Made by a program: the position numbers and the translations under genes | Part shown: positions 1 through 64,000 of the stretch, piece after piece | Layout of the letters: each line of letters starts with the position of its first letter | Numbering within the stretch: the first letter of the stretch is position 1 | Notes under the pieces: generated by a model | The model's database searches: none | What the model was told of the DNA's origin: nothing | What the model saw: only the letters and a program-made list of their open reading frames with translations | Source: an uncultured Planctomycetales bacterium | GTDB lineage: Bacteria; Omnitrophota; Gorgyraeia; Zapsychrales; Fredricksoniimonadaceae | NCBI GenBank assembly: GCA_964483785.1 | Contig: CAZACW010000001.1 | Coordinates: 50,967-114,966 of the forward strand | Length of the DNA: 64,000 nt | Reading direction: 5' to 3'

Positions 1-2
1 AG

Positions 3-3000
3 TTGTTCATTCACAGCTTCTGCAATTTCCCGCTGACGGTCAAATTCCGCATAATCTGCCTCGAGGGACATTTGGGTGATAGGCTCAACGGTCCTGATGA
101 TGAAATGAATACTGCCGAATTCTATGCCGATGATTTCATCCGGCGCCAGGGCGCGGGGGCCGTGCGGCGTATCAATATGGATGACCAGACGGCCATGGTC
201 GATATCTTCTCTAATATGCGCCCTGGCTTGGTCTTGGTCTGGCTCAGGTATATTGACGCCCTGCATGATCAGTCTGTAATTACCGTCATCCCTGCGCTCA
301 ACGCGGTCAAGAGGTACAGGTAGATTGGCATCCAGAGGACGCTGCAGCCTTTGCGCCAGCCGCTGCCTTACTTGCGGGCCAATGACGACGCTGATCGGCC
401 TTGCGGGAACTTGCTGCTGTTGCCGACGGGACCGGGCTTGCGGCAAAGAACGCGCCATCACCGCTTCCACTTTATCCAGCTTCAGATGAGCATTTTCAAA
501 TTCCCTTTGGGACATGAAGGTCTGAGCTTCAGTCACCAGAGAACGGACATCGGCTATACGCCCCATGGCCTCATAATTTTCATGATGGAAATCCAGCAGA
601 CCCGCTTCCCATATCAACATCTCATTATAAAGCTCATTGAAACGCCGCCTTAATTCCCCGCGTTCAGACAGGCTTAAAATTTTATAGATAATGGCCGCAA
701 GATACATGGACCCGAAGAGCAGGCCCATGAAGACAAACAATTGGTTCTGGCTTAATAAAAATTTCCTCGTGTCCGCGGCAAAGGTGATGATGGCCGGCAG
801 CGGGGAAATCAAGAACCAGATGACAACAGGGCTTGAAATGGACAAATGCCGCAGATACTCTGATCGGATGCGCTGGATCTCATGAGGCCTTAAAAGACTG
901 TGTAAAGGCAACCCCAACAATCTCCCTGCCGGCGCCAGCAGCCTGACGAAGAAAGCCACGGGAAGCCAGAGCCGGTCGGAAATGATCTTGGCTATCCAAA
1001 GCACTGTCAGGACCATGGCCTTCAAAAGCGCTAAAATGCCAAATCCCGATGAGAAAGACGGCGGATTCCTCTCAATTAACGGCCCCCAGAACCAGGAATA
1101 TAATTTGCCGATCAGCGCTACGGTCAACACGGCTGAAACCCAGGCGGCTATTCCGCCCTGCCTCATCAGCCCGGCCAGCACCGCATAGAGGAGCCCGACG
1201 CTCAGCCAAGCCGCGAGATGAGTAAGAGGCTCCAGGATTTTCTTCTTCCCTTCCAAATGCCCCAGCTTCACCGACATGGTCAAGGACCCCTGCATCGCGC
1301 CTACATAAAACATAAGGCCTGAAAGAAGCAATAATACGTTTTTCTCGTCGCCCAAGGAAATGATCACCAGAACGCCTGAAACAAACAAGGCCAGGCCCAT
1401 CAAGTGCGTTGTCCTGTTATTGACCAGCGGATGGGCGCTCCTGCCGCGGCTGTCCTCGGCAAAAACGGTGATCCTGTTCATATCAACACCCCTGAAATCC
1501 GTAGCATTGGCCCCGGACAAATCAAATTTCGGAGACTGCCTGACGCTTTGGGAAAGGAATTGGATCATGGACAAGGGGCTGAACAATATAACGTCCTTGC
1601 CGCGGGTGGAAATCCACTGGCTTAAGCCCAGGATAAACCCGCCGGCCCAAAGCGCAATGATGGTCCAGGACATCATCTCTGATGGGGTCATGGTCAAATA
1701 TCCCATGTCTATCGCGTATTTCAAGCCGAGCCAGGTCACGAGGCCCGCGACCAAACTGTGTTTATTCTTGAATCCGGCGCTTTCCATGTAGGCGGCCAGG
1801 CCCGCAAAGGTCAAAATTTGATTAAAAATAAGGCCGATGTTCCAGAGAATCATGTCCACCCCGGTAAACGGCAAGAAACCGAATAAAATGGCAATCGGGG
1901 TCAAGGCAGAATTTAAAATCGCATAGAGGACAAACCCGAAGAACCGGCCGTTGCTTTCGCGCACTTCCTTGGCTGTCATGCTGATGGGGCCGTAATCCGA
2001 GATCTGCTGCATAATGGGACTGCTTTTCATCTGGACATATCCGCCGGCCCAGCGCGGCGGGGCAATATATAAATCTGAGTGGGAATAGGTTTCGCGGATC
2101 TTATGCGGGAAGCTCTTAGACTGAATAAAGCTCGGGCGATAGCCCAAGGCGATCATGGTATGCGTGGCCTGGGTCACGGCCCAGATGTCCTCAGAGATCC
2201 CCGGCGCGTGCGGGGCAAAACCAATGAGACCGTAGTTAACGGCCCAGTATCTCTGGTACCAGCTCAGACGGCTGCGGTTTAAGGAAGTCAAGGGTTTCAA
2301 GGTGGCATCCCGGTGCATGAAGGCCCGCACGCTCATCCCATAAGTATTGCGCAGCTGGTTCTCCCAGCCGGTCCCGATGGATTCGCCGGCGGCCCCGCCG
2401 AAATTCATCACCCCGCGCAAAATGGCGCGGTGCCCCTCTTCGATCAGGCGGCTGTATTGGCCCATGGGCGTATTCACGTTGGTGGTGCCGCGGCCTGGCA
2501 CGACAATCACCAAATCCTCATTGCCGCGCAAATTCATCAGATCATAGTTATGTTCTTCGACGTCGTTATTGACCGCGCCGCGGTCAATGATCTTCATGGT
2601 CGTCATGCCCAAAACAACATCCGCGGGTGCGGCATCCATGCCTGCCCCGGTCAAGGCCTTGTTGCCAAAGGCCGTATGATCGTGGATCGTGAACATCCTT
2701 CCTTGCCTCTGCTGCATGCCTAAACTCGCATTCATGGCCTGGATCAATAAAGCGATCTTTTCCCTCTGGCCGATTTCAGATACAGGGTTGGTATTTTCAC
2801 GGCTGGGGGCAAGGCCTTCATCCGTATATTTATTGCTCGCGAAAATGACCACATTTTCATCGCCATGCAGAATTTCGTTCAGGCCAAAATACATATTCAG
2901 CTGGGCCACAGACAAATCCTGCGACTGGCCCGCGGCGGCGGTCATGGCCACAATCCAGCGGCGCGCATGCCAGGCATCCAAAATCTGCCGGCGGCTGTTG

Positions 3001-6000
3001 GCAGGGACATACACCCGGACATTCCTGCCCAAATTGACATCTGCAGGAATGGGACCTTCCACGATCTGCCATGGATGCAAAAGGGTCATTTTGGAATTGA
3101 TCTCCGCTTCGATCAGGCTTTCCAGGCCGGCCCTCAAGTCAGGATGACGCCCGTGCAAATACACGGCCGCATCATCGCCCCAGGCCACCAATTTTTCAAA
3201 GCGTTCCATAAGCACGTCAGCGGATATTGAATTCAGTCCCCTGAGGGCGTCGCCGCCGATGATGACATATCCGTGGACCTGCCTGCCGCGGCCCGGCCGC
3301 AAGGGATTATTGAATTCTTCGAATCTTTGCTGAATTTCTCTGCGCTTTAATTCCTGCACCCAGCGCGTCATTCTGTCACTGATGGACCTGCGGGCCTGCG
3401 GGAAATAAATAATGGCCCACGCGGCTATGACGCCTCCCAACACAAAGACATTTTGGACCAATCCCTGCGTTCCCATGACGGCCAGGCCTAAGGCCATGGT
3501 CTGCAAAGGCCATTTGGCGAAGATGGACATGAAATTGTAAAAGCCCATGGTCTGGGCGTAACGCACCAGCCCTAAAGCGTTAATCAGCATAAAGAGGGCC
3601 AGAAAGATCCTGACGTAGTCCCATCCGCCGTCCATCGTCGCATACACCTGGGAGAACCATCCGGAAAATACCGCCGGAACAATCAGATAAGAGCCGACGG
3701 CGATGAAGGCCGCGATAGAGGCGGCGAAATTCACCACGGTCATGCCCCAGGCCAGCCAGCCCTGTTTGGCCGCCACATAAATCGCGGCCTTCATAAATTT
3801 GGGCAAATAGGGCAGCTGCCTCAGCCAGGTCCCCCAGCCGCCGCCGGTCAAGGCCGCTGGGGTGAAATTGTATTTGAAGACCAGCCAGGTGAACGAAACA
3901 GGTTTTGCCTCTGTGATCATCAGCATGGCCCATCGTCTGAATACGCCGCCGCGGGCCATGTTACGGCTGACCATGGTCAAAGCAATGGGAAGAAGCAGGG
4001 AAAAGAATTCCAAAGAGACCCACACCACAAATACGCCCCAATTCAAATAGGAGAGATAAACGCTGTGCACCTCTAATTTCATCAGAACAAACAATAATCC
4101 GGCCAGGGAAACTATGCGCACGGCCAAGGAAGACCGCACGGCCAAATGGAAAATACGGTTCCATCCCGCCTTGATGGTCAAGCTAAAAGGAGCTCTCCTG
4201 GAAGGATGCCGAAGATGCTGGGCCATCCACGCCATGAAGGAGAGGCCGATCCCCGCGGCCATCCCCCATAACGGCCAATTCAGCAGATTAATCAGGCCGC
4301 CCGCATTCATCTGCTGCCACATGGTGCCAAGCCCGGTGATCATCGGCTCTCCGCCGTCGAATTCGTTTTTCAAGACCAATCCTAAGGCCAGGCTCAAAAG
4401 GAGCCAGGGAGCATATTTGATCTTTTCATTGAGTATCCAGTGGACCGGACGATGGTCATGATTGGCGATAAACTCCGTCATCATGCCGGTAAAATGCCGG
4501 AAGGAGCCTCTTTGTGCATGGAACACGTTTTCAAACAATTCACCGATGAGCGTTAAATCAACGCCGGGCAGTCTGGTCTCAACGCCAAGCTCTTGGCGGT
4601 CAGCGGCTTGAGGCGCAACAGCTTGACGGCCCAGCAAGCCATTCACCACCGCCAATTCATCGACCCTTGATCCGTCCTGGGCCACATAACGCCAGGCCGT
4701 GGCCTGCACGATGTTGACCAGGGCCCTGACTTGAATGAGATCATACGTTGTCGCTCCCACCGCCGGGACCCCGATATTCTCAAAGACCTGTTGCAATCTT
4801 TGTCCGGCCCTGTCGGTCCGGTCAGCGCCTTGGATGAGCTCTTCCCTTAAAAGCCAGGCGAATTCCTGGTTCATCATCATCAAGGTGTCCCAGGTGGTGT
4901 TGCTGTCAAAGGAACGCCCGTTGCCGCTGCCGCGGTTGGCCTCCAGGGCCACCCGCCGCGCGATCAAAGCCTGCATCCAGACATAAACCAACATGCGATG
5001 CATGAACACCGCGCTGTCTTCTTCTGTGATGAAGCCGGCCTGCCTCGCGTGCTTCAAATATCCATAGGTCAGTATGAACACATTCTTGAGCTGAGTATCG
5101 AAATGGAAATCAACAGCGCCATCCAGCAGGATGATGCTGCCGCCTCTTAAGGTCGGCAGATAGATCTCCTGCCAGGCCGACACCGCCTCTTCCATGGTCC
5201 CGGCATCCATCAACCGGTTGCGGTCTTGGCCAACGGTTTGCGCGGCGCTTTGTTTGGCCCGCCGGTCATAGAACAAAATTTTAACCGTCATGGTCAGGAG
5301 GCTCCAGGCCAGGATCAGGCCTGTGAATCCTTCGATGACCAAAATCAAGATGGAGGATTCCTTGGCATTCACATGCAGGGCAAATTGTTTTTGGGGCAAT
5401 ACCACCGCTGCGCGGCTTTCCATATCCGTCAAAATCCTGGCCGTGGCTGCCAGGGCCGTTCCACCGTCGGATTTGTCCCCTAAAGGCAGGATATCATTGT
5501 CCATGCCCGTTGAAATGCCTTTTTCATGGATCATTTCCCGGCGGTCAAAATCAGCGGGCAGGGCAAAGACTGGATACCGGCCCTCAACGCCTAGGGCATT
5601 CAGCGACCGGACGGCAAAATCCCTGCCCGGCGCATATCCGAGGGCCTGGGCCGCGGAAAGATATTCGGCCGTTGTCTGGGAAAATATCACATCGCCCTGG
5701 CCGCGCGGGGTGCTGGTGTCCAGCCCCTGCTTGCCGTCGATGCGCACACCGAAAATTTGATAGGCCCGCTCCAAAATTTCCTGGCCGTTGAGACCCAAAT
5801 CGTTTGCGATACGTGCCGCCGCGATATAATCACGGGCATCCAAATCCAGGCGGGTCCCGAAGAAACGCTGACCCTCATTATTACTGCTTTGGATCTCATC
5901 CTGGCCGGAGATGATCACCCCGCGGGATTCATAATTGTGTTTGACGTTGGCCAGGAGCCACCTTAAGGCCGTGTCCCTGACCTTGCTTAAATCCTGGACC

Positions 6001-9000
6001 TGGGCCGCGGTCAAAAGGCCCTGGCCTTGAATCAAGGTGTCCCGCGTTTCCCGGAATACAACCGCATTGTCCAAGGTCCTCATATGAAGCGGATTGTCCT
6101 GGATCAAAATTCCCGCGCGGCGCACGGCCTTTCCCGACCGGTCTTGCGCAATGCCGGAGAGCCCCTCATTGGGGATGAATTGATGGGTGAAACTGTGCGT
6201 TAAGTTGGTCAAGAATTCCGACGGTATTTGATTTTGGATTTGTCCGTTAGCAGCCTGGACATACAGCGAGACCAGATGGATGAGGCGCGCCTGCGCCGCC
6301 GGCGCGTAGGCGGAGGTCGTGTAATTGGTGTTATAAGCTTTGGATTCCTGGGCGTCCCTGGTCACGGCATTGTAGCTGCTGCGCAAAGGCAGCGTGCCTG
6401 CGCGGGTCACGTCCATGTAAAACTGGATGACACCAAAAGCCAAATCCAAACGCCCCTGATCGATCCAAGCTTCGAGTATGTCCATCTCTCCCATGGTTTC
6501 AACGATGGGGCTTGCCGGATTGGTCCTGAATAAAAATGCATCCGGGTCATATTGGTTTCTGACGACATTGCCGGCTTGGGCCCCGATCAGCGCATTGATC
6601 AAAGCATCGCGGGAGACGGCGATCTGGGCGGCTTCCCCTTGGATGGCCGGAGGCAAGGGGCGGCTGGACACATGGGGGAACAGCAAGGACGACCCTAAGA
6701 AGCTGGTGGAATATCTCGATTGTTCCAGGGCATCGGCCAATTGCAACGCCCTGTCCGACGTGGTTTGGTCCAAGTCGACCCCATTGCCGAAAATCCATTG
6801 TGAAGGCAGGGAAAGCGCGCTGTTGGCCGTGTTATTCTGGACCCTGCCAAAGGTCGGATGTGAAAGAAATTTCAGATCACGGCCGTAGACTTCAAAGGCC
6901 GGGACCTCATATTCGCCGTTTAAAAATACCTGGGTGCGGGACGATTCCAGGAAAGGATTGCGGATGCCAAAGACCTCAATTCTCCCCGGGGCAGGACGGG
7001 CGATGAGATTATATTCCAGGGTATCGCCTGTATGGCTGTTGAGCACCGCAAAGGGATCGCGGCGATGGACTAAGTGCCTTCTGTAAATTTCCACATTGGT
7101 GCTTTTTTCCTTCTGGCTGGCCTGGATGCTGTGCAGGCCATCGTCAAAATACATTTCGCTGTAATGATTGTCCTTCTCCACATAATGAATGGTCCTGCCG
7201 CCGCGGGAATCGTCACGGATAAAGGCCTTGACGCGTTTCAAAAACGCGGTGATGATGATTCTTTCAGGGGTGCTTTGGGCGGTGTAGACATTGATCCACA
7301 CCTCGCCTTTTTTGCCGCCGGAGACCGGCTCGACAAAGATGGCCTTGTCCTCCAGGATTTGGCCGAGGATTTCGCCGTTGCCCTCTTCGCTGGCATTCAC
7401 GATGTCCCCTTCATGCGTGGCGCGGCTGATCACGGCTTCCCAATCCTTGGGATTCAATCCCTGCACCCTGCTTTCAACGGCCTTGATGTCCAAGACCTCG
7501 ATATTTTCCTCCACCAGGATCACACCACCGGAGAGCCTGCCGCTATGGACAAAGACCAGATTGCCGCTTCGGATGGCCGCCAGATTTTTGCCTAAATTGA
7601 CCTGGCCTGAAAATCTCCCTTCGCGGGAAAGATTAATGACATCGCCCTTGCCCGTCGTGCGGCTGATCACCGCCCTTAAAACTCCGCTGCTTTGGCCTTC
7701 CGGCACGCCCACGAGCCTGCGCAGGTCCATGGTGTCTTTCTTGGCGCCGATGGCCATGACCGTGTTGTCCAAGCGTGCCTCATACAAGCCTGTCACCGTC
7801 ACTTCACCCTCGGCATCGCGTTCCTGGGCAAAGCTGGCGCTGTTGTTTTTGGTGTTGATTTGACCGACGGCATTGCCTTCGGCGGCCGTGTCAATGATGT
7901 CTCCCTTGCCGGTTTTACGGCTGACCAAGGCCCTTAAATCCTCGCTCTTGTACCCGTCAGGAGCATTGCTGACCTTGCGCACATCAGCCCTGTCCTTGAA
8001 GGCTCTGATTTCCACGGTGCCGGCGTTTAACCCGGCCTCGTACAACGCTGTTACCGCGGCCCCGTTTTGATCATCCCTTTCTTCAATAAAGCTCGCCCTG
8101 CCGGCCCCTTCATTGAATTGTCCGACGATATTGCCGTCCGCGGCCAAGTCCACAATATCGCCCTTGTGGGCCTTGCGGCTGACCGCGGCCCTTAAATGAT
8201 CGCTGTTAAAAGGGGCCGGAGCGCTGATCACCGGACGGACATCCATGGTGTCGATTTTCTCTTCAATCACGACCCGGCCGTTCTCCCGATGGGCCTTGAA
8301 TACTGCGCTGACGGTCTCATTCTTTTGGGCATCACGCTCTTCTACCAAGCTCGCCCTGCCGGTCTTGCCGTTGAATTGGCCGGCAATCAACCCGGCCCTG
8401 CTGATATCCACCAAATCGCCTTTACCGGTGGTGCGGCTGATCACGGCTTTGATGTCCCGGCTGTTCATGCCTGAAGGCAGGCCCTGGACCCCGATGATAT
8501 CAACGGTGTCTTTCTGCTCGCCGATGGTCAAGATGCCCTGGTCAAGAGCGGCCTTATAGATCCCGGCAACCGAAGCCTCGCCTTGCTCATCGCGCTCCTG
8601 GATCAGGCTGACAGTCAACTCTCCCGTATACGTGTTGGTCACGATCTGGCCGGCCACGATGCCCATGGTCCTATCGATGATGACGCCTTTGTGCGTTGAC
8701 CTTCGGATGGCGCCCCTGATTTCATGGCCGGCTATATCCGACGGCGCTCCAGCCACGGTGTGGATGTCCACGGTATCAAATTGCGGGCCGACGGTTTTCT
8801 GGTTCAAATCGATGGACTGCAAAGGATGCGGCTGATCACCCATGTCAAATTCCACGAAATCCCCTTCAGGCGTATCGACGCTGACTGAGCCTATTTCCAC
8901 ACTGCCCTTCATGATCCGCGCAGACTCGGTCTTGTTTTGGCGGTCCACATGAACGTTCAATATCAAACGCTGGCCGGCTGTGGTCAAAGCGGCTGGAATT

Positions 9001-12000
9001 TGTCCGGTGACCTCGCTGTTGATGGAATACCCTTCCACATCTCCCTGGTTCTGGGCATTCACGAGATCGCCGTGCTCGGTCAACAGATGAAGTTCGCTGT
9101 CATAGTAATAAACCGGCTGGCGGCCCAAGGGGGCCAAGGGATTGGAAAGCACCGCGTAGCCCAGGCGGCCTGAACTTAAATAGGCCCTTGGATAAAAGCC
9201 TAAATTCTCCTTTCCCGTGCGCAGGTCAACGCCGAAGATGCGGTCCTTGTTGGTCCTTAAATCGTGGCGCCGGATGACCAGGGCATTGACCACCCCCGGG
9301 ATATCGATGATGCCCAGCATGTCCGAGGTGGCGATCTTGGCACCCGCCTGGCCGTCGATCACCTCAAAAATATCGCCGTCCTCAACGTGTTCCATTTCCA
9401 TGCGGCCGGGAATGCCGGTCAAATACAGCCGGGCCACACGGCCCTGTTCGAAAGTATATTGTTCGATGGCGATCACATCGCTGTCCTTGATGCCGCGGTC
9501 CTTGATCTGCTGATAGGTCAACAATTCCGCGTGCACCGGGGCCGCGGCTGTGGCGTTAAAGACCACCACCAAATGGCTCTTGAGATATTCATTGATATAC
9601 TTCTGGGCCGGCGGTATCAGGGTCATGGTGGCGGCCTGCACCGGCGAGGTGGCGGCTTTCTCGCCGGGCTCGAGGCCGATCACCATGGTCTTTAAAGGCA
9701 GCCACCCCTCGCGCAGGGCCTGCGGATCATCATTGGGTGTCGGGAAGGCCTGCGTGGGCTCTTCGCGGTCAAACTTGCCGTTGCCGTTGGTGTCCTTATA
9801 ATACAAATATTGCTGACGGCCGTTGGTCTTGATGGGCAGATGCAATTGCAGCCAGCCATAAGGGGAATTCAAGGCCTTGACCAATTGGGCCTTGGTCAAT
9901 TTCATCAATTTAGGCTGGTCCAGAGGTTTGCCGCCGGCATCCACATGCACGGCCATGGCAAAGCCGATGGGCTGATTGTCCGCAATACTGTCCCAGGGTA
10001 CTTCAGGGACCTGGGGCCTGACCAGGGGCTGAGCGCGCACAGGGATTGTTATCCCTTCCGGCATGGCCATAGGATCTTTGCCGGCCACAGCCAAACCATA
10101 ATAGGCCCCGGCGGAAAGGGAGGCCGTGGCTGACTTAGGCGTGCGCCAGCCATGCATGGTATCCACGTAGGCGATACTGCCGTCGGGATGCACCGCATAC
10201 GGCGCCACCCACATATTGTTTTCCAATTTAAAGAACCTGCCCAAGGACTCCATCAAAAGCCTTCTCTTCATTTCATAAGATGCAGCTTTGTCAGAATCGC
10301 CCAAACGGCCGGCGATCTGACCGGCATGGCGGTATAAGAAGCTCAGCTGGGACGACCATTCCATGGAAATCGCCGTGTGGCGGTTGCCGAAATCAATGCC
10401 GAGCAATCGGCCGTTCTCATAAACTCCGGCGCGCTCTTCGAGGGCGTTGATCATCGCTTCGATCTCCTGGAAGCGCTCGGCCGCGGTGGCCCCGAAGAAC
10501 GGATCTTCCATCATTTCATCGACAGGCGCCCAGGTGGTGGTGTCTGAGGCAAAAAATTCAGGGCCGTCCTTGACCCAGGCGCCGTTTTGATAATGCGCAC
10601 CGCGGGAGAAGGTGTGCGTCCGCTTATCGTACATGCCCCTGATCCAGATATAGGCCTTGTCGCGGGCGGACGCAAAGCGGTCGCGGTCAGCCTGGGTGGC
10701 GCCGAAGCGGGCCAGTTTACGCAGTAAATTCAAGGCACTTTCATTGTTTTCCGTGGATTTCAGGTTAAAGAACACATCATTGCGCTGGCCTGGGCCTGCC
10801 ACCTGGCCTTTGGGACCGAAACGGATGCCGCCGTCGGCATCCTGCAGTTGGATCAAAAAGTCTGCGCGCTCCTGGGCCAAGATCAGGTTTTTCAAGTCCC
10901 TGCCCTGCAGATACTGGTCCAGCCCCGCGGCGCCGATCCAGGCATTGGGGCCTGCCCCGACATTCCAGGGCCATTTATTCCACCAATCGCCGTATTGTTC
11001 GCCGAAGCCGGCGACCCGGATATCGTTGAAAATCCCCTCCTGGATAATGCCTAAATTGCCCTGCGGCATCACCTGCGGATGGGTCTCACCGTCGGGGAAG
11101 CGGAAGCCGTTGTAATAGGTTTCCAAAATTTTTGCGGCTTTGCCGCCTTCCAAAATCACGCGCAGGCCGTTATCATAGGTATAGGACACAAAAGACAGGT
11201 CAAGATCGTTGAAGTAGCTGGGTGACATCCCCGCGGCCTTGGAATTCCTGTCGAAGAATTCGGTGTATTTCTGGCCCGCGGCCAAATTAAACTGCAGATC
11301 ATTGGACGGCGCCGGCGCGCCGAATTGGGCTGGAATGATGGGGTTGGGAACATCCAACAAATGGCCGAGCCCAAGACCTGGTTGATTGGCCGCCAGCTGT
11401 ACTCCGGTCAACCCTAAAGGATAAATGATCCAGTTGCCGTTGATTCTGGGCGTGGCTTCGAGCTCACCCACCGCGAAACGGAGTGGCGCAGGCGGCGTAT
11501 TCATCCCGTGATTAGACATCATGCGCAAAAATTCATCCATGTCCTGATGGGCGCGCCGGATCTCCCCTTCCATGCCTTGGGTGGACATTTCGATGATGAT
11601 GGGGAAGCGGCTGGTGAATTCAGGGCCGATCCTTCCCGTGTCCTTGGGCAGGACGATCCTGGCCTTGCCTGAACCCAGCGGCACCTTGGTGTGCTCGTCC
11701 ACCTTCAAAAAATATCCGAACACCGACGGCGCGTTTGCGACCCTCGGCAATTCTTCGCTGATGATCCCTGCCTCGTCCAGGTCTTCCTGGGGAATATTTT
11801 CGATGGCAAAAACAAGGGTGTCGTGGATCGCTTCCCATTGGGCCGCGTTGATGGGCTTGGGCATGTCCCCGAAGAACCTGGCCACTGCGTAGCCGGACTG
11901 GGCCTCCTGCTCGGTCCTCATTAATCTTAAGGAAGGCATGAATATTTTCTTGCCGTCCAAGGACATCAGCCATTCCACGGAAATGGGCCCCTTGGGCATT

Positions 12001-15000
12001 CTGTCCTGGCCTGTGAGCTCCTGTTCCTCGGTGTACACTTCCGTCGGAAGATAGCCGTGAATAGGATCATCGCGGGCTGCCGGGGCCAATCTCAGGCGGT
12101 CCTTGACCTGCTTTAGAAGCTCCTCGACCTTTTTGGGATCGCGCAATTGGTCTGAACTGACGCCGGGCAGGCGGTCGCGGCCGCTGCTGACATCATAGCC
12201 TATCCCCAGCGACGGGGATATGGAGCCGGCCAAGCCGCCGCGGCCGCCGGCCGCGATGCTGGGCTGGGCATAGGCCCCGAAATTCACGGACCAGCGATCA
12301 TAAATCCTCTGGGCCGCATTCACGTTGACGCCCCAGCCGGCCGGGCTGCCGAAAAGGCCCACGCTTAAACTCGTGTCTTCCTGGATCTTGAAATTATAAC
12401 CGACGCTGCCGCGCCACTGGCCGTTGATCATGGACGCCTGCGCCTGAAGGCGGCCGGGGCCGACGGGAGCTGAGACAGATATGCCGGCGCGCTTTTGGGC
12501 CACTTCAGGATTGATCATCACATCATAAATTTGGAAACCCGCGCCGATGGAGGGGAACACGGTATTGTAATGCCCGCCGAAAATGGTGGTCATCTCATGG
12601 TTCATGAAGAACCTCAACGACAACTTGAAATGGTCGCTGTCATAGACTTTTTGCTCGATGCCGATCTTATCGAACAGGGCCACATTATCCGCTGTCAAAA
12701 GACGTGTGGTATCAGTGACGTTGCGGTTGGTATAAGGATCTGTGACCGTGATACGGGTCTGGTCCTGGCGGTTGGAGAGAAATCCGCCGGCCTCGATGAT
12801 GAGCCTGGTGTCCTTGGTGAAATCATAATTGAAGCTTAAATTCATGCCGCCCATCATGCTGGATTTGGTGTGCGCGTTGTTGGCCACGTCTCTTAAGAAA
12901 ATACCGCTGACCGCAAAACCCCATTTATCGTTAGCCAGGGCCAAGGTATTGCCGATCAGCATATAGGCATGCCTGACTTCCTTGCCGCCGCCGCCGAAAT
13001 TCTGCTGGAATGAATTGGTCAAAAGCATGCCGATGGAGGCGCGGTCAACGGGATTGGCATTCAAGAGCCTGCCGATCAATCCAGCCTGCTTCTCGGTCAA
13101 AAGCACGTTGAACACCGCATACCATTCGTTTAAGCCTTCAGCCTGCACCAGGCCGACATAGGCATCGGTGTCCTTGAAAATATTGTTCATCACAAATTGG
13201 TAGCCGGCATTGAGATTGCCGAGGCTGGTGCGGCCGACCTGCATTTCCAGGCTGTCGCGGGCCTGGACATTATTGAAGCTGAACCTGAAGGTACTGCCGT
13301 CATTGAGCAAAAGATCATTGTCCCCCAAATTCAAGACCGGTATCGGCCGCATGTATTTTCTTTCGATATAGCGCTCGATCTCGCCCTCACTGCGCGGATT
13401 GACAATCTCAGGATGGCGGACCCGAAACTCATTGAACCTGGTCGTGACCCAGGTGTTTCTGGCTGCCACCGCGGTCTGATAAGCCCTGCCCGCGGCCTTG
13501 GCTTCATCTTTTAAGGAGGCGGCCCTGCCTTCAATCTCCACCTGTTCGCGGTTGAGCCGTGATTCGCTGATGGCGCTGGCGTTGATGGTCCTTAAGGCCT
13601 CGACCAAATCGCGTTCAGGGCTGAACACGCCGCTGCGGTTTAAATAAGCGTCCAGGGCCTTCTGGACATTGTTGAGCACAAAATTGATATAGCTTTGGGC
13701 GCTGCTGCCGTTAAAATCCCTGGCAAAATTGGCAAGCTGGGCCAGAAGTGCTGCGCGGGCATCGAGAATGGCTTTTTGCTGGGTGCCCACGGCGATCTTG
13801 CGCGCCACCACCTGGTCCACGGTTTCTCCGGCGGGATTGGCGTAATAATTGATGTCTTTCTGAAGGTCCGGCAGCTGCACACTGTTGATAAAGGCCTGTT
13901 CCTGGTACAAATTCTGGACCAGCAGGCTGATGGGCCCGACATACTGCGCCGGGGTCTTGGGATTGTTTTTGACATCGGTCAAATAACTGATCTGCGCCGG
14001 GAGATCGCTGTTGGCACGGTTGGTCAAATAGGCCTGGGCCACTGGGATCTGGTCCTTGGCCGTGAGCGGCACCTTGTTGGTGTAATCCACCACCTTCTGA
14101 TTGAACGCGGAAGCAAGCAGATTGGCAATCACTGTCCTGGTATTTAAGTCCTGCTGGGCATTCGCGATTTGTTCCGTCAGCATCTGGGTGACCAGCGACG
14201 GGTTATAGACAATATTGGTGAGCGTATTATTGGGATCAAAGGCAATGGCCAGGATGCTGACATTGAGATTGGCCAGGGCCAGCTGGGCCTTGGCCACGGC
14301 CAAATTGTCTGTCAGGGCCCTGGTCATGATCGAAGGATCATAATTGGTCTTGGAAACGGTGCTGTTAAACGCGATGGTCAAAATGGCAACAAGCTGATTG
14401 TCCAGTGCCTGCTGGGCCTTGGCCACGGCCAGATTGTCCATCAAAATTTGATCCAGTGTCACTGCCGCGCTGCCGGCTTCGGCGTTCGCGGCTTCCGTCA
14501 AATACGCGATGGTCTGGCTGGCCAGGGCATTTTGATTATTCAGGTAGGCCAATATGCCGTGGGTCACCTGGCGCACCGGATCGCTAAGAGGCAAGGCAGT
14601 GTATTTCGCATCCTGGGCGTTCCAGGCCGCGACCGCGGCAGGATAATCCGCCTGGACCTGGGTCGAATGAGCTATGCCGCCGCTGATAGCGCCGGGGCTG
14701 GGCAAAAATCCGATTCCATTGATATGCGTCGTCTCCCACTTGGTCAGAAGGGCCTGGGCCGCGGCGACATTGCCTGCGTCCTGGTTCAGCGCGTTTTGGG
14801 CGTTGGACAAATCTCCAGAACCAAAACTTAAGGCCTGCCACACCGGCGTGATGGTGACTGTAGGTGCCGGAATATTTTTGACTTCAGTTAAAAAGGCGAT
14901 CGTCTGGACAGCCACGGCATTTTGCTGATTGAGTATATTGAGTTCACCTGCGATCACCTGGCGCACCGGCGCGCTGGCCGGAAGCGCCGCGTAAATGGCA

Positions 15001-18000
15001 TCCTGGTTTTTCCAGGCCGTGACAGCAGCGGAATAATTGGCCAAAATATTGTTCGAAAAGGCCAGGCCCGAGTTGATTTGGGCCGGGCTGGGCAATAAAT
15101 TGCCGGTATCTTTTTGGGTCGCGATCCAGCTGGCCAGGTTGGCCGCGGCAGTGTTGGCATCCTGGGCTGCCTGAGCAGCCGCGGCCTGGGCATTGGGATA
15201 ATCACTGCTCTTGAAACTCAGGGCCTCCCATACCGTGCTGGTCTTGGTGACAATGGGCAAATTGTATACGGCCAGTTCATCGTTCAATTCCTGGATCTCT
15301 TTGGGAAGTAAAACAATCTCCGATTGAATATAGGCGATGAGCTGATTGATCCACACGACCACGTCGCTGTTGGCGGCTGCACCGCTGTACTTTTGAAGCT
15401 GGCCCTGCCAATACGGCAGGGCGGTATTGAAGGTCTGCAATTGATCGGTCAAGGAAGCGATCCTGGCCTTGGCATCCGCGATGCTGGAAGCGATCAAGAG
15501 GTCCTGGACTTGCTGGGTGGATTGCCATTTGGCCAGTTTGGCTTGCAGGCTCGCCAGACCAGCCTGGCCCTGGGTCACGGCGGTCTGGGCAGAAGTTAAA
15601 TCCGATGGTTTGACGCTTAAGGCCGTGGCAATGGTCGTCGTGGGCAGAGTGCCGGCCAGATTGCTTAAGGTGTTTAAGTTTGTGGCCAGGGTGGCGATCT
15701 GCTGCTGCAAGGCGGCCAAATTGACTGCGCTGAAAGGATCTGCCGTCGGATTATTGTTAAATTCATGCATGATCTTAGTCACGGCATCGCGGGCGCCGCT
15801 GGTGCCGCCGCGGCTTGCCTCGCTCATGAATTGATCGAAATACTGCGCTGCCGGGACCCCATAAACCTGCTTTTCCTGCAGATAAGCCTGCAGCCAGACA
15901 AAGCCGTAAATGGCCATCAAATCTTCATCCTTGTTCAGCAGCTGCACCGTGGAGCGCAGAACGGCGTTCCAGCCCTGATTGCGCATATTTTCGATCTCCC
16001 CGCGGCGCTGAGGGATAGAAGCAGCCTGCCTGGCCGCTTCCTGATAGGCAGCCAGTTTTTGTTCATAGGTCAGGCTTTTCTCATCGACAGAAGGCGCGAA
16101 AAGCCCCAGCTGCCGGTAAAATTCCTGCAGGGGCCTGTCGCTGATCGTCGGGGAAGGCCCGATCTTGATCTCGACCGGTTTCAAGAAAGGAAGATGGTCG
16201 GTCACCGCGGTCAATGTTCCGCTTTGCAAGTCCTGCCAGAGGCCGATGTCCTCATTATGGGCCTCTTCCTCGGCGACCCATGCCTGGCCGAATTCCAGCA
16301 GGGCAAACTGGCCCCTCTTTAAATAAGCACCGCCGGTGACGATCAGGGGCGCGCCCTGGCCGGCGGCTTTTCTGATCTCCACTTCCTTGACCAAACGGCC
16401 GCCCAGCGAATACTGGTGCGCGTAAGCTGATCTGCCTTTGCGGACCTCTGCTTCCGCGTCGGTCATGGCATGGGTAAAGCGCACGACCTTAGCCACATCC
16501 TGCTTGCTCGTCAGATAAAGGGCGTTCTTGTTATAAATGATCGCGGCCAGCGGCGTTGCCCGGGGCTTGAGTACAATCCCGATGCGCTTGTTCTTGGTAT
16601 CGATGTACACCTCGCCGATCTGGGCCTTTTGCAAAATGGGCCAGATCTTGTCAAAATCCTTGCCAAAGGCCGTGCGGATCTTGGGCTCTTCGGCCTTCAG
16701 GTCCGCGGTGAGGCGAAGCTGGGTGGATGTCTCGGTCCGCACGGCCCAGTTGTTTTGGGTCAAAATCTTGGAAACCGCGCTCCAGTCCAATTTGACCTGC
16801 TCATCTTCCATCTGGGCCCGGGTGATGCGGGCCGTCGGGTTCATGTGAATGCTGGCAGACTGGATAATGGCCTTTTTAAAGTATTGATCGAATTGCGCGG
16901 GGGTGATCTGGTTGTAAAAATTCACTTGTATAGGCTGGATAGGCTTGCCCGCTTCCAAAAGCGGCGCGATCTCCTGCATGGCCTTCTGGGAAAGGATGAC
17001 GAATTTGACATCGTCCTTGCCGACGTGGGCCATCACCGCGGCACTGCCGTATTCGCTCCCTAATAAACCGTCGTGGTCCGCCAAAATATACCTCGCGTCC
17101 TTATGTTCCTGGGGCAGGGCGTCGTATACCTTCTTTAAATGATCGCGCAGGCGTTCATTGCTGAAGCTCCTTGGATTGTAAAGAATGGGCTGGTTTTGGG
17201 CATTGGCAAAGGTGCTTGGCCCTAAAACGCTGATCCGCGTCTCTTGCGGGACGCCCTGGGGCGTTAATCCGTCGAGGCTTGACAAAGGCTTAAAGACCAT
17301 GGGATCAATGGTGGCGCTGTCATAGGAATACCAGGCCACGGCTTCCGGCGCGCGGCTGACCTGGCCGAACCTCATTTTGAAGGCCTCCGGAGAGAAAATC
17401 ACGTACGCCAAATCTTCCTTCGTGCCGTTCTTTCCGACGGAGATGGGCGCCACGTCCGCCCAGCGGTTGTTTTGATAAACATGGTCCAGCACCACCGGCA
17501 CTTCATTATCGCGGAAAAGGCCGGGGATGAAACGGCTGGTGGCCGGGTTGAATAAGCCGGCATTGACCTGGCGGCCTTTCTCGTCATGGCCGGCCTGGAT
17601 CATGGCCGCGGTCTGCAAAGTGTCCTCCAGCTCAAACAGCGACGGAACGCGGTAAAGGCCGGGGGTCTTATCATAGACAAAGGCGCGGAAAGCCTCATAA
17701 ACCCCGCCCTGGCCCTTGGTCTGTGCGCGCTCCTTCCAATTGACGATGAAGGCGCGGGTGACGGCGATTTCATGTTCAAACTTTTCAAATTTGGTCCCTT
17801 TCAAGGAACCGGCCGGGACCTTGGTCGTAAGCATGACAAAGGCCAAATTGCGGTCATGATTCAAGGCGGCATAACGGTTGTATAATCTTTCCGGCATGCC
17901 CCATTCCCTGACAACGGGCAGCATTTGCTCGATGGGCATGAGCTTGTTGGCATCGCCGAAGAAATTGCCCACCCCTCCGGGCCTATTCCCCTCCTTGTCC

Positions 18001-21000
18001 CGCTCGCCCCAAAGCAAATCGCCTAAGCCCGGGGCCTGGCTTAAGATCCTGGGCACGGCGGTTTCCATCATTTCCACCGGCCCCAGACGGTAAAGTGTGG
18101 CTTCTGCCCTCTTGGTCCATCGGCCGTCTTTGTCGATCACGGAATCCCAGAGAAAATCCTTATGGTCAATCAATAAGGTGTCAAAAAGCCGCTCCAGAAG
18201 GGTGTCCTGATTGGTGCGGATCAAATGGCCCACGCCTTCATGGTCTGACTGGACGTAGCCGTTATAAAGCTGAAGGAAGCGGTCGACGAGGACCGGATAG
18301 CCTAAAATGCCGGCCTTGGTGATATTGCTGGCGATCTGGCCGATTTCGACGTAGGTATTGTATTGGCTGGGTAATACAGGCGTGAGACGAATGACATTGC
18401 CTAACTGAAGGCCGAGAATGGCATTGGCTGGGACTGTATTTAAGCCGATATTAATGCCGATGACACTGCGCTGGGGGCCGATGGGTCTGAAGGCATTGCT
18501 GATGAGCTCGCCCGTGGCTGTATGGTCAACGCCGGGGATGGGTAAATTGGCAAAAACATCCGCAATCCCGGCGGCAACACCAAGGGCTGCAGCCGGATCT
18601 TCCTTGGTTTGACCGGATAATCTGATCCTGATGGTTTCCGCTAATTGCTGGTCCCTGATCCTCTGAGCTTCCTTGTAATGCCACATCTCGGATAATTGCC
18701 GGTTAAAATCAATGGCCTGCTGGCGCGCGATTTCATTGTCCGGATGAAACTGCAAGGACGCAGGCACAGGGGCCTCGCCAGCCCTCGCCATAGACGGGGC
18801 CAAGACGGCCGAGAAACCTGCAAAGAGCAAGGCGAGAAAAGCAAAGGAAACAAAGATACCGGATACAGCTCTTGCAGGCAAAATCCCGGAACCCAGGATA
18901 AATCTCTTGATTGTTCTATATATGGAGGCGATTACGGCGCCACCCAAAGCCATTGTGCTTGCCCAAACACTTCCTACAGCTCGCACAGTTCCTACACCTT
19001 GGGCGCTTATGCCTTCTTGGCTATTCAATCCGCCAATCGGGCTAGATTCGCTGCTAAATTCAGCATCAACTGCATTTCCTACATACGTACTGCCGACAAA
19101 CCCAGTACGAGAACGGGTATAGCTTGCTTCTACTGCATCGCTTGTATCATTCCCGCTTACCGCGGAAATGTCCATTCTGACTTCTGGAACTGCTGGTACT
19201 GCTTCAGTTTCATTCCTGCTGAAACTGGTTGCTGCACTTGTGCTGATTTCACCTTCATCTACGACTACTGCACTTCTTGCACTGCTTACTTCTTCTGCTT
19301 TTTGTCCTGCTTCGGCTTTGTTTTCGGTGGGCGGAGCTCGCGCTAAGCCACTGTTTCCAAAACCGCTTGAAACGGTACTATTTTCCTCAACTACTGTACT
19401 GCCAACTACTTCGCTTCTATTCCCTTGTCCTTCGCTTTCTACTGTCAGACCCATCGGGAAATGGGCGACAGTTAACTGACGACCCGAGTCGCCGCCAAAG
19501 GACCGCAGGAATTTATCCGACGGTCCGCCAGGCGGAACCTCCCTATAGGATCCCGAAGGACCAAGATTTACTAATCTATATCCTGCGCTATGTAAAAATA
19601 CATAGGCTGGAGGCGGTAAAAACCCTGGGCCATGGCCTACGGCAGGAATTTCACCCATGCCTATGGTCAATCCTGGGATATACGGCAAAACCGGCACATA
19701 AGGCCCGCGTGGAGTGTAGGGCGATGCGCCAACAGGCTCAAGTTCTCTCTCAGGCGCTTCAGCTGGCTGCGGTGCTGCTGTAGGCTCTGGCTGCGGAGTG
19801 GCCTCAGGCGGCGCCGTGGCCCCAGGCTCCTCTGCGAACACAGGCAATTCTTCAGAAACAGGCGCTGCTGTTGGCTCAGGCGCCGGCGTCTGCGGCAATT
19901 CTTGCGGCTCAGCCATGCCTTCTATAATAAGGGATGTCTCTGGTCGTGCTTCTTCAGCCACCAAACCCATGCGTCCCACAGGTCCAACAGGAGCTTTCGG
20001 TTCCGGCAACATGGCTGATTCCTCAGGTACAAAGGGCGCGGGTTCAAAATCAAAGATCATTGGGTTTGATCCGGTTGAACCTGGTATAGGCCGGGGCGGC
20101 AATACCCGCGCAGGTTCAGGCCCTTCATGATTCGGCCCTTGGCCTTGCGGAGGATGCTGAATCCCCAGGCCCTGCGGCAAAACAGCTTCTTTGCGGAATC
20201 TCTTGATTAAATCTTGGACATCCGGAAAGGCCGGAACACTGACCCTGCGCCAAATCTGCAGATGTGCCAGCACATCCATGGTCATGACCGGCACGGCGCC
20301 ATAGGCCAAAAAGAGCATGGAATGTAAAATTTCAGGAAGCAGGGCTGGTTGAGCTTCCGGCACATAATGTCCAAAGACCACCGCGGCCGAAGCCTTGGAA
20401 GTGATGTGCACCAGACCCATGGCGCCCAAGCCTATGGCCCCTACTATTAGAGAAGCCCTGCGGCCGGCCCCGTTCATCCAGCTTGAAGCTGATGAGGCGG
20501 CCCTGGCGCTCTTGACCAGTCCAGCCAAACGCTGCAGCCTGTCTCTGTCAAGTTTCATTCTCTGCGCATACTGCACGATCATCTGCTCGATATCATCCGG
20601 TAAAACATCCGCGGCAGGCAGGGCCTTGATCTTGTCAATGGCCTGGCGCTCGATATCTTCGATGTTCAAAAGATTCAGCCGTTGCTCGAGCACCGCAACG
20701 ATTTCATCCATGATGCCGAGCGGATCCTTGCTGTAATCTGAGTATCCATCCAAAACCGCCTTGATCTGCTGCGCCAGGGTCCCGGGCTTGACATCAGCCA
20801 TGGCATTGATCAGCGCCGCAATGGCCAACAAGCGCTGAGTTTGCTCAGGCTTATCTTCAGCCCTGGTCCACCCGGACAAAACAGCCTCGATCCGGTCGCT
20901 GACATTTTCATCCGCCGCCGCCATGGTCCATTTGACCCGCAAGGCCATCGCTTCCGCGAGCGGATTCTCGACGATGGGCACAAAGACCCAGCCGCTTTGC

Positions 21001-24000
21001 CTGTATTTTTCTTCCAGATACGCAAGGGCCTGACGGAACACCCTTGCCGGCAAATCATCCTGGTCAGCCGAAGACCGGATGGACCTGGCCAGGCGCTGTA
21101 ATCGCTGATCTGTACCGGCAGCATAGACCACTGGATCTGCCTGGATCGCCAGGATAAGTTCCTTGGCTTCCTGGTCAATGGTGTCTGTACTCAAGGCCCT
21201 GGCTTTACTTTCCAAATCCTTCACCAAATTAATCAAGGCATGGCGCAGGGCCTTCTCATGCGTCCTGCTGATGACACCCATAAGATGTCTATCCAGATCA
21301 TACAAGCCCAGGATATTTAAGATCTCATAGCTGCTTAAAATCCCGGCGCCGGTTCTCTTCAACTGTCCCGCGCTTAATCCATTGACCGCATTCCTTAAAT
21401 CGCTGATGGCGCCGCTTAAGGCCCTGGCCGCTTTCCAGCGGTCGATCGAAACAACGCCGTGCGCGTCTTGGTTACCGAATCTCTTGTGCAATTGAACATA
21501 CAATCTTTGCGCTTCCATCCATCGCTTGCCGGCTTCGCGCAGGGCTTGCAGGTTTTTGGCCACATCCTGCTTGTCCTTGGCTTCAGCCAGCGACGACAAA
21601 ATTTCGATTTGCGGCATGAGATTTTCCGCGGTGCGCAATTCCTGCAAGATCTGGGGCAATTGATCAGCCCCGGCCAAACCCAGGGCCAGGACAGAGGCCG
21701 CGAAACGGATCTCATGAGGACGGATGCCTGATCTTAAAAGATGCTCGGCTTCGGATACAGCGTCCGCGCCCTTGGCCAGGGCGGACATTTGATCGGCCAG
21801 GGCCGGGCTTAACGCGGCACGGGCATTGATCATGGCTATCACCCTGCGGCCCTGAGGCGTTATCCTGTCGTTTCTAAACAAGGACCCGTTATTGATGATC
21901 AAGGCCTTGACCGTCTCAGCAGCGCCGTTATTGATCTGCGGCCAGCCGCGCTGTGTATTCCAATGGCTTATGGCCTTCACAGGCTCCAAGGCTTCTCTTT
22001 GCCGGTTCTCATTCCAAGGCACCTGCATCACGGCAACGGCCCTGGCCATGGAATTGCCGGCTTCGACGTAATTTTTGATTCCTAAATAATCCAGGACGAG
22101 ATCATTGATCTCGTTTTGAATGCTCTGCCGCTCGGTATCGGTGGCAGCGGCCTGTTTCTTGGCCGCCAGATCGCGCAATTGGGCGCGGACAAAGGTGTTC
22201 ATCTCCGTGTCATCGGCATCCAGCACGATGTTCCAGGCATGTTCTCTGGACGTATAGCGGTTATTGTCGCCGGCGGCTTTTTGCGGATCACCGACGCGGC
22301 CCATGACCTGGCGCATCAGGGTGGCATAGAAAGGATCCAAGGCATAGATGGAGGCATTCAGGGCCCTGAGCATTTCGATGCGGCTCATCAAATTGCTTCC
22401 GGTCACGTCGCCGACAAAAAGCCCGACGGCGCTGGCATATTCCCCGCTGGCCAGCCTGGACCTGATCTCTGTGATGCGCTGATTGGTCAATACTTCATTG
22501 TCGCCGCCGTTGGCAGCAACCCCGAGCACAGGATCAGGCAGATAAACATTCTTGTCGATCCTTCCATTGTCCTGGGCCTCCCTTAAAAGTCCGATGATGA
22601 CTTCTGCCCTGGCATCACTGTAGGTCACGCCTCCTATCAATTCGCCGATGCCTTGTCTCTTGCTCTCTGCCAATTTGGCGATGATCTCTTGCGCCGCTGC
22701 CTTGGCCTGGGCATCAGCGCCGACGGCAACGGTGATGTTGAGATGGCTGCGTTCAATGTCTTCTGCAGCCAGCAATTCGCTCTTGGTGATGGTGACGATG
22801 GGCACATTCAATGTATCGGCCGCAGCGCCGGATATCGAAAGATTGCCTGACATGCCGTTGAGCCGCTCTTTAAGAAGGGCCATGGGCTCAACCGCGGAGA
22901 CCTCCTGAAGGTCCTTGCCGCCGGAGAGATAGGCTTCCATCATCAGCTTGCGCAATTCTTGTTTGCGGCCCTCATCCTGATCATCGTAATCGAGATTTTC
23001 CAGGGCCACGCGGCCGTTTAAGAGGGTGCCCATCACATGGTCAGCCAAAATCAGCTTCTGGCCTCCCTGGCCGGAGCGGCGAAGCGCATACGCCCCTTGT
23101 TGATCTTCGCTGACATCGTAATGGCGGCGGTTTTCCAATTGGCTGACGCGGGCCCAGACATCGGCCAGCGCCAAAAATGCGCTCGTGCCTTCCTGGTCTT
23201 TATCGACGAGCTTGCCGTCCTTGCCCATCTTGCTGCGGTTGGCAAAGCCTTCAAGGTCTTTGAATTCTGCTTCAGCCACCAGGCGTTTGCGGATATCTTC
23301 CACGGCCTTGAGGACAAATGGATTGCGGCTGATCTCAAACATCCCTTCCACAGGCTCATTGTTCTCGGGATTGATGGTGCTTGTAACCAGCGTACGCTCA
23401 AATTCCGGCTTCATTTTCAACGCATTCAAGGCCCGGATGGTTTCAAGGAAAAATCTCATCTGCAAATCATTTTCCTGATAATTTTCATCGGAAAGCTGGT
23501 CGGCAAAACTGCCCGGGCTCTGGATCTGCGGCGGGGCCACCACATAGCCTGAGAATTCATCAATGATAAGGCTGAATACGCCTTGGTAGGCGTCTTTATA
23601 ATGGTAGACCCTGTAGGCGCGCTGGCGGTTGAGCACAGACTCAATGTCCACAAACAGAAGTTTCAAATTGGTGCTGGGCTGATTGGAAGTCTCAATGCCC
23701 TTGATATCCACGGTGTTGAAATCATATTGCCCGGCCTGGGCTCCGGCCGTGACCTGCAATTGCCCGATCTGCATATAATTGGAGAGTTCCGCGAGGATGG
23801 CAGCGGCGATCTTATCATTCTGCAGGGCATCGATCAGCGACTGGCGCAGGGTCCAGTATTCAATGGTGTCTTTATCTGCCAGCACCTCCGGCGCAATGCC
23901 CATCTGCACAGCTGCTAAAACGCCGGCCAGGGTGCCGGAGGTTTTACCGCCGCTGGTTTCCAGGCCGCGCAAACTGCGGTATCTCAAATCCTGCAAGGAC

Positions 24001-27000
24001 AGGCCGGTCAAGACGCCCAAGACCACTTGATTGTCATCCTGCCGGTAATTGGCGCCTAACTGCTCCCTGCCCTTCTCAGCGAGGATCTTGGCAACATGGG
24101 CGATGATGTCTTTTTGCATGGCCACGGTCTGGCGCGGGCCTTGGCCAAGCCGTAATACCTCGTCGCTGCCTTCGATCTTGACCTTGCTTTCTTGTAATTT
24201 GACATTGGCCTCGGCGATGATCTTGTTGATATAGGCCTTGGTGACATTGCCGTTGCGGTCAAAGACCGTAATGGGCTTGCGCGCACCGATCATGGCCTTA
24301 TCTTTTGGCTTGGAAACCATGGCTGCGCTGGCGGCCTTGGCCAAATGATGATTGCCATTCGCTGAGGTATTTTGGATGCGGCTTTCCTGGTTACGCGCCT
24401 TTGTCCACCAATCTTTGAGCGTTGCCAGGGCCTGCCAATGATGATCTGCGGCCGGGCTTTCAGGCACGTCGGAAATCACTCTGTCAGGCCCGAGTTCTTG
24501 GGCATACTCTGTTCTGCCCTCGGCAAAATCCCTGCCCGCGGCCAGGGCCAATTCTAAGCGCGCCGGCATGATGATGATCACAGGCGGCAATGGCCTGCCG
24601 AACATGTCGAGGCCGCCGGCGCCCTGCAAGCCTGAAAAGCCGGCACCCTCGATCTTGATGACCATGTTCTTGGCTTCAATCATCACGGACCGCGGGGGCA
24701 GCCAATCCCCGTGCATCGGGCCGTTGGGTTCCTTACTCAAATAAACTTCGATCAACTGCACCAAATCACCCTCGAGGGCCTTATTATGCTTGGCATCCCT
24801 GCCGACGCCGTATTTCACGAAATAAGCCATGACCTGCTGGGGTGTTAACAAATGTTCGTGCTTGAACTCACCTCCGATATAGCGCCTGACCGTGCGCATA
24901 TTGGGCCGGTCAACGTCATCATCCGGGGCAATGCCGGCCTGCGCCTTGGCGATAAAGAGATCGTATTTATCTTTGTACTGGCTGGAGAGAATGGCCAAAA
25001 TGATCCTGCGCTGATCACCCTTGAAATGAGAAAGCTGATAAGCCAATTCCACAGGATCCAATAAATTCAAATGGACTAAGTCGACCAGGGTCATGGACAC
25101 GCGGGTGGACGAGCCGATTTGATCATCCGCCTTGTCCTGGGCCGCGTTTAAGATGGGGATAAGCATTGCATAATCCACGCGGGCAATGTCACGGATGTTA
25201 AGGCCTAGTTTGGCGGCCATGGCAAAATTGCCGGGATCAACTTGGGCGAATTCTCGAAGGAAAATCTTGGTGCTATGGACATCTGGGAAAGGAACACGCG
25301 AGGCAAACAGTGCGGCGATACGGGCATCAATATCTTCCACAGGCGGCGCCTGACCGTGATGCACTTGCATAACCTGTTTATACTTTCTTAAATCTAAGGA
25401 AGATGAGGTGTGCTGGATTCCCGGTTTTGTGGGGAGGACATTATTAGACACAGGAATGACAGCAGGCAACGAAGAAATATTTTGATAATTCCCCATTAAC
25501 TTGGCCAGGCCCTTGGTGCCGCCGTTGAGCGCCACGGCAATGCTCTTTAACCGGGCCTGACGGTCAGGATGACCTTCAGCCCAAAGCTGGGCAAAGCTGT
25601 AGACAATTTCAAAGGCGCGGGGGTCGTGCCGCAATTGACGAGCATGGTGGGCTTGGCCCAAAATCGTCACCAGGGCTTGATAGTTTTCAATTTTATCCAG
25701 GGCCTGCTTGAGCGCCGCGCGGCTGCGGCTGACCTTATCCAGGGCTGTCTTGACGCCGGCGCGGCCCTGTTTCCAATTATCATGGGTGACTTCCGCCGTC
25801 GGGTCGGTTTCATCCGGCGGGCTGGGCGGTATAAATTTGTAGATATTGCCGTTGATGCCGGCGGCCAGCTTAAAGATATTGCCCCTCTTGGCCTCATACA
25901 AGATCACCGCCACATCATCATAGGCAAAGACCTTAATGGAGTTGATGTTGAGGGACATGACCACGGTCGAGGAACCGACATGTTCAGGCTCATGGGTGAT
26001 CATGGCCTGGTTGTTCGATGGATGTAAAATCTTTCTTAACGTATCATACATGTCTCTTTGGAGCTGCCAGCGTCCTTCCTTGAAACCGTAAAAATCATCG
26101 CCGATCTGCAGATACCAGGCCTTGTCCATAGGCATAATCCGGATATCTGCATTGGGTATGAACAGGGGTTTAACGCTGAGTTCAAAAGGTTTGTCTTGTA
26201 AGCTTTCGAACCTTTCTTTGACCTCGGCCAGGGGCGTATTGTCATTCCTATAACCGACATGCATGAGCGTTATCTGGACCTTCCCAGACTGGTCAAAGTG
26301 ATTGGCTTTCAAATCAGCGATGATATTGTCCGTCAATGTATTGACCTCGTCGGTCCAGTTATCATGGCCGCGGAGTTTGGCCAATGGCGTCAAATGATAC
26401 ATGGCCACCTTATTAGGATCAGCCAGGGGCCTGGCAATGACCACTATGCCCTTTTTCCGGTCAATGGAAGTGACAAAATTCCTTTCATTGTCTGAGCCGA
26501 TTTCAGCCGCGACCCCTTCATTGTTCCCCAACCGTCCCTCCTGAAAATCTCCCTTGGCACCGCCGCCGATTCTCACAAATCCGGTGCCCATCATGCCCGT
26601 CAAGAGTGTCCTTCGCTCAAGGTTCGGGGCAGGCATGGCCCGATCAATGCCTATTACTTTCAACCAAGACCTGACCGTTGGGCCTAAGCCGCTTCTTTCC
26701 AATTTAGTCAAAGAGCCGTCCTCATTGATCCTGCGCGCATCATCGCCATAACCTGAATAATGGACCTTGATGACCGGGTGTTCGGAATTGTTGTCGACGG
26801 ACAGATTGATGCTTTCGTTGGGCTCAACCGGAATGATGTCAACTGATGCCCCTTGGAAGGCCGGCCCTAAGGTTTTGAGCAATGCATATGATTCTTTCGT
26901 GTCTTCTTTATAACCGGCAAAAGCGATATAAATGTGTTTGACGCGCAATCCCTGGTCCTTCAAATAGGCCGCCAACCGGGTCACGTCGCGCCCGGCTTTT

Positions 27001-30000
27001 TGCGGATCAAACATGGCGGAATAATCATCATGGGCGAAGAAATGCGCCAGGCCGATCCTGCCTGCGGCGGGGTTCTTGTCATCTCCTAAGACAAAGATTC
27101 CTCCCACACATTGCGAGGACTGGATTTCATTGGTGTCTATGGTCTGGCCCTTCGGCGCGATGGCAAAGATATCCTCAGCGACGAGCCCTTCGTTCTCGGA
27201 CATCATCTCTTGCGTGACCGGCGATCCTTCCAGATGGTAAAACATCACTTGATGTTCATCCATGAAAGGTTTGGCCACCGGTTCATAAGCCGGACGGGCC
27301 ATGGGCGGAGGCAAGGTCGGGGCCGCCGGCTTAGTAGGCAAAGGCTTGGGGCGCATTTCATGTCTCTCGCGCCCTTGGGCCTGGGCCGCGGTGGCAAGTA
27401 AGGTCGCCAACGGCAGGCCGAGTAACACCCCCCGTCTCCCCATTCCGGTCATGGCTTTATCCGCGGCCTGCAGGGGATCAACATCCATCTGCGGTTCAAC
27501 TGCCAGGGAGAACGGCGCCGTGACACCGTTGGCATGGGCCAGGTCAGCGGTGACATCATTTAAGTCAGGCTGCCCGATTGGCCCGCTTACAGCAGGAACT
27601 GGTACGGCCGACGGAGTCTCTGCTTCTTTCTTCGGCAGGCCTTTTAAGACGGCCACGGCCATGGTATCCGCCAGTAAACCTGACGTCTCATCATAAGATT
27701 GCTTGCCTGCTGATTTATATTCAAATAACACATTCTGCTGGCCATAGGCACGTAATCCAATACCTTTCCTGATCTCATCCATGGCATCCAGTTGACCGCG
27801 CCAATTTTGGTCATAAATTTTAAGGAAATCCTGCCGGCTGATCTTCCCTAAACCTATGGCGTCGGGGTTCTCCTGCTCAAGGGCATGATATCGATCCAGT
27901 AATTTCTGGATGATTTCATCTTCAAATGCCGCGGTTTCTTTGGGGCCAAATGGCGGCTTGGTTTCCCAATGGCTGGAGGGACTGCTGACATCCACCCCAT
28001 ATTGCGCCTGAATGGCATCGTACAATTCATTCAAGAATTGTTTTTCCACTTGGCTGGCCCTGGCCTTTACCTGTTGGGCCTCGACTTGTTCCCTGGCTTT
28101 CTTTTGCGCCCTTGACAATTTTTTGATATCAGGACTGAATCGTCCTGTTTTGGCCATATATTCGGCGGCCAGTTTCTGGTCTTCCGCTTCCAACTGGGCC
28201 TGGTAGTCGCGTTCTAAATTTTGCTTGATCAAAGCCGCCTGCCGTTGGATATACCTGCGGGCCGCTATAACAATGGCCCCCTCGGCAACATTTTTAAACT
28301 CCTCTGCCTGCAGAATGTCCCGTCGATCTTCTTCGACGACCCTGGTCTGGTGATTGAGGACTTCGCCATATTGATTGACGGTTTTAAGATTCCCGGCATT
28401 GATTCTCTCCACGCTTTCCTGGATCTTCTTGTACCCATAGCGGATGGTATTCAAAAGTTTCTCGGAATTCAACAGCACGCCGCCGTATTTGCTTAAGCTG
28501 GCGCTGTAAGGCTTGATCAATTCATCTTCAAAGGTCAGGTAGACGCGGGCCCTGCCGGGATTCTCTCCACGCGCTGTACGCCCGATCGTCTGCCTGTCGA
28601 TGCGCCTGGAATCGTGCATGCCGCCTAAAATCACATACAAACCTCCGGCGGCTGATGCGCGGGCGTCAAGCTTGATGTCTTTGCCGCGTCCGACCATGTT
28701 GGTGGTCACGGTGACCGAGCCAAAATGGCCGGCCCTGGCCAGGATGCGGTTTTCATCTTCCAAATTCTCCGTCGTCAATAATTCAGGGGTCACGCCCAAT
28801 TCACCCAGCCCTTTGCTCAAGACCCTCTGGACTTCCTTGGCTTGTTTCACGGATTTTAAGACCACCATCACCGGCTGGCCCGGCTTGGGGGCTTTTTCCA
28901 CTGTGCCCCATACCTTCTCAGCCATGGCCTGGGCAGCGACCATTTCTTCAGGCGTGGTGCCGGCTTCTATGCTTAAAACAATATCCAAGATTTCCTGCTT
29001 CTTGTTTTCCCATCCTGGTTCGACGCGGACTTGCGTGTCAGAAACTTTTCTGAGAATACCTCCGGCTGTTAAGCCCTCCACAATCTGCTCTCCCTTGGCC
29101 CCCAGGCCGGTGATGCGTGTGCGCGCAAAGGGCCTTCCTTGAAGAGTTTCCTTGATGTCTTCCAGGATCGCCGTATTTCTTTCTTCCTCGGTCTTATGGA
29201 CGCTGGCTTTTTCATCAATTCTCTTGCTTTGATGGGAGATCACAAACACATCCAAATCATAATTCTCCTTAAATTCATCGATGTCTGCCGTGCCTGTGGC
29301 CCCGCTGACTTTGCGGTACTTGCTCAAATAATTCTGCATCGTTGTTGAAGCGGTGGTCTGGCTCTCAAAGCCGATCTTGACCCCTCTATGGGCTTCCTTG
29401 GCTTCCAGGGCCAGGTGCATTCCTTCCGCCAAACGGCTTTGGTCCTTTTTACGCTGGGTGTTGGAATCAACGAGCACAACCATTCTCTGCTGTTCGATCT
29501 TGCCATTATTATTCACATAGCCCACCGGCAGGATGTAGTCAATCCCTTCCCTATATAGGAGTTGGGCCTTGAGCGCGTTTTCCAAATAAAACTTTTGGGC
29601 TATATGTTGCACATCAAATATTTGATCTTCGGGTTTCCAATACTCTTCTTCCTTGCCCAGTTTTTCAATCGCCGCCCAGGTCTTTTCGGAGAAACTGGCC
29701 GTCTTATCCTTATGATCGATTTCATAGCTCAGCGCTCCCTCTAACAGGGCCCAGATCCTGTTAAATTCGGCGTTATTGCCGCCGGCCCTTTTGACAATGT
29801 CCTTAACGACACTCTTATACTGCTGTAAATCCGGCTTGACGCGTACCTTGCTGGAACTTGGAGTACGGAACACAACGCCTTTTTGTTCCAATTCCTGCCC
29901 TATGGGGACGCCCGTAAATGTAGGCCCCATCATTTTTCTAATTTTCTTAGAGCTGGGAAGGACCTTAAGGTCCTTGGAATCCAGGGTATTGCTCTCCGGG

Positions 30001-33000
30001 TCCCTTAAGATTTTCAGGACCAAGTCATTGGCCTTGGTCGACATTCTGACGACACGGTCATGTTCTTCGGACGATGTTTCCTCGGGGGCTGAAATGATCA
30101 GCGGCGTGCGCCCCTCATCGATCACGACCTGGTCGACCTCATCCACGATGGTAAAATGATGTTCCGGCTTAAGGGCCCCTGCCCTGATCTGGACCATATG
30201 GTCTAAGGAAGTCGCTGTATTGTCACGCGCCGCATCAAAGGCAAATTCACTGCCCGGACCATAGGTAATGTCCTGCTGATAGGCATTTTTACGGTTCACC
30301 GGCAATGCGCCAGGCATATCCATTTGAGGTGTAATCAAGCCGACCGATATGCCTAAGGCCTCAAAGATTTTCCTGTTTTGGTCTCTGTCCCTTTTGGCCA
30401 GGGTGCTTTCAGTGGTCTTAACATGGACCCCGTGGCCTGCCAAGCTGTTGAGATAGGCCGGTGGGACAATGGCCTGGGTCTTGCCTTGGCCCGTCGGCAA
30501 TTCTGCGATGGCGCCGCGGTGCAGGATCATCGCGGTCATTAATTGATTATGAGTAAGATAAAATCCAAGCTCACGATGGATTTGCTCGTTGGCCAATGCA
30601 AAGGCCTCTTCCAGGACCTTGTCCATGGCCTTTTCTTCGGCATCAAATAATTCTCTTTCAGCCTTTTCCAATTTCTTGGCCTGCTTGTCCCTCTCCTTGT
30701 CCGTGAGATTCTTGTCCGCCAATCTGGCATTCAAATCACTCACAGCTTGTCTCTGGTTCTTGGTGGACTCTTGAATAAACCTTCTGATGGCCGCAGATTT
30801 CATGCGGATTTGCCATGCGCTCAATCTTTGCATGGCTGGTTTAAAAGCCTCGATCTTCGGCACCCGGGCTTCGAATTGCTTTAATCCCAGGGCTGTCATG
30901 AATTCCCTGGCCGAGCTCTCGATCTTGAAAGGATTCAAGGTGGGCAGGCCCCTGACAAAGGCCGCGGCATAGCTTGCCTTACTATTGATCTTATCGGCTA
31001 AGACCTTTGCTTTGCTGGGGAAGGTCAAGTCCCTGGCCTCGGCCATCTGTTCCTTGATATTCGCTATAAATGTTTTCTGCTGGTCTGCCAATTGATTCAG
31101 CTGTATCTTGATTTGTTCCGCGGCCTGGCGGAGCTCATCCATTTGCTGATTGGATGTTGGCTGGGCCCAGGATAAATATTCTATCTGGCCCTGGATGGCA
31201 TTGAGCTGATCGCTCGGATTGACAAATCCGGCAGGACTTAAAACAGATAACTGGGTGTTCATCTGGTTGAGGGCGCTGTAATATCCCTGCAGCTGGCCGA
31301 TCACAGCATCCTTAGTCTGCGCGGCCTGGATGTCCTGGGTCCTTGAGGCCAAGATCTGGTCATGAATATTCTGCACCTCCTGCTCGTCCGGTGGAGGGGC
31401 TGAGCCGAAGGTCCCTTGCCCTTCTTCCTGATTATCATTGGAAGCGCCGGCCAGCATGTCCTTGTCAATGCCGATAATGTGGCCGCCGGATATTTCATTC
31501 TGATGGTCTCTGCTAAACCCTAACATGAACGCGGTATCCCTGTTCGAGTCATGGAAGGCCCGTGCCTGCAATTTATATAAGGAAGACAATTGGGAAGCCA
31601 GTCCGTCGATATTAGGATGATAGGTTGTGGGCTCAATCATGCTTGAGGTAGAAGGCCTGGCTTGAGGAATATCATCATTCATGGACGCATAGATAGGATT
31701 GAACCTATACGCCGCGGAGAGCATGCCCTGATCGCTGGTCGCTGGTTCATATTCCTGGTTGTAGCTTGCAAATATCGACGAGATCCTCCAAGGATAGTTA
31801 CTGGGCAGCGTCCTGGCAGCTTCTACTCTTTGCGCCAGCAGGCCAGGGGCCATGGCCGCCCAGCGGTTGGGCCAGGCGCTTCTGCCGGCTTCGGCGTTAT
31901 ATCTTGGCCCTTCATATCTATTGGTCTGGGCCAATTCATCCGGCGGAGGCGACATGGCTCCCCTGGGCTGTATCGGAATCACAGCCTCGCGTGGCTTCGA
32001 CTGTGTGGCTTGGGGAGCGACCGCATGGATCGTGTAATCCTCTTCAGATGCTTCCATGTTCTTGAAGTTTTCCTCAATAAACTTGCGTAATGTTATTCTT
32101 CTGCTCAATGTCTTCAAGCCAAGATTGATGGAAGATCCATTGATCATCAAGGCTTTGTTGGATCCGACCTCCCTCAACATATTTCCCAATTTAAACAACT
32201 GGTCGATAAAGTCAGGGTTTTGGGCCAGGGCAAATTTCTCTTCATTCTTCTCAGCAATGCGAAGGACGGTCCTGGGATCGCTAAACCAAGCCACAAACTC
32301 AGTCTGGTACAATTCAACATCGCGGGCATTGTAGCCCATTTGGGCCAAGAATATCCTGGCAAAATCCTGGATATGCGGCGGCAATAAACTAATAAAGTGC
32401 TTGAAGGCCTGACGGCGCACAGGGTCAGTGAAATCTTTGGCGTGAGACAATTCATGGCGTACCAATTCAATCCTTGTCAAATGGTTACCGGCCAAGCTTT
32501 CCAGATCATGCGCTGTCAAGATCACGGCCCATTCACCCACCGGCTCCCACTTGAGATTGCCATCTTGATCTCTTACCTGGCGGATGGCCCCCTGTTGTTC
32601 AAAAAGGTTTTGAATGATCCTGATCCATTGGGGCCGGTAATTATTTTCAGCCATGGCCTTGTTTAAGATATCAGCGACTTGTTTATTATTGTGATCGAGC
32701 CCTAAGCTCTTGGAGCTATCCGCGAACATGGCATGTTCTGTGATTTCATGCAAAGGCCGTTTGGCCCAATATGGATTTTCCGTCACCAACTGCATGGGGC
32801 CAAAGATCAGCTGCATAAGGGCCGTATCCTGCGTCTCAATATGCATGATGTTGGTGTTCTGGATCCTGCTGACCCTTAAAACCTCATGTTCGCCTAACCG
32901 CATTTGTTCGATATCTTCCTCACGAATGGTGCCGACATGGATAGGTTTAGGAGGATTGGCCAATTGATCGATCATGGCCTGATAGGCATCCCATCTGGAT

Positions 33001-36000
33001 TCGATGTTTCTGTTGATTTGCTCGACTTGGGGAGCGATGAAATGCGTAAAGTCATAATAGGAATCCCTGATCTCCATGTTCTGAATATTGGGATCAGTCG
33101 TGAATTTCTCGATATTACCCTGACGGTCAAGGATGATTCCCCGGCCGGTCAAGGTGTTTGTCACGTTGTATTTACCATCTATCCAATTAACGGTGGTCTG
33201 GGCTGATCCGGTGATTTCTGACAATAAACGTTCGACATAGATGGCGTCTTCACCTTGAGCCACCTCACCTGCTTGGATGCCAGCCGCCCTGATTTTGTGC
33301 ATGAGTTCAGCGACCATTTGAGGATCATGCAAACCACTGTTTAAGAACTGTTCCGAAAGCTTGTCATACTCTTCCACGTCCATGACGCGCACATCTCTCC
33401 AGGCGAAGCGGTCGACACTGTTGAGCTTTAACTGCATGCGCCACAAAGCCCCGAACACCGGGATGTGCTTGGTTTCCTTGAAATTCCTGATGATGCCGGC
33501 ACGCAAATCCGCCGTGGCCGCATGTTCTTGATATACACGAACTGCATCTTCCAATATGACCCGTATCGCTTTTAATTTTGCAGTATTATTTCTATACAGC
33601 CATCTGCCCCCTTCTTCGTCATAAATCAATACTTCATTAAATATGGTTCTGTAGGCCGCACTGTCGTGATCTGCATATTTACCATAATGATCCGCAAGTT
33701 CATCGGCCTTGGGCAGGGCTTCTTCGGCCAAAACCTTGATCTGGCCGCCTACCCGGCGGGAAATTTTGACGGCCTCGCCGGCGCCGCTGCGCTGGAACAG
33801 GACATCGGGATTGCCCGGCACTTCTTCATAATGATAACCTTCTCTTTTATTATCTTTTGCAATAAAGGTGCCGTGCGGTTCAATCGTGACCTCTTCGGAT
33901 CCGCCGTTTGCAATGGCCCCGCGCAGAACCCCCAACAATTCCCTCGTTTGTTGGACCAAGGAATAATTGATACCGCGGCCGCGGCCCAATTTGGTGTGGA
34001 CTTCCTGCAAGTTTCGTATGGCCTCTCGCTCATTGCCGTACACATAACGGTAGAGCATACCTAAAACAAAGGTGGGACCGGCTTCAATCAAGGGGTTGGT
34101 AATGGCTTCATTGACTGACTTTTCTTCTTCATAAACACCTTCATTGACCTGTCTTAAATACCTGGTCCTGTCGATCAGGCGGGACTGGCCCATGATCCTT
34201 AACAATCCTCTATGCATTTCTTCACGGCCTTTGCCGTGGCCCATGACTTCGTGCTGGACAACGCCTGTTTCCTGAATGTTCAGATTAGAAAGACCGGTCA
34301 ATAATGTGGAAATACCAAAAATCATTTCCTCGTCGCTCATGGTGGCTGCGGCTTCCAGTTCTTTCAAGGGGTCCACAAAGGTCTTGGGACTCTTTAATCC
34401 CCTTAAATTCTTGATATATCTGACCATGCGCACCAAAGGATGATCGTTGGATTCAGGAAGGATATGCACCATCATACGGCCATGATAAGGAACGATTTCC
34501 GCTTTGATCCTTAAATTCCTTAACAAATCGAAAATCAGAATGTTGGTTTCTTTTGCCAAATCTTCCTGTTCGCTTTTCTGCAGGGACTTTTCACGCAGAA
34601 GGGTCTTATTGCGCATCAGGGTAATGTGCGCCTTTTTGATCATTTCCAGGCGACCTTTCATGATGCTCCATGGAATCTTCACCTTAGTGTCGCCCCTATC
34701 CTTGGCTTCCTGGACCAATTTTGAGGCAAAGGCACTCTGAACCAAATGTTCATATAAATTTTTCGTATTTTTATCATGGATTACTTCCAATCGTTTAAGC
34801 AGCTCTTCTATTGATCCTTTAAGAAGATTCCCGTCATTATCAATGATGCCCAATGTCCTTAAATCTTCCAACGATCTTTGTGCTTCATCCTCTTTGACAC
34901 CGCTGAAATCATTCAAAGTGATCTTGGGATTGCCCGACAGGCCATAGGTCATCAAGAAATCACGGTTGACAATCCGATGGAAATTCGCAGCTTCAAAGTC
35001 TGAAGTTGGATCGCCACCTATCTCATAAGAGATATCACCTGTGAGATTTCCATGCTCATCCCTATCAGACATCAAGATCCTGCCTGAATCATCATGGCCT
35101 ATTTCACGCGTTACAGATTTTCCATCTTTATCAGTGACTGTCTGGGATATAATCCCTGTAATAGGATCCTTGACCTCAGTCCCATTAAATCCTTCGATCT
35201 CGCGCTCTGGTAAAAGACGTATCCGTGCACGTTCGAATGGAGACCATTTTTGTTTGGCAGAATCCCATATGCGTTCATATTCTACTACGGCCCTCATGAT
35301 ATAAGCATTATGGGTAGGCAATCCCTCCGCCAGCGCCTTTGCCAACTCCTCGCCTCGTTTTTGAATATAGACCCAGTCTTCATATTTGCCGCCTTCAAAG
35401 GAAGTATCATCCTTGGCGATATAGGCTGTGTTCTTGAAAATCACTGCTTTCAGTTGTCCGACGGATGAGGTGATCCCAATCATGCGGTCATCATCCTTGT
35501 TGATCTCATAGGTCAACTCATCGCCCTTTTGCAGATAGATCCCCTTATAATGGACCATCTCATCACTGATGATCATACTGATCACCGACTCCACCGCGCC
35601 GCGGGATGTGATCCGATAGGTTGTCCTTGCCTTGATTTCGCGGTTACCTAAATCCAAGAAACTGAAATCCAGTTTCTCGACTACGCTGAAATGAGCCTCA
35701 CCCCTGGCGATCTCTTCCCTATTAATGGGTTTGATGATCCCCTCAAAGATCACGGCCTTGATCCTGTTGCCAATCTTGTCCCTGACAATCGTGAAGGTCC
35801 TGCCCCAGGTATCGGTACTGCGATGCAGGGTATCTAAATGGCTCAAAACCGTACCATCATGCAGGGTCACGGTTTCATTGTCCTTCAATGCGAAGTGCGA
35901 GGACATGACACTTTCCGTTGTCATGGTATGGGTGGCATCATAATGGTCAACGATGGTCACTTCTTTCTTGCTGACCGGATCAATGACCTTCCGTTCGTGG

Positions 36001-39000
36001 ACCGCTACTGTCTTGGCGCCCTCATGTTCCAGGTTCTGGTCAATCCAGGCTATGGCATGGCCTTTTTCCCAATAAACGCTGTTTTCATCCGGCGCGCTGA
36101 TAAAATTCGGCCTCACGGCGGTCTCAACCACAACGCCTATTTTCTTGCCGACATGATGTTCATCCGGCCTGAATTCGTTGTGCCAGCGGTCCAATTTGAT
36201 ATTCACAAAATTGATGGCCCGGGCTACAACTTCAGGATTATATTCTCGCTGCAAAGCCTCTCTCCATTGATTCAGGATGGATTGTTTGTCGCTATAGGGA
36301 ATTTTCATGAGCCAATGATTGCCGTTCGATGACTTGATCAAGCCCTTATTTGCCAAACGAATGGTCAGAATGCCGATGGCATGATCTGTACCTTCCAGCA
36401 TGGAACGCAGGTCCTGAGTTGTGATATCTGCCGTGTTATTATAAATTTGATCCGGGGCCCAATTCTTTTCATATAACTTGGTATCAAGAAATGCCATGAT
36501 CTTGCCGGCCATTTGCGGACTATAATTTCCGCGCAGAGCCTGTTTCCATTCTTCCGATATGGATTTAGTGCCATCAGCCGGTATATTGATACGGAATTTA
36601 TTCCCGCCCAAATCTTCAATAAGGCCTTTATTAGCCAACCGCATGGTTAGAATGCCGAAAGAATGGTCAGTCCCAGCTAACAGGGCCCGTAATTCCTGAC
36701 CATTGAAATCTGCAGCCTTGACATAGGTCTTGTAAACAGAATGGTTCTTTTCATCATAGACCAAGCCGGGTTGGACGACAAAGCCGCTGACATTATCGAC
36801 AGCCACCCCGCGCCCGCCAGGCGTTGCGTAAATCATGCGTCTGTAGCCAATGCCATTTTCGACTTTATGTAATTGCAGTTTATTATTCTTGTCTGTGTTC
36901 CTGGTAAATGCGTAATTGGTATCTTTATACCAGGCATCCAAGCCGTCGCCATTTTGGGAAGGCAAATAAACCGGTTCTTGTTCTGTCAATTCTGGAAGTT
37001 GATTGTCCCTGCGCCGCTGGTTTTCTTCGTCCCTGGCAGTTTCAATGCGTTTACGCATCACAGCCTCGCGGTTGGTATTCATGCGCTCCAAGCCTTCAGC
37101 GATACCCCTATCTTTGATAGCTGAAGATGTTTGTAGGAGATCTGTTTCAAATTTTTCCATACCAATATCCTGCATGATGGAAATGATCCTTTTCTGTAAT
37201 TCTGCAGGGTCATTCATGGCCCTCAACAAATGAATGCGGTCGCTGTCTTTCTTGATCATGGGATCGTTGAGGCCCAATTCTATAACAAGATCAGCCTTTT
37301 GGCGTTTGCCGGCGAGAATGTCCTGCATGACAGGGGAAAGTCTGCCCATTTCCACGGTCAACATACGCATGGCCGTTTGCAATATGTCTCCTTCAGAACC
37401 CATGCTACCGATAATAATACGCCCGCGATAATCCTCATTGGGCTTAAATGAAATACCTTCCTTAACGGCCGTGACCATGGCAATGTCCCTGCCGCTGACT
37501 TCGGAATACACTCTCAGCAACTGATCAATGCTTTGTATTTCTTTTTTACTATAAACAGCCGGGTTAAGGTCTCCTTCATTGACTCCGTTAAATCTGACAT
37601 TGATTTCATATTTCCCATTACCCCTATCAACCAAGTAATTTTTATTGGCCAATTCCCTGACCAATGCGTTGGACCACTGTTGGGGGTCTTTATCACGCGG
37701 CGTTAAAGTTGCCAAAACGCCTGTTATCCCCTTTTCGATCAAATCATTCCATATCGTCTTATAGAATTCATTGCTCTTGACCATTCTCTTTGATTTAATG
37801 TTTCTGTCCGCATACCGGCCAACAGGAACTATGATTTCATGGTCCTGCATTTCCTGGTTTAGATTACGTCCATACAAGGCTTCATTTACATCCAAAGCAG
37901 CTGCTTTGACATAAGGATTCAGGACGCTAAAACGAAGGGTCTCATCAATAACACCATTAAAAATTTTGGCGTCTTGGCCCAAGGCATCGATCATCTCGTT
38001 TAATTTATTTCTACCTGCTTCTTTGCCCTGCTGTGAAGAATCGGTAAATTGCGCCAATTTAGAACGGTCGATGCCTGTCTCATCATTCCAAATTCCTTCC
38101 TGTCTCATGAAATCAAATACTTCTTTATTCACGGCTTCAAATTTCGCCCGCTGTCTGTCAATCCAAGTCTCGTTCAATTGCTCTACAAACCTGTTACGGG
38201 TGAAGGTATTGCTCAAGTGGGTCAGGGTAAATGATAATAAGTTTTGACCGTCTCCCTGCCGCCCCAGTCTTTCCAAAATCCGGTTGATTAATGAATTAAA
38301 ATGTTCTTTCTCGTTGAGGTTGACATTCCAGCTCTTCACATTTAGTTGTTCCAGCTTAAGAGAGGGGTCAAATTGCACATATCTGGCATTCATCTGGCCA
38401 AACACAGACTCAGCTTCTGAGGGCGTACCTGTAGCTGTCCACGCCTTGGGCATGATTTCACTGGTAAAATGAATAGGTTTGGCTTGGGTGCTTTGCATAT
38501 GCATGGTCATGGCGGCATATTCTTTGTCTGTTATTTCAAAAGGCTCTGATTCTTTGATGCCGCGCGGCTTGATGTCATAGACCTTCATGAAATTCAAGGC
38601 CATGCGCACGCGGTCATTGAAATTATAAGGATCGCCCCAGATCTGCCCAAAGCTGTGTTCACCCATATTGCTACGGACCTCGATGGGTGTAATCCAAAGC
38701 TTTCCGGTTTGGTCCTTGGTAAAGAAGAACAGTTCCCCATGACCTTTGACCACATAGGCCAAGGAATCATAAAGGGCTTTTCTCATGCGGTCATTATACA
38801 ATTCCAAAACGCGGGCCCAATTTTTATCACCGACCTTGGCCTTCCATCGGCCTTCAAGCTCACTGACCATGCCCCTGTCTATCTCATAACCATTACGCAA
38901 GACTTCGCCAGAGCCGCTTCTGTTGCTGCGGATAAATTCATCTAAAATTTCATCCTTGGCTTGCTTGGTGATCTCGGCCTTGGCATTGTCGCTGGTATGA

Positions 39001-42000
39001 TCCTGGCCCGCCTTTTTACGCGCTTCAGTCAATTCCTGGGCCCTTTGGGCAATCTTAGGATCAGTAATGTCCCTGAAGGCCTTGACCAATGTTTCTTCAT
39101 GGCCCCTGTATTCTTCAATCAAGGCGCGGTCTTCCGCGAAATCCGGCCTATCCCAAATTTCGTCCACTTTATCCATCGTACTGCCGTCGATCAGGGGGGC
39201 CATGTTGGCCATGGCATGCTGTTCGTCCCCTAATTGGCCGCGATAAGTTAATGATTCCAAAACTTGTTTAAGCTGTGACAATTGTTCCTCACTCAGCTTG
39301 AGGCCGGTCTTTTCCTTGAAATTCTCTGGGGTGCCCAATCGATCAATCATACGTTGATTGACCCGTCCGTTCTCATGGACATAAGCTTTGTCCTCATCGT
39401 CACCTTGATATTTTTTCAAAGCGTCCATCAATCTGTCCGTTGATACGCCGATGCCTTTAAGCATTTCTGCATTTAAAATACCTTCCAAAACATTCTCGCC
39501 TTTCTCGAATTTATGCAGGGTGATTTCCAGGGCCTCCCGATGATTCAAAACCAGGGCCCTTCCCTTGCCGCCTGGTTTTGTATTAGGCATAAAGCTATCC
39601 CTGCCCTTTTCAGACTGAAGGTCCAATTTATTTCCTGTTAATTCCGGCCTGACAAAACGGCTCCGGTCAATTTTGAGGAAATAATCCTCATTGCCATCTG
39701 TTGTCGTTATGATCAAATTATGGCCTTGATCGGTCAGTACGTCCGCTGCAGCGGCAATGATTTCCGTTTTACCGCCGGCCATGGTCTTGACAAAGACCGT
39801 TAATTTACCGCCATGCTCAGGCGTTTCATCTAAGATCACCGATTGGTATAGATCCTTGATCGCGGTTAAATCTTTATAATCATCAATGCCTTCCCATTTC
39901 CCCTGTTCTGCTTTTTGATTCAACTTGACCAAGACCCTGGCGGCGAATAAGCGCTGCTGGTCCGCCTTATCAAGGGATGTTTTGCCTTTGATCAACTGTT
40001 CATCTTTGATGTTTGGATTGCTTTTAATCTTTCTGGCCATTTCTTCAATAGCTAAGACTTCCTTGCTGACATCTTCGGCCGCTTTAAATACACCCTTGGA
40101 TTCTTTGGTAATATCTATCGTCCTTGTCGACAGAGATCTCTCCCGCGCGGCGATCAAACGGCCGATCAACAAGTCACGGTTGCGGGCGTCAAGATTGACA
40201 ATTCCGCCGACTGTTGCCTTGATCATTTCATCGGTGACATTGCCTTCAACAAAATTATCCTTGTTTAAAATCGGTTTGCCGCTTTCGGACGGCGCTTTTA
40301 ATGCATGGAACACCCTGTCGGCCAGTTGTATCGTGTTTTCTGATGTACCCGTCGATTTAATATCTAAGTCATCCATCAAGGTTGATTGATTGACCTTGCC
40401 TTCCATTTGTTCCTGGATGCTTTGTTGAATCGCCTCTTGATTGCCCTCTAAGCCTAATCTTTTGATCATCCGCACAGCGCCCTTGATAAACGCGACGCTG
40501 TCCGCTGAATTCAAATCCCATTGCCTGCGCTCGACGGTGGCCATGATCCTTTCATCTTCTTCCTGGGCATTGCGTACGGGATCCACATAGGCCATCACAT
40601 TCTTAGGCTCATCAATACCTAAACGCTCTTTCCAATTCATTATTAATCTGTTAAAAGGCTCGGTGTTACCCTTACCCAAAACATCATAAAACTTGCGTTC
40701 TGCGGCCCGGCGGGCTTCCAGGCTCCGGAGGTGGGTCTTAAGGAAATAAGTGTCTATTGTCTTGTCAAAATGGGTGGTGACTTCTGGGGAAGGTGTTCTC
40801 TTGATTAACTTGCTGGGGCCGCCGACTTCGAGGGGTGTAAGTTCGCTTGTCCTGGCTAAAATGGCCTGAACATCTGCAGGAATACTTTGAGGCGGCGCTC
40901 TGGGCGCTTCAGCCCCTCTGGCTTCATTTGGCTTAGGTTTAGTGACAATCACCAAAACTTGATTGTTTTCATCGCCGAATCGCGCGAAAGCCGTGTCTGT
41001 CTTAAGCTCTTGCGCATTGGATTCAAACCGCAAGATAGTCAATTGACGGCCGTCTTTATACTGTGCCCTGCTTTGGTCAATGAACGTTTTTGTTCCGTTC
41101 TTGCCTTGGGCAATCTCGATCACCTTGGACGCGTATTCCTTATTGTAGACTTGATCCCAGTTCGAATGGCCGATTTTGCTGACACCTTTCAAACTTTCCG
41201 CATGGCTCAATTTGGTCTGAATGTCCGCATCGTCCGGGTGGTGCTGCATGGCTAAATAATAACTTTCAGCTGCCCTTTCATAAAGCCCCATTTCCATCAT
41301 GCGGTCTCCGATATCAACGTAGGTTCCTGCGCGGGCACGCATGGCTTCTTGATTGGATAAGATTTCAGAATTCAATAATTCCGGGTTTTCACTTTGAGTT
41401 TCAGCATGTGCCAGGCCTCTATGCACATCCAACAAATTCTCATTAAAGGCAGCCATTCGCTGACTGGTCGAATTCCTAAGAGAAACGATCATTCGATCAA
41501 TGATGGAATCCCATTTTGCTTTCTGGACATCTGAAATACCTGAAGAGCCCTGGAACCTATTTTTAAGTTCAGACAAACTATTAATATGTGCCTGCTTTTC
41601 ACTATCAAAAGCTTGTGCATCACCATGCTCTTGACCCAACCATTGGGTAATTTGATCAATGGTATGGAAGGCATCGTCCCCCAAGTACCTGGCATTAAAC
41701 TTTGCTCTTTCTTTTGCGATATCGGACTTCTCATGCGATTCCTGTGCTAAACCTTCGGCTTCTCCGATGTATTGATTTGAAGCCTCCCTTAAGGTTGACC
41801 GGACAAGATCATTGTGGAATGTCTCAACCGCCTCTTGAAGGGCTCTGGCCACCCACAATTTAACTTGATATTTCTCAGCCACCAACTTCCCCGCCACCGC
41901 GATGGCACTTTTGGCCATTTTATTGAGTTTCACGTCTCCATTGATCATGACCCTTTGGTTTAACTCCACCAATTTTTCCAAGCGATCAATTTCCCCCTGT

Positions 42001-45000
42001 TTCTTGGCAATCTCTTCGGGATTTAAACTGTCCCTGTTCTTTGCGAGATCACCTATCAATCTGGCCAAGGTATGAGATTGGGCTTCATAGTGAGCGATGG
42101 ACTCTTGCAGATATCTGGCGGACTCTAAAATATGCCCGAATTGAGCCAACAACATTCTGTTTTGTAAGAATTCGTTTAGACTGACTGTGTGGCCCAATTG
42201 CTGTTCAAGCCTTGCCTGACCTAATGCCAATGGTCTATCAAATTCGGCCCTGGAGAGACCATCTCTTCGGACCAAATCCTTGACCAGATCAAAATTGGCT
42301 TTCTGTTCTTTGGCATTGGACGAACTCGTCAAAAGATGCATGATCTTGTCAGCATATGATGCGTCAAATAACTTTACCAAAGCGTCTCTTAAATCCTGGT
42401 CTAAGCTTTCAGGGTCCCTTTGCCATGTATCCAAACCCTCCAGAACCTTGGCATGATCTGTGCCTGCCAAAAGATCCACTTCTCCCACCTTATAATGGGC
42501 CACCTCTTCATAATTAATCCGGTTTTTAAGCCATGTGATCTGATGGTCCAAGGCTTCCGCGTTTCCCCTGTCCCCTTCAGACAACTGTGATTGGGCTTGT
42601 TCTAAATGCCGCAAGGCTTGTTGATATCCAGCGATTCTTTCCGGCGCTGACAATTGGTTTTGTTTATAAATATCTGAGCTGTCGATCCCAAATAAACGTT
42701 GGGAAGTCCTGTCCCATCGGTTATTGACATTATCAATAAAGCTGTCCCAGTTTCCTTTATTCTCTGGTTTCGGTACAAACGCCGCCCCTTTGTCTGCGCC
42801 AAGATCGGTTATGCTTTGACCTTCTTGGGAAACTTGCGGGACCGGCATCAGTTTGCCTGTATAGGTAGACGGTTTTACTTGCGGAGCCACATCATGGGGA
42901 TGGGTGCCAAAGCCTAAAACACTGGTCCCATCTTCAGCGAATATGGGTTCCATGCGGGCCAATAACGGCCTTTGACCATTGGGCCGGTCAGGCATATCCA
43001 CAACACCCTGTAAGGTCAGGGTGGTGGGGGTCTTGGTGCCGTTAAGAATTCTATTTTGCAATAAACGGGAGCCGACTTCATAAAGTTCGTGGCCGCGCGC
43101 ATCGGTGTTGGTCACTATGGTGGTTTCTCTGGCGCCGTTTTCTCCTTCAGTGGTCACATACATACCATTAGTCCCAAGCATATTTTCAGCCATGGGAGTT
43201 GTGATGATCCTGAACGTATGGTCCACGCCATCTATGTTACGTGTATAAACCTTGACATCCGAATCAGGCATATAACTGGCCGCCTCAGCCGCGCCCAGTA
43301 CTCTTAATCCTAAGGCATCTTGACCAACATCAGCGGGTATGCCGCTGCTGGCGCCAACAACCACCACGCGCTGGTTACCAGGCAAAATAACTGGTAATGA
43401 AGAAGATGCAATGGACGGCCCCTCTGATAATGGAACTTTTAATCCTAAATCTCTTGTCGCCCAGCTTGTTAAATTCCCAACCGCAAGAAGGAAATTCCTA
43501 TCTGTATTAAAATTATCCAAGGCCCCAAAGGTCTGGTTCAAATGATTCTGGGCTGCCTCCGTATCGCCTCTGTTATAGGCAAGGATGGTTTCATTGAGAC
43601 CGTTCATGATATCAGGATTGCCGTTGGTCAATTCGTTCATTCTGCTGACAATGGGGATATTCTTCATGACTTCATAAAAATCTTCCTTGGCCAAGGCCCT
43701 GTAGGCTGGCAGACGGGTGAAGAGCGCATATCCTAATACTGTCTGAGCCGACGGTGAGATCACTGATCCATCTTCGCGGCCCATGGCGCCTGATGCAATA
43801 TGATCTGCTACATTAAGCAATCCATTTGATCCAGAAACAATGATCGGCATATAAACAATGTCCCTATAGGCGACCTGGGCCATGCCCGCATTTGTAACAG
43901 GCAAGCCATCTCTTGAAATATAGGCAACGTCCCTCATGCCTGGAAAACGATTGGCAATCAACTCTCCGGCGTTGAAAAATCTACCTAAAATTTGTCCTAC
44001 CCAATTCTGGCCTGAACCAAGTTCGACTGCCCCTCGAGTGTAAGCACCGGCATATCCCGTGGCTCTGGGCTGGACCTGAATTGCAGATAATAACGGCGCC
44101 ATCCAGACACCACTTTGCGGGGCGCTGATCATAGAAGCAAGCCAAGCCCTCTTACCTTCAGGACTCATTAGATCGATGATTTGATTATTTTGTTCCAATG
44201 CAAAAACAGGGATTTCCTTTTGCCCATATCTTGAATCCCTGCCAAGCCAATTATTGTCCATATATCTTTCTGCCCTGATCTCTAAACCCTTAGTCAATGC
44301 GCCCACCGGCATCATCATCCCTGACACGGCCGGCCATTTTAAAGCGCCCGAGGCAGAGGCATCCAATAAAATATCAGGATCTGCGCCCCATTTCTCAAAT
44401 TGATTCAATCCCATGCGCGGCATGGCCTTTAATACAGAGAAGCCAAACAAGCCTTCAACAGCGCCTGCGCCTGCTTGTATAATAGCTCTTGAAGGAGAAT
44501 AGGTTTCTCTCGTTTTCTTCCAAACAGATATGAAACCTGCAGGTTGATGATCTGTTAACAATTGCTGTTCATTGTGGTTGATCTCACTTGCTATATCAAT
44601 TGTTACATTTGCTGCCCCCATGGCTGTTGAAGAATAAGCAGCAGTTTTCACGTTTTCTAAGAATGATAATTTTTCAGTTGGTTTCCCATAACTTGTGGCG
44701 CGGGCCAGCCTGCGCAAGCCCAAACCTCCCAGTCCGCCGATTATCGCGCCTTCGGCAGCATCTGTAGTGAGTCTTGCCTTAGAAATTTGATCTGTTTGAT
44801 TGTCTCTCCACAATGAATACGCGTCATACGCAGGATTTGCAATGGCGCCGCCTACCATACCAACTCCTGAACGTAACCAGATATTGCTTTCAGCCAAAAC
44901 CTCTAAGGCTTGAAATCCAGAAGCGGCAGATAATAGGCCAAATCCCCCACCCCATTCGGCCCCAACACGCAGACCTTCCATAGCATGTTCACCAAAAGAT

Positions 45001-48000
45001 TTTCTATCTGATTCATTCTTTAACAAATCACCAATAGTTCCAGTTACACCAAAAATATTTGCCGCTAACATGGCTTGGTCACCAACCATATGTCCCATCC
45101 CACCTAATCTTTCTGGAGCCGACTTGGCAAATTCTCTAGCATACCGCATAGCGGATTCACCAAATATATTTCTTGCTTCCAATAACGGCACGGCCAGAGT
45201 CGCAGCGACAATGCCTGTGTCAAGCCAAGACATATCTCTTTCTGTCGCGGCATGATAAACCTTGCTTATACCGTAGGTTTCAGCCCCAATAGTCGCAGCG
45301 CCTATAATAGCCCTGCCAACGGAAGTATTTATAGCCCCCTCACCGATGATGCCTCTTGCTAAGCCGCCAATCATCCTTCCAGCCAAAGCTGGTGGAACTA
45401 ATCCAAATGCAGCCGCTTCACCAATAGATTGCCAAGTGATCCCAAAATCTCCTGTTCTTTCATAATTGATCAAACCCGCTGTCCCAACTGCGCCTAAATT
45501 AATACCTTCCCGTATAGCTAGTCCTTTTGCAAAATCACTGGTAAGGGCAGCTGCGATTGCTGATCTCGTTCCCCCCATAATCCCGACTAATTCTGCAGGC
45601 CGACCTGCTAATAAGGCCACCCCAGCCATATCACTAAAATTAATGGCGGAACCTGTATATAAACTAAATGCTCTTTTCCCGAATCCTCCACCCAATTCGG
45701 ATAAACCCAATGATACCCCTTCTCTAAATGCACCTCCTCCTAAACCAAATGTGGTTGTTGCAACAGCGGCGTTATAGACATAGTCCCCAAAACTTGCATT
45801 GCCATTAGAATTAGCGTATGTGAACGGAGCAGATATTAAGGTCCCTGCAGCGACCCTGAGTCCCAAATATGTGGCAGCTTCTACAAAAGCTTTTTTTGCG
45901 ATCATCCCGGCTATATTGCCTGCAAGCCCTGCTCCTCCTAAACCCATAGATAAACGTTCAAGTCCAGTTAATCCATTTTCATTAACTAAATCTTGATTAA
46001 TTGCCCTTACTTCAGCACGTCTTTGAAACTCCTCCGAACTGGATACATTAGCCAATCCTATGTCTTGTTTATGCAATTCCGAATCCATGGAATTATATCG
46101 AACAGTCATTTCCCCTTTATCATTAGGGACAATGACAGGTAATTTGTTGAGGCCCAAAAGTGTCGGGCTGTTTGAATAATCTTCCTGAGGATTGAGGGAT
46201 GGTCCATGAAATGGCTGAGTATGATATAAAGCACTGAAAAAATATGTAGCTTTCTTCGGATCTCCAAATATATCGTTCAATTCTTGGACAAGATTTCTAC
46301 GTTCAATCATGTCTGCGGATGAAGGTAAAGTATTAGTATCACTCATTTTCAATAATTTTGCGGCAATTTGTCTGGCTCTATTAAGGTCTATGTTGGTTGG
46401 GTTTTGTTCCTTAAGGGATTGGTTTCCTTGTGCCGGTGTTTCCTGGTTGTTTCTGGATAATTTTTGTCTGATCGCTGAGGCAATAGATTCCTGATTAATT
46501 AATGGGAAAGAAGACGCTGAGTCATGGAACTTTAAAGAATTGGAATCAAAATCAGTCTCGACTCTTGCGCTCCAGATTTTTCTATCTTTATCATCATAAA
46601 CAATCACTGTTCGCGTATCCTTATCATAATTTACTGCATAATTTTTCCCGTCAATGTTGATGATTTGAGATCCTTGGGGTGCGGAATACACATCACCACC
46701 GCCAGGGGCCGTAAACCCATAACGTCCGGCAGTGTTATACTCTATCATTTCGCCATTAGTCAACGTGCGGCCATTGGTCGTAAAAGATCCTTCGACTGTA
46801 TGAATGCCCCCGTTTATGTTCATCAAATTTGTCCCTGCGCTATTAAGCGTTCCGGTTTGGTTATTGATGTCAGCGCTCAATAATCCTTGGCCGCTGGAAA
46901 CATTGACCAATCCTTTATCGTCCAGGCTTGTGGACTTTAAAACCACCTCGCCTGGGGACGCCCACTTGACCGGTCCAATGCCGCCGCCTTCTTCCTTGCC
47001 CCACACCACATCGCCGTCAAACCCTAAACCATATCCGATCTTCATGCTGTCCATCCTGCGGTCAATATTGGGATTAAGACCAAATTCCTTAAACGGCATG
47101 AACCCAAAAACATTGGCTTCCTTGACCGCGGCCCCTTCGCCAACGCCTTTTTTGTCCCACGTGACCGCCGTTCCATGAATGGAACTTAAATCCCCATCAA
47201 ATGTCAGATGGGCATTGCCGGATGCATCGGTGGTTAAATGATTTACCAGGGCTGCATCGCGAACCATGATGTAACCGCCTGTTGAAGAATTTTCATTATT
47301 AATATTCACCTGTTGTCCTGACAACAAGGCAACGGCGGTGCCGTTGCCTTTGATGCCCATGGGCTGGCTGTGGTCCATGATGATATGGCCGCTGACGACA
47401 TGACCTGGGATTAACGGAGCATACCCGTTAGTGATTGTTTGATCTGTCACCGTTTGAAGGCCGGTTTCCGGTTCGCCCGGAGCTATTTGACCAAGCATGC
47501 GTATTGATTCAGGAGTATAAGCCTTAATGGGGGTGATGTTGCCGTTGATGATATGTTCCGCATTGTCCGCCAGCATCGCATGGTTGACATCAGGGGTCAG
47601 CATGTTATTGTTATTGGGATTCGGCGTCAAAAAGATGGATCCTTGGCCGTTGGTCTCAAACGCCCTTCCTCCCAAAGACATAGTGGTCCCTTTAGTGTCT
47701 CCCAGTAATCCTACATAATATTCTTGATAATCAGGATTGGGCGGTCCTTCCGGCATTTTCTCCCATGGCAGGGTGCCGTTCACGCCGATTCTTATAACCG
47801 GTGAATTGGTGATCTTAAGATAACCATTTTCTGGAGTTTCGATTTTGGTCACATGGTCCCTGAAGCCAATGCTTGAAACGGGGAGCTCTTCGCTATAACT
47901 TCCTTCAGGCGCATACCTGGTGACCTTGACAGGACCATCGACCTCGACATGGGTCAAGCCTGTATTCATGACCCAATTGCCGCTATTCATCATGGAAACG

Positions 48001-51000
48001 ACGCTCGTGTTCTTGTTGGGGACATTGTATACTGCTGTTTCGCCAGGGGCCTGGACGACTTGCGAGGGCAAGGAATTATCTTGATAAAGTTCCAACTTCA
48101 TGGTCCCTTGTCCAAACCTCATGCCATTAGGCCCACCAAAAGTCACATCACCGCTTCCAAATCTTATTTCTCTGCCATTAACATCCGTTCCAAAGGAAAC
48201 CATGTTTTCAGGATGAAACAGCGGAGGCTCCGGCTCACCGGCGGCGATACTGGGGCCCCAAGAATTATCCATAGGACTGACGAATTTGACAAACCCACCG
48301 GATTGCTGAACCAAGGAGTGGCCCGACTCTCCATATAAAATTCCGGGATTCAAGGACAGTTTTTGATCGGAAACTTCCATCAACGACAAAGGCAGTCTCT
48401 GGTTCTCGCCGGTTGCATCCAATTGTGCAACAGTCCCATATAATCGCGAAGCAATGGCATTTTCCATGCCACTGATATTGATTTCTTGACCTTTGGCTGG
48501 AGTACCCTTCTCTCCAAAATCATGAAAGGTCAAAATTGAGCCGACCACAGCCAATGCCTTCCCGTCCTGGGTGATCTGGGCCTGCATTTCTTTGGCTGGA
48601 CCCATAGGTACTCTTTCTCCGAAATCAGAAACTGATACGGCCTGATGTGTGAATTTAAGTGTTTGCTCCCCGTTGGGCGTGATAAACATTGAAAAAACAC
48701 CGTTCAAGCTCAAATAAGTCGTGACTGTGACATCAATCTTCGCTTCCTGACCGTTTTCAGGTTTAACCGGTGTCATCATGTCATAGATGCCGTTAAAACC
48801 ATTTTTGTTGATGGGCGTTAGTTTTGTCCCAAATTGATTGGCATCTACCTTAATGTCCTGCGATTGAATGACATATCCTTTATCCGAATCCGGCGCCCTA
48901 ACTTGCTGGTCCTTGGGGTTGATCAAAATAGTTTTGCCATTTTGATCGGTGGCAATAACGAAATTTCCTTGCTGGGTGGATATCTCGTTGACGTAATTGT
49001 ACCGGGCCTTGACACCGGCGCTGATTCCTTCCACATAACGGCTGACGCCATTGTCTGTCACTTCCGTATGGATGCCTCTGGCCTCATCATCTAAAATGTT
49101 TCTCATAAAGTTGGAAGGTTCAATCAACCCTACTCTTATGTTGCCGACCACAGGATCAGACGTTTTTCCAGTTAAAGTATTCACAAAGTTGCTGCCATTC
49201 CATTGAATATTAAAACCAAGTAGTGCGCCACTGCTGTCGTGATTCTCGCTCTCTTGCAATATACTCCATAATTTGGCTGTGCGCTGGGCATCCAGGCCAA
49301 GCCCTTCTTTTTCATATGCTTTGCTGGCAGAAAAATAAAGCGCCTCTGCCTGGACATAATCACCTTTATTTGAATAAACTTTGGCCAGTTGTTCATAAAT
49401 TAAACCAAGCTGCTTTGGAGCGGCTTTGCCGTCCGAAGATTCATCAGCATGGATGGCTTGCTCCAAGGCTTGCTGATTTTCATGAATTGAAAGCAGGGAA
49501 ACGGCCAATTGCTGGCTTTTGACAGCTTCGGCGCCGAACCCGGTCAGATTGGGGTTCAAATAAACTTGGTCCTTTACAGCTGGGAGCTTTGTCCCATCGG
49601 CAAATTCAACTTCCGCATTTGCGCCATAATCTTGCAGGTAGGTAAAATCCCTGACCTTACGCGCATCATTGTCAAAGATAGCCACGTGAGGTTCACCCAG
49701 TTTATTGATATAAACAATATTCCAATTCAATCCCATCAATTGAGCCAGTTGGGCAATCTGGGTATGGACATTCACGCAAGGACCTAATAAAGCTGTTTCT
49801 TCAAGTGTGGGTTGGATATTTCGTTTACCTAAATTATCCAGCCAATCACCTATGAGACCTTTGTCGCCATGGGTCATTTCCATGATGGCTTCAGCCAATT
49901 GGATAAAACCTAAATTACCGCTTTGATATAATTCTCTGGCCTTATCTCTGATGGGAGCAAAATTTGCTTCATTATCCGTGAGAGGCATATTATCTTTGGC
50001 ATAATCCACCAGCCATTGGGGCGCTGACCTTAATATCTTGTCATCTGTATTGGCATTTCTGATTTGTTCATAGCTGTACAATTGATTGCCAATATCAACG
50101 TAATTTGTCTTGCCGTCCAAGCTTTTCCAAATAATGCCTTTGGATGGGTCGAACACTTTCACCACCGTGATGGTTTGATTGGTCCCTGCCTGGGGTTCCT
50201 TCATTTCGATAACAGCATTCCTGAAATCCTGCTCCATGCTGCCGGAAAGATCGTAATTGACTCTGGACAAGAGGTTTTGTTTGTCCGCAATTCCTTTTTC
50301 ATTAATCATGGTGGTAGGAATAAGATCAGCCGGAACTGATCTCATCAAATCAATATCAGGTTTTCCAGAATTGGATTTGTCTGCTTTAGGGCCAAATTGC
50401 GGTCCTTCGCCGGGGCCATTGACGTAATAAAAATTTTGCAGACCATTGATGCTTAATTCACCCTGATATTTGCCGTCTTTTTCAAGAATCAAACCTGTGT
50501 AAGGCAAAAGTCCCAGGGACGTATCCGCCATGCGGTACATCTTGTTATCAGGAGCTAATTCTATGACGTTTGAAATGATTGGGACGAATTTACCGTCTTT
50601 AAGACCAGTTTGAAAATCAATTCTCTGCACACCGATCCCCGCCATGATGGCATTCGCCTTGGAAGTGCCCTTATCAGCAACATAAACATAATCATTGGGC
50701 AGGGCCATATAATGAAATCCGCCGCGCACCAACTGGATATTGCCAATATTATCGAAAGCCAAGGTGCTGCTATTATCCAACACAAGATTACCGTGCACGT
50801 CTCCCTTGGTCAGGTCCCTGATTCCCGCAATATTAAAATCATGGCCGCTGGCATTCTTGATGATTTCTCCCCTAAAATCCTGCTCCATGGAACCGCTCAG
50901 TCCGTATTGGACATGGGCCAAAATATTTTGATGGTCAACAGAACCATCGGACTGGATGGTGCCGGTAGGATGATCGATTGGCGGCATGGTTGTAAGATCA

Positions 51001-54000
51001 CCGCCGCCTGATTTTAAACTGATATATTTTTGCACCGCATTGAGGATTTGAGGATTTTGATTGACGAACTTGTTAATATCGGCGTCAGACCTGCCTTCCA
51101 TGGAACCATAATCAACATGATTAGGATCGCCTGCAGACAAATCTCGATATTGTCTCCACAATTGTTTGACCTGTTCAGCGAAGGTATGCGGAGAAACCTT
51201 GGAGCCGTCCACAAAAGACGCTCCCTTGATGTCCTTTAAGCCGACCGCTCCTCCCTCTAAGGTCAAATTAGCATAATCATGCAGGCCCGTGAGAGTATCA
51301 AACTTACGGTAAAGAGGGTTGCTTTGGTCCAGTTCTTGGACGCCGGTGGTGACACTGGCGTATTTGCCGTCCTGCAGTTTGACTGAGGTAAAGTCGATTT
51401 CCTTGACCCCCACGCCAGCTGCCATGGGTTTTCCGTCAGATGTGCCGGTCAATCCGATAAAGTGATAATCATCGCTGTTGGCTCTATAAAACCCCGTGCC
51501 GGAAACATAATCGACATTACCACTGCGATCGTTGAAGCCCATGGTGCTGCCATCGGTAAGCCCAAGAAAACTGTGAATGACTCCACTGCCGCTTAAGTCC
51601 CTTACGCCGGCCAAATTAAAATCTCCGCCAGTGGCATTTTGGATGACCTCCCCCCTAAAATCCTGTTCCGCGCTTCCGGTGAAGTTACTACCCAGGTTCA
51701 AAATCAAATTTTGGTTCGTAATTGTACTGTCAGGCCGTACAATCCCGGTCGGAGTGGTGTTTACCGCGGCTGATGTTTCGGTTGCAGGCGCCGCAGAAGC
51801 ATTGGCCTGCTGTCTGGCTTCTTCCGCGGCATTGTGCGGAGCATTCTGCGCACCCATAATATAGCTTTGATCTTTTAAATTTCTCGCCACAAGTTGGGAA
51901 GTGCCTGTTGAGTTGACAACGATGCCGGAATCAACTCGGGCCCAGTTGCTGCCGCCATCCACCGATACATCATTGAGCCCTTGTACGGCAATGGGCATGC
52001 CGTTTTTAAAATCAAGCCTTGTGAATCTAGCAATCACATCTTGGCCGATGCTACTATACGTATCGGCATAGGCCTGGGTTCCATTCACACCATGGTAACT
52101 TGATATAGGAAAGACCGCGGCCCCTTTATCCGCAACAGAGAAACCGTTTTGATCAATGGTCACCTGACCAAGCTCCCTTAAAGGTTGATTGTTTTGGGAT
52201 GAGGCCACCGCATCGAAAACAGCATATTGCTGTTTCCCATTTGAATCCAAAACCGGTTTTCCGGTTTGGGGATTGATGGTCGGCTGGATTTCAGCGATAT
52301 ATTCGTTAATGCCCCCGGCAAATGAAATTTTCAAGTTATGGTACATGGGTGAAAACGAAATGCCTTGGTTTTCAAGGGCCTGGGAGCCTGATATGTTATT
52401 AGGAATGTTTGCAATCAGCGCCTGACCATTGGTATTGTCTTGGGATACGGTGCCTTCATAAATATGGCTATTGCCGATTTGGATCGTATTTTCAAAGGAT
52501 CTAAAGGGCATTGAGCTCGGAGAAGACGATGCGTCTCCATTTGGTATTTGGGTCTGTCCCGGGACCCAGGCCGCGCGGCTTCCTGATGCGGCAAGGATAT
52601 CTGTAAACATGGAGGTGCTGTACTTATATTCCCCAGCCGCCTTTGTCGCCAAATCCAACCGCGTTCCCGTGACGTTTTGGCTGAAGGGGGTATATTCGCC
52701 ATTAAGCTGTAAACCTTGAGAGCCCTGTCCATACGTCAAACCATTTAATTTTTCATTGTTATTGGCATCAATGAGATAGGTGGGATTGTTAAATTTCATG
52801 GACATCAAGTCTGTCCCCTCCAGCAGTCCCACGCGATTGACGTTCAAAAACGCTCCTTGATAAAGTCCATTGACGCCTTGCTGTCCAAAGCTTACAAAGG
52901 AGCCTGTTTGGGTTGAATAATCCCCTTTTTCCGTGCCAAAAATGGATTGATCTGTCCCAATCGGAATCAAGTTGGGTTTTTTAGGATTTGTTCCGACATC
53001 CCCAATAAAAGCCATGGCTCCAATACCAAAATTGTTATCCTGGACGGTGACCTTCCCATCGGCGGGTGTGGCAAGATTAAATCCGCTGACCACATATTCC
53101 AAATTACCATGTAATCTGTCAGCCTGAGCATTGGGAGTGGAATAAATGTTGTAGTTGGCGTTTGATAAAAATTTGATTTCACTGGACTTATCGGTTCCGC
53201 CGGATACAAATTTCCAGGCGTCCCCCACCCCGGCAAAATAAGGAGAAGCGTTGCCTCCATTCAAGTCCCAGGTTATGCCTGCTGATGTTATTGGGAATGA
53301 AAAACTTTGATTTCCATTTGTTGTTGTTACCTTTCCATTTGCGCTATATATCATCGGAACCATGACAGGGCCATTGGGCGTCATCACAGTATAAACAGAA
53401 GTATTTCCGATTAAAGTGCTGTTACCGGATTTGACATCATTCGTTTGCAAACTGCTCTGTCCTAAGGTGCTTTCACCAAAGGGCGTCACTGCTGTCGAGT
53501 TTGATAATGGTGTCAACGCACCTGGCTTTCTGGCGTCCGCATCATTCGCTTGGACTAAATACATTAAATTGTGGCCTCCTAAGAATCCCGGGAGGGCGCT
53601 TACTTGAACATAGGTTTGCCCTGGTTCGGTCGGAGTGACCTCATGCTCATCTTCAGGCCGGCCTGAGCCATTGCCGTCAGTTCTTACAACCCCGGCATTG
53701 ATGAATTTTTGACGAATCGATGATCCATAATCAGGGTTAGGATTGTGAAGTTGAAAATCAACCCATTGAGTATATGACATAGGTTCGGCACCCATGCCCT
53801 GGCTATTGAGATCATGCTGTGCTGCAGCGTAAATTTGATATTTTTGAGGTGATAAGTACTGCTGCTTTAATATATCGACCTCGGTTATGTTGTCCGGGAC
53901 AGCGTCTGACATTGAAACTGATCCATCCGGATTGGTGGTTAACGCACGCGGCTTAAAAAGATCGGCATATTGTGCGCCAGTTGATGGTATTGAACTGACT

Positions 54001-57000
54001 CCTAAGATTCGGTCCAACTCGTTATCCTGAGTGGCTAACTGAGTCGGAGGCTCTGATAAAGGATTGCTCTCGACTTCTGTTTTATTGATTCTTGCCGCAT
54101 CGGGGTTCGGCGCATTGATGGGAGCCGGAACTACAATGTCCGGCCTTCCGGGGATTGCCGTGATGGAGCCTGGAGGGTATGAGATTTCCACTCCACCCGG
54201 TTTTGCTGCTTCAACGAAAGGGGCCGACATTATCGTTCTCGTAATGGTGGTACCAGGATTGCCACTGGTCGTCATTGTGGATCCAGTGTTGGCAGATGTC
54301 GCTGCAAGCGATATTGAATTGCTCGTTAAATTTTGTGAGGCCAAATCTGTAGACAACAACGGCAAAAAAGTGCCAAGCAGGCTTGATCCGCCCGTATAAG
54401 CCGAAGCTACGGCTGATGGACTGAATGGATTTAAAGAGCTTGTGGCATAGTCAAGGTCTGATCTTCCACCAATTGGAAGTGAAGCTGTGGATATAACGCT
54501 GTCAGGAGATCTCATCAGACTACTGGCTTCTTCTTGGGTCATGGACTTTCCTGTCAAATACTGTCTCATGGCCATCGCACCACTTAGAAAATCAGACTGG
54601 TCAATCATCAATGTATTGGGGGTGACGACCCTCAACATAACAGGCGCTCCGATTTGTATTTTCTTAATGGCGTTGATATGAGGTGGCGGTGGCGGCGGAT
54701 GCAGGATATTTTTTGCCCGCCGATCCAGAAAAACTTCATTGAGCGAGGCCGGCATGCCCCTGCGGTTAAAATTCACAACGCCTCCGCGTCCTTGGCGATA
54801 TCCGGCCAAGACGCCGTTGAGTAAAAGGGCATCAAAGGTCAAGGCCTGATACCCTGTAAGATTATTGATGGTCACATTGCGAAAATCACCGATTAACACC
54901 GCATTGGGAGAGGTGAAATCTGAAATTTCGATATTGGCACGCTGAGTGCCTTGGGTGACAATAGTTGTGTCATGCGTATCTAAACCAACGGTTAACGTCC
55001 TGCGGTCAGGATTGCCCTGAGGTGACGCACCGCCTCTTTGTCCCTTGTCAAGGACGGTCTGGTTTAATATGAGCGGCGCATTCCCGCCATTGATCAAAAG
55101 ATACGGCGAGCCGCCTGCTTCAAGGCCCGCGCCAAGACCATTGGTTGAATCAAAAACTTTGCCCGGCCCCAAGTCCAGAGCGCCAATGGAAAAGCTTAAG
55201 AAGGTCTTCTTGCCCTGTGGAGATTCTACGACGGACAAGTTGATGTCCTTCAAAATGGAGCTCATGTCTTTGGGAATATTTTTGACGCCCTCAAATTGTG
55301 AGCCGGCCACATCCAAATCCACAAATTGCGTGGCAAGATCGCCGGTGGGCTTATCAATGACCACGCCGTCGCGGCCGATAGAAAATGTCTTGCCCTGCGG
55401 GATCCATGCGCCGTTTCTTTCCGCAGCCGTCCTGATCCTGCCTGTTGTAACATAGTTATTGCCATTCCAATACCCTTGAACCAAGGTGGTGAATGACGGC
55501 AAGGACCCGCCCACAACAGTCAATTTTTCATTGGTGAACAAAGGTTTGGTGGAAAGGCCAAGACCCTGTTGGCTGTCGATCGTTATGTCCGCGACATGAT
55601 CGCCTTTGGAGACACCCAGGTAATACAGATCCAGACCCCCTCCGAGGGGAATGTCCTGGATCGTGCGGTTGGCCATGGGAAACTTGCGCGGCTTGATGCC
55701 TGTATTTTTGCTGGGGCTGTTTTGAATCTCCTGGCCGGCGGAGTTGGGATCAATATTGCCTTCCTTGGGGCCGATGATGATATGCCCTGCCTGGTTTGTA
55801 AAAATATTCACGTAATTTTTCGTGATCCCTAATAAGGCAGGCACAAATGCATTGGCCCCGGTGGAGATAATGTAAAGATCCTGGGAGCTGGGCGTTAACG
55901 CCTTGTCCAATACCCAGCCCGTGGATTCATTGCCGCTGGCGGTCCATCCGGGCAATCTACCCTTCGGGGCCGCGATGCCCGCGCCAATGTCCCCATAAGC
56001 CGAGAACGTGATTTCATTGCCATAGGCCCCTTTGTCCGTAAATGAAGTGGCATTTTCATAAGTGCGCGGCCGTCCGGCGTAGCTCATGGGCATGATGCTG
56101 TTTTTGTCTCCGCCCCTGATCCCTGCGCCCCACATCCATTTCCCGCCAAAATAAATGCCTTGATTTTGGACCTTCTTCGTAATCGGTGTGGCGGCAATCT
56201 GGTCCGGATCAAACCACCAGGCAGCCCCTTTGGAAAAATTATTGCCCGTGATTTTACCGTTGTAAACATACCCCGGTTGCGAAGATGCATTAACAAGATC
56301 AAGATTGGCAAGATACCATTCACTTATGCCGTTAAGTACGCTGTTGGTCTGGACCCCATTGATGTCCGTGATATAACCAAGCTTTCCATGGGCCGTTGAA
56401 CTGATCGGCGCAGGCGTTGATTCACCCCCCTTGGTCGGCTTCATTAAAGTATCAAAGGCCCCCCCGTTGGCGACCAGAACAATGCCGTTATCGCCGTTGC
56501 TCAGACGCCGGACCGCGGCCCCGGTGATGGCGGCGGCCAGGGCCCTGCCTTGCTGGGCCTCCACGCGCATGCCTTGTCCAATAAGTTCCGCATAAGCGGC
56601 GACTTCCTTGTCTCCGCCCAAACCATTAGGACGAATGGCCGCCAACCCTGATACCTTGGCAGAATAGTACGACGGATCCTCGGGAGATCCAACCCCATTG
56701 GCGCTGGGTGATCCAAGCACATTGGCGCTAAAGCCCACCCATCCGCGGGTCGGGACCCCATTGATAAGATATCTATAACCATCGACCTTCATCGCCTTGC
56801 CGCTGAGCGTTATGCCGCTGCAAGCGCCGGATGCCTCGGCCTTGCATATGCCTAATTCCATTTGGTTATTGGCCCCTTTTTGGGCGCCGTATTGAAAATT
56901 GGGTAAAAAGTACATCAGCGTTTGCCTGACGGAATCATCCATGTAATAAGGATAGGTCGACTTTCGAAAATCTTGTGTGATGCCGGAATTGGCAGAATTA

Positions 57001-60000
57001 GCATCCGTATAAATGGGCACAGGCTCATTATTCTGGTCGAGATTGACGATGGCCCCTTCTCCCGGAGCCAGGGACCCTGATTTGCCGTAAGCTGATAACG
57101 TCACATAAGAGTTCTTTGAAGTCTCGTCTGTCCAAGTATAATCTTTGGCCTTGTCGAGTTTATAATACGTCGGCTGGGCAAACGGCAGGGCAAAGGCCAC
57201 AACTCCGGTCAAATTGGTGGCCGCGACGATATCAGCCTGTTCCAATTGATTGCTCAAATAATTGATATTGTATCCCTGCTCGCCGATGGAATGGGATTGA
57301 AACAAGGAAAGGACAAATTGGTCATGCAAGTCTTGATCGGAAGGCGCCGGTGTGAAGGTCAGGATTCCCGGTGAAATAAGCCCGCCGATGGTGTGGCCGT
57401 CGCCGGATTTAAATTGCGTGATGACATTGGCCCTGTTCTTGTTCATGGCGTCCCATTGGCTGTCCAGGGAAGCCGCCCAATTAGCGGTGATACCGCTCAT
57501 CTGGTCCAAGGTATCTGATAAATTGACAAAATTTTCGATCGTGGGATTTCTTGTATATTCATCGATCAAAGGGACTCCGTTGATGCCGGCAAAAAATGGA
57601 ATTATAGTCGAAGGCGCCGGTGATCCTGTCATAGTCGTCAACGTAGCTAATCCATTGTTTGTTCCGTTTAAAGCCACGGACGGACTTAATCCTGAGACCG
57701 GAACACCTAAGGCCAGTTGAAATCTGTTCCACCAGGTATTGTTGGGGGCCTGGACATTTTCTCCATTGACAGAGGCCTGGATACCCGCTGACAAAACGCT
57801 TGAGGCGGCCATGACAATGGCCTGATATTGGGCCAATTGATAGGTGTAATTATAGGAATAGCCCGGATTGTTGGCCGCCTTCTCAGGATCGTACCTGCCC
57901 ACAATGCTGTTGGCCATCAGGCCCAGGCCAAATCCGATCAGGGCCTTGGTCAGGGCCGGGGCCATTTCTTTGAGCAAGCGATTACTGGACTCAGGCTGGG
58001 GCGGGCCGTAATATTTGTCGTATTGATACAGGGCGAAAGTTGTGGCAAGGCCGCTGACCCCGAGTCCGATCGCGCTGGAAAGCCCATTATTGGCTTTGAC
58101 GCCGGCTGACGAAGCAAGTAATCTTGCCCCCATGCCGGCCAATTGGCCGGCGAGCATAGGCAGAAGAGACGAGGCCGCGCTGTTCAAAATATTTTGCAGG
58201 ACTGTTGAATTGGCCTGCGCGATGACCCTGTCGATGGTCCTGTCGATGATACTGCCCGGAGTATTTCCAGCGCCGTTGAAAACGATCTTGCCTTCTGGCG
58301 TGATGCTTATATTGGAAGCATTAAGAGAGACACCGGCTTTGGCTGCTTGGGCGACTACGTATTGAATCATCCCGTTTTGATAAATACCCTTGGAAGCGTT
58401 GAGGGCCGCGTTCTGGGCATCAGCAGGTGAGAGTCCTTGGGCCACGGCATTGGTATAGGCTGCTTGGGCCGTTGAGTTGTGATCGATAAAGGTCGATGCC
58501 GCTTCCTCTGGTGTAATGCTGGCGGCGACAGTGCTGTTAGAATTAACGACGGCCGTGGCGACCCTTGAATCCATCGCCACCGCACCGGTTGGGTCAAGGG
58601 GCGGCAAAGGCAAATTGGGATCAAGGGATGGCGCCGCTGCTTCGGGATGCAAGGAGTAATAGGCGTTGACCGCGGTCGTCGCGCAACTTGGGCATTGGTT
58701 CGATAAAACCATGGCCTGGGCCTTGCCGACCTCCAGCTGAACATCGCTGTTGATAGCAGCCTGTCCTGCTTGCTGCGCCATGGTATGGGACAAGATGCCT
58801 TCAATCCCCTTTTCCACGATATCAACTGTTACTGAAGCCACCTTGGTGGCCACCACATCCGCAATAACCAATATCCCCTGCGAGAGGATCTGCGCCGTAT
58901 CACTGCATGGCTTGCCCGGCGGACAGAATGCATTGTTGACTACCTTGACCAATTCAAGTTCAACCACGCCCTTGACCGCGCCAATCACCAGACCTTTGGC
59001 AAAGCGGCCGGCAAAGGTGCTGAAGAAGCCGCTGCTGGCTGTTGATGCGGCGGGCGGCGGTGTCGGTGTTGGAGGAGGGGTTGAAGCCCCCGCCCCTTGG
59101 GCCCCTCCAGCCGCGGCCTGCTGGGCGTTGGTAGATGTATTGCTGGTGCCGCTTAAAAAATCACCGATTGGTTTAATGATATTGGTTTGGATCCAATTCC
59201 ATGCCTGGTCAAAAGCGTTTTGGATGGGCGTGATGATATTGGTGTTGATCCAGGACCCGATGCTGTTGGAAGCATTTTGAAGAGGCGCGACGATATTGTT
59301 TGCTATCCATGACCCCACATTGCCCGCCACCGAGGCCCCGGTCTCTATAGATCCCGCGGCTTCTGTGCCGGAGACTGCAGTGTCCCAAGTGCCGCTGTCT
59401 ACGTACCCGCTGCTGTCCACACTGCCGGTCTGTTCAAACGTCACTGAGTCGCCCCAACTGCCTGTATCAACATATCCCCCACCGCCCCCGCTTGCACCGC
59501 CGACGCCGCCCAACGCTACGCTAGCCGCGACTGTAATCGCCGTAGACAAAATAAAGGCCTCATCCGGACTGCAGGCCTTGTTCATCACGCAGATGGTGGC
59601 CAAATTCTGCAAAAGCTGGCTCAGGGTAAGGATAAAAATGGCTTTGACCATCCCGACCACGCAGCCGGCAGGCCCGCCCATTAAACAGCCTATGACGATC
59701 GAGACAACTATCATCACCAGCTGCAGTGCGATCTGACTGCCGGACATCAGCCCCGGCAGGCTTTGGGAAAGGTCGCGCCATTTATCGCCCCAGACAAAGG
59801 CTTGCAGAGCTTCCGGAACTTTTTGGTATTGGATTCTTGTTTTTGCATCAACGGCGCTGAATACAAAACCATCCGCCCTTTTAATAAAATCCTTCGCATC
59901 CACAATGCGCGGATAATCCAGGTCCGTGTAATAGACCTTGCCGCCCGCGGCTTTTTCCACATTCACAAAATGTTCATCTTTAAAGTGCGCGATGAAAGGT

Positions 60001-60695: not shown

Positions 60696-60930
60696 ATTTT
60701 TTCAGATTTTGAAGCAATTTACCGTCGACAATTGGAGTATAACACATTATATTTAAAAGACCACTTTTGTGCAAATTTATTTAGAGTCATAAGTCCTTAT
60801 ATTTTATAAAGTTATGCTCTTAATGAAAAAATAATAATTTATACTATTCAAATTTGAATTTTTATTTAGATGCAAGTAGAGAAAGGGCTTTCTTGGTTAA
60901 TAGATTGTATTTGTTTGGCTTTTTGAGAGA
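60696..60930. promoter_or_regulatory. AT-rich upstream/promoter region of the giant gene
   Basis: A sharp drop in GC immediately upstream of ATG 60695. It contains a 14-bp perfect palindrome, attcaaatttgaat (~60846-60859). No specific -35/-10 assigned. Confidence 0.3.
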
Positions 60931-61045
60931 ATTTTGTCATTCTAGAGAATTTCGTCATTCTGAGGAGCGTAGCGACGAAGAATCTGTTGTATGTTTTAAG
61001 ATCCTTCGGCTTCGCCTCAGGATGACATCGTCGAAGCCCTCAGAA
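60930..61045. repeat. long imperfect inverted-repeat (stem-loop) element with extra half-site copies
   Basis: gtcattctgagg-agcgtagcgacgaag ... cttcggcttcgcct-caggatgac (60954-61026) forms a ~27-bp imperfect stem with a ~23-nt loop. An upstream half-copy ttttgtcattctagagaattt and a downstream partial arm atcgtcgaagccctcag are also present. The listed ORF 60854..61051 (+) is an artifact of this element. Confidence 0.5.
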
Positions 61046-61155
61046 AGCTAAACAATTACAATAGATTAACGTCAGTTCTACATAATGATAACGCTGTCTT
61101 CGAAAAGCAAGGTCGTGTTCAACGTACCATTTGGCCCTGTCCTCGTGACCTGTTT

Positions 61156-61253
61156 TCAGATTGGAAATTAATTCAGAATGGAAATTAAATCAGATTGGAA
61201 ATTAATTAGACACGAAAAAATTCAGAATGGAAATTAATAATTTCCATTCTGAA
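61156..61253. promoter_or_regulatory. array of four 17-bp direct repeats TCAGA(T/A)TGGAAATTAA(T/A), the last embedded in a 33-bp perfect palindrome; candidate operator sites in the divergent promoter region
   Basis: tcagattggaaattaat / tcagaatggaaattaaa / tcagattggaaattaat ... ttcagaatggaaattaataatttccattctgaa (61221-61253). Located between the giant gene start and the AAA ATPase gene start. Confidence 0.45.
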
Positions 61254-61353
61254 AATTTTAAGATTACTTTGTTTAATATGTGTTAAAATCAATTTGAACA
61301 ATAATTTTACAAAATGATATACATTCTGTAATGTTACTTTACAAAATGAAATT

Positions 61354-62565
61354 ATGTGGTATATTTATTGTATGTCCACCATTGATCAATTGCTTGAATA
61401 TGACCGCCTTGCCAAAAAGGACGGTCAAAAATATGATAAAAAAAGGACTCTTTACGATATAATTACGAAAGATTCCGGAGACCATTTTATCGGCATAGTC
61501 GGCCCCAGAGGGGCTGGAAAAACGATCATTCTTAAGCAATTGGCCCTTGCCCATACCAACTCTTTTTATCTTTCTCTTGATACTCTGGAAGGAAATCTCT
61601 TCGATCTTGTTAAAACCCTGCAAGAAACGCTGCGCATTGAATTGTTCCTTTTGGATGAAGTCCATTTTTATCCTTCCCTTGAGGCTGATCTCAAAAAAAT
61701 CTATGATCTTTTGAAGGTCAAGATCATTTTCACAAGTTCAACAGCTTTAGGCATGTATAAATCGAATTATGATTTATCACGGCGCGTGCTGCTTAAAGCG
61801 CTTTACCCTTTTACATTAAGAGAATACGCGGATTTTAAGTACGATCAAAAGTTTGGCACCTTGGGCCTTAAGGATTTTATTGACGGCAGTTTCCCTCACG
61901 ACATTCTCCGGGTCGGTGAACATTTTATTCCCTATATTCAAGGAGGCCTCATGCCCTTTGCCCTGCGTGAGCCCCAGCCGTTGGTCTTATTAAAAAACAT
62001 CCTTGATACCATTATCCATAAGGACATCCCGCGCATCGCCAGGCTCGTCACCGATGAATTGGATAAAATCGAACAGCTCATCCGCTTTATAGGCCTTTCC
62101 GGAATTGATGGCATCAACTATTCGACCGTGGCGCATAATCTCCATATTTCAAAATATAAAGCCGCGCAATACATTTCGCTTTTAGAAAAAGCCTTTGTTT
62201 TACATCAGGTTTTTCCAAAAGGCAGTAATGTTTTAAAAGAGCCCAAGGTCGTCATGGCCTTGCCCTACCGGCTTTTGTATCGAAATTTTAGCGATGCTTT
62301 GGGAGGTTTAAGGGAAGATTTCTTTGTCGGGACCTTTAAGGCCCTGGGTCAAGAGGTCTTTTATCTTAAATCTTTTCGCGGCAGCAAGACCCCTGATTAC
62401 CTGCTCCAGGACCCGCAGGACATTGTCTTTGAAGTCGGCGGGAAGGGTAAGGGGAAAAGTCAATTTAAAGGCATCGACGTCTGCAAAAAAATCATTCTCT
62501 CCGATGGGTTTGATGTGACAAATACAAAAAAACCGCTGTTTATGCTGGGTTTGCTGGGGTCTTAA
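61354..62565 (+). CDS. AAA family ATPase / ATP-binding protein (AAA_14 + DUF4143 type)
   Basis: 403-aa ORF in the track. Walker A GIVGPRGAGKTIIL and Walker B LFLLDEVH; overall layout typical of the widespread DUF4143 ATPase family. An alternative start MSTIDQ lies at 61372. Confidence 0.85.
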   Translation: MWYIYCMSTIDQLLEYDRLAKKDGQKYDKKRTLYDIITKDSGDHFIGIVGPRGAGKTIILKQLALAHTNSFYLSLDTLEGNLFDLVKTLQETLRIELFLLDEVHFYPSLEADLKKIYDLLKVKIIFTSSTALGMYKSNYDLSRRVLLKALYPFTLREYADFKYDQKFGTLGLKDFIDGSFPHDILRVGEHFIPYIQGGLMPFALREPQPLVLLKNILDTIIHKDIPRIARLVTDELDKIEQLIRFIGLSGIDGINYSTVAHNLHISKYKAAQYISLLEKAFVLHQVFPKGSNVLKEPKVVMALPYRLLYRNFSDALGGLREDFFVGTFKALGQEVFYLKSFRGSKTPDYLLQDPQDIVFEVGGKGKGKSQFKGIDVCKKIILSDGFDVTNTKKPLFMLGLLGS

Positions 62566-62567
62566 AA

Positions 62568-62598
62568 ACCACCGCAACCCCGGGGGTTGTGGTGGTTA
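62568..62598 (+). terminator. palindromic hairpin immediately after the AAA ATPase stop codon (aaccaccgcaacccc/gggggttgtggtggtt)
   Basis: Near-perfect 15-bp inverted repeat starting 3 nt after the TAA at 62563-62565; the U-run is weak (attttt lies ~12 nt downstream). Member of a repeated hairpin family (see 62906-62966). Confidence 0.5.
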
Positions 62599-62653
62599 AT
62601 GCCCGAGATTTTTGATCGGATTTTCCGCATAAAAATTGAGAATTTGGGGGTCT
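62597..62653 (-). pseudogene. orphan 3'-terminal fragment of a TadC-like gene (encodes ...DPQILNFYAENPIKNLGH*)
   Basis: On the minus strand, 62653..62597 translates to DPQILNFYAENPIKNLGH, followed by a stop, with a TGA immediately upstream. The intact TadC-like gene ends ...DFFQNNPIKNLGH*. The same hairpin sequence follows both. Confidence 0.4.
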
Positions 62654-62905
62654 CAATGCGGAAGTCAGGAAATACGTCCTACCATGAAGGTCCGCTGGAT
62701 CTTTTAAATTGCCAATAAAAATGATGTAACTTGCTGAAATATAAAGAACTTCGATTTATTTACTTTTGACCTTGGCGAATAAATCCTGCTCCCCAGCTAT
62801 CGGCAACCGGTAACGTGCAGTTTTCTTGGCGCCTGTTTCTATACTTTTGATCAAACCCTGCTTGGGCAAAGGTCGTTTGGGCCTTAAACCGCAGCTGGTT
62901 TAATG

Positions 62906-62966
62906 CCATCACAACCCCGGAGGTTGTGGTGGTTTAACCATCACAACCCCCGGGGTTGTGATGGTT
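62906..62966 (-). terminator. two tandem copies of the same palindromic hairpin, at and just past the stop codon of the TadC-like gene
   Basis: ccatcacaaccccggaggttgtggtgg (62906-62932) and aaccatcacaacccccggggttgtgatggtt (62936-62966). The second overlaps the TAA (plus tta at 62965-62967). Confidence 0.5.
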
Positions 62967-63876
62967 AATGTCCGAGATTTTTGATGGGATTGTTCTGGAA
63001 GAAGTCCAGAAAGACCGGGCCGGCGACCAGGATGGCCACCACCGGAAAGATGCAGAACAACAGCGGCACCAGCATTTTTAAAGGGGCTTTCAGGGCCATT
63101 TCTTCACCCCGGCGAAAGCGCGCTTCACGCATGTCCTCGGAAAGAATGTTCAAGGCCTCGATCACCGAGGTCCCCATGCGGTCCGCCTGGATCAGGGTGC
63201 GGGAAAAGGTGGACAAATCCGGCAGTTCATAGCGCTTGGCCAAATCCCTGAGCGCGTCGCGCCGGGGCTTGCCCACGTTGATCTCCTGCATCATGTTGCG
63301 CAGCTCCTCAATAATCACCGTGGGGCTCGACTTCTCCACCACATATTTGAGCGCCATCATGAAATCCAGCCCCGCGTTGACGCAAAGGCCCAACAGGTCC
63401 ACGGTGTCCGGCAGATGCTTTAGAATTTCCGACTTGATTTTCTTCACCCTGGACTGCAGCCACATCTCCGGGATCATATAGCCCCCGGCAAAACTCATCA
63501 GCCCCCCAAAAAGCAGGAATTCGCCCTTGGTGTCGACTTTAAAGGCCACCGCCAAAAAGACCACCACCAAAATCTCCTTGACCAGGAAAAACTCCTCGAC
63601 GGTCAGCCTGGACTGGGCCATGCGCAGGTCCCAATAAATGCGCCGTCCGATGGGTGTGGCGGCCAGGGGCTTGTTGATCACCCCCACCTTGCCCAAGACC
63701 ATGAGCACGGCATCCAGCGGGCCTCTGATCCTGCCATCGGCCCTGGGCTTGAGCCCTGACATGGGATCATCCGGGCCCATCTGCAGTTTGGGCCGGTTGT
63801 CCAAAATTTCCACCGGCCAAAACCCCAGGATCAGGGCAAACCCCGCGAAAAACGCCAATAATAAAGGAAGCAGCAT
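62965..63876 (-). CDS. type II secretion system F family protein (Tad/Flp pilus assembly TadB/TadC-like inner-membrane platform protein)
   Basis: 303-aa ORF in the track. It has an N-terminal TM segment, a central soluble region (...GLDFMMALKYVVEKSSPTVIIEELRNMMQEINVGKPRRDALRDLAKRYELPDLSTFSRTLIQADRMGTSVIEALNILSEDMRE...) and C-terminal TM helices. The ATG at 63876..63874 lies 1 nt downstream of the stop (TGA, plus tca 63878-63880) of the upstream ORF (tgaTatg), suggesting translational coupling. Confidence 0.8.
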   Translation of the reverse strand: MLLPLLLAFFAGFALILGFWPVEILDNRPKLQMGPDDPMSGLKPRADGRIRGPLDAVLMVLGKVGVINKPLAATPIGRRIYWDLRMAQSRLTVEEFFLVKEILVVVFLAVAFKVDTKGEFLLFGGLMSFAGGYMIPEMWLQSRVKKIKSEILKHLPDTVDLLGLCVNAGLDFMMALKYVVEKSSPTVIIEELRNMMQEINVGKPRRDALRDLAKRYELPDLSTFSRTLIQADRMGTSVIEALNILSEDMREARFRRGEEMALKAPLKMLVPLLFCIFPVVAILVAGPVFLDFFQNNPIKNLGH

Positions 63877-63877
63877 A

Positions 63878-64000
63878 TCAGGTTTCCTTGAACGTCGAAA
63901 TTTTCCAGATGCTGATGGCGCCGGCCACCCACAAAATCACACAGAGGGTCATCATCTTCTGCCCCGTCGGTGATTTGTACATGGTGTCAAAAAAATGCGG
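63878..64000 (-). CDS. partial ORF (C-terminal 41 codons; possibly a second GspF-family TadB-like protein or another tad-operon membrane protein); runs off the window end
   Basis: The minus-frame translation ends ...MYKSPTGQKMMTLCVILWVAGAISIWKISTFKET*. A hydrophobic C-terminus and the near-abutting stop/start with the downstream gene support a real gene. Identity is uncertain. Confidence 0.3.
   Translation of the reverse strand, partial: PHFFDTMYKSPTGQKMMTLCVILWVAGAISIWKISTFKET

Follow-up and report, generated by a model that had tools for sequence, protein, structure and literature searches.

The window analysed here, a stretch of DNA of 64,000 nucleotides, very probably holds a genuine single gene of at least 60.7 kb for a giant, membrane-anchored envelope protein of an uncultivated Omnitrophota bacterium, directly downstream of a Tad/type-II-secretion-like operon. 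Its reading frame is confirmed and open far beyond chance, and it belongs to the class of giant ORFs already known from the tiny, uncultivated Omnitrophota. What is new here is the unannotated tail of the protein, which according to structural models looks like a cellulose-synthase-type machine for making sugar polymers.

The first-pass annotation had claimed one uninterrupted minus-strand ORF of more than 60 kb, running from an ATG at 60695 to position 3, at least 20,231 codons long, with no in-window stop and incomplete at the window edge. A six-frame recount without length or completeness filters agrees with this on every point: the minus-strand stop-free run is 60,699 nt long (plus-strand coordinates 60701 to 3), no in-frame stop was found when one was looked for between 3 and 60692, and the codons sit, as had been said, at 3k..3k+2, the last whole one being 3-5. 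All three stop codons, TAA, TAG and TGA, are missing from this frame, and each of the five remaining frames of the window carries 618 to 1,207 stops. From the base composition 0.047 stops per codon would be expected, or about 955 over the ORF (log10 of the probability of no stop, -425), and shuffling the window 100 times gave stop-free runs of at most 271 codons, whichever the frame. Spot translations in the annotation had looked protein-like, and the frame is so throughout: the coding signature is unbroken in every 1,000-codon bin, GC3 differing from GC1 and GC2, and the remaining frames are laden with stops. The ORF and its upstream end comprise the following features.

3 to 60695, minus strand: giant ORF of 60,693 nt, 20,231 codons from ATG 60695, with the 3' end beyond the window.
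60702 to 60704, minus strand: in-frame TGA which closes the frame upstream, the first start codon after it being ATG 60693-60695.
60746 to 60775, minus strand: TTTGCA-18-TATAAT, which resembles a sigma-70 promoter by consensus only, some 50 nt ahead of the ATG.

The start at 60695 is supported because the N-termini of homologues align at its column and conservation extends upstream of the next ATG, at 60593. The product has at least 20,231 aa and a mass of about 2.2 MDa. It is essentially non-repetitive, nearly without internal repeats; inside the ORF there are no long nucleotide repeats which might hint at a collapsed assembly, and scanning the window for Rfam families, tRNAs and tandem repeats gave nothing relevant within it.

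Giant ORFs of Omnitrophota have been described by Seymour 2023 (PMC10066038), West-Roberts 2023 (bioRxiv 10.1101/2023.11.21.568195) and Nielsen & Lui 2026 (bioRxiv 10.64898/2026.06.07.730766), and, as referred to in the first of these papers, by Kizina 2022. Is such a gene a rarity? The first-pass annotation called giant genes extremely rare, which holds for bacteria overall but not within Omnitrophota, where they are routine: 94% of 176 complete genomes encode a protein of at least 10,000 aa, and the record protein has 147,155 aa (Nielsen & Lui 2026, 10.64898/2026.06.07.730766). With 20,231 or more residues, the present protein is mid-sized for the class. Members of the class have a C39 (or S8) peptidase by the N-terminal signal, an embedded divergent SecA and many TM helices (PMC10066038; 10.1101/2023.11.21.568195), and in their loci T2SS/Tad-like genes precede the giant ORF and pilZ and sugar-uptake genes follow it. 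Tubes of beta-helix have also been reported for the class. That the window might belong with them had been raised in the annotation and is borne out by an ORF of more than 10,000 aa, N-terminal matches to Omnitrophota proteins, a C39 domain near a signal helix, divergent SecA domains, about 20 hydrophobic helices and an upstream T2SS-F/Tad gene. Shared with the class are also the length of tens of kb, the small number of annotated domains and a fast divergence beyond the N-terminus. Two subtypes of West-Roberts 2023 were considered and rejected. The Archaeovorin subtype was set aside since the protein has no GT, methyltransferase, GH or NUDIX Pfam matches; the GT-like and GH-like folds described below are seen by structure prediction alone, whereas those of Archaeovorin are Pfam domains. 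The Dockerin-type subtype was set aside since PF00404, PF18884 and dockerin/TSP3 repeats are missing and there are hardly any internal repeats.

The placement in Omnitrophota is by homology only, because the window contains no ribosomal marker. The N-terminal 400 residues match 14 protein clusters, all of them partial proteins, at up to 63% identity, and the named ones are mostly Candidatus Omnitrophica, with one Elusimicrobia. The same 400 residues match 35 GTDB loci, mostly Omnitrophota MAGs and again at up to 63% identity; nine of the 35 bear the automated label 'uncultured Planctomycetales'. The relative ORFs reach at least 3,500-3,900 aa wherever about 10 kb of DNA was at hand, and in 32 of the 35 loci the frame is open up to the end of the retrieved DNA. 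Neighbouring genes of the giant ORF end at standard stops, and upstream of it lie the following two.

62965 to 63876, minus strand: gene for a T2SS-F/TadC-like platform protein of 303 aa (Pfam T2SSF 4.5e-18), upstream of the giant gene.
61354 to 62565, plus strand: gene for an AAA_14/DUF4143 ATPase (Pfam), between the T2SS-F gene and the giant gene.

In at least 26 of the 35 related loci the giant ORF is immediately preceded by a T2SS-F homologue (55-77% identity), and relatives have two T2SS-F genes and small proteins with class-III signals ahead of the giant ORF; in the present case the remainder of the locus falls outside the window. Most of the closest homologues of the T2SS-F protein come from Candidatus Omnitrophota MAGs, a few others bearing the automated labels 'Planctomycetales', 'Elusimicrobia' or 'bacterium', and the exact protein was found on one contig only, a Logan contig of 1.1 kb from SRR12313480. 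The AAA_14/DUF4143 ATPase has a homologue at 74% identity in one relative only (L035), with weak matches of about 24% in two others, and its GC3 is 0.47, against 0.78 for the T2SS-F gene. It is a lineage-specific insertion and probably not part of the system.

Two tiled Pfam passes left about 94% of the giant protein without a match and found only C39 and SecA, and a phmmer search of the whole protein, in five chunks, against PDB sequences gave SecA as the sole match. The topology of the protein was read from a hydropathy scan only, which gave 22 Kyte-Doolittle segments; as these include two overlapping pairs, there are about 20 hydrophobic helices. From the N-terminus to residue 17,772 the following regions can be distinguished, all on the minus strand.

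60531 to 60587, minus strand: first hydrophobic helix, residues 37-55, a signal peptide or signal anchor (hydropathy and alignment).
59922 to 60230, minus strand: Peptidase_C39 domain, residues 156-258 (Pfam PF03412, E 6e-9).
59502 to 59732, minus strand: three hydrophobic helices after C39, residues 322-398 (hydropathy).
42696 to 59498, minus strand: Gly/Asn/Ser/Thr-rich, low-charge region, residues ~400-6,000 (composition), no Pfam match.
20496 to 42695, minus strand: helix-favouring, highly charged region, residues ~6,000-13,400 (composition), which houses the SecA module.
27675 to 30878, minus strand: complete SecA-like ATPase module, residues ~9,940-11,007 (Pfam, PDB, motifs).
18801 to 20456, minus strand: two hydrophobic helices around a proline-rich low-complexity spacer, residues 13,414-13,965, where GC3 is locally low.
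7380 to 8792, minus strand: the only internal repeats, residues 17,302-17,772, about five units of ~85 aa with 29-44% identity (family D1).

The sequence ending in VSWAFGYNP at the first helix is conserved across relatives in the alignment of N-terminal homologues. The C39 domain scores 36.2 bits against a cut-off of 22, and by alignment its catalytic Cys/His/Asp triad is conserved: of the 14 homologues compared, at least 90% have C157 and all have H242 and D258. Pfam found no ABC transporter domains across the giant ORF, which is therefore unlike the exporters of double-glycine peptides with their N-terminal C39; in NCBIfam there was only a weak partial match to the peptidase part of an NHLP exporter. 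The region of residues ~400-6,000 is probably beta-rich and extracytoplasmic, as its composition suggests; the side of the membrane on which it lies is uncertain, because the number of N-terminal helices is even.

The SecA-like module contains all four SecA Pfam domains, its parts being SecA_DEAD (4e-70), PP_bind (7e-11), a P-loop NBD2 and the wing/scaffold domain SecA_SW (1e-22); the PDB match to SecA has an E value of 2e-85, and local alignments with canonical SecAs show 38-50% identity. The motifs TGQGKT, DEVDQVVIDEGRTPLIIS, GATGTA, TNMVGRGKDI and RIDRQTIGRTARGENPG are intact. We take TGQGKT, DEVD...DEGRTPLIIS, GATGTA, TNMVGRGKDI and RIDRQ..GRTARGENPG to be the SecA Walker A/B and helicase motifs of the DEAD motor. 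Judged by its sequence, the module is an internal SecA paralogue with intact ATPase motifs. It scores well below the cut-offs of the NCBIfam SecA equivalogs (NF009538, 462.6 bits against 814; TIGR00963, 443 against 800) and is therefore divergent. With the housekeeping SecA and SecA2 it shares the four Pfam domains and the motifs of the DEAD motor, but it is embedded in a giant protein, has an insertion of about 80 aa within NBD2 and is without the SEC-C zinc motif (PF02810 not matched). The SecA of the class was described without a wing/scaffold domain (West-Roberts 2023), whereas the domain is present here, at the E value given above, so that the SecA module of an Omnitrophota giant protein can keep it. 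A homologue search with the SecA kilobase returned canonical SecAs of about 850 aa and no giant relatives; it says nothing about a clade of giant SecAs, because the canonical proteins swamped the matches. The client of the module is presumably the giant protein itself, as West-Roberts 2023 (10.1101/2023.11.21.568195) likewise proposed for the SecA of giant proteins.

What, then, is the last part of the protein, for which the Pfam passes gave no name? Towards the C-terminus we distinguish the following segments.

10068 to 11285, minus strand: segment of residues 16,471-16,876, with 42% identity to an internal part of P0173, an Omnitrophota protein of 7,464 aa.
5556 to 6638, minus strand: predicted (alpha/alpha)6-barrel, glycoside-hydrolase-like, residues ~18,020-18,380 (AF2 and Foldseek).
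441 to 5351, minus strand: polytopic membrane module, residues ~18,449-20,085, with ~6 TM helices, a cytoplasmic GT-A domain and ~8 TM helices.
1986 to 3278, minus strand: GT-A catalytic domain of the synthase-like module, residues ~19,140-19,570 (alignment, secondary structure, pLDDT).
3 to 440, minus strand: charged tail, residues ~20,086-20,231, past the end of the 3.4-4.6 kaa homologues.

A cassette of about 2,200 residues, which begins at residue ~17,880, is conserved in 260 protein-cluster representatives, and barrel and synthase-like module occur together in about 28 representative proteins. The AF2 model of the barrel (md4059395c43e) has a core pLDDT of 80-95. With this model Foldseek gave 127 matches at E <= 1e-3, nearly all of the 50 listed being (alpha/alpha)6 enzymes; dextran dextrinase (E 7.5e-7), GH100, GH37, GH76, GH116 and BcsZ were among them, and the matches listed include GH15-like and GH8 enzymes as well. 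A six-hairpin barrel fold is thus predicted, and the invariant residues E220, Y258, Q285, N360 and D476 (numbering of the modelled segment) are candidate catalytic residues. The motifs GPNAW and STENN suggest a second alpha/alpha barrel at residues 16,471-16,876; we do not claim it, because the hhalign comparison of residues 16,441-16,900 with the barrel family was not significant (probability 3.7%).

For the membrane module, the predicted fold is that of a processive membrane-integrated glycan synthase of the BcsA/CesA/hyaluronan-synthase kind. In the predicted structure the GT-A domain is inserted between TM helices in a channel-type layout, and residues 18,841-19,900, as modelled by AF2, have long helices in agreement with the TM segments from hydropathy. 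The Foldseek TM-scores of the module are low, 0.2-0.46. In the family alignment D19371-R19372 (LDRNA) is present in at least 90% of the sequences, and E19502-D19503 (GISEDIW) and R19548-W19549 (PRWSGG) are invariant. BcsA/BcsZ, CesA, hyaluronan synthase and chitin synthase were not matched by sequence, either through the Pfam GT2/cellulose-synthase families (with E up to 1 allowed, none of 35 family members had a match) or in PDB (a family profile of the C-terminal module gave only noise), and NCBIfam has no match for the module. In comparison with BcsA and its kin, DRN stands where DxD is expected and FPRW, without the Q, takes the place of QxxRW; TM helices are also more numerous in the module, which forms part of a polypeptide longer than 20,000 aa and is not accompanied by any PilZ domain seen within the window. 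A term search of two papers on the class found no BcsA-like module in giant ORFs.

The cassette is not confined to giant proteins. Proteins of 3.4-4.6 kaa, for example P0149 from Verrucomicrobiales and P0143, carry it as their C-terminal half, where barrel, TM cluster, GT-A and TM cluster follow one another as they do here, with ~27-33% identity to the giant protein across about 2,000 residues. They have their own signal peptide, lack C39 and SecA and end about 15 residues past the module; the tail of the giant protein continues past this end, and its ORF therefore runs beyond the window. The cassette was also found as a gene of 1,658 aa which overlaps the end of a separate gene of 2,489 aa. 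We tentatively hypothesize, in the knowledge that this may well prove wrong, that the cassette constitutes a family of processive glycan synthases which is new and distinct in sequence, here fused in cis to a private SecA, a C39 peptidase and a surface protein. So understood, the family would range over Omnitrophota giant proteins and at least one Verrucomicrobiales protein.

Does the giant protein act in one piece? It may be a polyprotein or a fused operon whose product is cut, for instance by C39, into separately acting units, a reading which we consider possible and somewhat doubtful; in its fuller form, held with the same reserve, the units would be an N-terminal anchor-peptidase, a beta-rich surface part, a SecA-like motor and a hydrolase-synthase unit. 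The free-standing occurrence of the cassette in the 3.4-4.6 kaa proteins and in the 1,658-aa gene speaks for it, as do the conserved C39 triad and a relative (L003) whose first 1,251 aa have an ORF of their own, so that the single-polypeptide state may not be essential; cleavage was also raised as a possibility by West-Roberts 2023 (10.1101/2023.11.21.568195). Against it, there are no known cleavage sites, and the frame, unbroken in 32 of 35 relatives, implies selection for co-translation. The polyprotein reading is compatible with that of a single giant gene, which it refines rather than replaces.

For the late membrane module, an alternative to a glycan synthase is a transporter or structural anchor which shares a GT-A-like fold. 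The missing sequence match to any GT family and the change of DxD to DRN would agree with such a role, and NCBI names two of the homologues, P0164 and P0172, 'MFS transporter'. We regard this alternative as rather unlikely.

A different question is whether the gene as assembled exists in one organism. It is improbable, in our opinion, that the ORF is an in-frame composite of sequences from at least two related Omnitrophota populations, each with a giant gene, so that no single cell would have exactly this protein. Such a chimera is suggested by the composition: GC3 ranges along the gene from 0.29 to 0.73, being ~0.6 over aa 1-1,700, ~0.47 over aa 1,800-9,000 (minimum 0.29), a block which falls mostly within the region of residues ~400-6,000, and ~0.7 over aa 12,000-20,000. 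In addition, an exact 49-mer from the left edge of the window found no match in genome and JGI metagenome contig collections, and public assemblies often break in such genes, many of the homologues being 'partial'. However, the GC3 transitions, near window positions 55,000 and 25,000-33,000, are gradual across thousands of codons, not abrupt, and a similar drop over the first 3,500 codons is seen in five independent relatives (L007, L016, L028, L029, L034). No long repeats or near-identical segments are present to seed a false join, at least two in-frame joins without a stop would be required, and the order of the modules agrees with the published full-length examples, in which an N-terminal C39 is followed much later by SecA and TM clusters (10.1101/2023.11.21.568195). 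That the run is no gene at all, owing to chance, compositional bias or a reassigned stop, is refuted by the open-frame statistics, the standard stops of the neighbouring genes, two domains far above curated cut-offs and homologues conserved at the protein level.

Taking the single giant envelope protein as the preferred reading, we infer its function as follows. The N-terminal anchor and the later helix clusters would insert the protein in the inner membrane, and the SecA-like motor, in its long charged cytoplasmic stretch, would spend ATP on threading the protein's own extracytoplasmic segments, for which the Gly/Asn/Ser/Thr-rich residues ~400-6,000 are the best candidates. After export, the C39 peptidase may cleave either the product itself or a partner. 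From a sugar-nucleotide substrate the synthase-like module would build a polymer, which it would push out through its own helices, and the adjoining barrel would trim or remodel glycan. Together with the adjacent pilus/secretion system, the whole protein would serve to form a surface coat and to attach to host cells or attack them.

If the glycan-synthase reading is true, one polypeptide would export itself and also spin a polysaccharide coat or attachment matrix for an episymbiont on its host, and PilZ proteins, which have been reported downstream of genes of this kind, could regulate it in trans. The predicted barrel and cellulose-synthase-like enzyme would therefore bring polysaccharide production, besides degradation, within the role of such proteins. 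At issue is a bacterium whose genome measures about 1-2 Mb and which would have to make, export and use a protein exceeding 2 MDa; for most of the length of each giant Omnitrophota protein no function has been assigned. The giant gene adds no new category to those known, but through its late cassette it offers a testable handle, since the homologues of 3.4-4.6 kaa, among them one from Verrucomicrobiales, are much smaller proteins in which to study this cassette.

We recounted the six frames of the window without filters and found the minus-strand frame free of stops from + position 60701 down to 3 (60,699 nt), with 618 to 1,207 stops apiece in the remaining five frames. The first-pass annotation had claimed a single stop-free frame from 60695 to 3, and this holds, no in-frame stop having been found in the recount. 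The limits of the giant ORF and the genes next to it are as follows.

Giant ORF and neighbouring genes (window coordinates)
3-5, minus strand: final whole codon of the giant ORF in the window
60693-60695, minus strand: ATG start of the giant ORF, the earliest start codon downstream of the TGA at 60702-60704
60702-60704, minus strand: TGA, upstream in-frame stop of the giant ORF
61354-62565, plus strand: AAA_14/DUF4143 ATPase gene, between the T2SS-F gene and the giant gene
62965-63876, minus strand: T2SS-F/TadC-like gene (303 aa), same strand as the giant ORF

From its ATG the giant ORF runs for 20,231 sense codons with zero stops in the window. About 955 stops would be expected from the strand base composition (0.047 per codon; log10 P(none) = -425), and in 100 window shuffles the longest open run in any frame was at most 271 codons. 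Because GC1, GC2 and GC3 are unequal in each 1,000-codon bin, and because the two alternative sense frames and the three antisense frames are stop-rich along its whole length, the entire ORF is coding-like.

The N-terminal 900 residues matched 14 protein clusters, all partial, with 63% identity at best; the named ones are mostly 'Candidatus Omnitrophica/Omnitrophota bacterium' and one is from Elusimicrobia. A scan with the N-terminus alignment against one genome per GTDB species gave 35 loci, mostly in Omnitrophota MAGs; nine of the 35 loci carry an automated 'uncultured Planctomycetales' label. The homologous ORF is open to the end of the fetched DNA in 32 of these 35, reaching at least 3,500-3,900 codons wherever about 10 kb of DNA was at hand. 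Even in the closest relatives, similarity to the giant protein fades past about residue 2,000. In one relative, L003 (JGI Ga0105164_10000021), the C39-bearing N-terminal part is its own 1,251-aa ORF (10001-13756), followed after a 285-nt gap by a gene of at least 4,628 aa (14041-23756). This split may be natural or a sequencing error; early stops likewise occur in loci L019 and L008.

In at least 26 loci the gene immediately upstream of the giant ORF is a counterpart of the T2SS-F gene (55-77% identity), and the gene tables of two relatives list two T2SS-F genes and a run of small pilin-like genes ahead of the giant gene. The AAA_14/DUF4143 gene resembles a mobile insertion: just one of the 35 relatives (L035, 74% identity) has a close homologue of it, and its GC3 (GC at the third codon position) of 0.47 is much lower than the 0.78 of the T2SS-F gene. 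We also observed a 56-nt direct repeat (62567-62622 and 62936-62991, 89% identical), each copy of which contains a GC-rich palindrome (AACCACCGCAACCCCGGGGGTTGTGGTGGTT). One copy comes after the stop of the AAA_14 gene, and the other overlaps the T2SS-F gene at its 3' end. A duplicated terminator or the scar of an insertion could account for the repeat. The AT-rich intergenic region at 61155-61253 holds a tandem array of about five copies of a 17-nt unit. On the minus strand, upstream of the promoter-like site of the giant gene, it also carries a perfect 15-bp hairpin with a T run after it.

Could the long frame be something other than one giant gene? A polyprotein or fused operon is suggested by the coincidence of its module boundaries with gene boundaries in other loci, and such a reading is compatible with a single giant gene. 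The GC3 variation along the ORF, from 0.29 to 0.73, might reflect a chimeric assembly or recombination of a segment, but GC3 changes gradually and five independent relatives (L007, L016, L028, L029 and L034) show a comparable fall over their first 3,500 codons, so that we regard a chimera as very unlikely. In detail, GC3 is about 0.6 over residues 1-1,700 and about 0.47 over 1,800-9,000, with its minimum of 0.29 at 4,800-5,100, and about 0.7 over 12,000-20,000, dipping to 0.44-0.48 at 13,500-14,100.

The giant protein itself has few recognizable parts. Two tiled Pfam passes over its 20,231 residues (1,000-aa chunks, then chunks offset by 500 aa) yielded a Peptidase_C39 domain and a SecA module and nothing else, and thus about 94% of the protein is without a Pfam match. 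When the whole protein was searched with phmmer against all PDB sequences, SecA was the sole match (E 2e-85). A hydropathy scan proposed about 20 candidate membrane helices, which are clustered.

Features of the giant protein (residues counted from the ATG at 60695, minus strand)
37-55: signal anchor (hydropathy)
156-258: Peptidase_C39 (Pfam, E 6e-9, exceeding the curated cut-off)
322-398: three-helix cluster (hydropathy)
~400-6,000: low-charge region rich in Gly, Asn, Ser and Thr (composition)
~6,000-13,400: highly charged, helix-favouring region containing SecA (composition)
~9,940-11,007: complete SecA module (Pfam)
~10,756-11,007 (window 27675-28430): SecA wing/scaffold domain PF07516 (E 1e-22)
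13,414 and 13,947: two helices, either side of a proline-rich spacer (hydropathy)
18,449-19,096: cluster of about six helices (hydropathy)
19,586-20,004: cluster of about eight helices (hydropathy)

All 14 aligned homologues have H242 and D258 of the C39 domain, and C157 is missing from just one of them, a sequence truncated at its 5' end. The whole protein has just 13 cysteines (0.06%, an extreme depletion), at residues 157, 337, 345, 369, 375, 591, 597, 668, 671, 1284, 1292, 3640 and 11196, 11 of them within the first 1,300 residues, which makes the retention of residue 157, the catalytic cysteine, notable. No long or near-identical nucleotide repeats occur within the giant ORF, and protein self-similarity is almost nil apart from about five diverged units of ~85 aa (residues 17,302-17,772, window 7380-8792; motif ...ISR.T.KGD..D....), immediately upstream of the barrel domain described below.

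The SecA module comprises SecA_DEAD (4e-70), the preprotein cross-linking domain, the second P-loop domain and the wing/scaffold domain. All of what we take, from established knowledge of SecA, to be the motor motifs were found (TGQGKT, DEVDQVVIDEGRTPLIIS, GATGTA, TNMVGRGKDI and RIDRQTIGRTARGENPG). The module scores 463 bits against the NCBI cut-off of 814 bits for SecA proper, and it lacks the SEC-C zinc motif, whereas the best-matching canonical SecAs have it. It is a divergent, probably active paralogue. It keeps the wing/scaffold domain, unlike the SecA modules of giant proteins described by West-Roberts 2023 (bioRxiv 10.1101/2023.11.21.568195).

For the final 1,200 residues in the window we found homologues at 31-39% identity, and 260 relatives of this late module turned up when 1.84 billion cluster representatives were searched with a profile. 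It is C-terminal in a group of proteins of 3.4-4.6 kaa, including P0149 (named Verrucomicrobiales), and lies inside several partial Omnitrophota proteins that are longer (5.5-7.5 kaa). Similarity to module-bearing proteins covers residues ~17,880-20,082, and the giant ORF runs at least 140 residues beyond the endpoint of the shorter ones. No sequence model recognises the module. The E-D of GISEDIW and the R-W of PRWSGG are among the positions invariant in 35 diverged homologues, and the D-R of LDRNA is kept in at least 90% of them. ED and QxxRW are motifs of processive family-2 glycosyltransferases, and the conserved E-D and R-W recall this pattern, the Q of the second motif being absent here (FPRW). 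An AlphaFold2 model of residues 18,841-19,900, built on the 35-homologue alignment (mean pLDDT 75, pTM 0.80), gave comparison values of 17.4 for plant CesA, 16.8 for a GT2 mannosyltransferase, 16.7 for CslF6, 16.0 and 15.6 for hyaluronan synthases and 14.5 for chitin synthase. The best 39 Foldseek hits were all membrane-integrated processive synthases, Fks2 among them. The alignment is longer than a GT-A domain and thus takes in part of the helical channel as well. The assignment as a putative synthase depends on two motifs and a predicted structure, and the module has an altered DxD motif.

About 28 of the representatives also have a second conserved domain, 450-800 residues upstream of the synthase-like module. 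Its model (residues 17,851-18,460; core pLDDT 80-95) has a core matching (alpha/alpha)6-barrel carbohydrate-active enzymes: dextran dextrinase (E 7.5e-7), GH100 invertases, GH37 trehalase, GH76, GH116 and BcsZ, the cellulose-synthase partner. A fusion to fucose-pyrophosphorylase and nucleotidyl-transferase domains occurs in one family member. Because of this fusion and the predicted synthase- and hydrolase-like folds, the late cassette looks like a hydrolase-plus-synthase unit for some polysaccharide. Further upstream, residues 16,471-16,876 (window 10068-11285) are 42% identical to an internal part of P0173 (Omnitrophota, 7,464 aa); their GPNAW and STENN motifs recall alpha/alpha-barrel hydrolases, and a profile comparison with the modelled barrel family gave no significant match. 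In locus L004 (Logan SRR7989281_13408, 2572-14977) the module forms a 1,658-aa gene, and a 2,489-aa gene ends 41 nt into it; this arrangement suggests either a frameshift-split large gene or a real two-gene cassette. Two multi-thousand-residue homologues, P0164 (MBF0490321.1) and P0172 (MFH1282160.1), are named 'MFS transporter' by NCBI; this conflicts with the predicted BcsA-like fold and is probably a misannotation.

How might such a protein work? We hypothesize that it is anchored in the inner membrane and that the SecA-like motor in its charged cytoplasmic region would export its own extracytoplasmic stretches; SecA-driven self-export is likewise proposed by West-Roberts 2023 (bioRxiv 10.1101/2023.11.21.568195). 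Processing of the product or of a partner could fall to the C39 peptidase. The synthase-like module would polymerise and extrude a glycan, which the barrel domain would trim, and together with the adjoining pilus/secretion system the protein may serve in coat formation and in attachment to, or attack on, hosts. We can only speculate that downstream pilZ genes, if present here, could regulate the synthase in trans, in the way that BcsA is regulated in cis by its own PilZ domain.

The reading of this locus as a real giant gene of Omnitrophota type, incomplete in the window, is supported. Seymour 2023 (PMC10066038) found ORFs over 20 kb, poorly conserved and with few annotated domains, in most Omnitrophota genomes and linked them, alongside Tad systems, to a life that depends on a host. 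Also cited there is a 39,678-aa protein of Velamenicoccus archaeovorus whose peptides are up three-fold in attached cells. West-Roberts 2023 (bioRxiv 10.1101/2023.11.21.568195) described 46 genes over 90 kb whose products have an N-terminal C39 close to signal peptides, SecA DEAD and preprotein-binding domains of divergent sequence, and numerous TM helices; a conserved T2SS-like locus precedes these genes and pilZ genes follow them. Nielsen & Lui 2026 (bioRxiv 10.64898/2026.06.07.730766) reported proteins of at least 10,000 aa in 94% of 176 complete genomes, with a maximum of 147,155 aa, the two largest domain-architecture clusters being a C39 group and a SecA_DEAD group. Our giant gene agrees with this class in all testable features and belongs to it rather than to a new category, although it has none of the Pfam domains defining the Archaeovorin or Dockerin subtypes of West-Roberts 2023. 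Its size is ordinary for Omnitrophota. The terms 'cellulose synthase' and 'glucan synthase' are absent from the texts of West-Roberts 2023 and Nielsen & Lui 2026, and the BcsA-like module therefore appears to have gone unremarked there. The structural identification of a conserved putative hydrolase-synthase cassette in otherwise unannotated sequence offers a testable lead on the role of these proteins.

What the first reader, a model, noticed from the sequence alone, without database searches (positions are those of the whole stretch)
300..12100. C-terminal ~4,000 residues look like a polysaccharide-processing unit
The region has two parts. An (alpha/alpha)6-type motif (ISMEWSSQLSFLYRHAG, resembling the E-x-x-ALWYNAL signature of glucoamylase and debranching enzymes) lies at ~9000-12100. 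After the 285-bp repeats comes a polytopic membrane module with a large cytoplasmic loop carrying GISEDIWA, reminiscent of the GT48 glucan-synthase SEDIFAG region, at 300-6000. Coupling a hydrolase-like barrel to a membrane synthase-like module inside the giant protein suggests export or remodelling of a glycan.
Basis: partly seen in the sequence, partly recalled or inferred. Interest (0 to 1): 0.6.

Follow-up and report, generated by a model that had tools for sequence, protein, structure and literature searches.

The report
Unannotated polysaccharide-synthase module in giant protein
The last ~2,300 residues visible of a >20,000-residue bacterial protein contain a previously unannotated membrane enzyme module whose predicted structure matches cellulose, chitin and hyaluronan synthases, so this giant protein probably makes and exports a sugar polymer.

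Summary
The window is one stop-free reading frame on the minus strand (60701..3, 20,233 aa, still open at the window edge). Both quoted motifs sit where stated.

The membrane module (window ~700-5350) belongs to a family of at least 141 cluster representatives. Pfam, NCBIfam and PDB-sequence searches find nothing for it, and the six members looked up are unnamed or "hypothetical protein". An AlphaFold2 model built on 37 homologues (pLDDT 77.8, pTM 0.76) matches only membrane-integrated processive glycosyltransferases: BcsA, CesA, hyaluronan and chitin synthases, and Cgs. The invariant residues follow the order of the synthase signature: K(A/S), D-R-N, SED at the start of a helix, K-x-R-E, RW-x-GG-x-x-Q.

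GT48 membership is not supported. PF02364 does not hit, profile comparisons with 102 real GT48 sequences are negative, and FKS1 is absent from the top 50 fold matches. Some motifs (D-x-N, EDI-aromatic-A, K-x-R) do resemble GT48.

The upstream domain (window ~10060-11285) is related to (alpha/alpha)6 barrels. It is closest to GH76, not glucoamylase, and has Gly-Pro where GH76 has its catalytic Asp-Asp.

Verdict: a new sequence family of a known enzyme kind. The synthase reading is supported, the GT48 and glucoamylase labels are not, and the product is unknown.

The parts
10062..11285 (-). D1: (alpha/alpha)6-barrel-like domain (giant aa ~16473-16880), containing ISMEWSSQ (10320-10370). Predicted to lie outside the cytoplasm.
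   Evidence: Homologues: P0031 aa 3064-3467 (E 2.8e-82), P0142 and P0143, and 61 metagenome loci. Profile A5 hits PDB GH76 mannanases (E 3.2e-7 to 6e-3) over about 90 residues. Of 33 members, 26 weakly hit Pfam GH76, 18 GH127, 12 C5-epim_C and 12 GH88.
7152..8840 (-). Six diverged tandem protein repeats of about 79-89 aa (giant aa ~17288-17850).
   Evidence: A regular-expression anchor [SR]R..[HG][KE]G[DV].. recurs at aa 17333, 17422, 17508, 17594, 17680 and 17759. No DNA-level tandem repeat is detected.
5382..6644 (-). D2: helical domain (giant aa ~18020-18440), predicted to lie outside the cytoplasm. It sits N-terminal to the synthase module in the family.
   Evidence: Local jackhmmer finds it in about 24 long family members at E 1e-78 to 1e-147 (alignment A4). 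No PDB or Pfam match. Weak colinear similarity to D1 (hhalign E 0.0027, probability 11%, 283 columns).
5295..5351 (-). TM helix (aa 18451-18469) separating D2 from the cytoplasmic part.
   Evidence: Kyte-Doolittle mean 2.26 over 19 residues. The loop that follows starts with a K/R-rich stretch (positive-inside rule).
4428..5294 (-). Domain of about 290 aa, predicted cytoplasmic (aa 18470-18758), of unknown fold.
   Evidence: Conserved in family members P0007, P0014, P0001, P0002, P0006 and P0013, whose alignments run through aa ~18600-18840. No Pfam or NCBIfam hit.
3420..4427 (-). N-terminal TM bundle (aa 18759-19094, about 6-8 helices).
   Evidence: Hydropathy peaks and alternating K/R-rich and K/R-poor loops.
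1941..3419 (-). GT-A-like catalytic domain in the large cytoplasmic loop (aa 19095-19587). It carries the invariant residues N19290 (NKY), K19348, D19373-R (DRG here, DRN in most relatives), R19404 (GRGTT), E19421 (EEGH), G-W19446 (GTGW), S-E-D 19503-19505 (window 2187-2195), K19534-x-R-E (window 2091-2102) and R-W 19550-19551 (window 2049-2054).
   Evidence: Alignment A1 invariants (window residues checked). AF2 model m3c8f66eaf671 has pLDDT about 80-95 over this region; SED caps helix 445-459 and RW lies in helix 488-501. Foldseek gives BcsA E 7.6e-6, HAS 5.7e-5, chitin synthase 1.1e-4 and CesA 1.2e-4.
705..1940 (-). C-terminal TM bundle, the presumed polymer channel (aa 19588-19999). It includes invariant Q19628 (FNQIL), an interface-type helix (aa ~19700-19718) and a flexible loop with the conserved F-x-x-SGA (window 1509-1577).
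   Evidence: AF2 helices 516-819, hydropathy, A1 consensus and window residues.
3..704 (-). Cytoplasmic tail (aa 20000-20233), cut by the window edge.
   Evidence: Open frame to base 3. Only weak matches to two family members. No Pfam hit.

Best explanation
Giant aa ~18020-20233 (window ~3-6640) form a self-contained unit: D2 domain (outside), TM helix, ~290-aa cytoplasmic domain, TM bundle, GT-A catalytic domain, TM bundle. Its core is a membrane-integrated processive glycosyltransferase of the BcsA/CesA/HAS/chitin-synthase/FKS1 architectural class.

Inferred mechanism: the cytoplasmic GT-A domain binds a nucleotide sugar, using K19348 and D19373-R. The Asp of the S-E-D motif, at the tip of a finger helix, acts as catalytic base. 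The R-W of the following interface helix holds the acceptor end at the mouth of a channel formed by the enzyme's own TM helices. The growing chain is pushed through this channel to the outside, where the fused D2 domain receives, guides or modifies it. In this protein the 87-aa repeats and the GH76-like D1 barrel may also take part.

Shown: family membership, the predicted fold match, the conservation and order of the motif residues, and the hydropathy pattern.

Inferred: catalytic activity, the roles of individual residues, topology, processivity, and any role of D1 or D2. The sugar and linkage are unknown.
For: - Family: 141 homologues, 76 with E<1e-30. Only giant aa ~17883-20213 are shared with them.
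- Model: the AF2 model built on A1 has pLDDT 77.8 and pTM 0.76.
- Fold: Foldseek against PDB gives 23 matches at E<=1e-3, and the 50 listed are all glycosyltransferases, nearly all membrane-integrated polysaccharide synthases (BcsA 5ej1 7.6e-6, HAS 8smn, chitin synthases 7wjo and 8k3w, CesA 8vi0 and 8g2j, Cgs 8rf9, CslF6 8dqk).
- Motifs: 19 invariant residues in 37 sequences with 26-39% identity to the window protein, in the order N-K-Y, K, D-R, R, E, G-W, S-E-D, K-x-R-E, R-W-x-G, Q. All are present in the window copy.
- Placement in the model: SED begins model helix 445-459 and RW lies in helix 488-501. In BcsA, the TED motif sits in the finger helix (PMC10499315). That QxxRW sits in interface helix 2 is from my own knowledge of BcsA.
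- Comparison with E. coli BcsA: 'TED..GY(T)..x13..TES..x9..RWARGMVQ' against the window 'SED..GY(R)..x13..RET..x11..RWAGGYVQ' (and inspection).
- Topology: loop charges put D2 outside and the GT loop inside.
- Distribution: 40 loci in species-representative genomes, labelled mainly Verrucomicrobiota and Omnitrophota, plus a few Planctomycetales and scattered other labels. The module is always inside a very large ORF.
Against: - No sequence-level link to any characterised glycosyltransferase. Pfam and NCBIfam give nothing. The A1 profile against PDB sequences gives nothing. hhalign against E. coli BcsA is negative. hmmsearch scores against BcsA and GT48 do not exceed shuffled controls.
- Canonical GT2 signatures are altered: DDG becomes NKY, DxD becomes D-R-N/G, and the Q of QxxRW is absent. 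A pseudoenzyme therefore cannot be excluded.
- No nucleotide-sugar or polysaccharide genes are conserved next to family members.
Confidence: 0.72

Rival explanations
1. The module is a bacterial member or direct relative of GT48 (FKS1/callose synthase) and makes a beta-1,3-glucan without a metal ion.
For: At motif level (inference), the family shares features that distinguish FKS1 from GT2 synthases:
- D-x-N instead of DxD. FKS1 has D1102-A-N1104 and does not need a metal (PMC10499315). The family has D-R-N.
- (S/N)-E-D-I-aromatic-A.
- A basic K-x-R-(E/D) about 25-30 residues after the ED (FKS1 K1246/R1248; here K475/R477).
- Matching spacing from that Arg to A-G-x-x-x-Q (inspection of real GT48 sequences).
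FKS1 itself has the BcsA-like architecture.
Against: PF02364 does not hit the window or seven family members scanned in full. hhalign of A1 against 102 genuine GT48 sequences is negative, with probability at most 1.3% and the wrong regions aligned. hmmsearch scores equal those of shuffled sequences. No FKS1 entry is in the top 50 fold matches, while GT2 and GT84 synthases fill the list. The family keeps the GT2-type R-W, which the GT48 sequences retrieved here lack at that position. The GT48 set was fungal only (Neff 1.8-2.6), so the negative result is weak.
Confidence: 0.1
2. The module is a synthase-derived pseudoenzyme. It keeps the fold and channel but no longer polymerises sugar, and serves as a membrane anchor, glycan-binding receptor or conduit for the giant protein.
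For: Three canonical GT2 signatures are altered: NKY for DDG, D-R-N/G for DxD, and no Q before RW. There is no conserved sugar-activation gene context. The giant protein carries its own SecA-like domain and sits near a type II secretion gene, so export functions are a theme of this protein.
Against: Nineteen residues are invariant across sequences only 26-39% identical to the window protein. They fall at the positions that bind donor and acceptor in BcsA and FKS1, including the presumed catalytic base. Such conservation is typical of active enzymes. FKS1 shows that a D-x-N variant can be active without a metal.
Confidence: 0.13
3. It is a non-processive membrane GT-A enzyme, such as a polyprenyl-phosphate sugar transferase of the DPMS/GtrB/ArnC type or a lipid or protein glycosyltransferase, and not a polymer synthase-translocase.
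For: An archaeal mannosyltransferase (6yv7) also appears in the fold list, at rank 49 with E 0.034. The GT-A fold alone does not prove processivity.
Against: All strong matches are processive synthases with their own channel. The matches cover 490-860 alignment columns, including the TM region. The module has about 16 or more TM segments flanking the loop, a finger-helix SED and an interface-helix RW. From my own knowledge, these are hallmarks of the processive class.
Confidence: 0.05

Closest known systems
Bacterial cellulose synthase BcsA (GT2) and its relatives CesA, hyaluronan synthase and chitin synthase
   Same: Best predicted-fold matches. A cytoplasmic GT-A domain is inserted between TM bundles. 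The order K(A), D-x-x, (S/T)-E-D at a helix start, then R-W-A-x-G-x-V-Q in the next amphipathic helix is the same, with near-identical spacing from (S/T)ED to RW (47 against 41 residues in E. coli BcsA). A flexible loop follows an interface-type helix, where BcsA has its gating loop (the BcsA side is from my own knowledge).
   Different: No detectable sequence homology by HMM or HH methods. DDG is replaced by NKY, DxD by D-R-N/G, and Q-x-x-RW by P-R-W. There are many more TM segments. No PilZ domain was detected in the visible tail. The module is fused to a large outside domain (D2) and a ~290-aa cytoplasmic domain, and is embedded in proteins of 4,000 to more than 20,000 aa.
[quoted passage not shown]
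   Same: The same overall synthase architecture. D-x-N in place of DxD, an E-D-I-aromatic-A finger-helix start, and a K-x-R-(D/E) motif downstream. It is a large multi-domain membrane protein with TM bundles on both sides of the GT domain.
   Different: PF02364 does not match. Profile comparisons are negative. FKS1 is not among the top 50 fold matches. The family keeps R-W, whereas the GT48 sequences retrieved here have I/V-G at that position. GT48 is eukaryotic (my own knowledge), while this family was found in genomes labelled Omnitrophota, Verrucomicrobiota and Planctomycetales.
Cyclic beta-1,2-glucan synthase Cgs (GT84 + TM region + GH94-type (alpha/alpha)6 domain, ~2,800 aa)
   Same: Appears among the fold matches (8rf9 E 5.3e-3, 8rfe). 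It is a precedent for one very large polypeptide that couples a membrane-embedded synthase to an (alpha/alpha)6 glycan-processing domain (my own knowledge).
   Different: In Cgs the barrel domain is cytoplasmic and C-terminal to the synthase (my own knowledge). Here the barrel-like D1 and the D2 domain are N-terminal and predicted to be outside. No sequence similarity was detected.
GH76 alpha-1,6-mannanases ((alpha/alpha)6 six-hairpin glycosidases), as the nearest relatives of domain D1
   Same: Profile A5 matches GH76 structures 6u4z, 4mu9, 4c1s, 6shd and others (E 3e-7 to 6e-3) across two helical hairpins. The match includes the N-x-W-x-G-L helix and the 'kyl..A......l....GG' hairpin.
   Different: The match covers only about 90 of about 400 residues and stays below the Pfam gathering score (best 24.8 against 25.9 bits). 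The consecutive catalytic carboxylates of GH76 (D-D/E just before N-x-W; PMC4321491) align with G-P of the GPNAW motif (G and W invariant, P and N in at least 90% of members). D1 has its own conserved acidic residues instead: the D of TYD, the E of STE(N/H)N, the D of (S/T)DT..W, and the E of S-x-EW(S/T)xQ.

Membership tests
GT48 (Pfam PF02364 Glucan_synthase; FKS1/callose synthase) | Significant match to the family profile | tested here: not met
   There is no PF02364 hit for the window segment at E<=0.1 or for 7 family members at E<=1, nor for two full 4,300-aa members. Genuine GT48 fragments all carry PF02364.
GT48 (Pfam PF02364 Glucan_synthase; FKS1/callose synthase) | Profile-profile or HMM similarity to genuine GT48 sequences | tested here: not met
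   hhalign of A1 against 102 fungal GT48 sequences gives probability at most 1.3%, with non-equivalent regions aligned. hmmsearch scores are no better than for shuffled sequences. The GT48 set was fungal only and of low diversity.
GT48 (Pfam PF02364 Glucan_synthase; FKS1/callose synthase) | Active-site motifs D-A-N, N-E-D and K-x-R (FKS1 D1102/N1104, E1221/D1222, K1246/R1248) | tested here: inconclusive
   The colinear counterparts D-R-N/G, S-E-D and K-x-R-E are invariant or nearly so (FKS1 residues from PMC10499315). The correspondence is by inspection only and has no statistical support.
GT48 (Pfam PF02364 Glucan_synthase; FKS1/callose synthase) | FKS1 structures as nearest structural neighbours | tested here: not met
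   No FKS1 entry is among the 50 best Foldseek PDB matches; GT2 and GT84 synthases fill the list. Lower ranks were not visible.
Membrane-integrated processive GT-A synthases (BcsA/CesA/HAS/CHS class, CAZy GT2) | GT-A catalytic domain inserted between TM helices that form a channel (fold) | tested here: met
   The AF2 model (pLDDT 77.8, pTM 0.76) gives Foldseek probability 0.97-1.00 and E 7.6e-6 to 1e-3 against 23 such structures. This rests on a predicted model.
Membrane-integrated processive GT-A synthases (BcsA/CesA/HAS/CHS class, CAZy GT2) | Signature D,D,D,QxxRW (DDG, DxD, TED, QxxRW) | tested here: inconclusive
   S-E-D and R-W are present and invariant, and lie on the expected helices. 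The first D is N (NKY), DxD is D-R-N/G, and the Q of QxxRW is absent.
Membrane-integrated processive GT-A synthases (BcsA/CesA/HAS/CHS class, CAZy GT2) | Sequence-profile membership (Pfam Glycos_transf_2, Glyco_tranf_2_3, Cellulose_synt, Chitin_synth and similar) | tested here: not met
   No Pfam or NCBIfam hit of any kind. The A1 profile against PDB sequences finds no synthase. hhalign against E. coli BcsA is negative.
Membrane-integrated processive GT-A synthases (BcsA/CesA/HAS/CHS class, CAZy GT2) | NDP-sugar-dependent polymer synthesis and translocation | not testable with these tools
   This needs biochemistry.
   No dbCAN library was available. Pfam, NCBIfam and PDB-sequence searches served as proxies.
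   No GH15 or debranching-enzyme entry appears among the PDB hits of profile A5 or the Pfam hits of its 33 members.
GH76 alpha-1,6-mannanase (nearest to D1) | Profile match above the curated threshold over the whole barrel | tested here: not met
   The best Pfam GH76 score is 24.8 bits against a cut-off of 25.9, covering profile positions ~90-200 of 366. PDB matches cover only profile positions 81-172.
GH76 alpha-1,6-mannanase (nearest to D1) | Consecutive catalytic carboxylates (D-D/E) preceding N-x-W | tested here: not met
   The HMM alignments start at the second Asp of D-N-(V/I)-W in 6u4z, 4mu9 and 4c1s. The D1 family has G-P-N-A-W there, with G and W invariant and P and N in at least 90% of members. 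The catalytic pair is defined in PMC4321491.
Six-hairpin (alpha/alpha)6 glycosidase superfamily (fold level, for D1) | Consistent weak matches to several member families | tested here: met
   Of 33 members, 26 hit GH76, 18 GH127, 12 C5-epim_C, 12 GH88 and 8 Pec_lyase. PDB GH76 and LanC-type barrels also match.

The most novel reading that the evidence does not exclude
The module represents an undescribed CAZy-level family of processive polysaccharide synthases, found in genomes labelled mainly Omnitrophota and Verrucomicrobiota, that combines GT2 features (R-W interface helix) with GT48 features (D-x-N, likely metal-independent; K-x-R). This would make it a candidate prokaryotic link to, or sister of, the eukaryotic FKS/callose synthases. 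It would also mean that giant Omnitrophota proteins build and extrude a glycan, for example a tether, sheath or attachment matrix, and do not only degrade prey walls.
Probability: 0.2. Interest if true: 0.8.

Novelty: new variant of a known kind. Interest (0 to 1): 0.6.

Why it matters
Giant Omnitrophota proteins have been read mainly as attachment and wall-degrading machines. In the two giant-gene papers searched here, the glycosyltransferase domains that turned up were soluble GT1, GT5 and starch-synthase types.

A conserved, self-contained synthase-translocase unit would add a biosynthetic and export activity to these proteins. Current domain libraries and sequence searches of solved structures miss this unit.

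The same unit gives a first functional handle on ~4,300-aa proteins from genomes labelled Verrucomicrobiota and Planctomycetales. Two full-length members have no Pfam hit at all, and the members that carry a name are "hypothetical protein".

The mixed GT2/GT48 motif pattern makes the family a useful test case for how metal-independent D-x-N synthases such as FKS1 arose.

Tried and rejected
- Pfam and NCBIfam on the window segment found nothing.
- Single-sequence phmmer against PDB found nothing.
- The word-indexed homologue search with the 1,800-aa module gave no hits. The exhaustive HMMER search was needed.
- The single-sequence AlphaFold run was useless (pLDDT 33) and cost one of the two prediction jobs, so D1 and D2 could not be modelled.
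- Profile A1 against PDB sequences returned only a designed ion channel at E 0.14.
- hhalign of A1 against E. coli BcsA was negative.
- hhalign of A1, whole and core, against 102 GT48 sequences was negative.
- hmmsearch with shuffled controls showed no signal.
- Exact-match searches for the window edge in genome and metagenome contigs found nothing, so the 3' continuation of the gene could not be recovered.
- D2 profile against PDB and Pfam found nothing.
- D1 against E. coli BcsZ (GH8) found nothing.
- Genes downstream of Verrucomicrobiota family members are not conserved: cNMP-binding, fatty-acid synthesis, PQQ propeller.
- Neighbours of stand-alone PilZ-D1 genes are peptidases, a transglutaminase-like protein and a GTPase, not glycan genes.
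- A transporter reading of the membrane module was rejected because every fold match listed is a glycosyltransferase.

Full report
**What is in the window.**
The window is dominated by one stop-free frame on the minus strand, from 60701 to base 3. It has 20,233 codons and is still open at the window edge. Pfam finds three things:
- a C39 peptidase domain near the N-terminus (aa 158-260);
- a complete SecA-like region at aa ~10011-11010;
- a type II secretion F-protein gene next door at 62965-63876.

This is the architecture described for giant Omnitrophota proteins (bioRxiv 10.1101/2023.11.21.568195). The finding concerns the last ~4,000 visible residues. 'C-terminal' cannot be verified. In Omnitrophota relatives L013, L024, L037, L041 and L032 the frame continues more than 3,500 aa beyond the homologous module. 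In Verrucomicrobiota relatives it ends about 735 aa after the start of the matched core.

**Check of the observation.**
Hydropathy shows the following:
- a TM helix at aa 18451;
- a ~290-aa soluble stretch;
- about 6-8 hydrophobic segments up to aa 19094;
- a 493-residue loop carrying GISEDIWA;
- about 10 further hydrophobic segments up to aa ~20000.

Between the two parts lie six diverged protein repeats of about 79-89 aa. They are invisible at the DNA level.

**The membrane module is a conserved, unannotated family.**
- Pfam, NCBIfam and PDB-sequence searches of the segment return nothing.
- The word-indexed protein search also returned nothing.
- An exhaustive HMMER scan of 1.84 billion cluster representatives found 141 relatives, 76 below 1e-30. 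Most are 3,000-7,500 aa long, with the module near their C-terminus.
- Seven of them, including five with the complete module, and two full 4,300-aa members have no relevant Pfam hit.
- Of six members looked up, those that carry a name are 'hypothetical protein'.
- Only giant aa ~17883-20213 are shared with this family. The conserved unit is therefore D2, TM helix, cytoplasmic domain, TM bundle, loop domain, TM bundle.
- A pattern scan of species-representative genomes found 40 loci, labelled mainly Verrucomicrobiota (Limisphaerales, Pedosphaera) and Omnitrophota, plus a few Planctomycetales and scattered other labels.

**Fold.**
An alignment of 37 sequences (A1) with 26-39% identity to the window protein has 19 invariant residues. 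AlphaFold2 on this alignment gave a confident model (pLDDT 77.8, pTM 0.76, with 80-95 over the loop domain).

Foldseek against the PDB returned 23 matches at E<=1e-3. The 50 listed are all glycosyltransferases, nearly all membrane-integrated polysaccharide synthases:
- BcsA (5ej1, 7.6e-6; 4p00; 4hg6);
- hyaluronan synthases;
- chitin synthases from Phytophthora, Candida and yeast;
- plant CesA;
- CslF6;
- the cyclic beta-1,2-glucan synthase Cgs.

**Motifs (inference by inspection, no statistical support).**
The invariant residues follow the order of the synthase signature:

| Motif in this family | Position in A1 numbering | Counterpart |
|---|---|---|
| N-K-Y after a beta-strand | N231 | BcsA D-D-G |
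| F-G-x-K-A | K289 | BcsA H-A-K-A-G |
| D-R-N/G after a strand | D314 | BcsA D-x-D, FKS1 D-A-N |
| G-R-G-T-T | R345 | FKS1 G-A-R-E-Y (tentative) |
| E-E-G-H | E362 | FKS1 K1172/E1173 (tentative) |
| G-T-G-W | G386, W387 | BcsA F-F-C-G-S, FKS1 H-Y-G-H (tentative) |
| S-E-D at the N-cap of helix 445-459 | S444-D446 | BcsA T-E-D, FKS1 N-E-D |
| K-x-R-E | K475, R477, E478 | FKS1 K1246-x-R1248 |
| R-W-x-G-G-x-x-Q in helix 488-501 | R491, W492, G495 | BcsA Q-R-I-R-W-A-R-G-M-V-Q |

All of these are present in the window copy. In BcsA the TED motif sits in the finger helix (PMC10499315). That QxxRW starts interface helix 2 is from my own knowledge.

E. coli BcsA reads TED-x10-GYT-x13-TES-x9-RWARGMVQ. 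The window reads SED-x14-GYR-x13-RET-x11-RWAGGYVQ (and inspection). A conserved F-x-x-S-G-A lies in a flexible loop after an interface-type helix. From my own knowledge, BcsA has its gating loop at that position.

**GT48 or GT2?**
- PF02364 does not match.
- hhalign of A1 against an alignment of 102 of them, whole or restricted to the catalytic core, is negative.
- hmmsearch scores for real GT48 and for BcsA do not exceed shuffled controls.
- No FKS1 structure is in the top 50 fold matches.

On the other hand, the family shares features that set FKS1 apart from GT2. It has D-x-N instead of DxD; FKS1 has D1102-A-N1104 and works without metal (PMC10499315). It also has E-D-I-aromatic-A, and K-x-R-(D/E) after the finger helix. 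The family keeps the GT2-type R-W. I therefore file it as a new sequence family of the BcsA/FKS architectural class with a mixed motif pattern, and not as GT48 or GT2.

**The barrel-like domains.**
D1 (aa 16473-16880) has close relatives in one other giant protein (P0031) and in P0142 and P0143. A metagenome scan gave 61 loci. A 33-sequence profile (A5) hits GH76 alpha-1,6-mannanase structures (6u4z 3.2e-7, 4mu9 4.4e-6, 4c1s 2.7e-5 and others) over about 90 residues, and more weakly LanC-type barrels. Members individually give sub-threshold Pfam hits to GH76 (26 of 33), GH127, C5-epimerase, GH88 and pectate lyase, all (alpha/alpha)-barrel families. The fold assignment is therefore supported, but glucoamylase or debranching enzyme is not.

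The GH76 catalytic pair of consecutive carboxylates just before N-x-W (PMC4321491) aligns with G-P of the GPNAW motif. D1 is therefore not a canonical GH76 hydrolase. It keeps other conserved acidic residues, so it may be an enzyme with a different catalytic set, or a glycan-binding module.

D1 is an accessory. Among the 141 module relatives only P0031 has it. Most stand-alone D1 relatives are ~670-aa PilZ-TM-D1 proteins.

The constant partner of the synthase module is D2 (aa ~18020-18440). It is found in about 24 long family members and has no PDB or Pfam match. It shows weak colinear similarity to D1 (E 0.0027, probability 11%).

**Topology and mechanism.**
Loop charges (positive-inside rule) put D1, the repeats and D2 outside. 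They put the 290-aa domain and the GT loop inside.

The most likely working model is a processive synthase-translocase. It would polymerise a sugar from a cytoplasmic nucleotide sugar, possibly without a metal. It would extrude the chain through its own TM channel to the fused outside domains. Catalysis, processivity, product identity and the roles of D1 and D2 are all inferred.

The main rival is a pseudoenzyme that keeps the fold. The altered DDG, DxD and Q positions allow this reading. The invariance of 19 residues at presumed donor and acceptor positions argues against it.

**Novelty.**
The two giant-gene papers I searched turned up soluble GT1, GT5 and starch-synthase domains, but no membrane synthase of this kind. 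A full-text search for Omnitrophota plus cellulose synthase found nothing relevant. The kind of machine is known. The sequence family, its motif mixture, its fusion partners and its presence inside proteins of 4,000 to more than 20,000 aa are new.

Noticed in passing
window 3-60701 (-): A single stop-free frame of 20,233 codons runs off the window start, so the true protein is longer. The probable start is the ATG at codon 3 (~60693-60695), followed by a TM helix at aa 39-57.
   Followed up: partly
window ~59920-60230 (-), giant aa 158-260: A Peptidase_C39 domain (E 6.6e-8) lies directly after the N-terminal TM helix, as reported for giant Omnitrophota proteins.
   Followed up: partly
window ~27670-30670 (-), giant aa ~10011-11010: A complete SecA-like region sits in the middle of the giant protein: SecA_DEAD 7.5e-66, preprotein cross-linking domain, P-loop, and Wing/Scaffold.
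   Followed up: no
window 61318-62562 (+) and 62965-63876 (-): The neighbouring genes are an AAA_14/DUF4143 ATPase and a type II secretion system protein F.
   Followed up: no
window 1-64000: G+C content shifts within the one ORF, from about 0.46 (window 32-54 kb) to about 0.55-0.57 (window 1-26 kb). The gene may be a compositional mosaic.
   Followed up: no
L046-L098 (e.g. L052:2164-4134, L066:2110-4131) and P0143: Stand-alone relatives of D1 form a widespread family of ~670-aa proteins built as PilZ, TM, then the GH76-like barrel. Six of seven tested have PilZ. Their neighbours are a transglutaminase-like protein (DUF3857), TPR, M20 and M48 peptidases and a GTPase, not glycan genes.
   Followed up: partly
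P0010, P0021, and L004-L027 (Verrucomicrobiota loci): Proteins of about 4,100-4,600 aa, from genomes labelled mainly Verrucomicrobiota, carry the module at their C-terminus. Two full-length members have no Pfam hit anywhere. Their first ~2,200 residues share nothing with the window protein.
   Followed up: partly
L013, L024, L037, L041, L032: In these relatives (labelled Omnitrophota, Planctomycetales and Pseudobdellovibrionaceae) the ORF continues more than 3,500 aa past the synthase-like module, so the module can be internal rather than terminal.
   Followed up: no
window 5382-6644 and 10062-11285 (-): D1 and D2 show weak colinear similarity (hhalign E 0.0027, probability 11%, 283 columns). 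They may be two diverged copies of one helical barrel fold.
   Followed up: partly
window 3-704 (-), giant aa 20000-20233: The cytoplasmic tail after the last TM helix has a coiled-coil-like stretch, an R/Q-rich segment and a small beta-rich region that is cut by the window edge. No PilZ or other Pfam match was found.
   Followed up: no
L025:12211-20373 (+): In one relative, binned as Clostridia, the gene carrying the module is followed directly by another 2,720-aa ORF with DUF218, radical SAM, LigT-like and ATP-adenylyltransferase-like regions.
   Followed up: no

What the first reader, a model, noticed from the sequence alone, without database searches (positions are those of the whole stretch)
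59645..60593. N-terminus: membrane anchor plus a peptidase C39-like cysteine protease domain
The start of the giant protein reads MKVIALVVLAAFIP (anchor). It is followed by NVLNCGVYALKDVLQEHGIKRSLSELSV and HFVNVEKAAGGKVYYTDLDYP, matching the Cys and His/Asp motifs of C39 bacteriocin-leader peptidases, and then by TM helices. C39 domains usually cleave double-glycine leaders at the N-terminus of ABC exporters. Here one heads a giant protein, which suggests self-processing or processing of a partner peptide.
Basis: partly seen in the sequence, partly recalled or inferred. Interest (0 to 1): 0.6.

Follow-up and report, generated by a model that had tools for sequence, protein, structure and literature searches.

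The report
C39 protease head of giant protein
The giant (>20,000 amino acid) Omnitrophota-type protein in this window starts with an export signal followed by a real, apparently active C39 cysteine protease domain, a feature already reported for this class of giant proteins, so it is a solid but not new finding.

Summary
A minus-strand ORF is open from window position 60695 to the left edge (at least 20,231 aa). Its N-terminus carries a Pfam Peptidase_C39 domain (39.1 bits against a cut-off of 22), and a high-confidence AF2 model of it matches PCAT1, LahT150 and ComA peptidase domains. Cys157, His242 and Asp258 align with ComA Cys17, His96 and Asp112, and are kept in about 98%, 98% and 76% (89% with Glu) of 160-169 related domains.

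Corrections:
- The hydrophobic "anchor" looks like a Sec signal peptide with a conserved extended n-region and an [S/A]-x-A site. The protease is therefore predicted to face the periplasm, unlike ABC-transporter C39 domains.
- The canonical oxyanion Gln is absent.
- There is no ABC transporter module.
- Double-glycine leader motifs are neither enriched nor conserved downstream.

The only other Pfam module in the ORF is a SecA-like motor. A T2SSF gene lies upstream in at least 21 of 31 related loci fetched from GTDB genomes, nearly all labelled Omnitrophota. West-Roberts et al. 2023 already describe N-terminal C39 domains next to signal peptides in Omnitrophota giant proteins. This is a new member of a known kind, and its substrate is unknown.

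The parts
3..60695 (-). Giant ORF, at least 20,231 codons. The start codon is at 60693-60695 and the 3' end lies beyond the window.
   Evidence: There is no stop in frame. Pfam finds only C39 and a SecA module across the whole length.
60588..60695 (-). aa 1-36. Conserved N-terminal tail, the extended n-region of the signal. It carries the motif F-x-S-R-F-x-x-W-[IM]-[KR].
Evidence: It is conserved in homologues. K+R averages 2.9 on this flank against 0.6 on the other flank.
60534..60587 (-). aa 37-54. Signal-peptide-like h- and c-region: VIALVVLAAFI-P-NQV-SWA, with a putative signal peptidase I site after Ala54.
   Evidence: Kyte-Doolittle score is 1.89. Across relatives, P48 occurs in 153/157, [S/A]52 in 153/157 and A54 in 154/157. 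Cleavage itself is inferred.
60453..60533 (-). aa 55-81. Conserved F-[GN]-Y-N-P-x-V-L motif followed by a variable linker.
   Evidence: Alignments. pLDDT is below 50 for aa 64-78.
60255..60452 (-). aa 82-147. Family-specific alpha/beta pre-domain packed on the C39 core.
   Evidence: AF2 pLDDT is above 90 apart from the aa 108-127 loop at about 70. Foldseek TMq is only 0.45-0.47 while TMt is 0.70-0.73.
59820..60254 (-). aa 148-292. C39 peptidase core with Cys157 (60225-60227), His242 (59970-59972) and Asp258 (59922-59924). It has a conserved 15-aa insertion at aa 187-201.
   Evidence: Pfam PF03412. hhalign to ComA gives C17/H96/D112 equivalence. Foldseek matches 6mpz, 4ry2, 3k8u and 5xe8.
59748..59810 (-). 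aa 296-316. Conserved juxtamembrane motif QAFVWGDKW...LPGL.
   Evidence: W302, G303, K305 and W306 each occur in 27-28 of 29 loci. AF2 confidence is low here.
59496..59741 (-). aa 319-400. Three hydrophobic helices. A strong TM at about 322-340 is followed by a hairpin at 344-362 and 380-398 whose turn carries a conserved C-x5-C (aa 369-375, 59571-59591).
   Evidence: Hydropathy. AF2 helices 319-371 and 377-400. CX5C conservation is 22/23 and 19/23.
58818..59003 (-). aa 565-626. Second hydrophobic hairpin with a C-x5-C turn (C591/C597). It repeats the motif of aa 344-398.
   Evidence: It is conserved in 13/23 relatives.
27675..30875 (-). aa 9941-11007. SecA-like motor module inside the same ORF.
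   Evidence: SecA_DEAD 1.8e-67, P-loop_SecA 3.4e-28, SecA_SW 4.1e-20 and SecA_PP_bind 8.7e-11.
62965..63876 (-). Upstream gene on the same strand encoding a T2SSF (GspF/TadB-like) membrane protein. It is a syntenic partner of the giant gene.
   Evidence: Pfam T2SSF 4.5e-18. It lies upstream on the same strand in at least 21 of 31 related loci.
61354..62565 (+). Divergently transcribed AAA_14/DUF4143 ATPase gene inserted between the T2SSF gene and the giant gene. It is not a constant part of the locus.
   Evidence: Pfam. It is present only in the window, L026 (74% identity), L001 and weakly in L016.

Best explanation
This is the conserved head module of an Omnitrophota giant membrane protein of the SecA-containing, 'archaeovorin'-like type.

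**Proposed architecture.** A Sec-type signal peptide with an unusually long, conserved n-region carries a roughly 265-aa segment across the cytoplasmic membrane. That segment consists of a family-specific pre-domain plus a C39 papain-fold peptidase. The next, strongly hydrophobic helix (aa ~322-340) tethers it to the outer face. Two hairpins with C-x5-C turns follow.

**Proposed activity.** The peptidase has an intact Cys157/His242/Asp258 triad and is most likely catalytically active. It would act on polypeptides that emerge on the periplasmic side. These could be exported segments of the giant protein itself, or proteins handled by the adjacent T2SS/Tad-like machinery. This is analogous to FapD, the Sec-exported periplasmic C39 protease required for Fap amyloid secretion. 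Its recognition site is probably not a canonical double-glycine leader.

**Shown:** domain identity, fold, triad conservation, N-terminal position, the signal-like features, the synteny and the lack of an ABC module.

**Inferred:** signal cleavage, periplasmic location, catalytic activity and the substrate.
For: - **Domain identity.** Pfam C39 scores above the gathering cut-off. AF2 domain model has pLDDT 92.4 and pTM 0.89. The top 24 Foldseek PDB hits are all C39 or C39-like domains, with TMt 0.57-0.73 (0.65-0.73 for the full-length isolated domain chains) and rmsd 2.6-3.4 A to LahT150.
- **Catalytic residues.** hhalign places C157, H242 and D258 on ComA C17, H96 and D112. Across 178 relatives (195 domains), Cys is kept in 165/169, His in 160/163, and the third position is Asp in 122 and Glu in 20 of 160.
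- **Selection.** The C39 core is the most conserved stretch of the first 2,350 aa, with column identity 0.67-0.70 against 0-0.35 downstream.
- **Orientation.** K+R averages 2.9 before the h-region and 0.6 after it. The h-region is short, followed by Pro and an [S/A]-x-A motif kept in about 97% of relatives.
- **N-terminal position.** The module starts at a median residue 39 in 148 relatives.
- **No ABC module.** Pfam finds no ABC domains in 20,231 aa. A SecA-like module is present.
- **Synteny.** A T2SSF gene lies upstream in at least 21 of 31 related loci fetched from GTDB genomes, nearly all labelled Omnitrophota.
- **Literature.** N-terminal C39 domains near predicted signal peptides in Omnitrophota giant proteins are described in 10.1101/2023.11.21.568195. 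A PF03412 architecture cluster is reported in 10.64898/2026.06.07.730766. FapD is a precedent for an active periplasmic C39 (PMC5557850).
Against: - No dedicated signal-peptide or topology predictor could be run. Sidedness rests on the positive-inside rule, motif conservation and Kyte-Doolittle hydropathy.
- A conserved n-region is unexpected for a peptide that is simply cleaved off.
- The residue aligned with the oxyanion-hole Gln (ComA Gln11) is Arg151 here and varies across the family. Catalytic efficiency or mechanism may therefore differ.
- No substrate or cleavage site was identified. GG-type motifs are neither enriched nor conserved.
- A thiol protease in an oxidising periplasm needs its Cys kept reduced.
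- Weak hydrophobic segments at aa 871-972 leave the topology of the downstream part uncertain.
Confidence: 0.6

Rival explanations
1. Cytoplasmic, PCAT-like leader peptidase. The C39 domain would sit on the cytoplasmic face, as in ComA, PCAT1 and LahT. It would remove leaders from cargo, or from the giant protein itself, just before export through a translocon formed by the giant protein's own TM segments and SecA-like motor.
For: All biochemically characterised transporter-linked C39 domains are cytoplasmic and are followed directly by TM helices, as is the case here. The same ORF carries its own translocation ATPase module. TIGR03796 (an NHLP-type exporter) is the only NCBIfam model hit, at a weak E 4.6e-05.
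Against: Charge bias and the conserved [S/A]-x-A site after a short h-region argue that the domain is exported. There is no ABC TMD or NBD. No double-glycine leader signature is enriched or conserved. Published predictions place signal peptides next to these C39 domains.
Confidence: 0.15
2. Non-catalytic C39-like domain (CLD) that tethers or chaperones an unfolded polypeptide, as in HlyB, rather than cutting it.
For: The HlyB CLD (3zua, 7sgr) and the Vibrio CLD 3b79 are among the structural matches. The oxyanion Gln is missing. No cleavage motif was found.
Against: CLDs are defined by loss of the catalytic Cys. Here Cys is kept in 165/169 and His in 160/163 related domains, and the core is the most conserved part of the N-terminal 2,350 aa.
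Confidence: 0.07
3. Prey-directed papain-like toxin or effector domain, delivered to or acting on the prey cell during predation.
For: A papain-like cysteine protease toxin (9l5u_B) is a structural neighbour, with TMt 0.69-0.70. Omnitrophota giant proteins are proposed to act in predation.
Against: The domain lies between a signal peptide and membrane helices at the N-terminus. That fits a tethered house-keeping or processing enzyme, not the C-terminal, variable, immunity-paired layout of polymorphic toxins. It is the most conserved part of the region rather than a variable one. No adjacent immunity-like gene was seen in the 3.3 kb upstream.
Confidence: 0.05

Closest known systems
N-terminal C39 domains of Omnitrophota giant proteins (West-Roberts et al. 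2023, bioRxiv 10.1101/2023.11.21.568195; PF03412 architecture cluster in 10.64898/2026.06.07.730766)
   Same: A giant ORF with a C39 domain close to the N-terminus next to a signal peptide, a divergent SecA DEAD module, many TM segments, and neighbouring type II secretion/pilus genes.
   Different: Nothing essential differs. This copy is only 61-68% identical over the head module to its nearest relatives among the fetched GTDB loci. In the 20,231 aa visible here, Pfam finds none of the glycosyl-transferase, hydrolase or methyltransferase domains listed for 'archaeovorins'.
Peptidase domains of PCAT/AMS ABC exporters (ComA, PCAT1, LahT150; MEROPS C39, Pfam PF03412)
   Same: The fold, the Cys/His/Asp triad in the same order and spacing (His+16 = Asp), and TM helices directly after the domain.
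   Different: - There is no ABC TMD or NBD.
- It is preceded by a signal peptide and a 66-aa pre-domain.
- It has a 15-aa conserved insertion.
- The Gln of the oxyanion hole is replaced (Arg151, variable in the family).
- It is predicted to be periplasmic rather than cytoplasmic.
- No double-glycine leader substrate is evident.
FapD, the periplasmic C39 protease of the Pseudomonas Fap amyloid secretion system (Rouse et al. 2017, PMC5557850)
   Same: A C39-type protease exported by a Sec signal peptide. It is active outside the cytoplasm, is linked to a secretion process, and has a substrate lacking a canonical C39 leader.
   Different: FapD is a small stand-alone soluble protein in the fap operon. 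Here the domain is fused to, and membrane-tethered by, a protein of more than 20,000 aa. Sequence relatedness to FapD was not tested.
HlyB-type C39-like domain (CLD)
   Same: The same fold at the N-terminus of a secretion-related membrane protein.
   Different: CLDs lack the catalytic Cys. This family keeps it.
Extended signal peptide region (ESPR) of very large autotransporter and two-partner secreted proteins
   Same: A conserved N-terminal extension in front of an otherwise ordinary signal peptide on a very large exported protein. This is a functional analogy drawn from general knowledge.
   Different: There is no Pfam ESPR hit and the motif is different (F-x-S-R-F-x-x-W-x-[KR]).

Membership tests
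Peptidase C39 (Pfam PF03412 / MEROPS C39) | Profile HMM score above the curated gathering threshold | tested here: met
   39.1 bits against 22, E 8.1e-10, aa 156-258.
Peptidase C39 (Pfam PF03412 / MEROPS C39) | Papain-like alpha+beta fold superposable on solved C39 domains | tested here: met
   AF2 pLDDT is 92.4. Foldseek probability is 1.00 with TMt 0.70-0.73 to 6mpz, 3k8u and 5xe9, and rmsd 2.6-3.8 A.
Peptidase C39 (Pfam PF03412 / MEROPS C39) | Catalytic Cys at the start of the first core helix, with His and Asp in the beta-sheet half | tested here: met
   C157, H242 and D258 align to ComA C17, H96 and D112. They are conserved in 165/169, 160/163 and 122(+20 Glu)/160 domains. The spatial geometry could not be measured because no coordinates were available.
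Peptidase C39 (Pfam PF03412 / MEROPS C39) | Oxyanion-hole Gln about 6 residues before the Cys | tested here: not met
   The position aligned with ComA Gln11 is Arg151, and it is E/D/G/N/S in relatives. A conserved Asn156 (113/169) or His/Asn153 might substitute, but this was not testable here.
Peptidase C39 (Pfam PF03412 / MEROPS C39) | Cleaves after a double-glycine (GG/GA/GS) leader | tested here: inconclusive
   There is no enrichment in the giant protein and no conserved site in the first 2,350 aa. The substrate is unknown and biochemistry is needed.
PCAT/AMS bifunctional ABC exporter | C39 domain fused to an ABC transmembrane domain and nucleotide-binding domain | tested here: not met
   No ABC_membrane or ABC_tran hit anywhere in 20,231 aa.
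PCAT/AMS bifunctional ABC exporter | Peptidase domain on the cytoplasmic face | tested here: inconclusive
   Charge bias and a conserved SPase-type site predict export. No dedicated predictor or experiment was available.
HlyB-type C39-like domain (CLD) | Catalytic Cys lost | tested here: not met
   Cys157 is present and kept in 98% of relatives.
Omnitrophota giant proteins with an N-terminal C39 (West-Roberts 2023) | ORF of tens of thousands of codons | tested here: met
   At least 20,231 codons, open to the window edge.
Omnitrophota giant proteins with an N-terminal C39 (West-Roberts 2023) | C39 domain near the N-terminus next to a signal peptide | tested here: met
.
Omnitrophota giant proteins with an N-terminal C39 (West-Roberts 2023) | Divergent SecA DEAD module and multiple TM segments in the same ORF | tested here: met
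   A SecA module lies at aa 9941-11007. There are 26-28 hydrophobic segments at Kyte-Doolittle 1.6 or above.
Omnitrophota giant proteins with an N-terminal C39 (West-Roberts 2023) | Neighbouring type II secretion/pilus genes; Omnitrophota origin | tested here: met
   A T2SSF gene lies upstream here and in at least 21 related loci. Of the 31 related GTDB loci, 20 are labelled Omnitrophota or Omnitrophica; the other 11 carry 'Planctomycetales' (9), 'Elusimicrobia' (1) or plain 'bacterium' (1) bin labels. The window's own taxon is inferred.
Omnitrophota giant proteins with an N-terminal C39 (West-Roberts 2023) | 'Archaeovorin' enzyme set (glycosyl transferases/hydrolases, methyltransferases, NUDIX) | tested here: not met
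   Pfam detects none at E<=1e-3 in the part of the ORF inside the window. The ORF is incomplete, so the sub-type is left open.
ESPR extended signal peptide (PF13018) | Profile match to ESPR | tested here: not met
   No hit at E<=10 (run on the protein read from the Met at 60593) or E<=1e-3 (run from the true start at 60695). The resemblance is functional only.

The most novel reading that the evidence does not exclude
The head module is a periplasm-facing, membrane-tethered C39 protease with a non-canonical oxyanion hole and a non-double-glycine specificity. It would cut the exported parts of its own giant protein, or of neighbouring secretion/pilus substrates, into separate functional pieces. 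That would be a bacterial 'polyprotein' strategy carrying its own maturation protease. The conserved extended signal n-region would act as a dedicated targeting tag for the protein's internal SecA-like motor.
Probability: 0.2. Interest if true: 0.7.

Novelty: new member of a known kind. Interest (0 to 1): 0.3.

Why it matters
Whether Omnitrophota giant proteins (20,000 to more than 100,000 aa) work as single chains or are cut into pieces is an open question. The N-terminal C39 domain is the main candidate for the cutting enzyme.

This window adds no new kind of element, but it sharpens the picture:
- The catalytic triad is under strong conservation across hundreds of clusters.
- The domain most likely works outside the cytoplasm, like FapD and unlike the ABC-exporter peptidases.
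- Canonical double-glycine sites are not the target.

Together these define a small, expressible fragment (aa 55-318) with which the processing hypothesis could be tested directly.

Tried and rejected
- **Direct sequence search of PDB.** phmmer with the N-terminal 300 aa gave only chance hits. The family profile reached LahT150 only weakly (E 0.0026). The fold search and hhalign were needed.
- **Double-glycine leader search.** The giant protein shows no enrichment. There is no conserved G-[GAS] site in an alignment of 23 orthologous 2,350-aa N-terminal parts, except one inside a domain helix.
- **Extra C39 copies.** None were found in this protein (Pfam; family HMM with --max), although some relatives have 2-3 copies.
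- **ABC transporter module.** None found.
- **Rfam over the whole window.** Nothing reached the threshold.
- **The search for related loci with the family alignment.** It failed because no stretch was conserved enough. The single protein worked.
- **Tat signal.** Considered because of the S-R-F motif, but rejected. There is a single Arg, not a twin-arginine.
- **AAA_14/DUF4143 gene as a partner.** Rejected. It is present in only a few related loci.
Full report
**What is at the coordinates**

The region 59645-60593 lies on the minus strand inside one enormous reading frame. The frame has no stop all the way to the left edge of the window. Only four other ORFs of 200 aa or more exist in the 64 kb window.

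The frame is open a further 34 codons upstream, to an ATG at 60695 that follows an in-frame stop by two codons. The extra residues are MGQNLENNPQNPNIFPAQIPPADSSPFVSRFNQW. They are conserved in homologues that start M[S/G/D]QNLEN and carry PFVSRFxxW in front of the hydrophobic stretch.

A sigma-70-like TTTGCA-18-TATAAT lies about 50 nt upstream of this ATG. I therefore number from 60695, giving an ORF of at least 20,231 codons that is incomplete at its 3' end.

**Is it a C39 domain?**

Yes, on four lines of evidence.

- **Profile match.** Pfam PF03412 matches aa 156-258 with 39.1 bits (gathering 22, E 8.1e-10). It stays significant in a 5,000-aa query. NCBIfam gives only a weak hit to the peptidase end of an NHLP-type exporter.
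- **Fold.** An AF2 model of aa 1-406 has pLDDT above 90 for aa 80-300 apart from one loop at about aa 111-120. A domain-only model (aa 78-300) has pLDDT 92.4 and pTM 0.89.
- **Structural matches.** The first 24 Foldseek hits in the PDB are all C39 or C39-like domains. They include LahT150 (6mpz; TMt 0.72-0.73, rmsd 2.6-3.4 A), PCAT1, ComA (3k8u, 5xe8/9), the HlyB and Vibrio CLDs, and a papain-like toxin 9l5u.
- **Catalytic residues.** A profile-profile alignment with ComA, whose sequence I verified as identical to PDB 8hf7, puts Cys157, His242 and Asp258 on the catalytic Cys17, His96 and Asp112. It puts Pro150 on Pro10.

The same alignment shows three departures from the canonical domain:

- Gln11 of the oxyanion hole aligns with Arg151, a position that varies in the family.
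- There is a conserved 15-residue insertion at aa 187-201.
- A 66-residue alpha/beta pre-domain (aa 82-147) precedes the core. It has no PDB counterpart, which is why TMq is only about 0.46.

**How conserved is it, and where does it occur?**

- **Family size.** A word-indexed search found 18, and with a profile 49, homologues. All are short fragments, and the few named ones are labelled Candidatus Omnitrophica/Omnitrophota, apart from one labelled Deltaproteobacteria. An exhaustive profile search of 1.84 billion representatives found 821 clusters at E<=1e-3 and 182 at E<=1e-30.
- **Position in the protein.** Among the 178 sequences retrieved, the module that includes the hydrophobic leader starts at a median residue 39 in 148 cases. 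It is therefore an N-terminal head module, often on proteins of thousands of residues.
- **Catalytic residues across the family.** Cys is present in 165/169 domains and His in 160/163. The third residue is Asp in 122 and Glu in 20 of 160.
- **Genomic relatives.** A scan of GTDB species genomes gave 31 loci. Twenty are labelled Omnitrophota or Omnitrophica, and the other 11 carry 'Planctomycetales' (9), 'Elusimicrobia' (1) or plain 'bacterium' (1) bin labels. The best is 68% identical.
- **ORF continuation.** In nearly all of these loci the ORF stays open to the end of the fetched 6 kb downstream.
- **Loci my first regex missed.** L018 and L026 also have Cys, His and Asp. L031 starts after the Cys position but keeps His and Asp.
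- **Relative conservation.** In an alignment of 23 orthologous 2,350-aa N-terminal parts, the head module is by far the best conserved stretch. Column identity is 0.67-0.70 over aa 151-250 and falls to 0-0.35 afterwards.

**Topology**

The hydrophobic stretch has a core of only 11 residues (VIALVVLAAFI). It is followed by Pro48 and then S52-W53-A54 before Phe55.

Across the family, Pro48 is kept in 153/157 sequences, [S/A] at -3 in 153/157 and Ala at -1 in 154/157. This is the signal peptidase I pattern.

K+R average 2.9 in the 17 residues before the core and 0.6 in the 17 after. By the positive-inside rule, and by its form, this is a Sec signal peptide with an extended conserved n-region, or at the least an N-in signal anchor.

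The C39 domain is thus predicted to be exported. It is followed by a conserved juxtamembrane motif (QAFVWGDKW...LPGL), then the strongest hydrophobic helix (aa 322-340, Kyte-Doolittle 2.59). After that comes a weaker helical hairpin whose turn carries a conserved C-x5-C.

If the strong helix is the only odd crossing before the next hydrophobic cluster at about aa 13,400, the long stretch that follows, including the SecA-like ATPase, is cytoplasmic. That is coherent with an ATP-dependent motor. Weak hydrophobic segments at aa 871-972 keep this uncertain. I could not run a dedicated predictor, so the sidedness is an inference.

**Rest of the protein and neighbourhood**

Pfam finds only one other module in the 20,231 aa. 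It is a SecA-like motor at aa 9941-11007 (SecA_DEAD 1.8e-67 plus the P-loop, PP-bind and wing/scaffold domains). There is no ABC transporter domain and no second C39 copy.

Upstream on the same strand lies a T2SSF gene. It holds the same position in at least 21 of the related loci.

The AAA_14/DUF4143 gene between the two is a sporadic insertion.

**Substrate question**

- GG occurs 124 times against 140.7 +/- 11.3 in shuffles.
- G[GAS] occurs 356 times against 412.6 +/- 18.3.
- The full leader-like pattern occurs 2 times against 1.0 +/- 1.0.
- The only G-[GAS] pair conserved among orthologues in the first 2,350 aa is inside helix 82-97 of the folded domain.

No small leader-peptide gene is visible in the 3.3 kb upstream.

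**Comparison with what is known**

West-Roberts et al. [quoted passage not shown] A 2026 preprint lists a PF03412 group as one of the two largest architecture clusters of long Omnitrophota proteins.

The best mechanistic precedent for an exported C39 enzyme is FapD. It has a Sec signal peptide, is active in the periplasm, needs its catalytic Cys for Fap secretion, and has a substrate without a canonical C39 leader.

**Verdict**

- The C39 identification is supported.
- Membership of the PCAT exporter family is rejected: there is no ABC module, and the predicted sidedness is the opposite.
- A HlyB-like inactive domain is rejected, because the Cys is conserved.
- The most likely working model is a periplasm-facing, membrane-tethered, active C39 protease heading an Omnitrophota giant protein. 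Its substrate is unknown.
- Interest is modest, because the feature is already documented.

This analysis adds the following details:

- the true start and the extended signal;
- triad statistics over about 180 relatives;
- the missing oxyanion Gln;
- the pre-domain and the 15-aa insertion;
- the negative double-glycine test;
- the T2SSF synteny.

Noticed in passing
whole giant ORF, window 3-60695 (-); Cys pairs at aa 369/375, 591/597, 668/671 and 1284/1292: The protein is extremely depleted in cysteine, with 13 Cys in 20,231 aa and 11 of them in the first 1,292 aa. Apart from the catalytic Cys157 they come in close pairs. Homologues show the same pattern, with 3-10 Cys per about 2,350 aa, mostly paired.
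   Followed up: partly
window 59496-59669 (aa 343-400) and 58818-59003 (aa 565-626), minus strand: A motif is repeated: a hydrophobic helix, then C-x5-C-S-x-[DT], then a second hydrophobic helix (ATICVMNKACSPDEAFILSTAI and NAFCPPGKPCSDTAQILSQGIL). The first copy is conserved in about 20 of 23 relatives and the second in 13 of 23. These may be disulfide-stapled or metal-binding hairpin tips.
   Followed up: partly
window 61153-61259 (intergenic, between the AAA_14 gene and the giant gene): There are four to five copies of a 17-19 nt unit, TTCAGA[A/T]TGGAAATTAA, spaced 17, 17 and 32 nt apart. They include a near-perfect 22-nt-arm palindrome at 61215-61259 that also scores as a terminator-like hairpin. 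It looks like an operator array or a bidirectional terminator.
   Followed up: partly
window about 60955-61026, minus strand (5' of the giant gene): A stable imperfect hairpin (GTCATCCTGAGGCGAAGCCGAAGGATC...GATTCTTCGTCGCTACGCTCCTCAGAATGAC) folds at -37 kcal/mol with z = -3.8 against shuffles. One arm (CGCTCCTCAGAATGAC) also occurs about 400 nt upstream of the giant gene in related locus L005. There is no Rfam match.
   Followed up: partly
window 27675-30875 (-), aa 9941-11007 of the giant ORF: A complete SecA-like motor (DEAD, preprotein-binding, P-loop and wing/scaffold domains) is embedded about 10,000 residues into the same ORF. It is the only other Pfam-recognisable module in 20,231 aa.
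   Followed up: partly
window 61354-62565 (+): An AAA_14 + DUF4143 ATPase gene sits between the T2SSF gene and the giant gene, transcribed divergently. It is found at this place only in a few related loci (L026 at 74% identity, L001, and weakly L016). It therefore looks like a sporadic insertion rather than part of the system.
   Followed up: yes
related proteins P0092, P0150, P0157, P0162, P0170 (not in the window): Some relatives carry two or three C39 domains at internal positions (for example around aa 600, 1,500-1,900) of proteins 2,000-3,200 aa long. Pfam recognises nothing else in the three that were scanned (P0092, P0150, P0157). In these copies the third catalytic residue is usually Glu.
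   Followed up: partly
window 3-5350 (-), aa about 18,449-20,004 of the giant ORF: A dense cluster of at least 15 strongly hydrophobic segments lies at the end of the visible ORF. It suggests a polytopic membrane domain, and it has no Pfam match.
   Followed up: no
locus L001 (ENA contig_433) and L014: In long-read assemblies the orthologous giant gene is broken into many short called genes by apparent frameshifts. This explains why all database homologues of the head module are short 'proteins' of 600 aa or less.
   Followed up: partly
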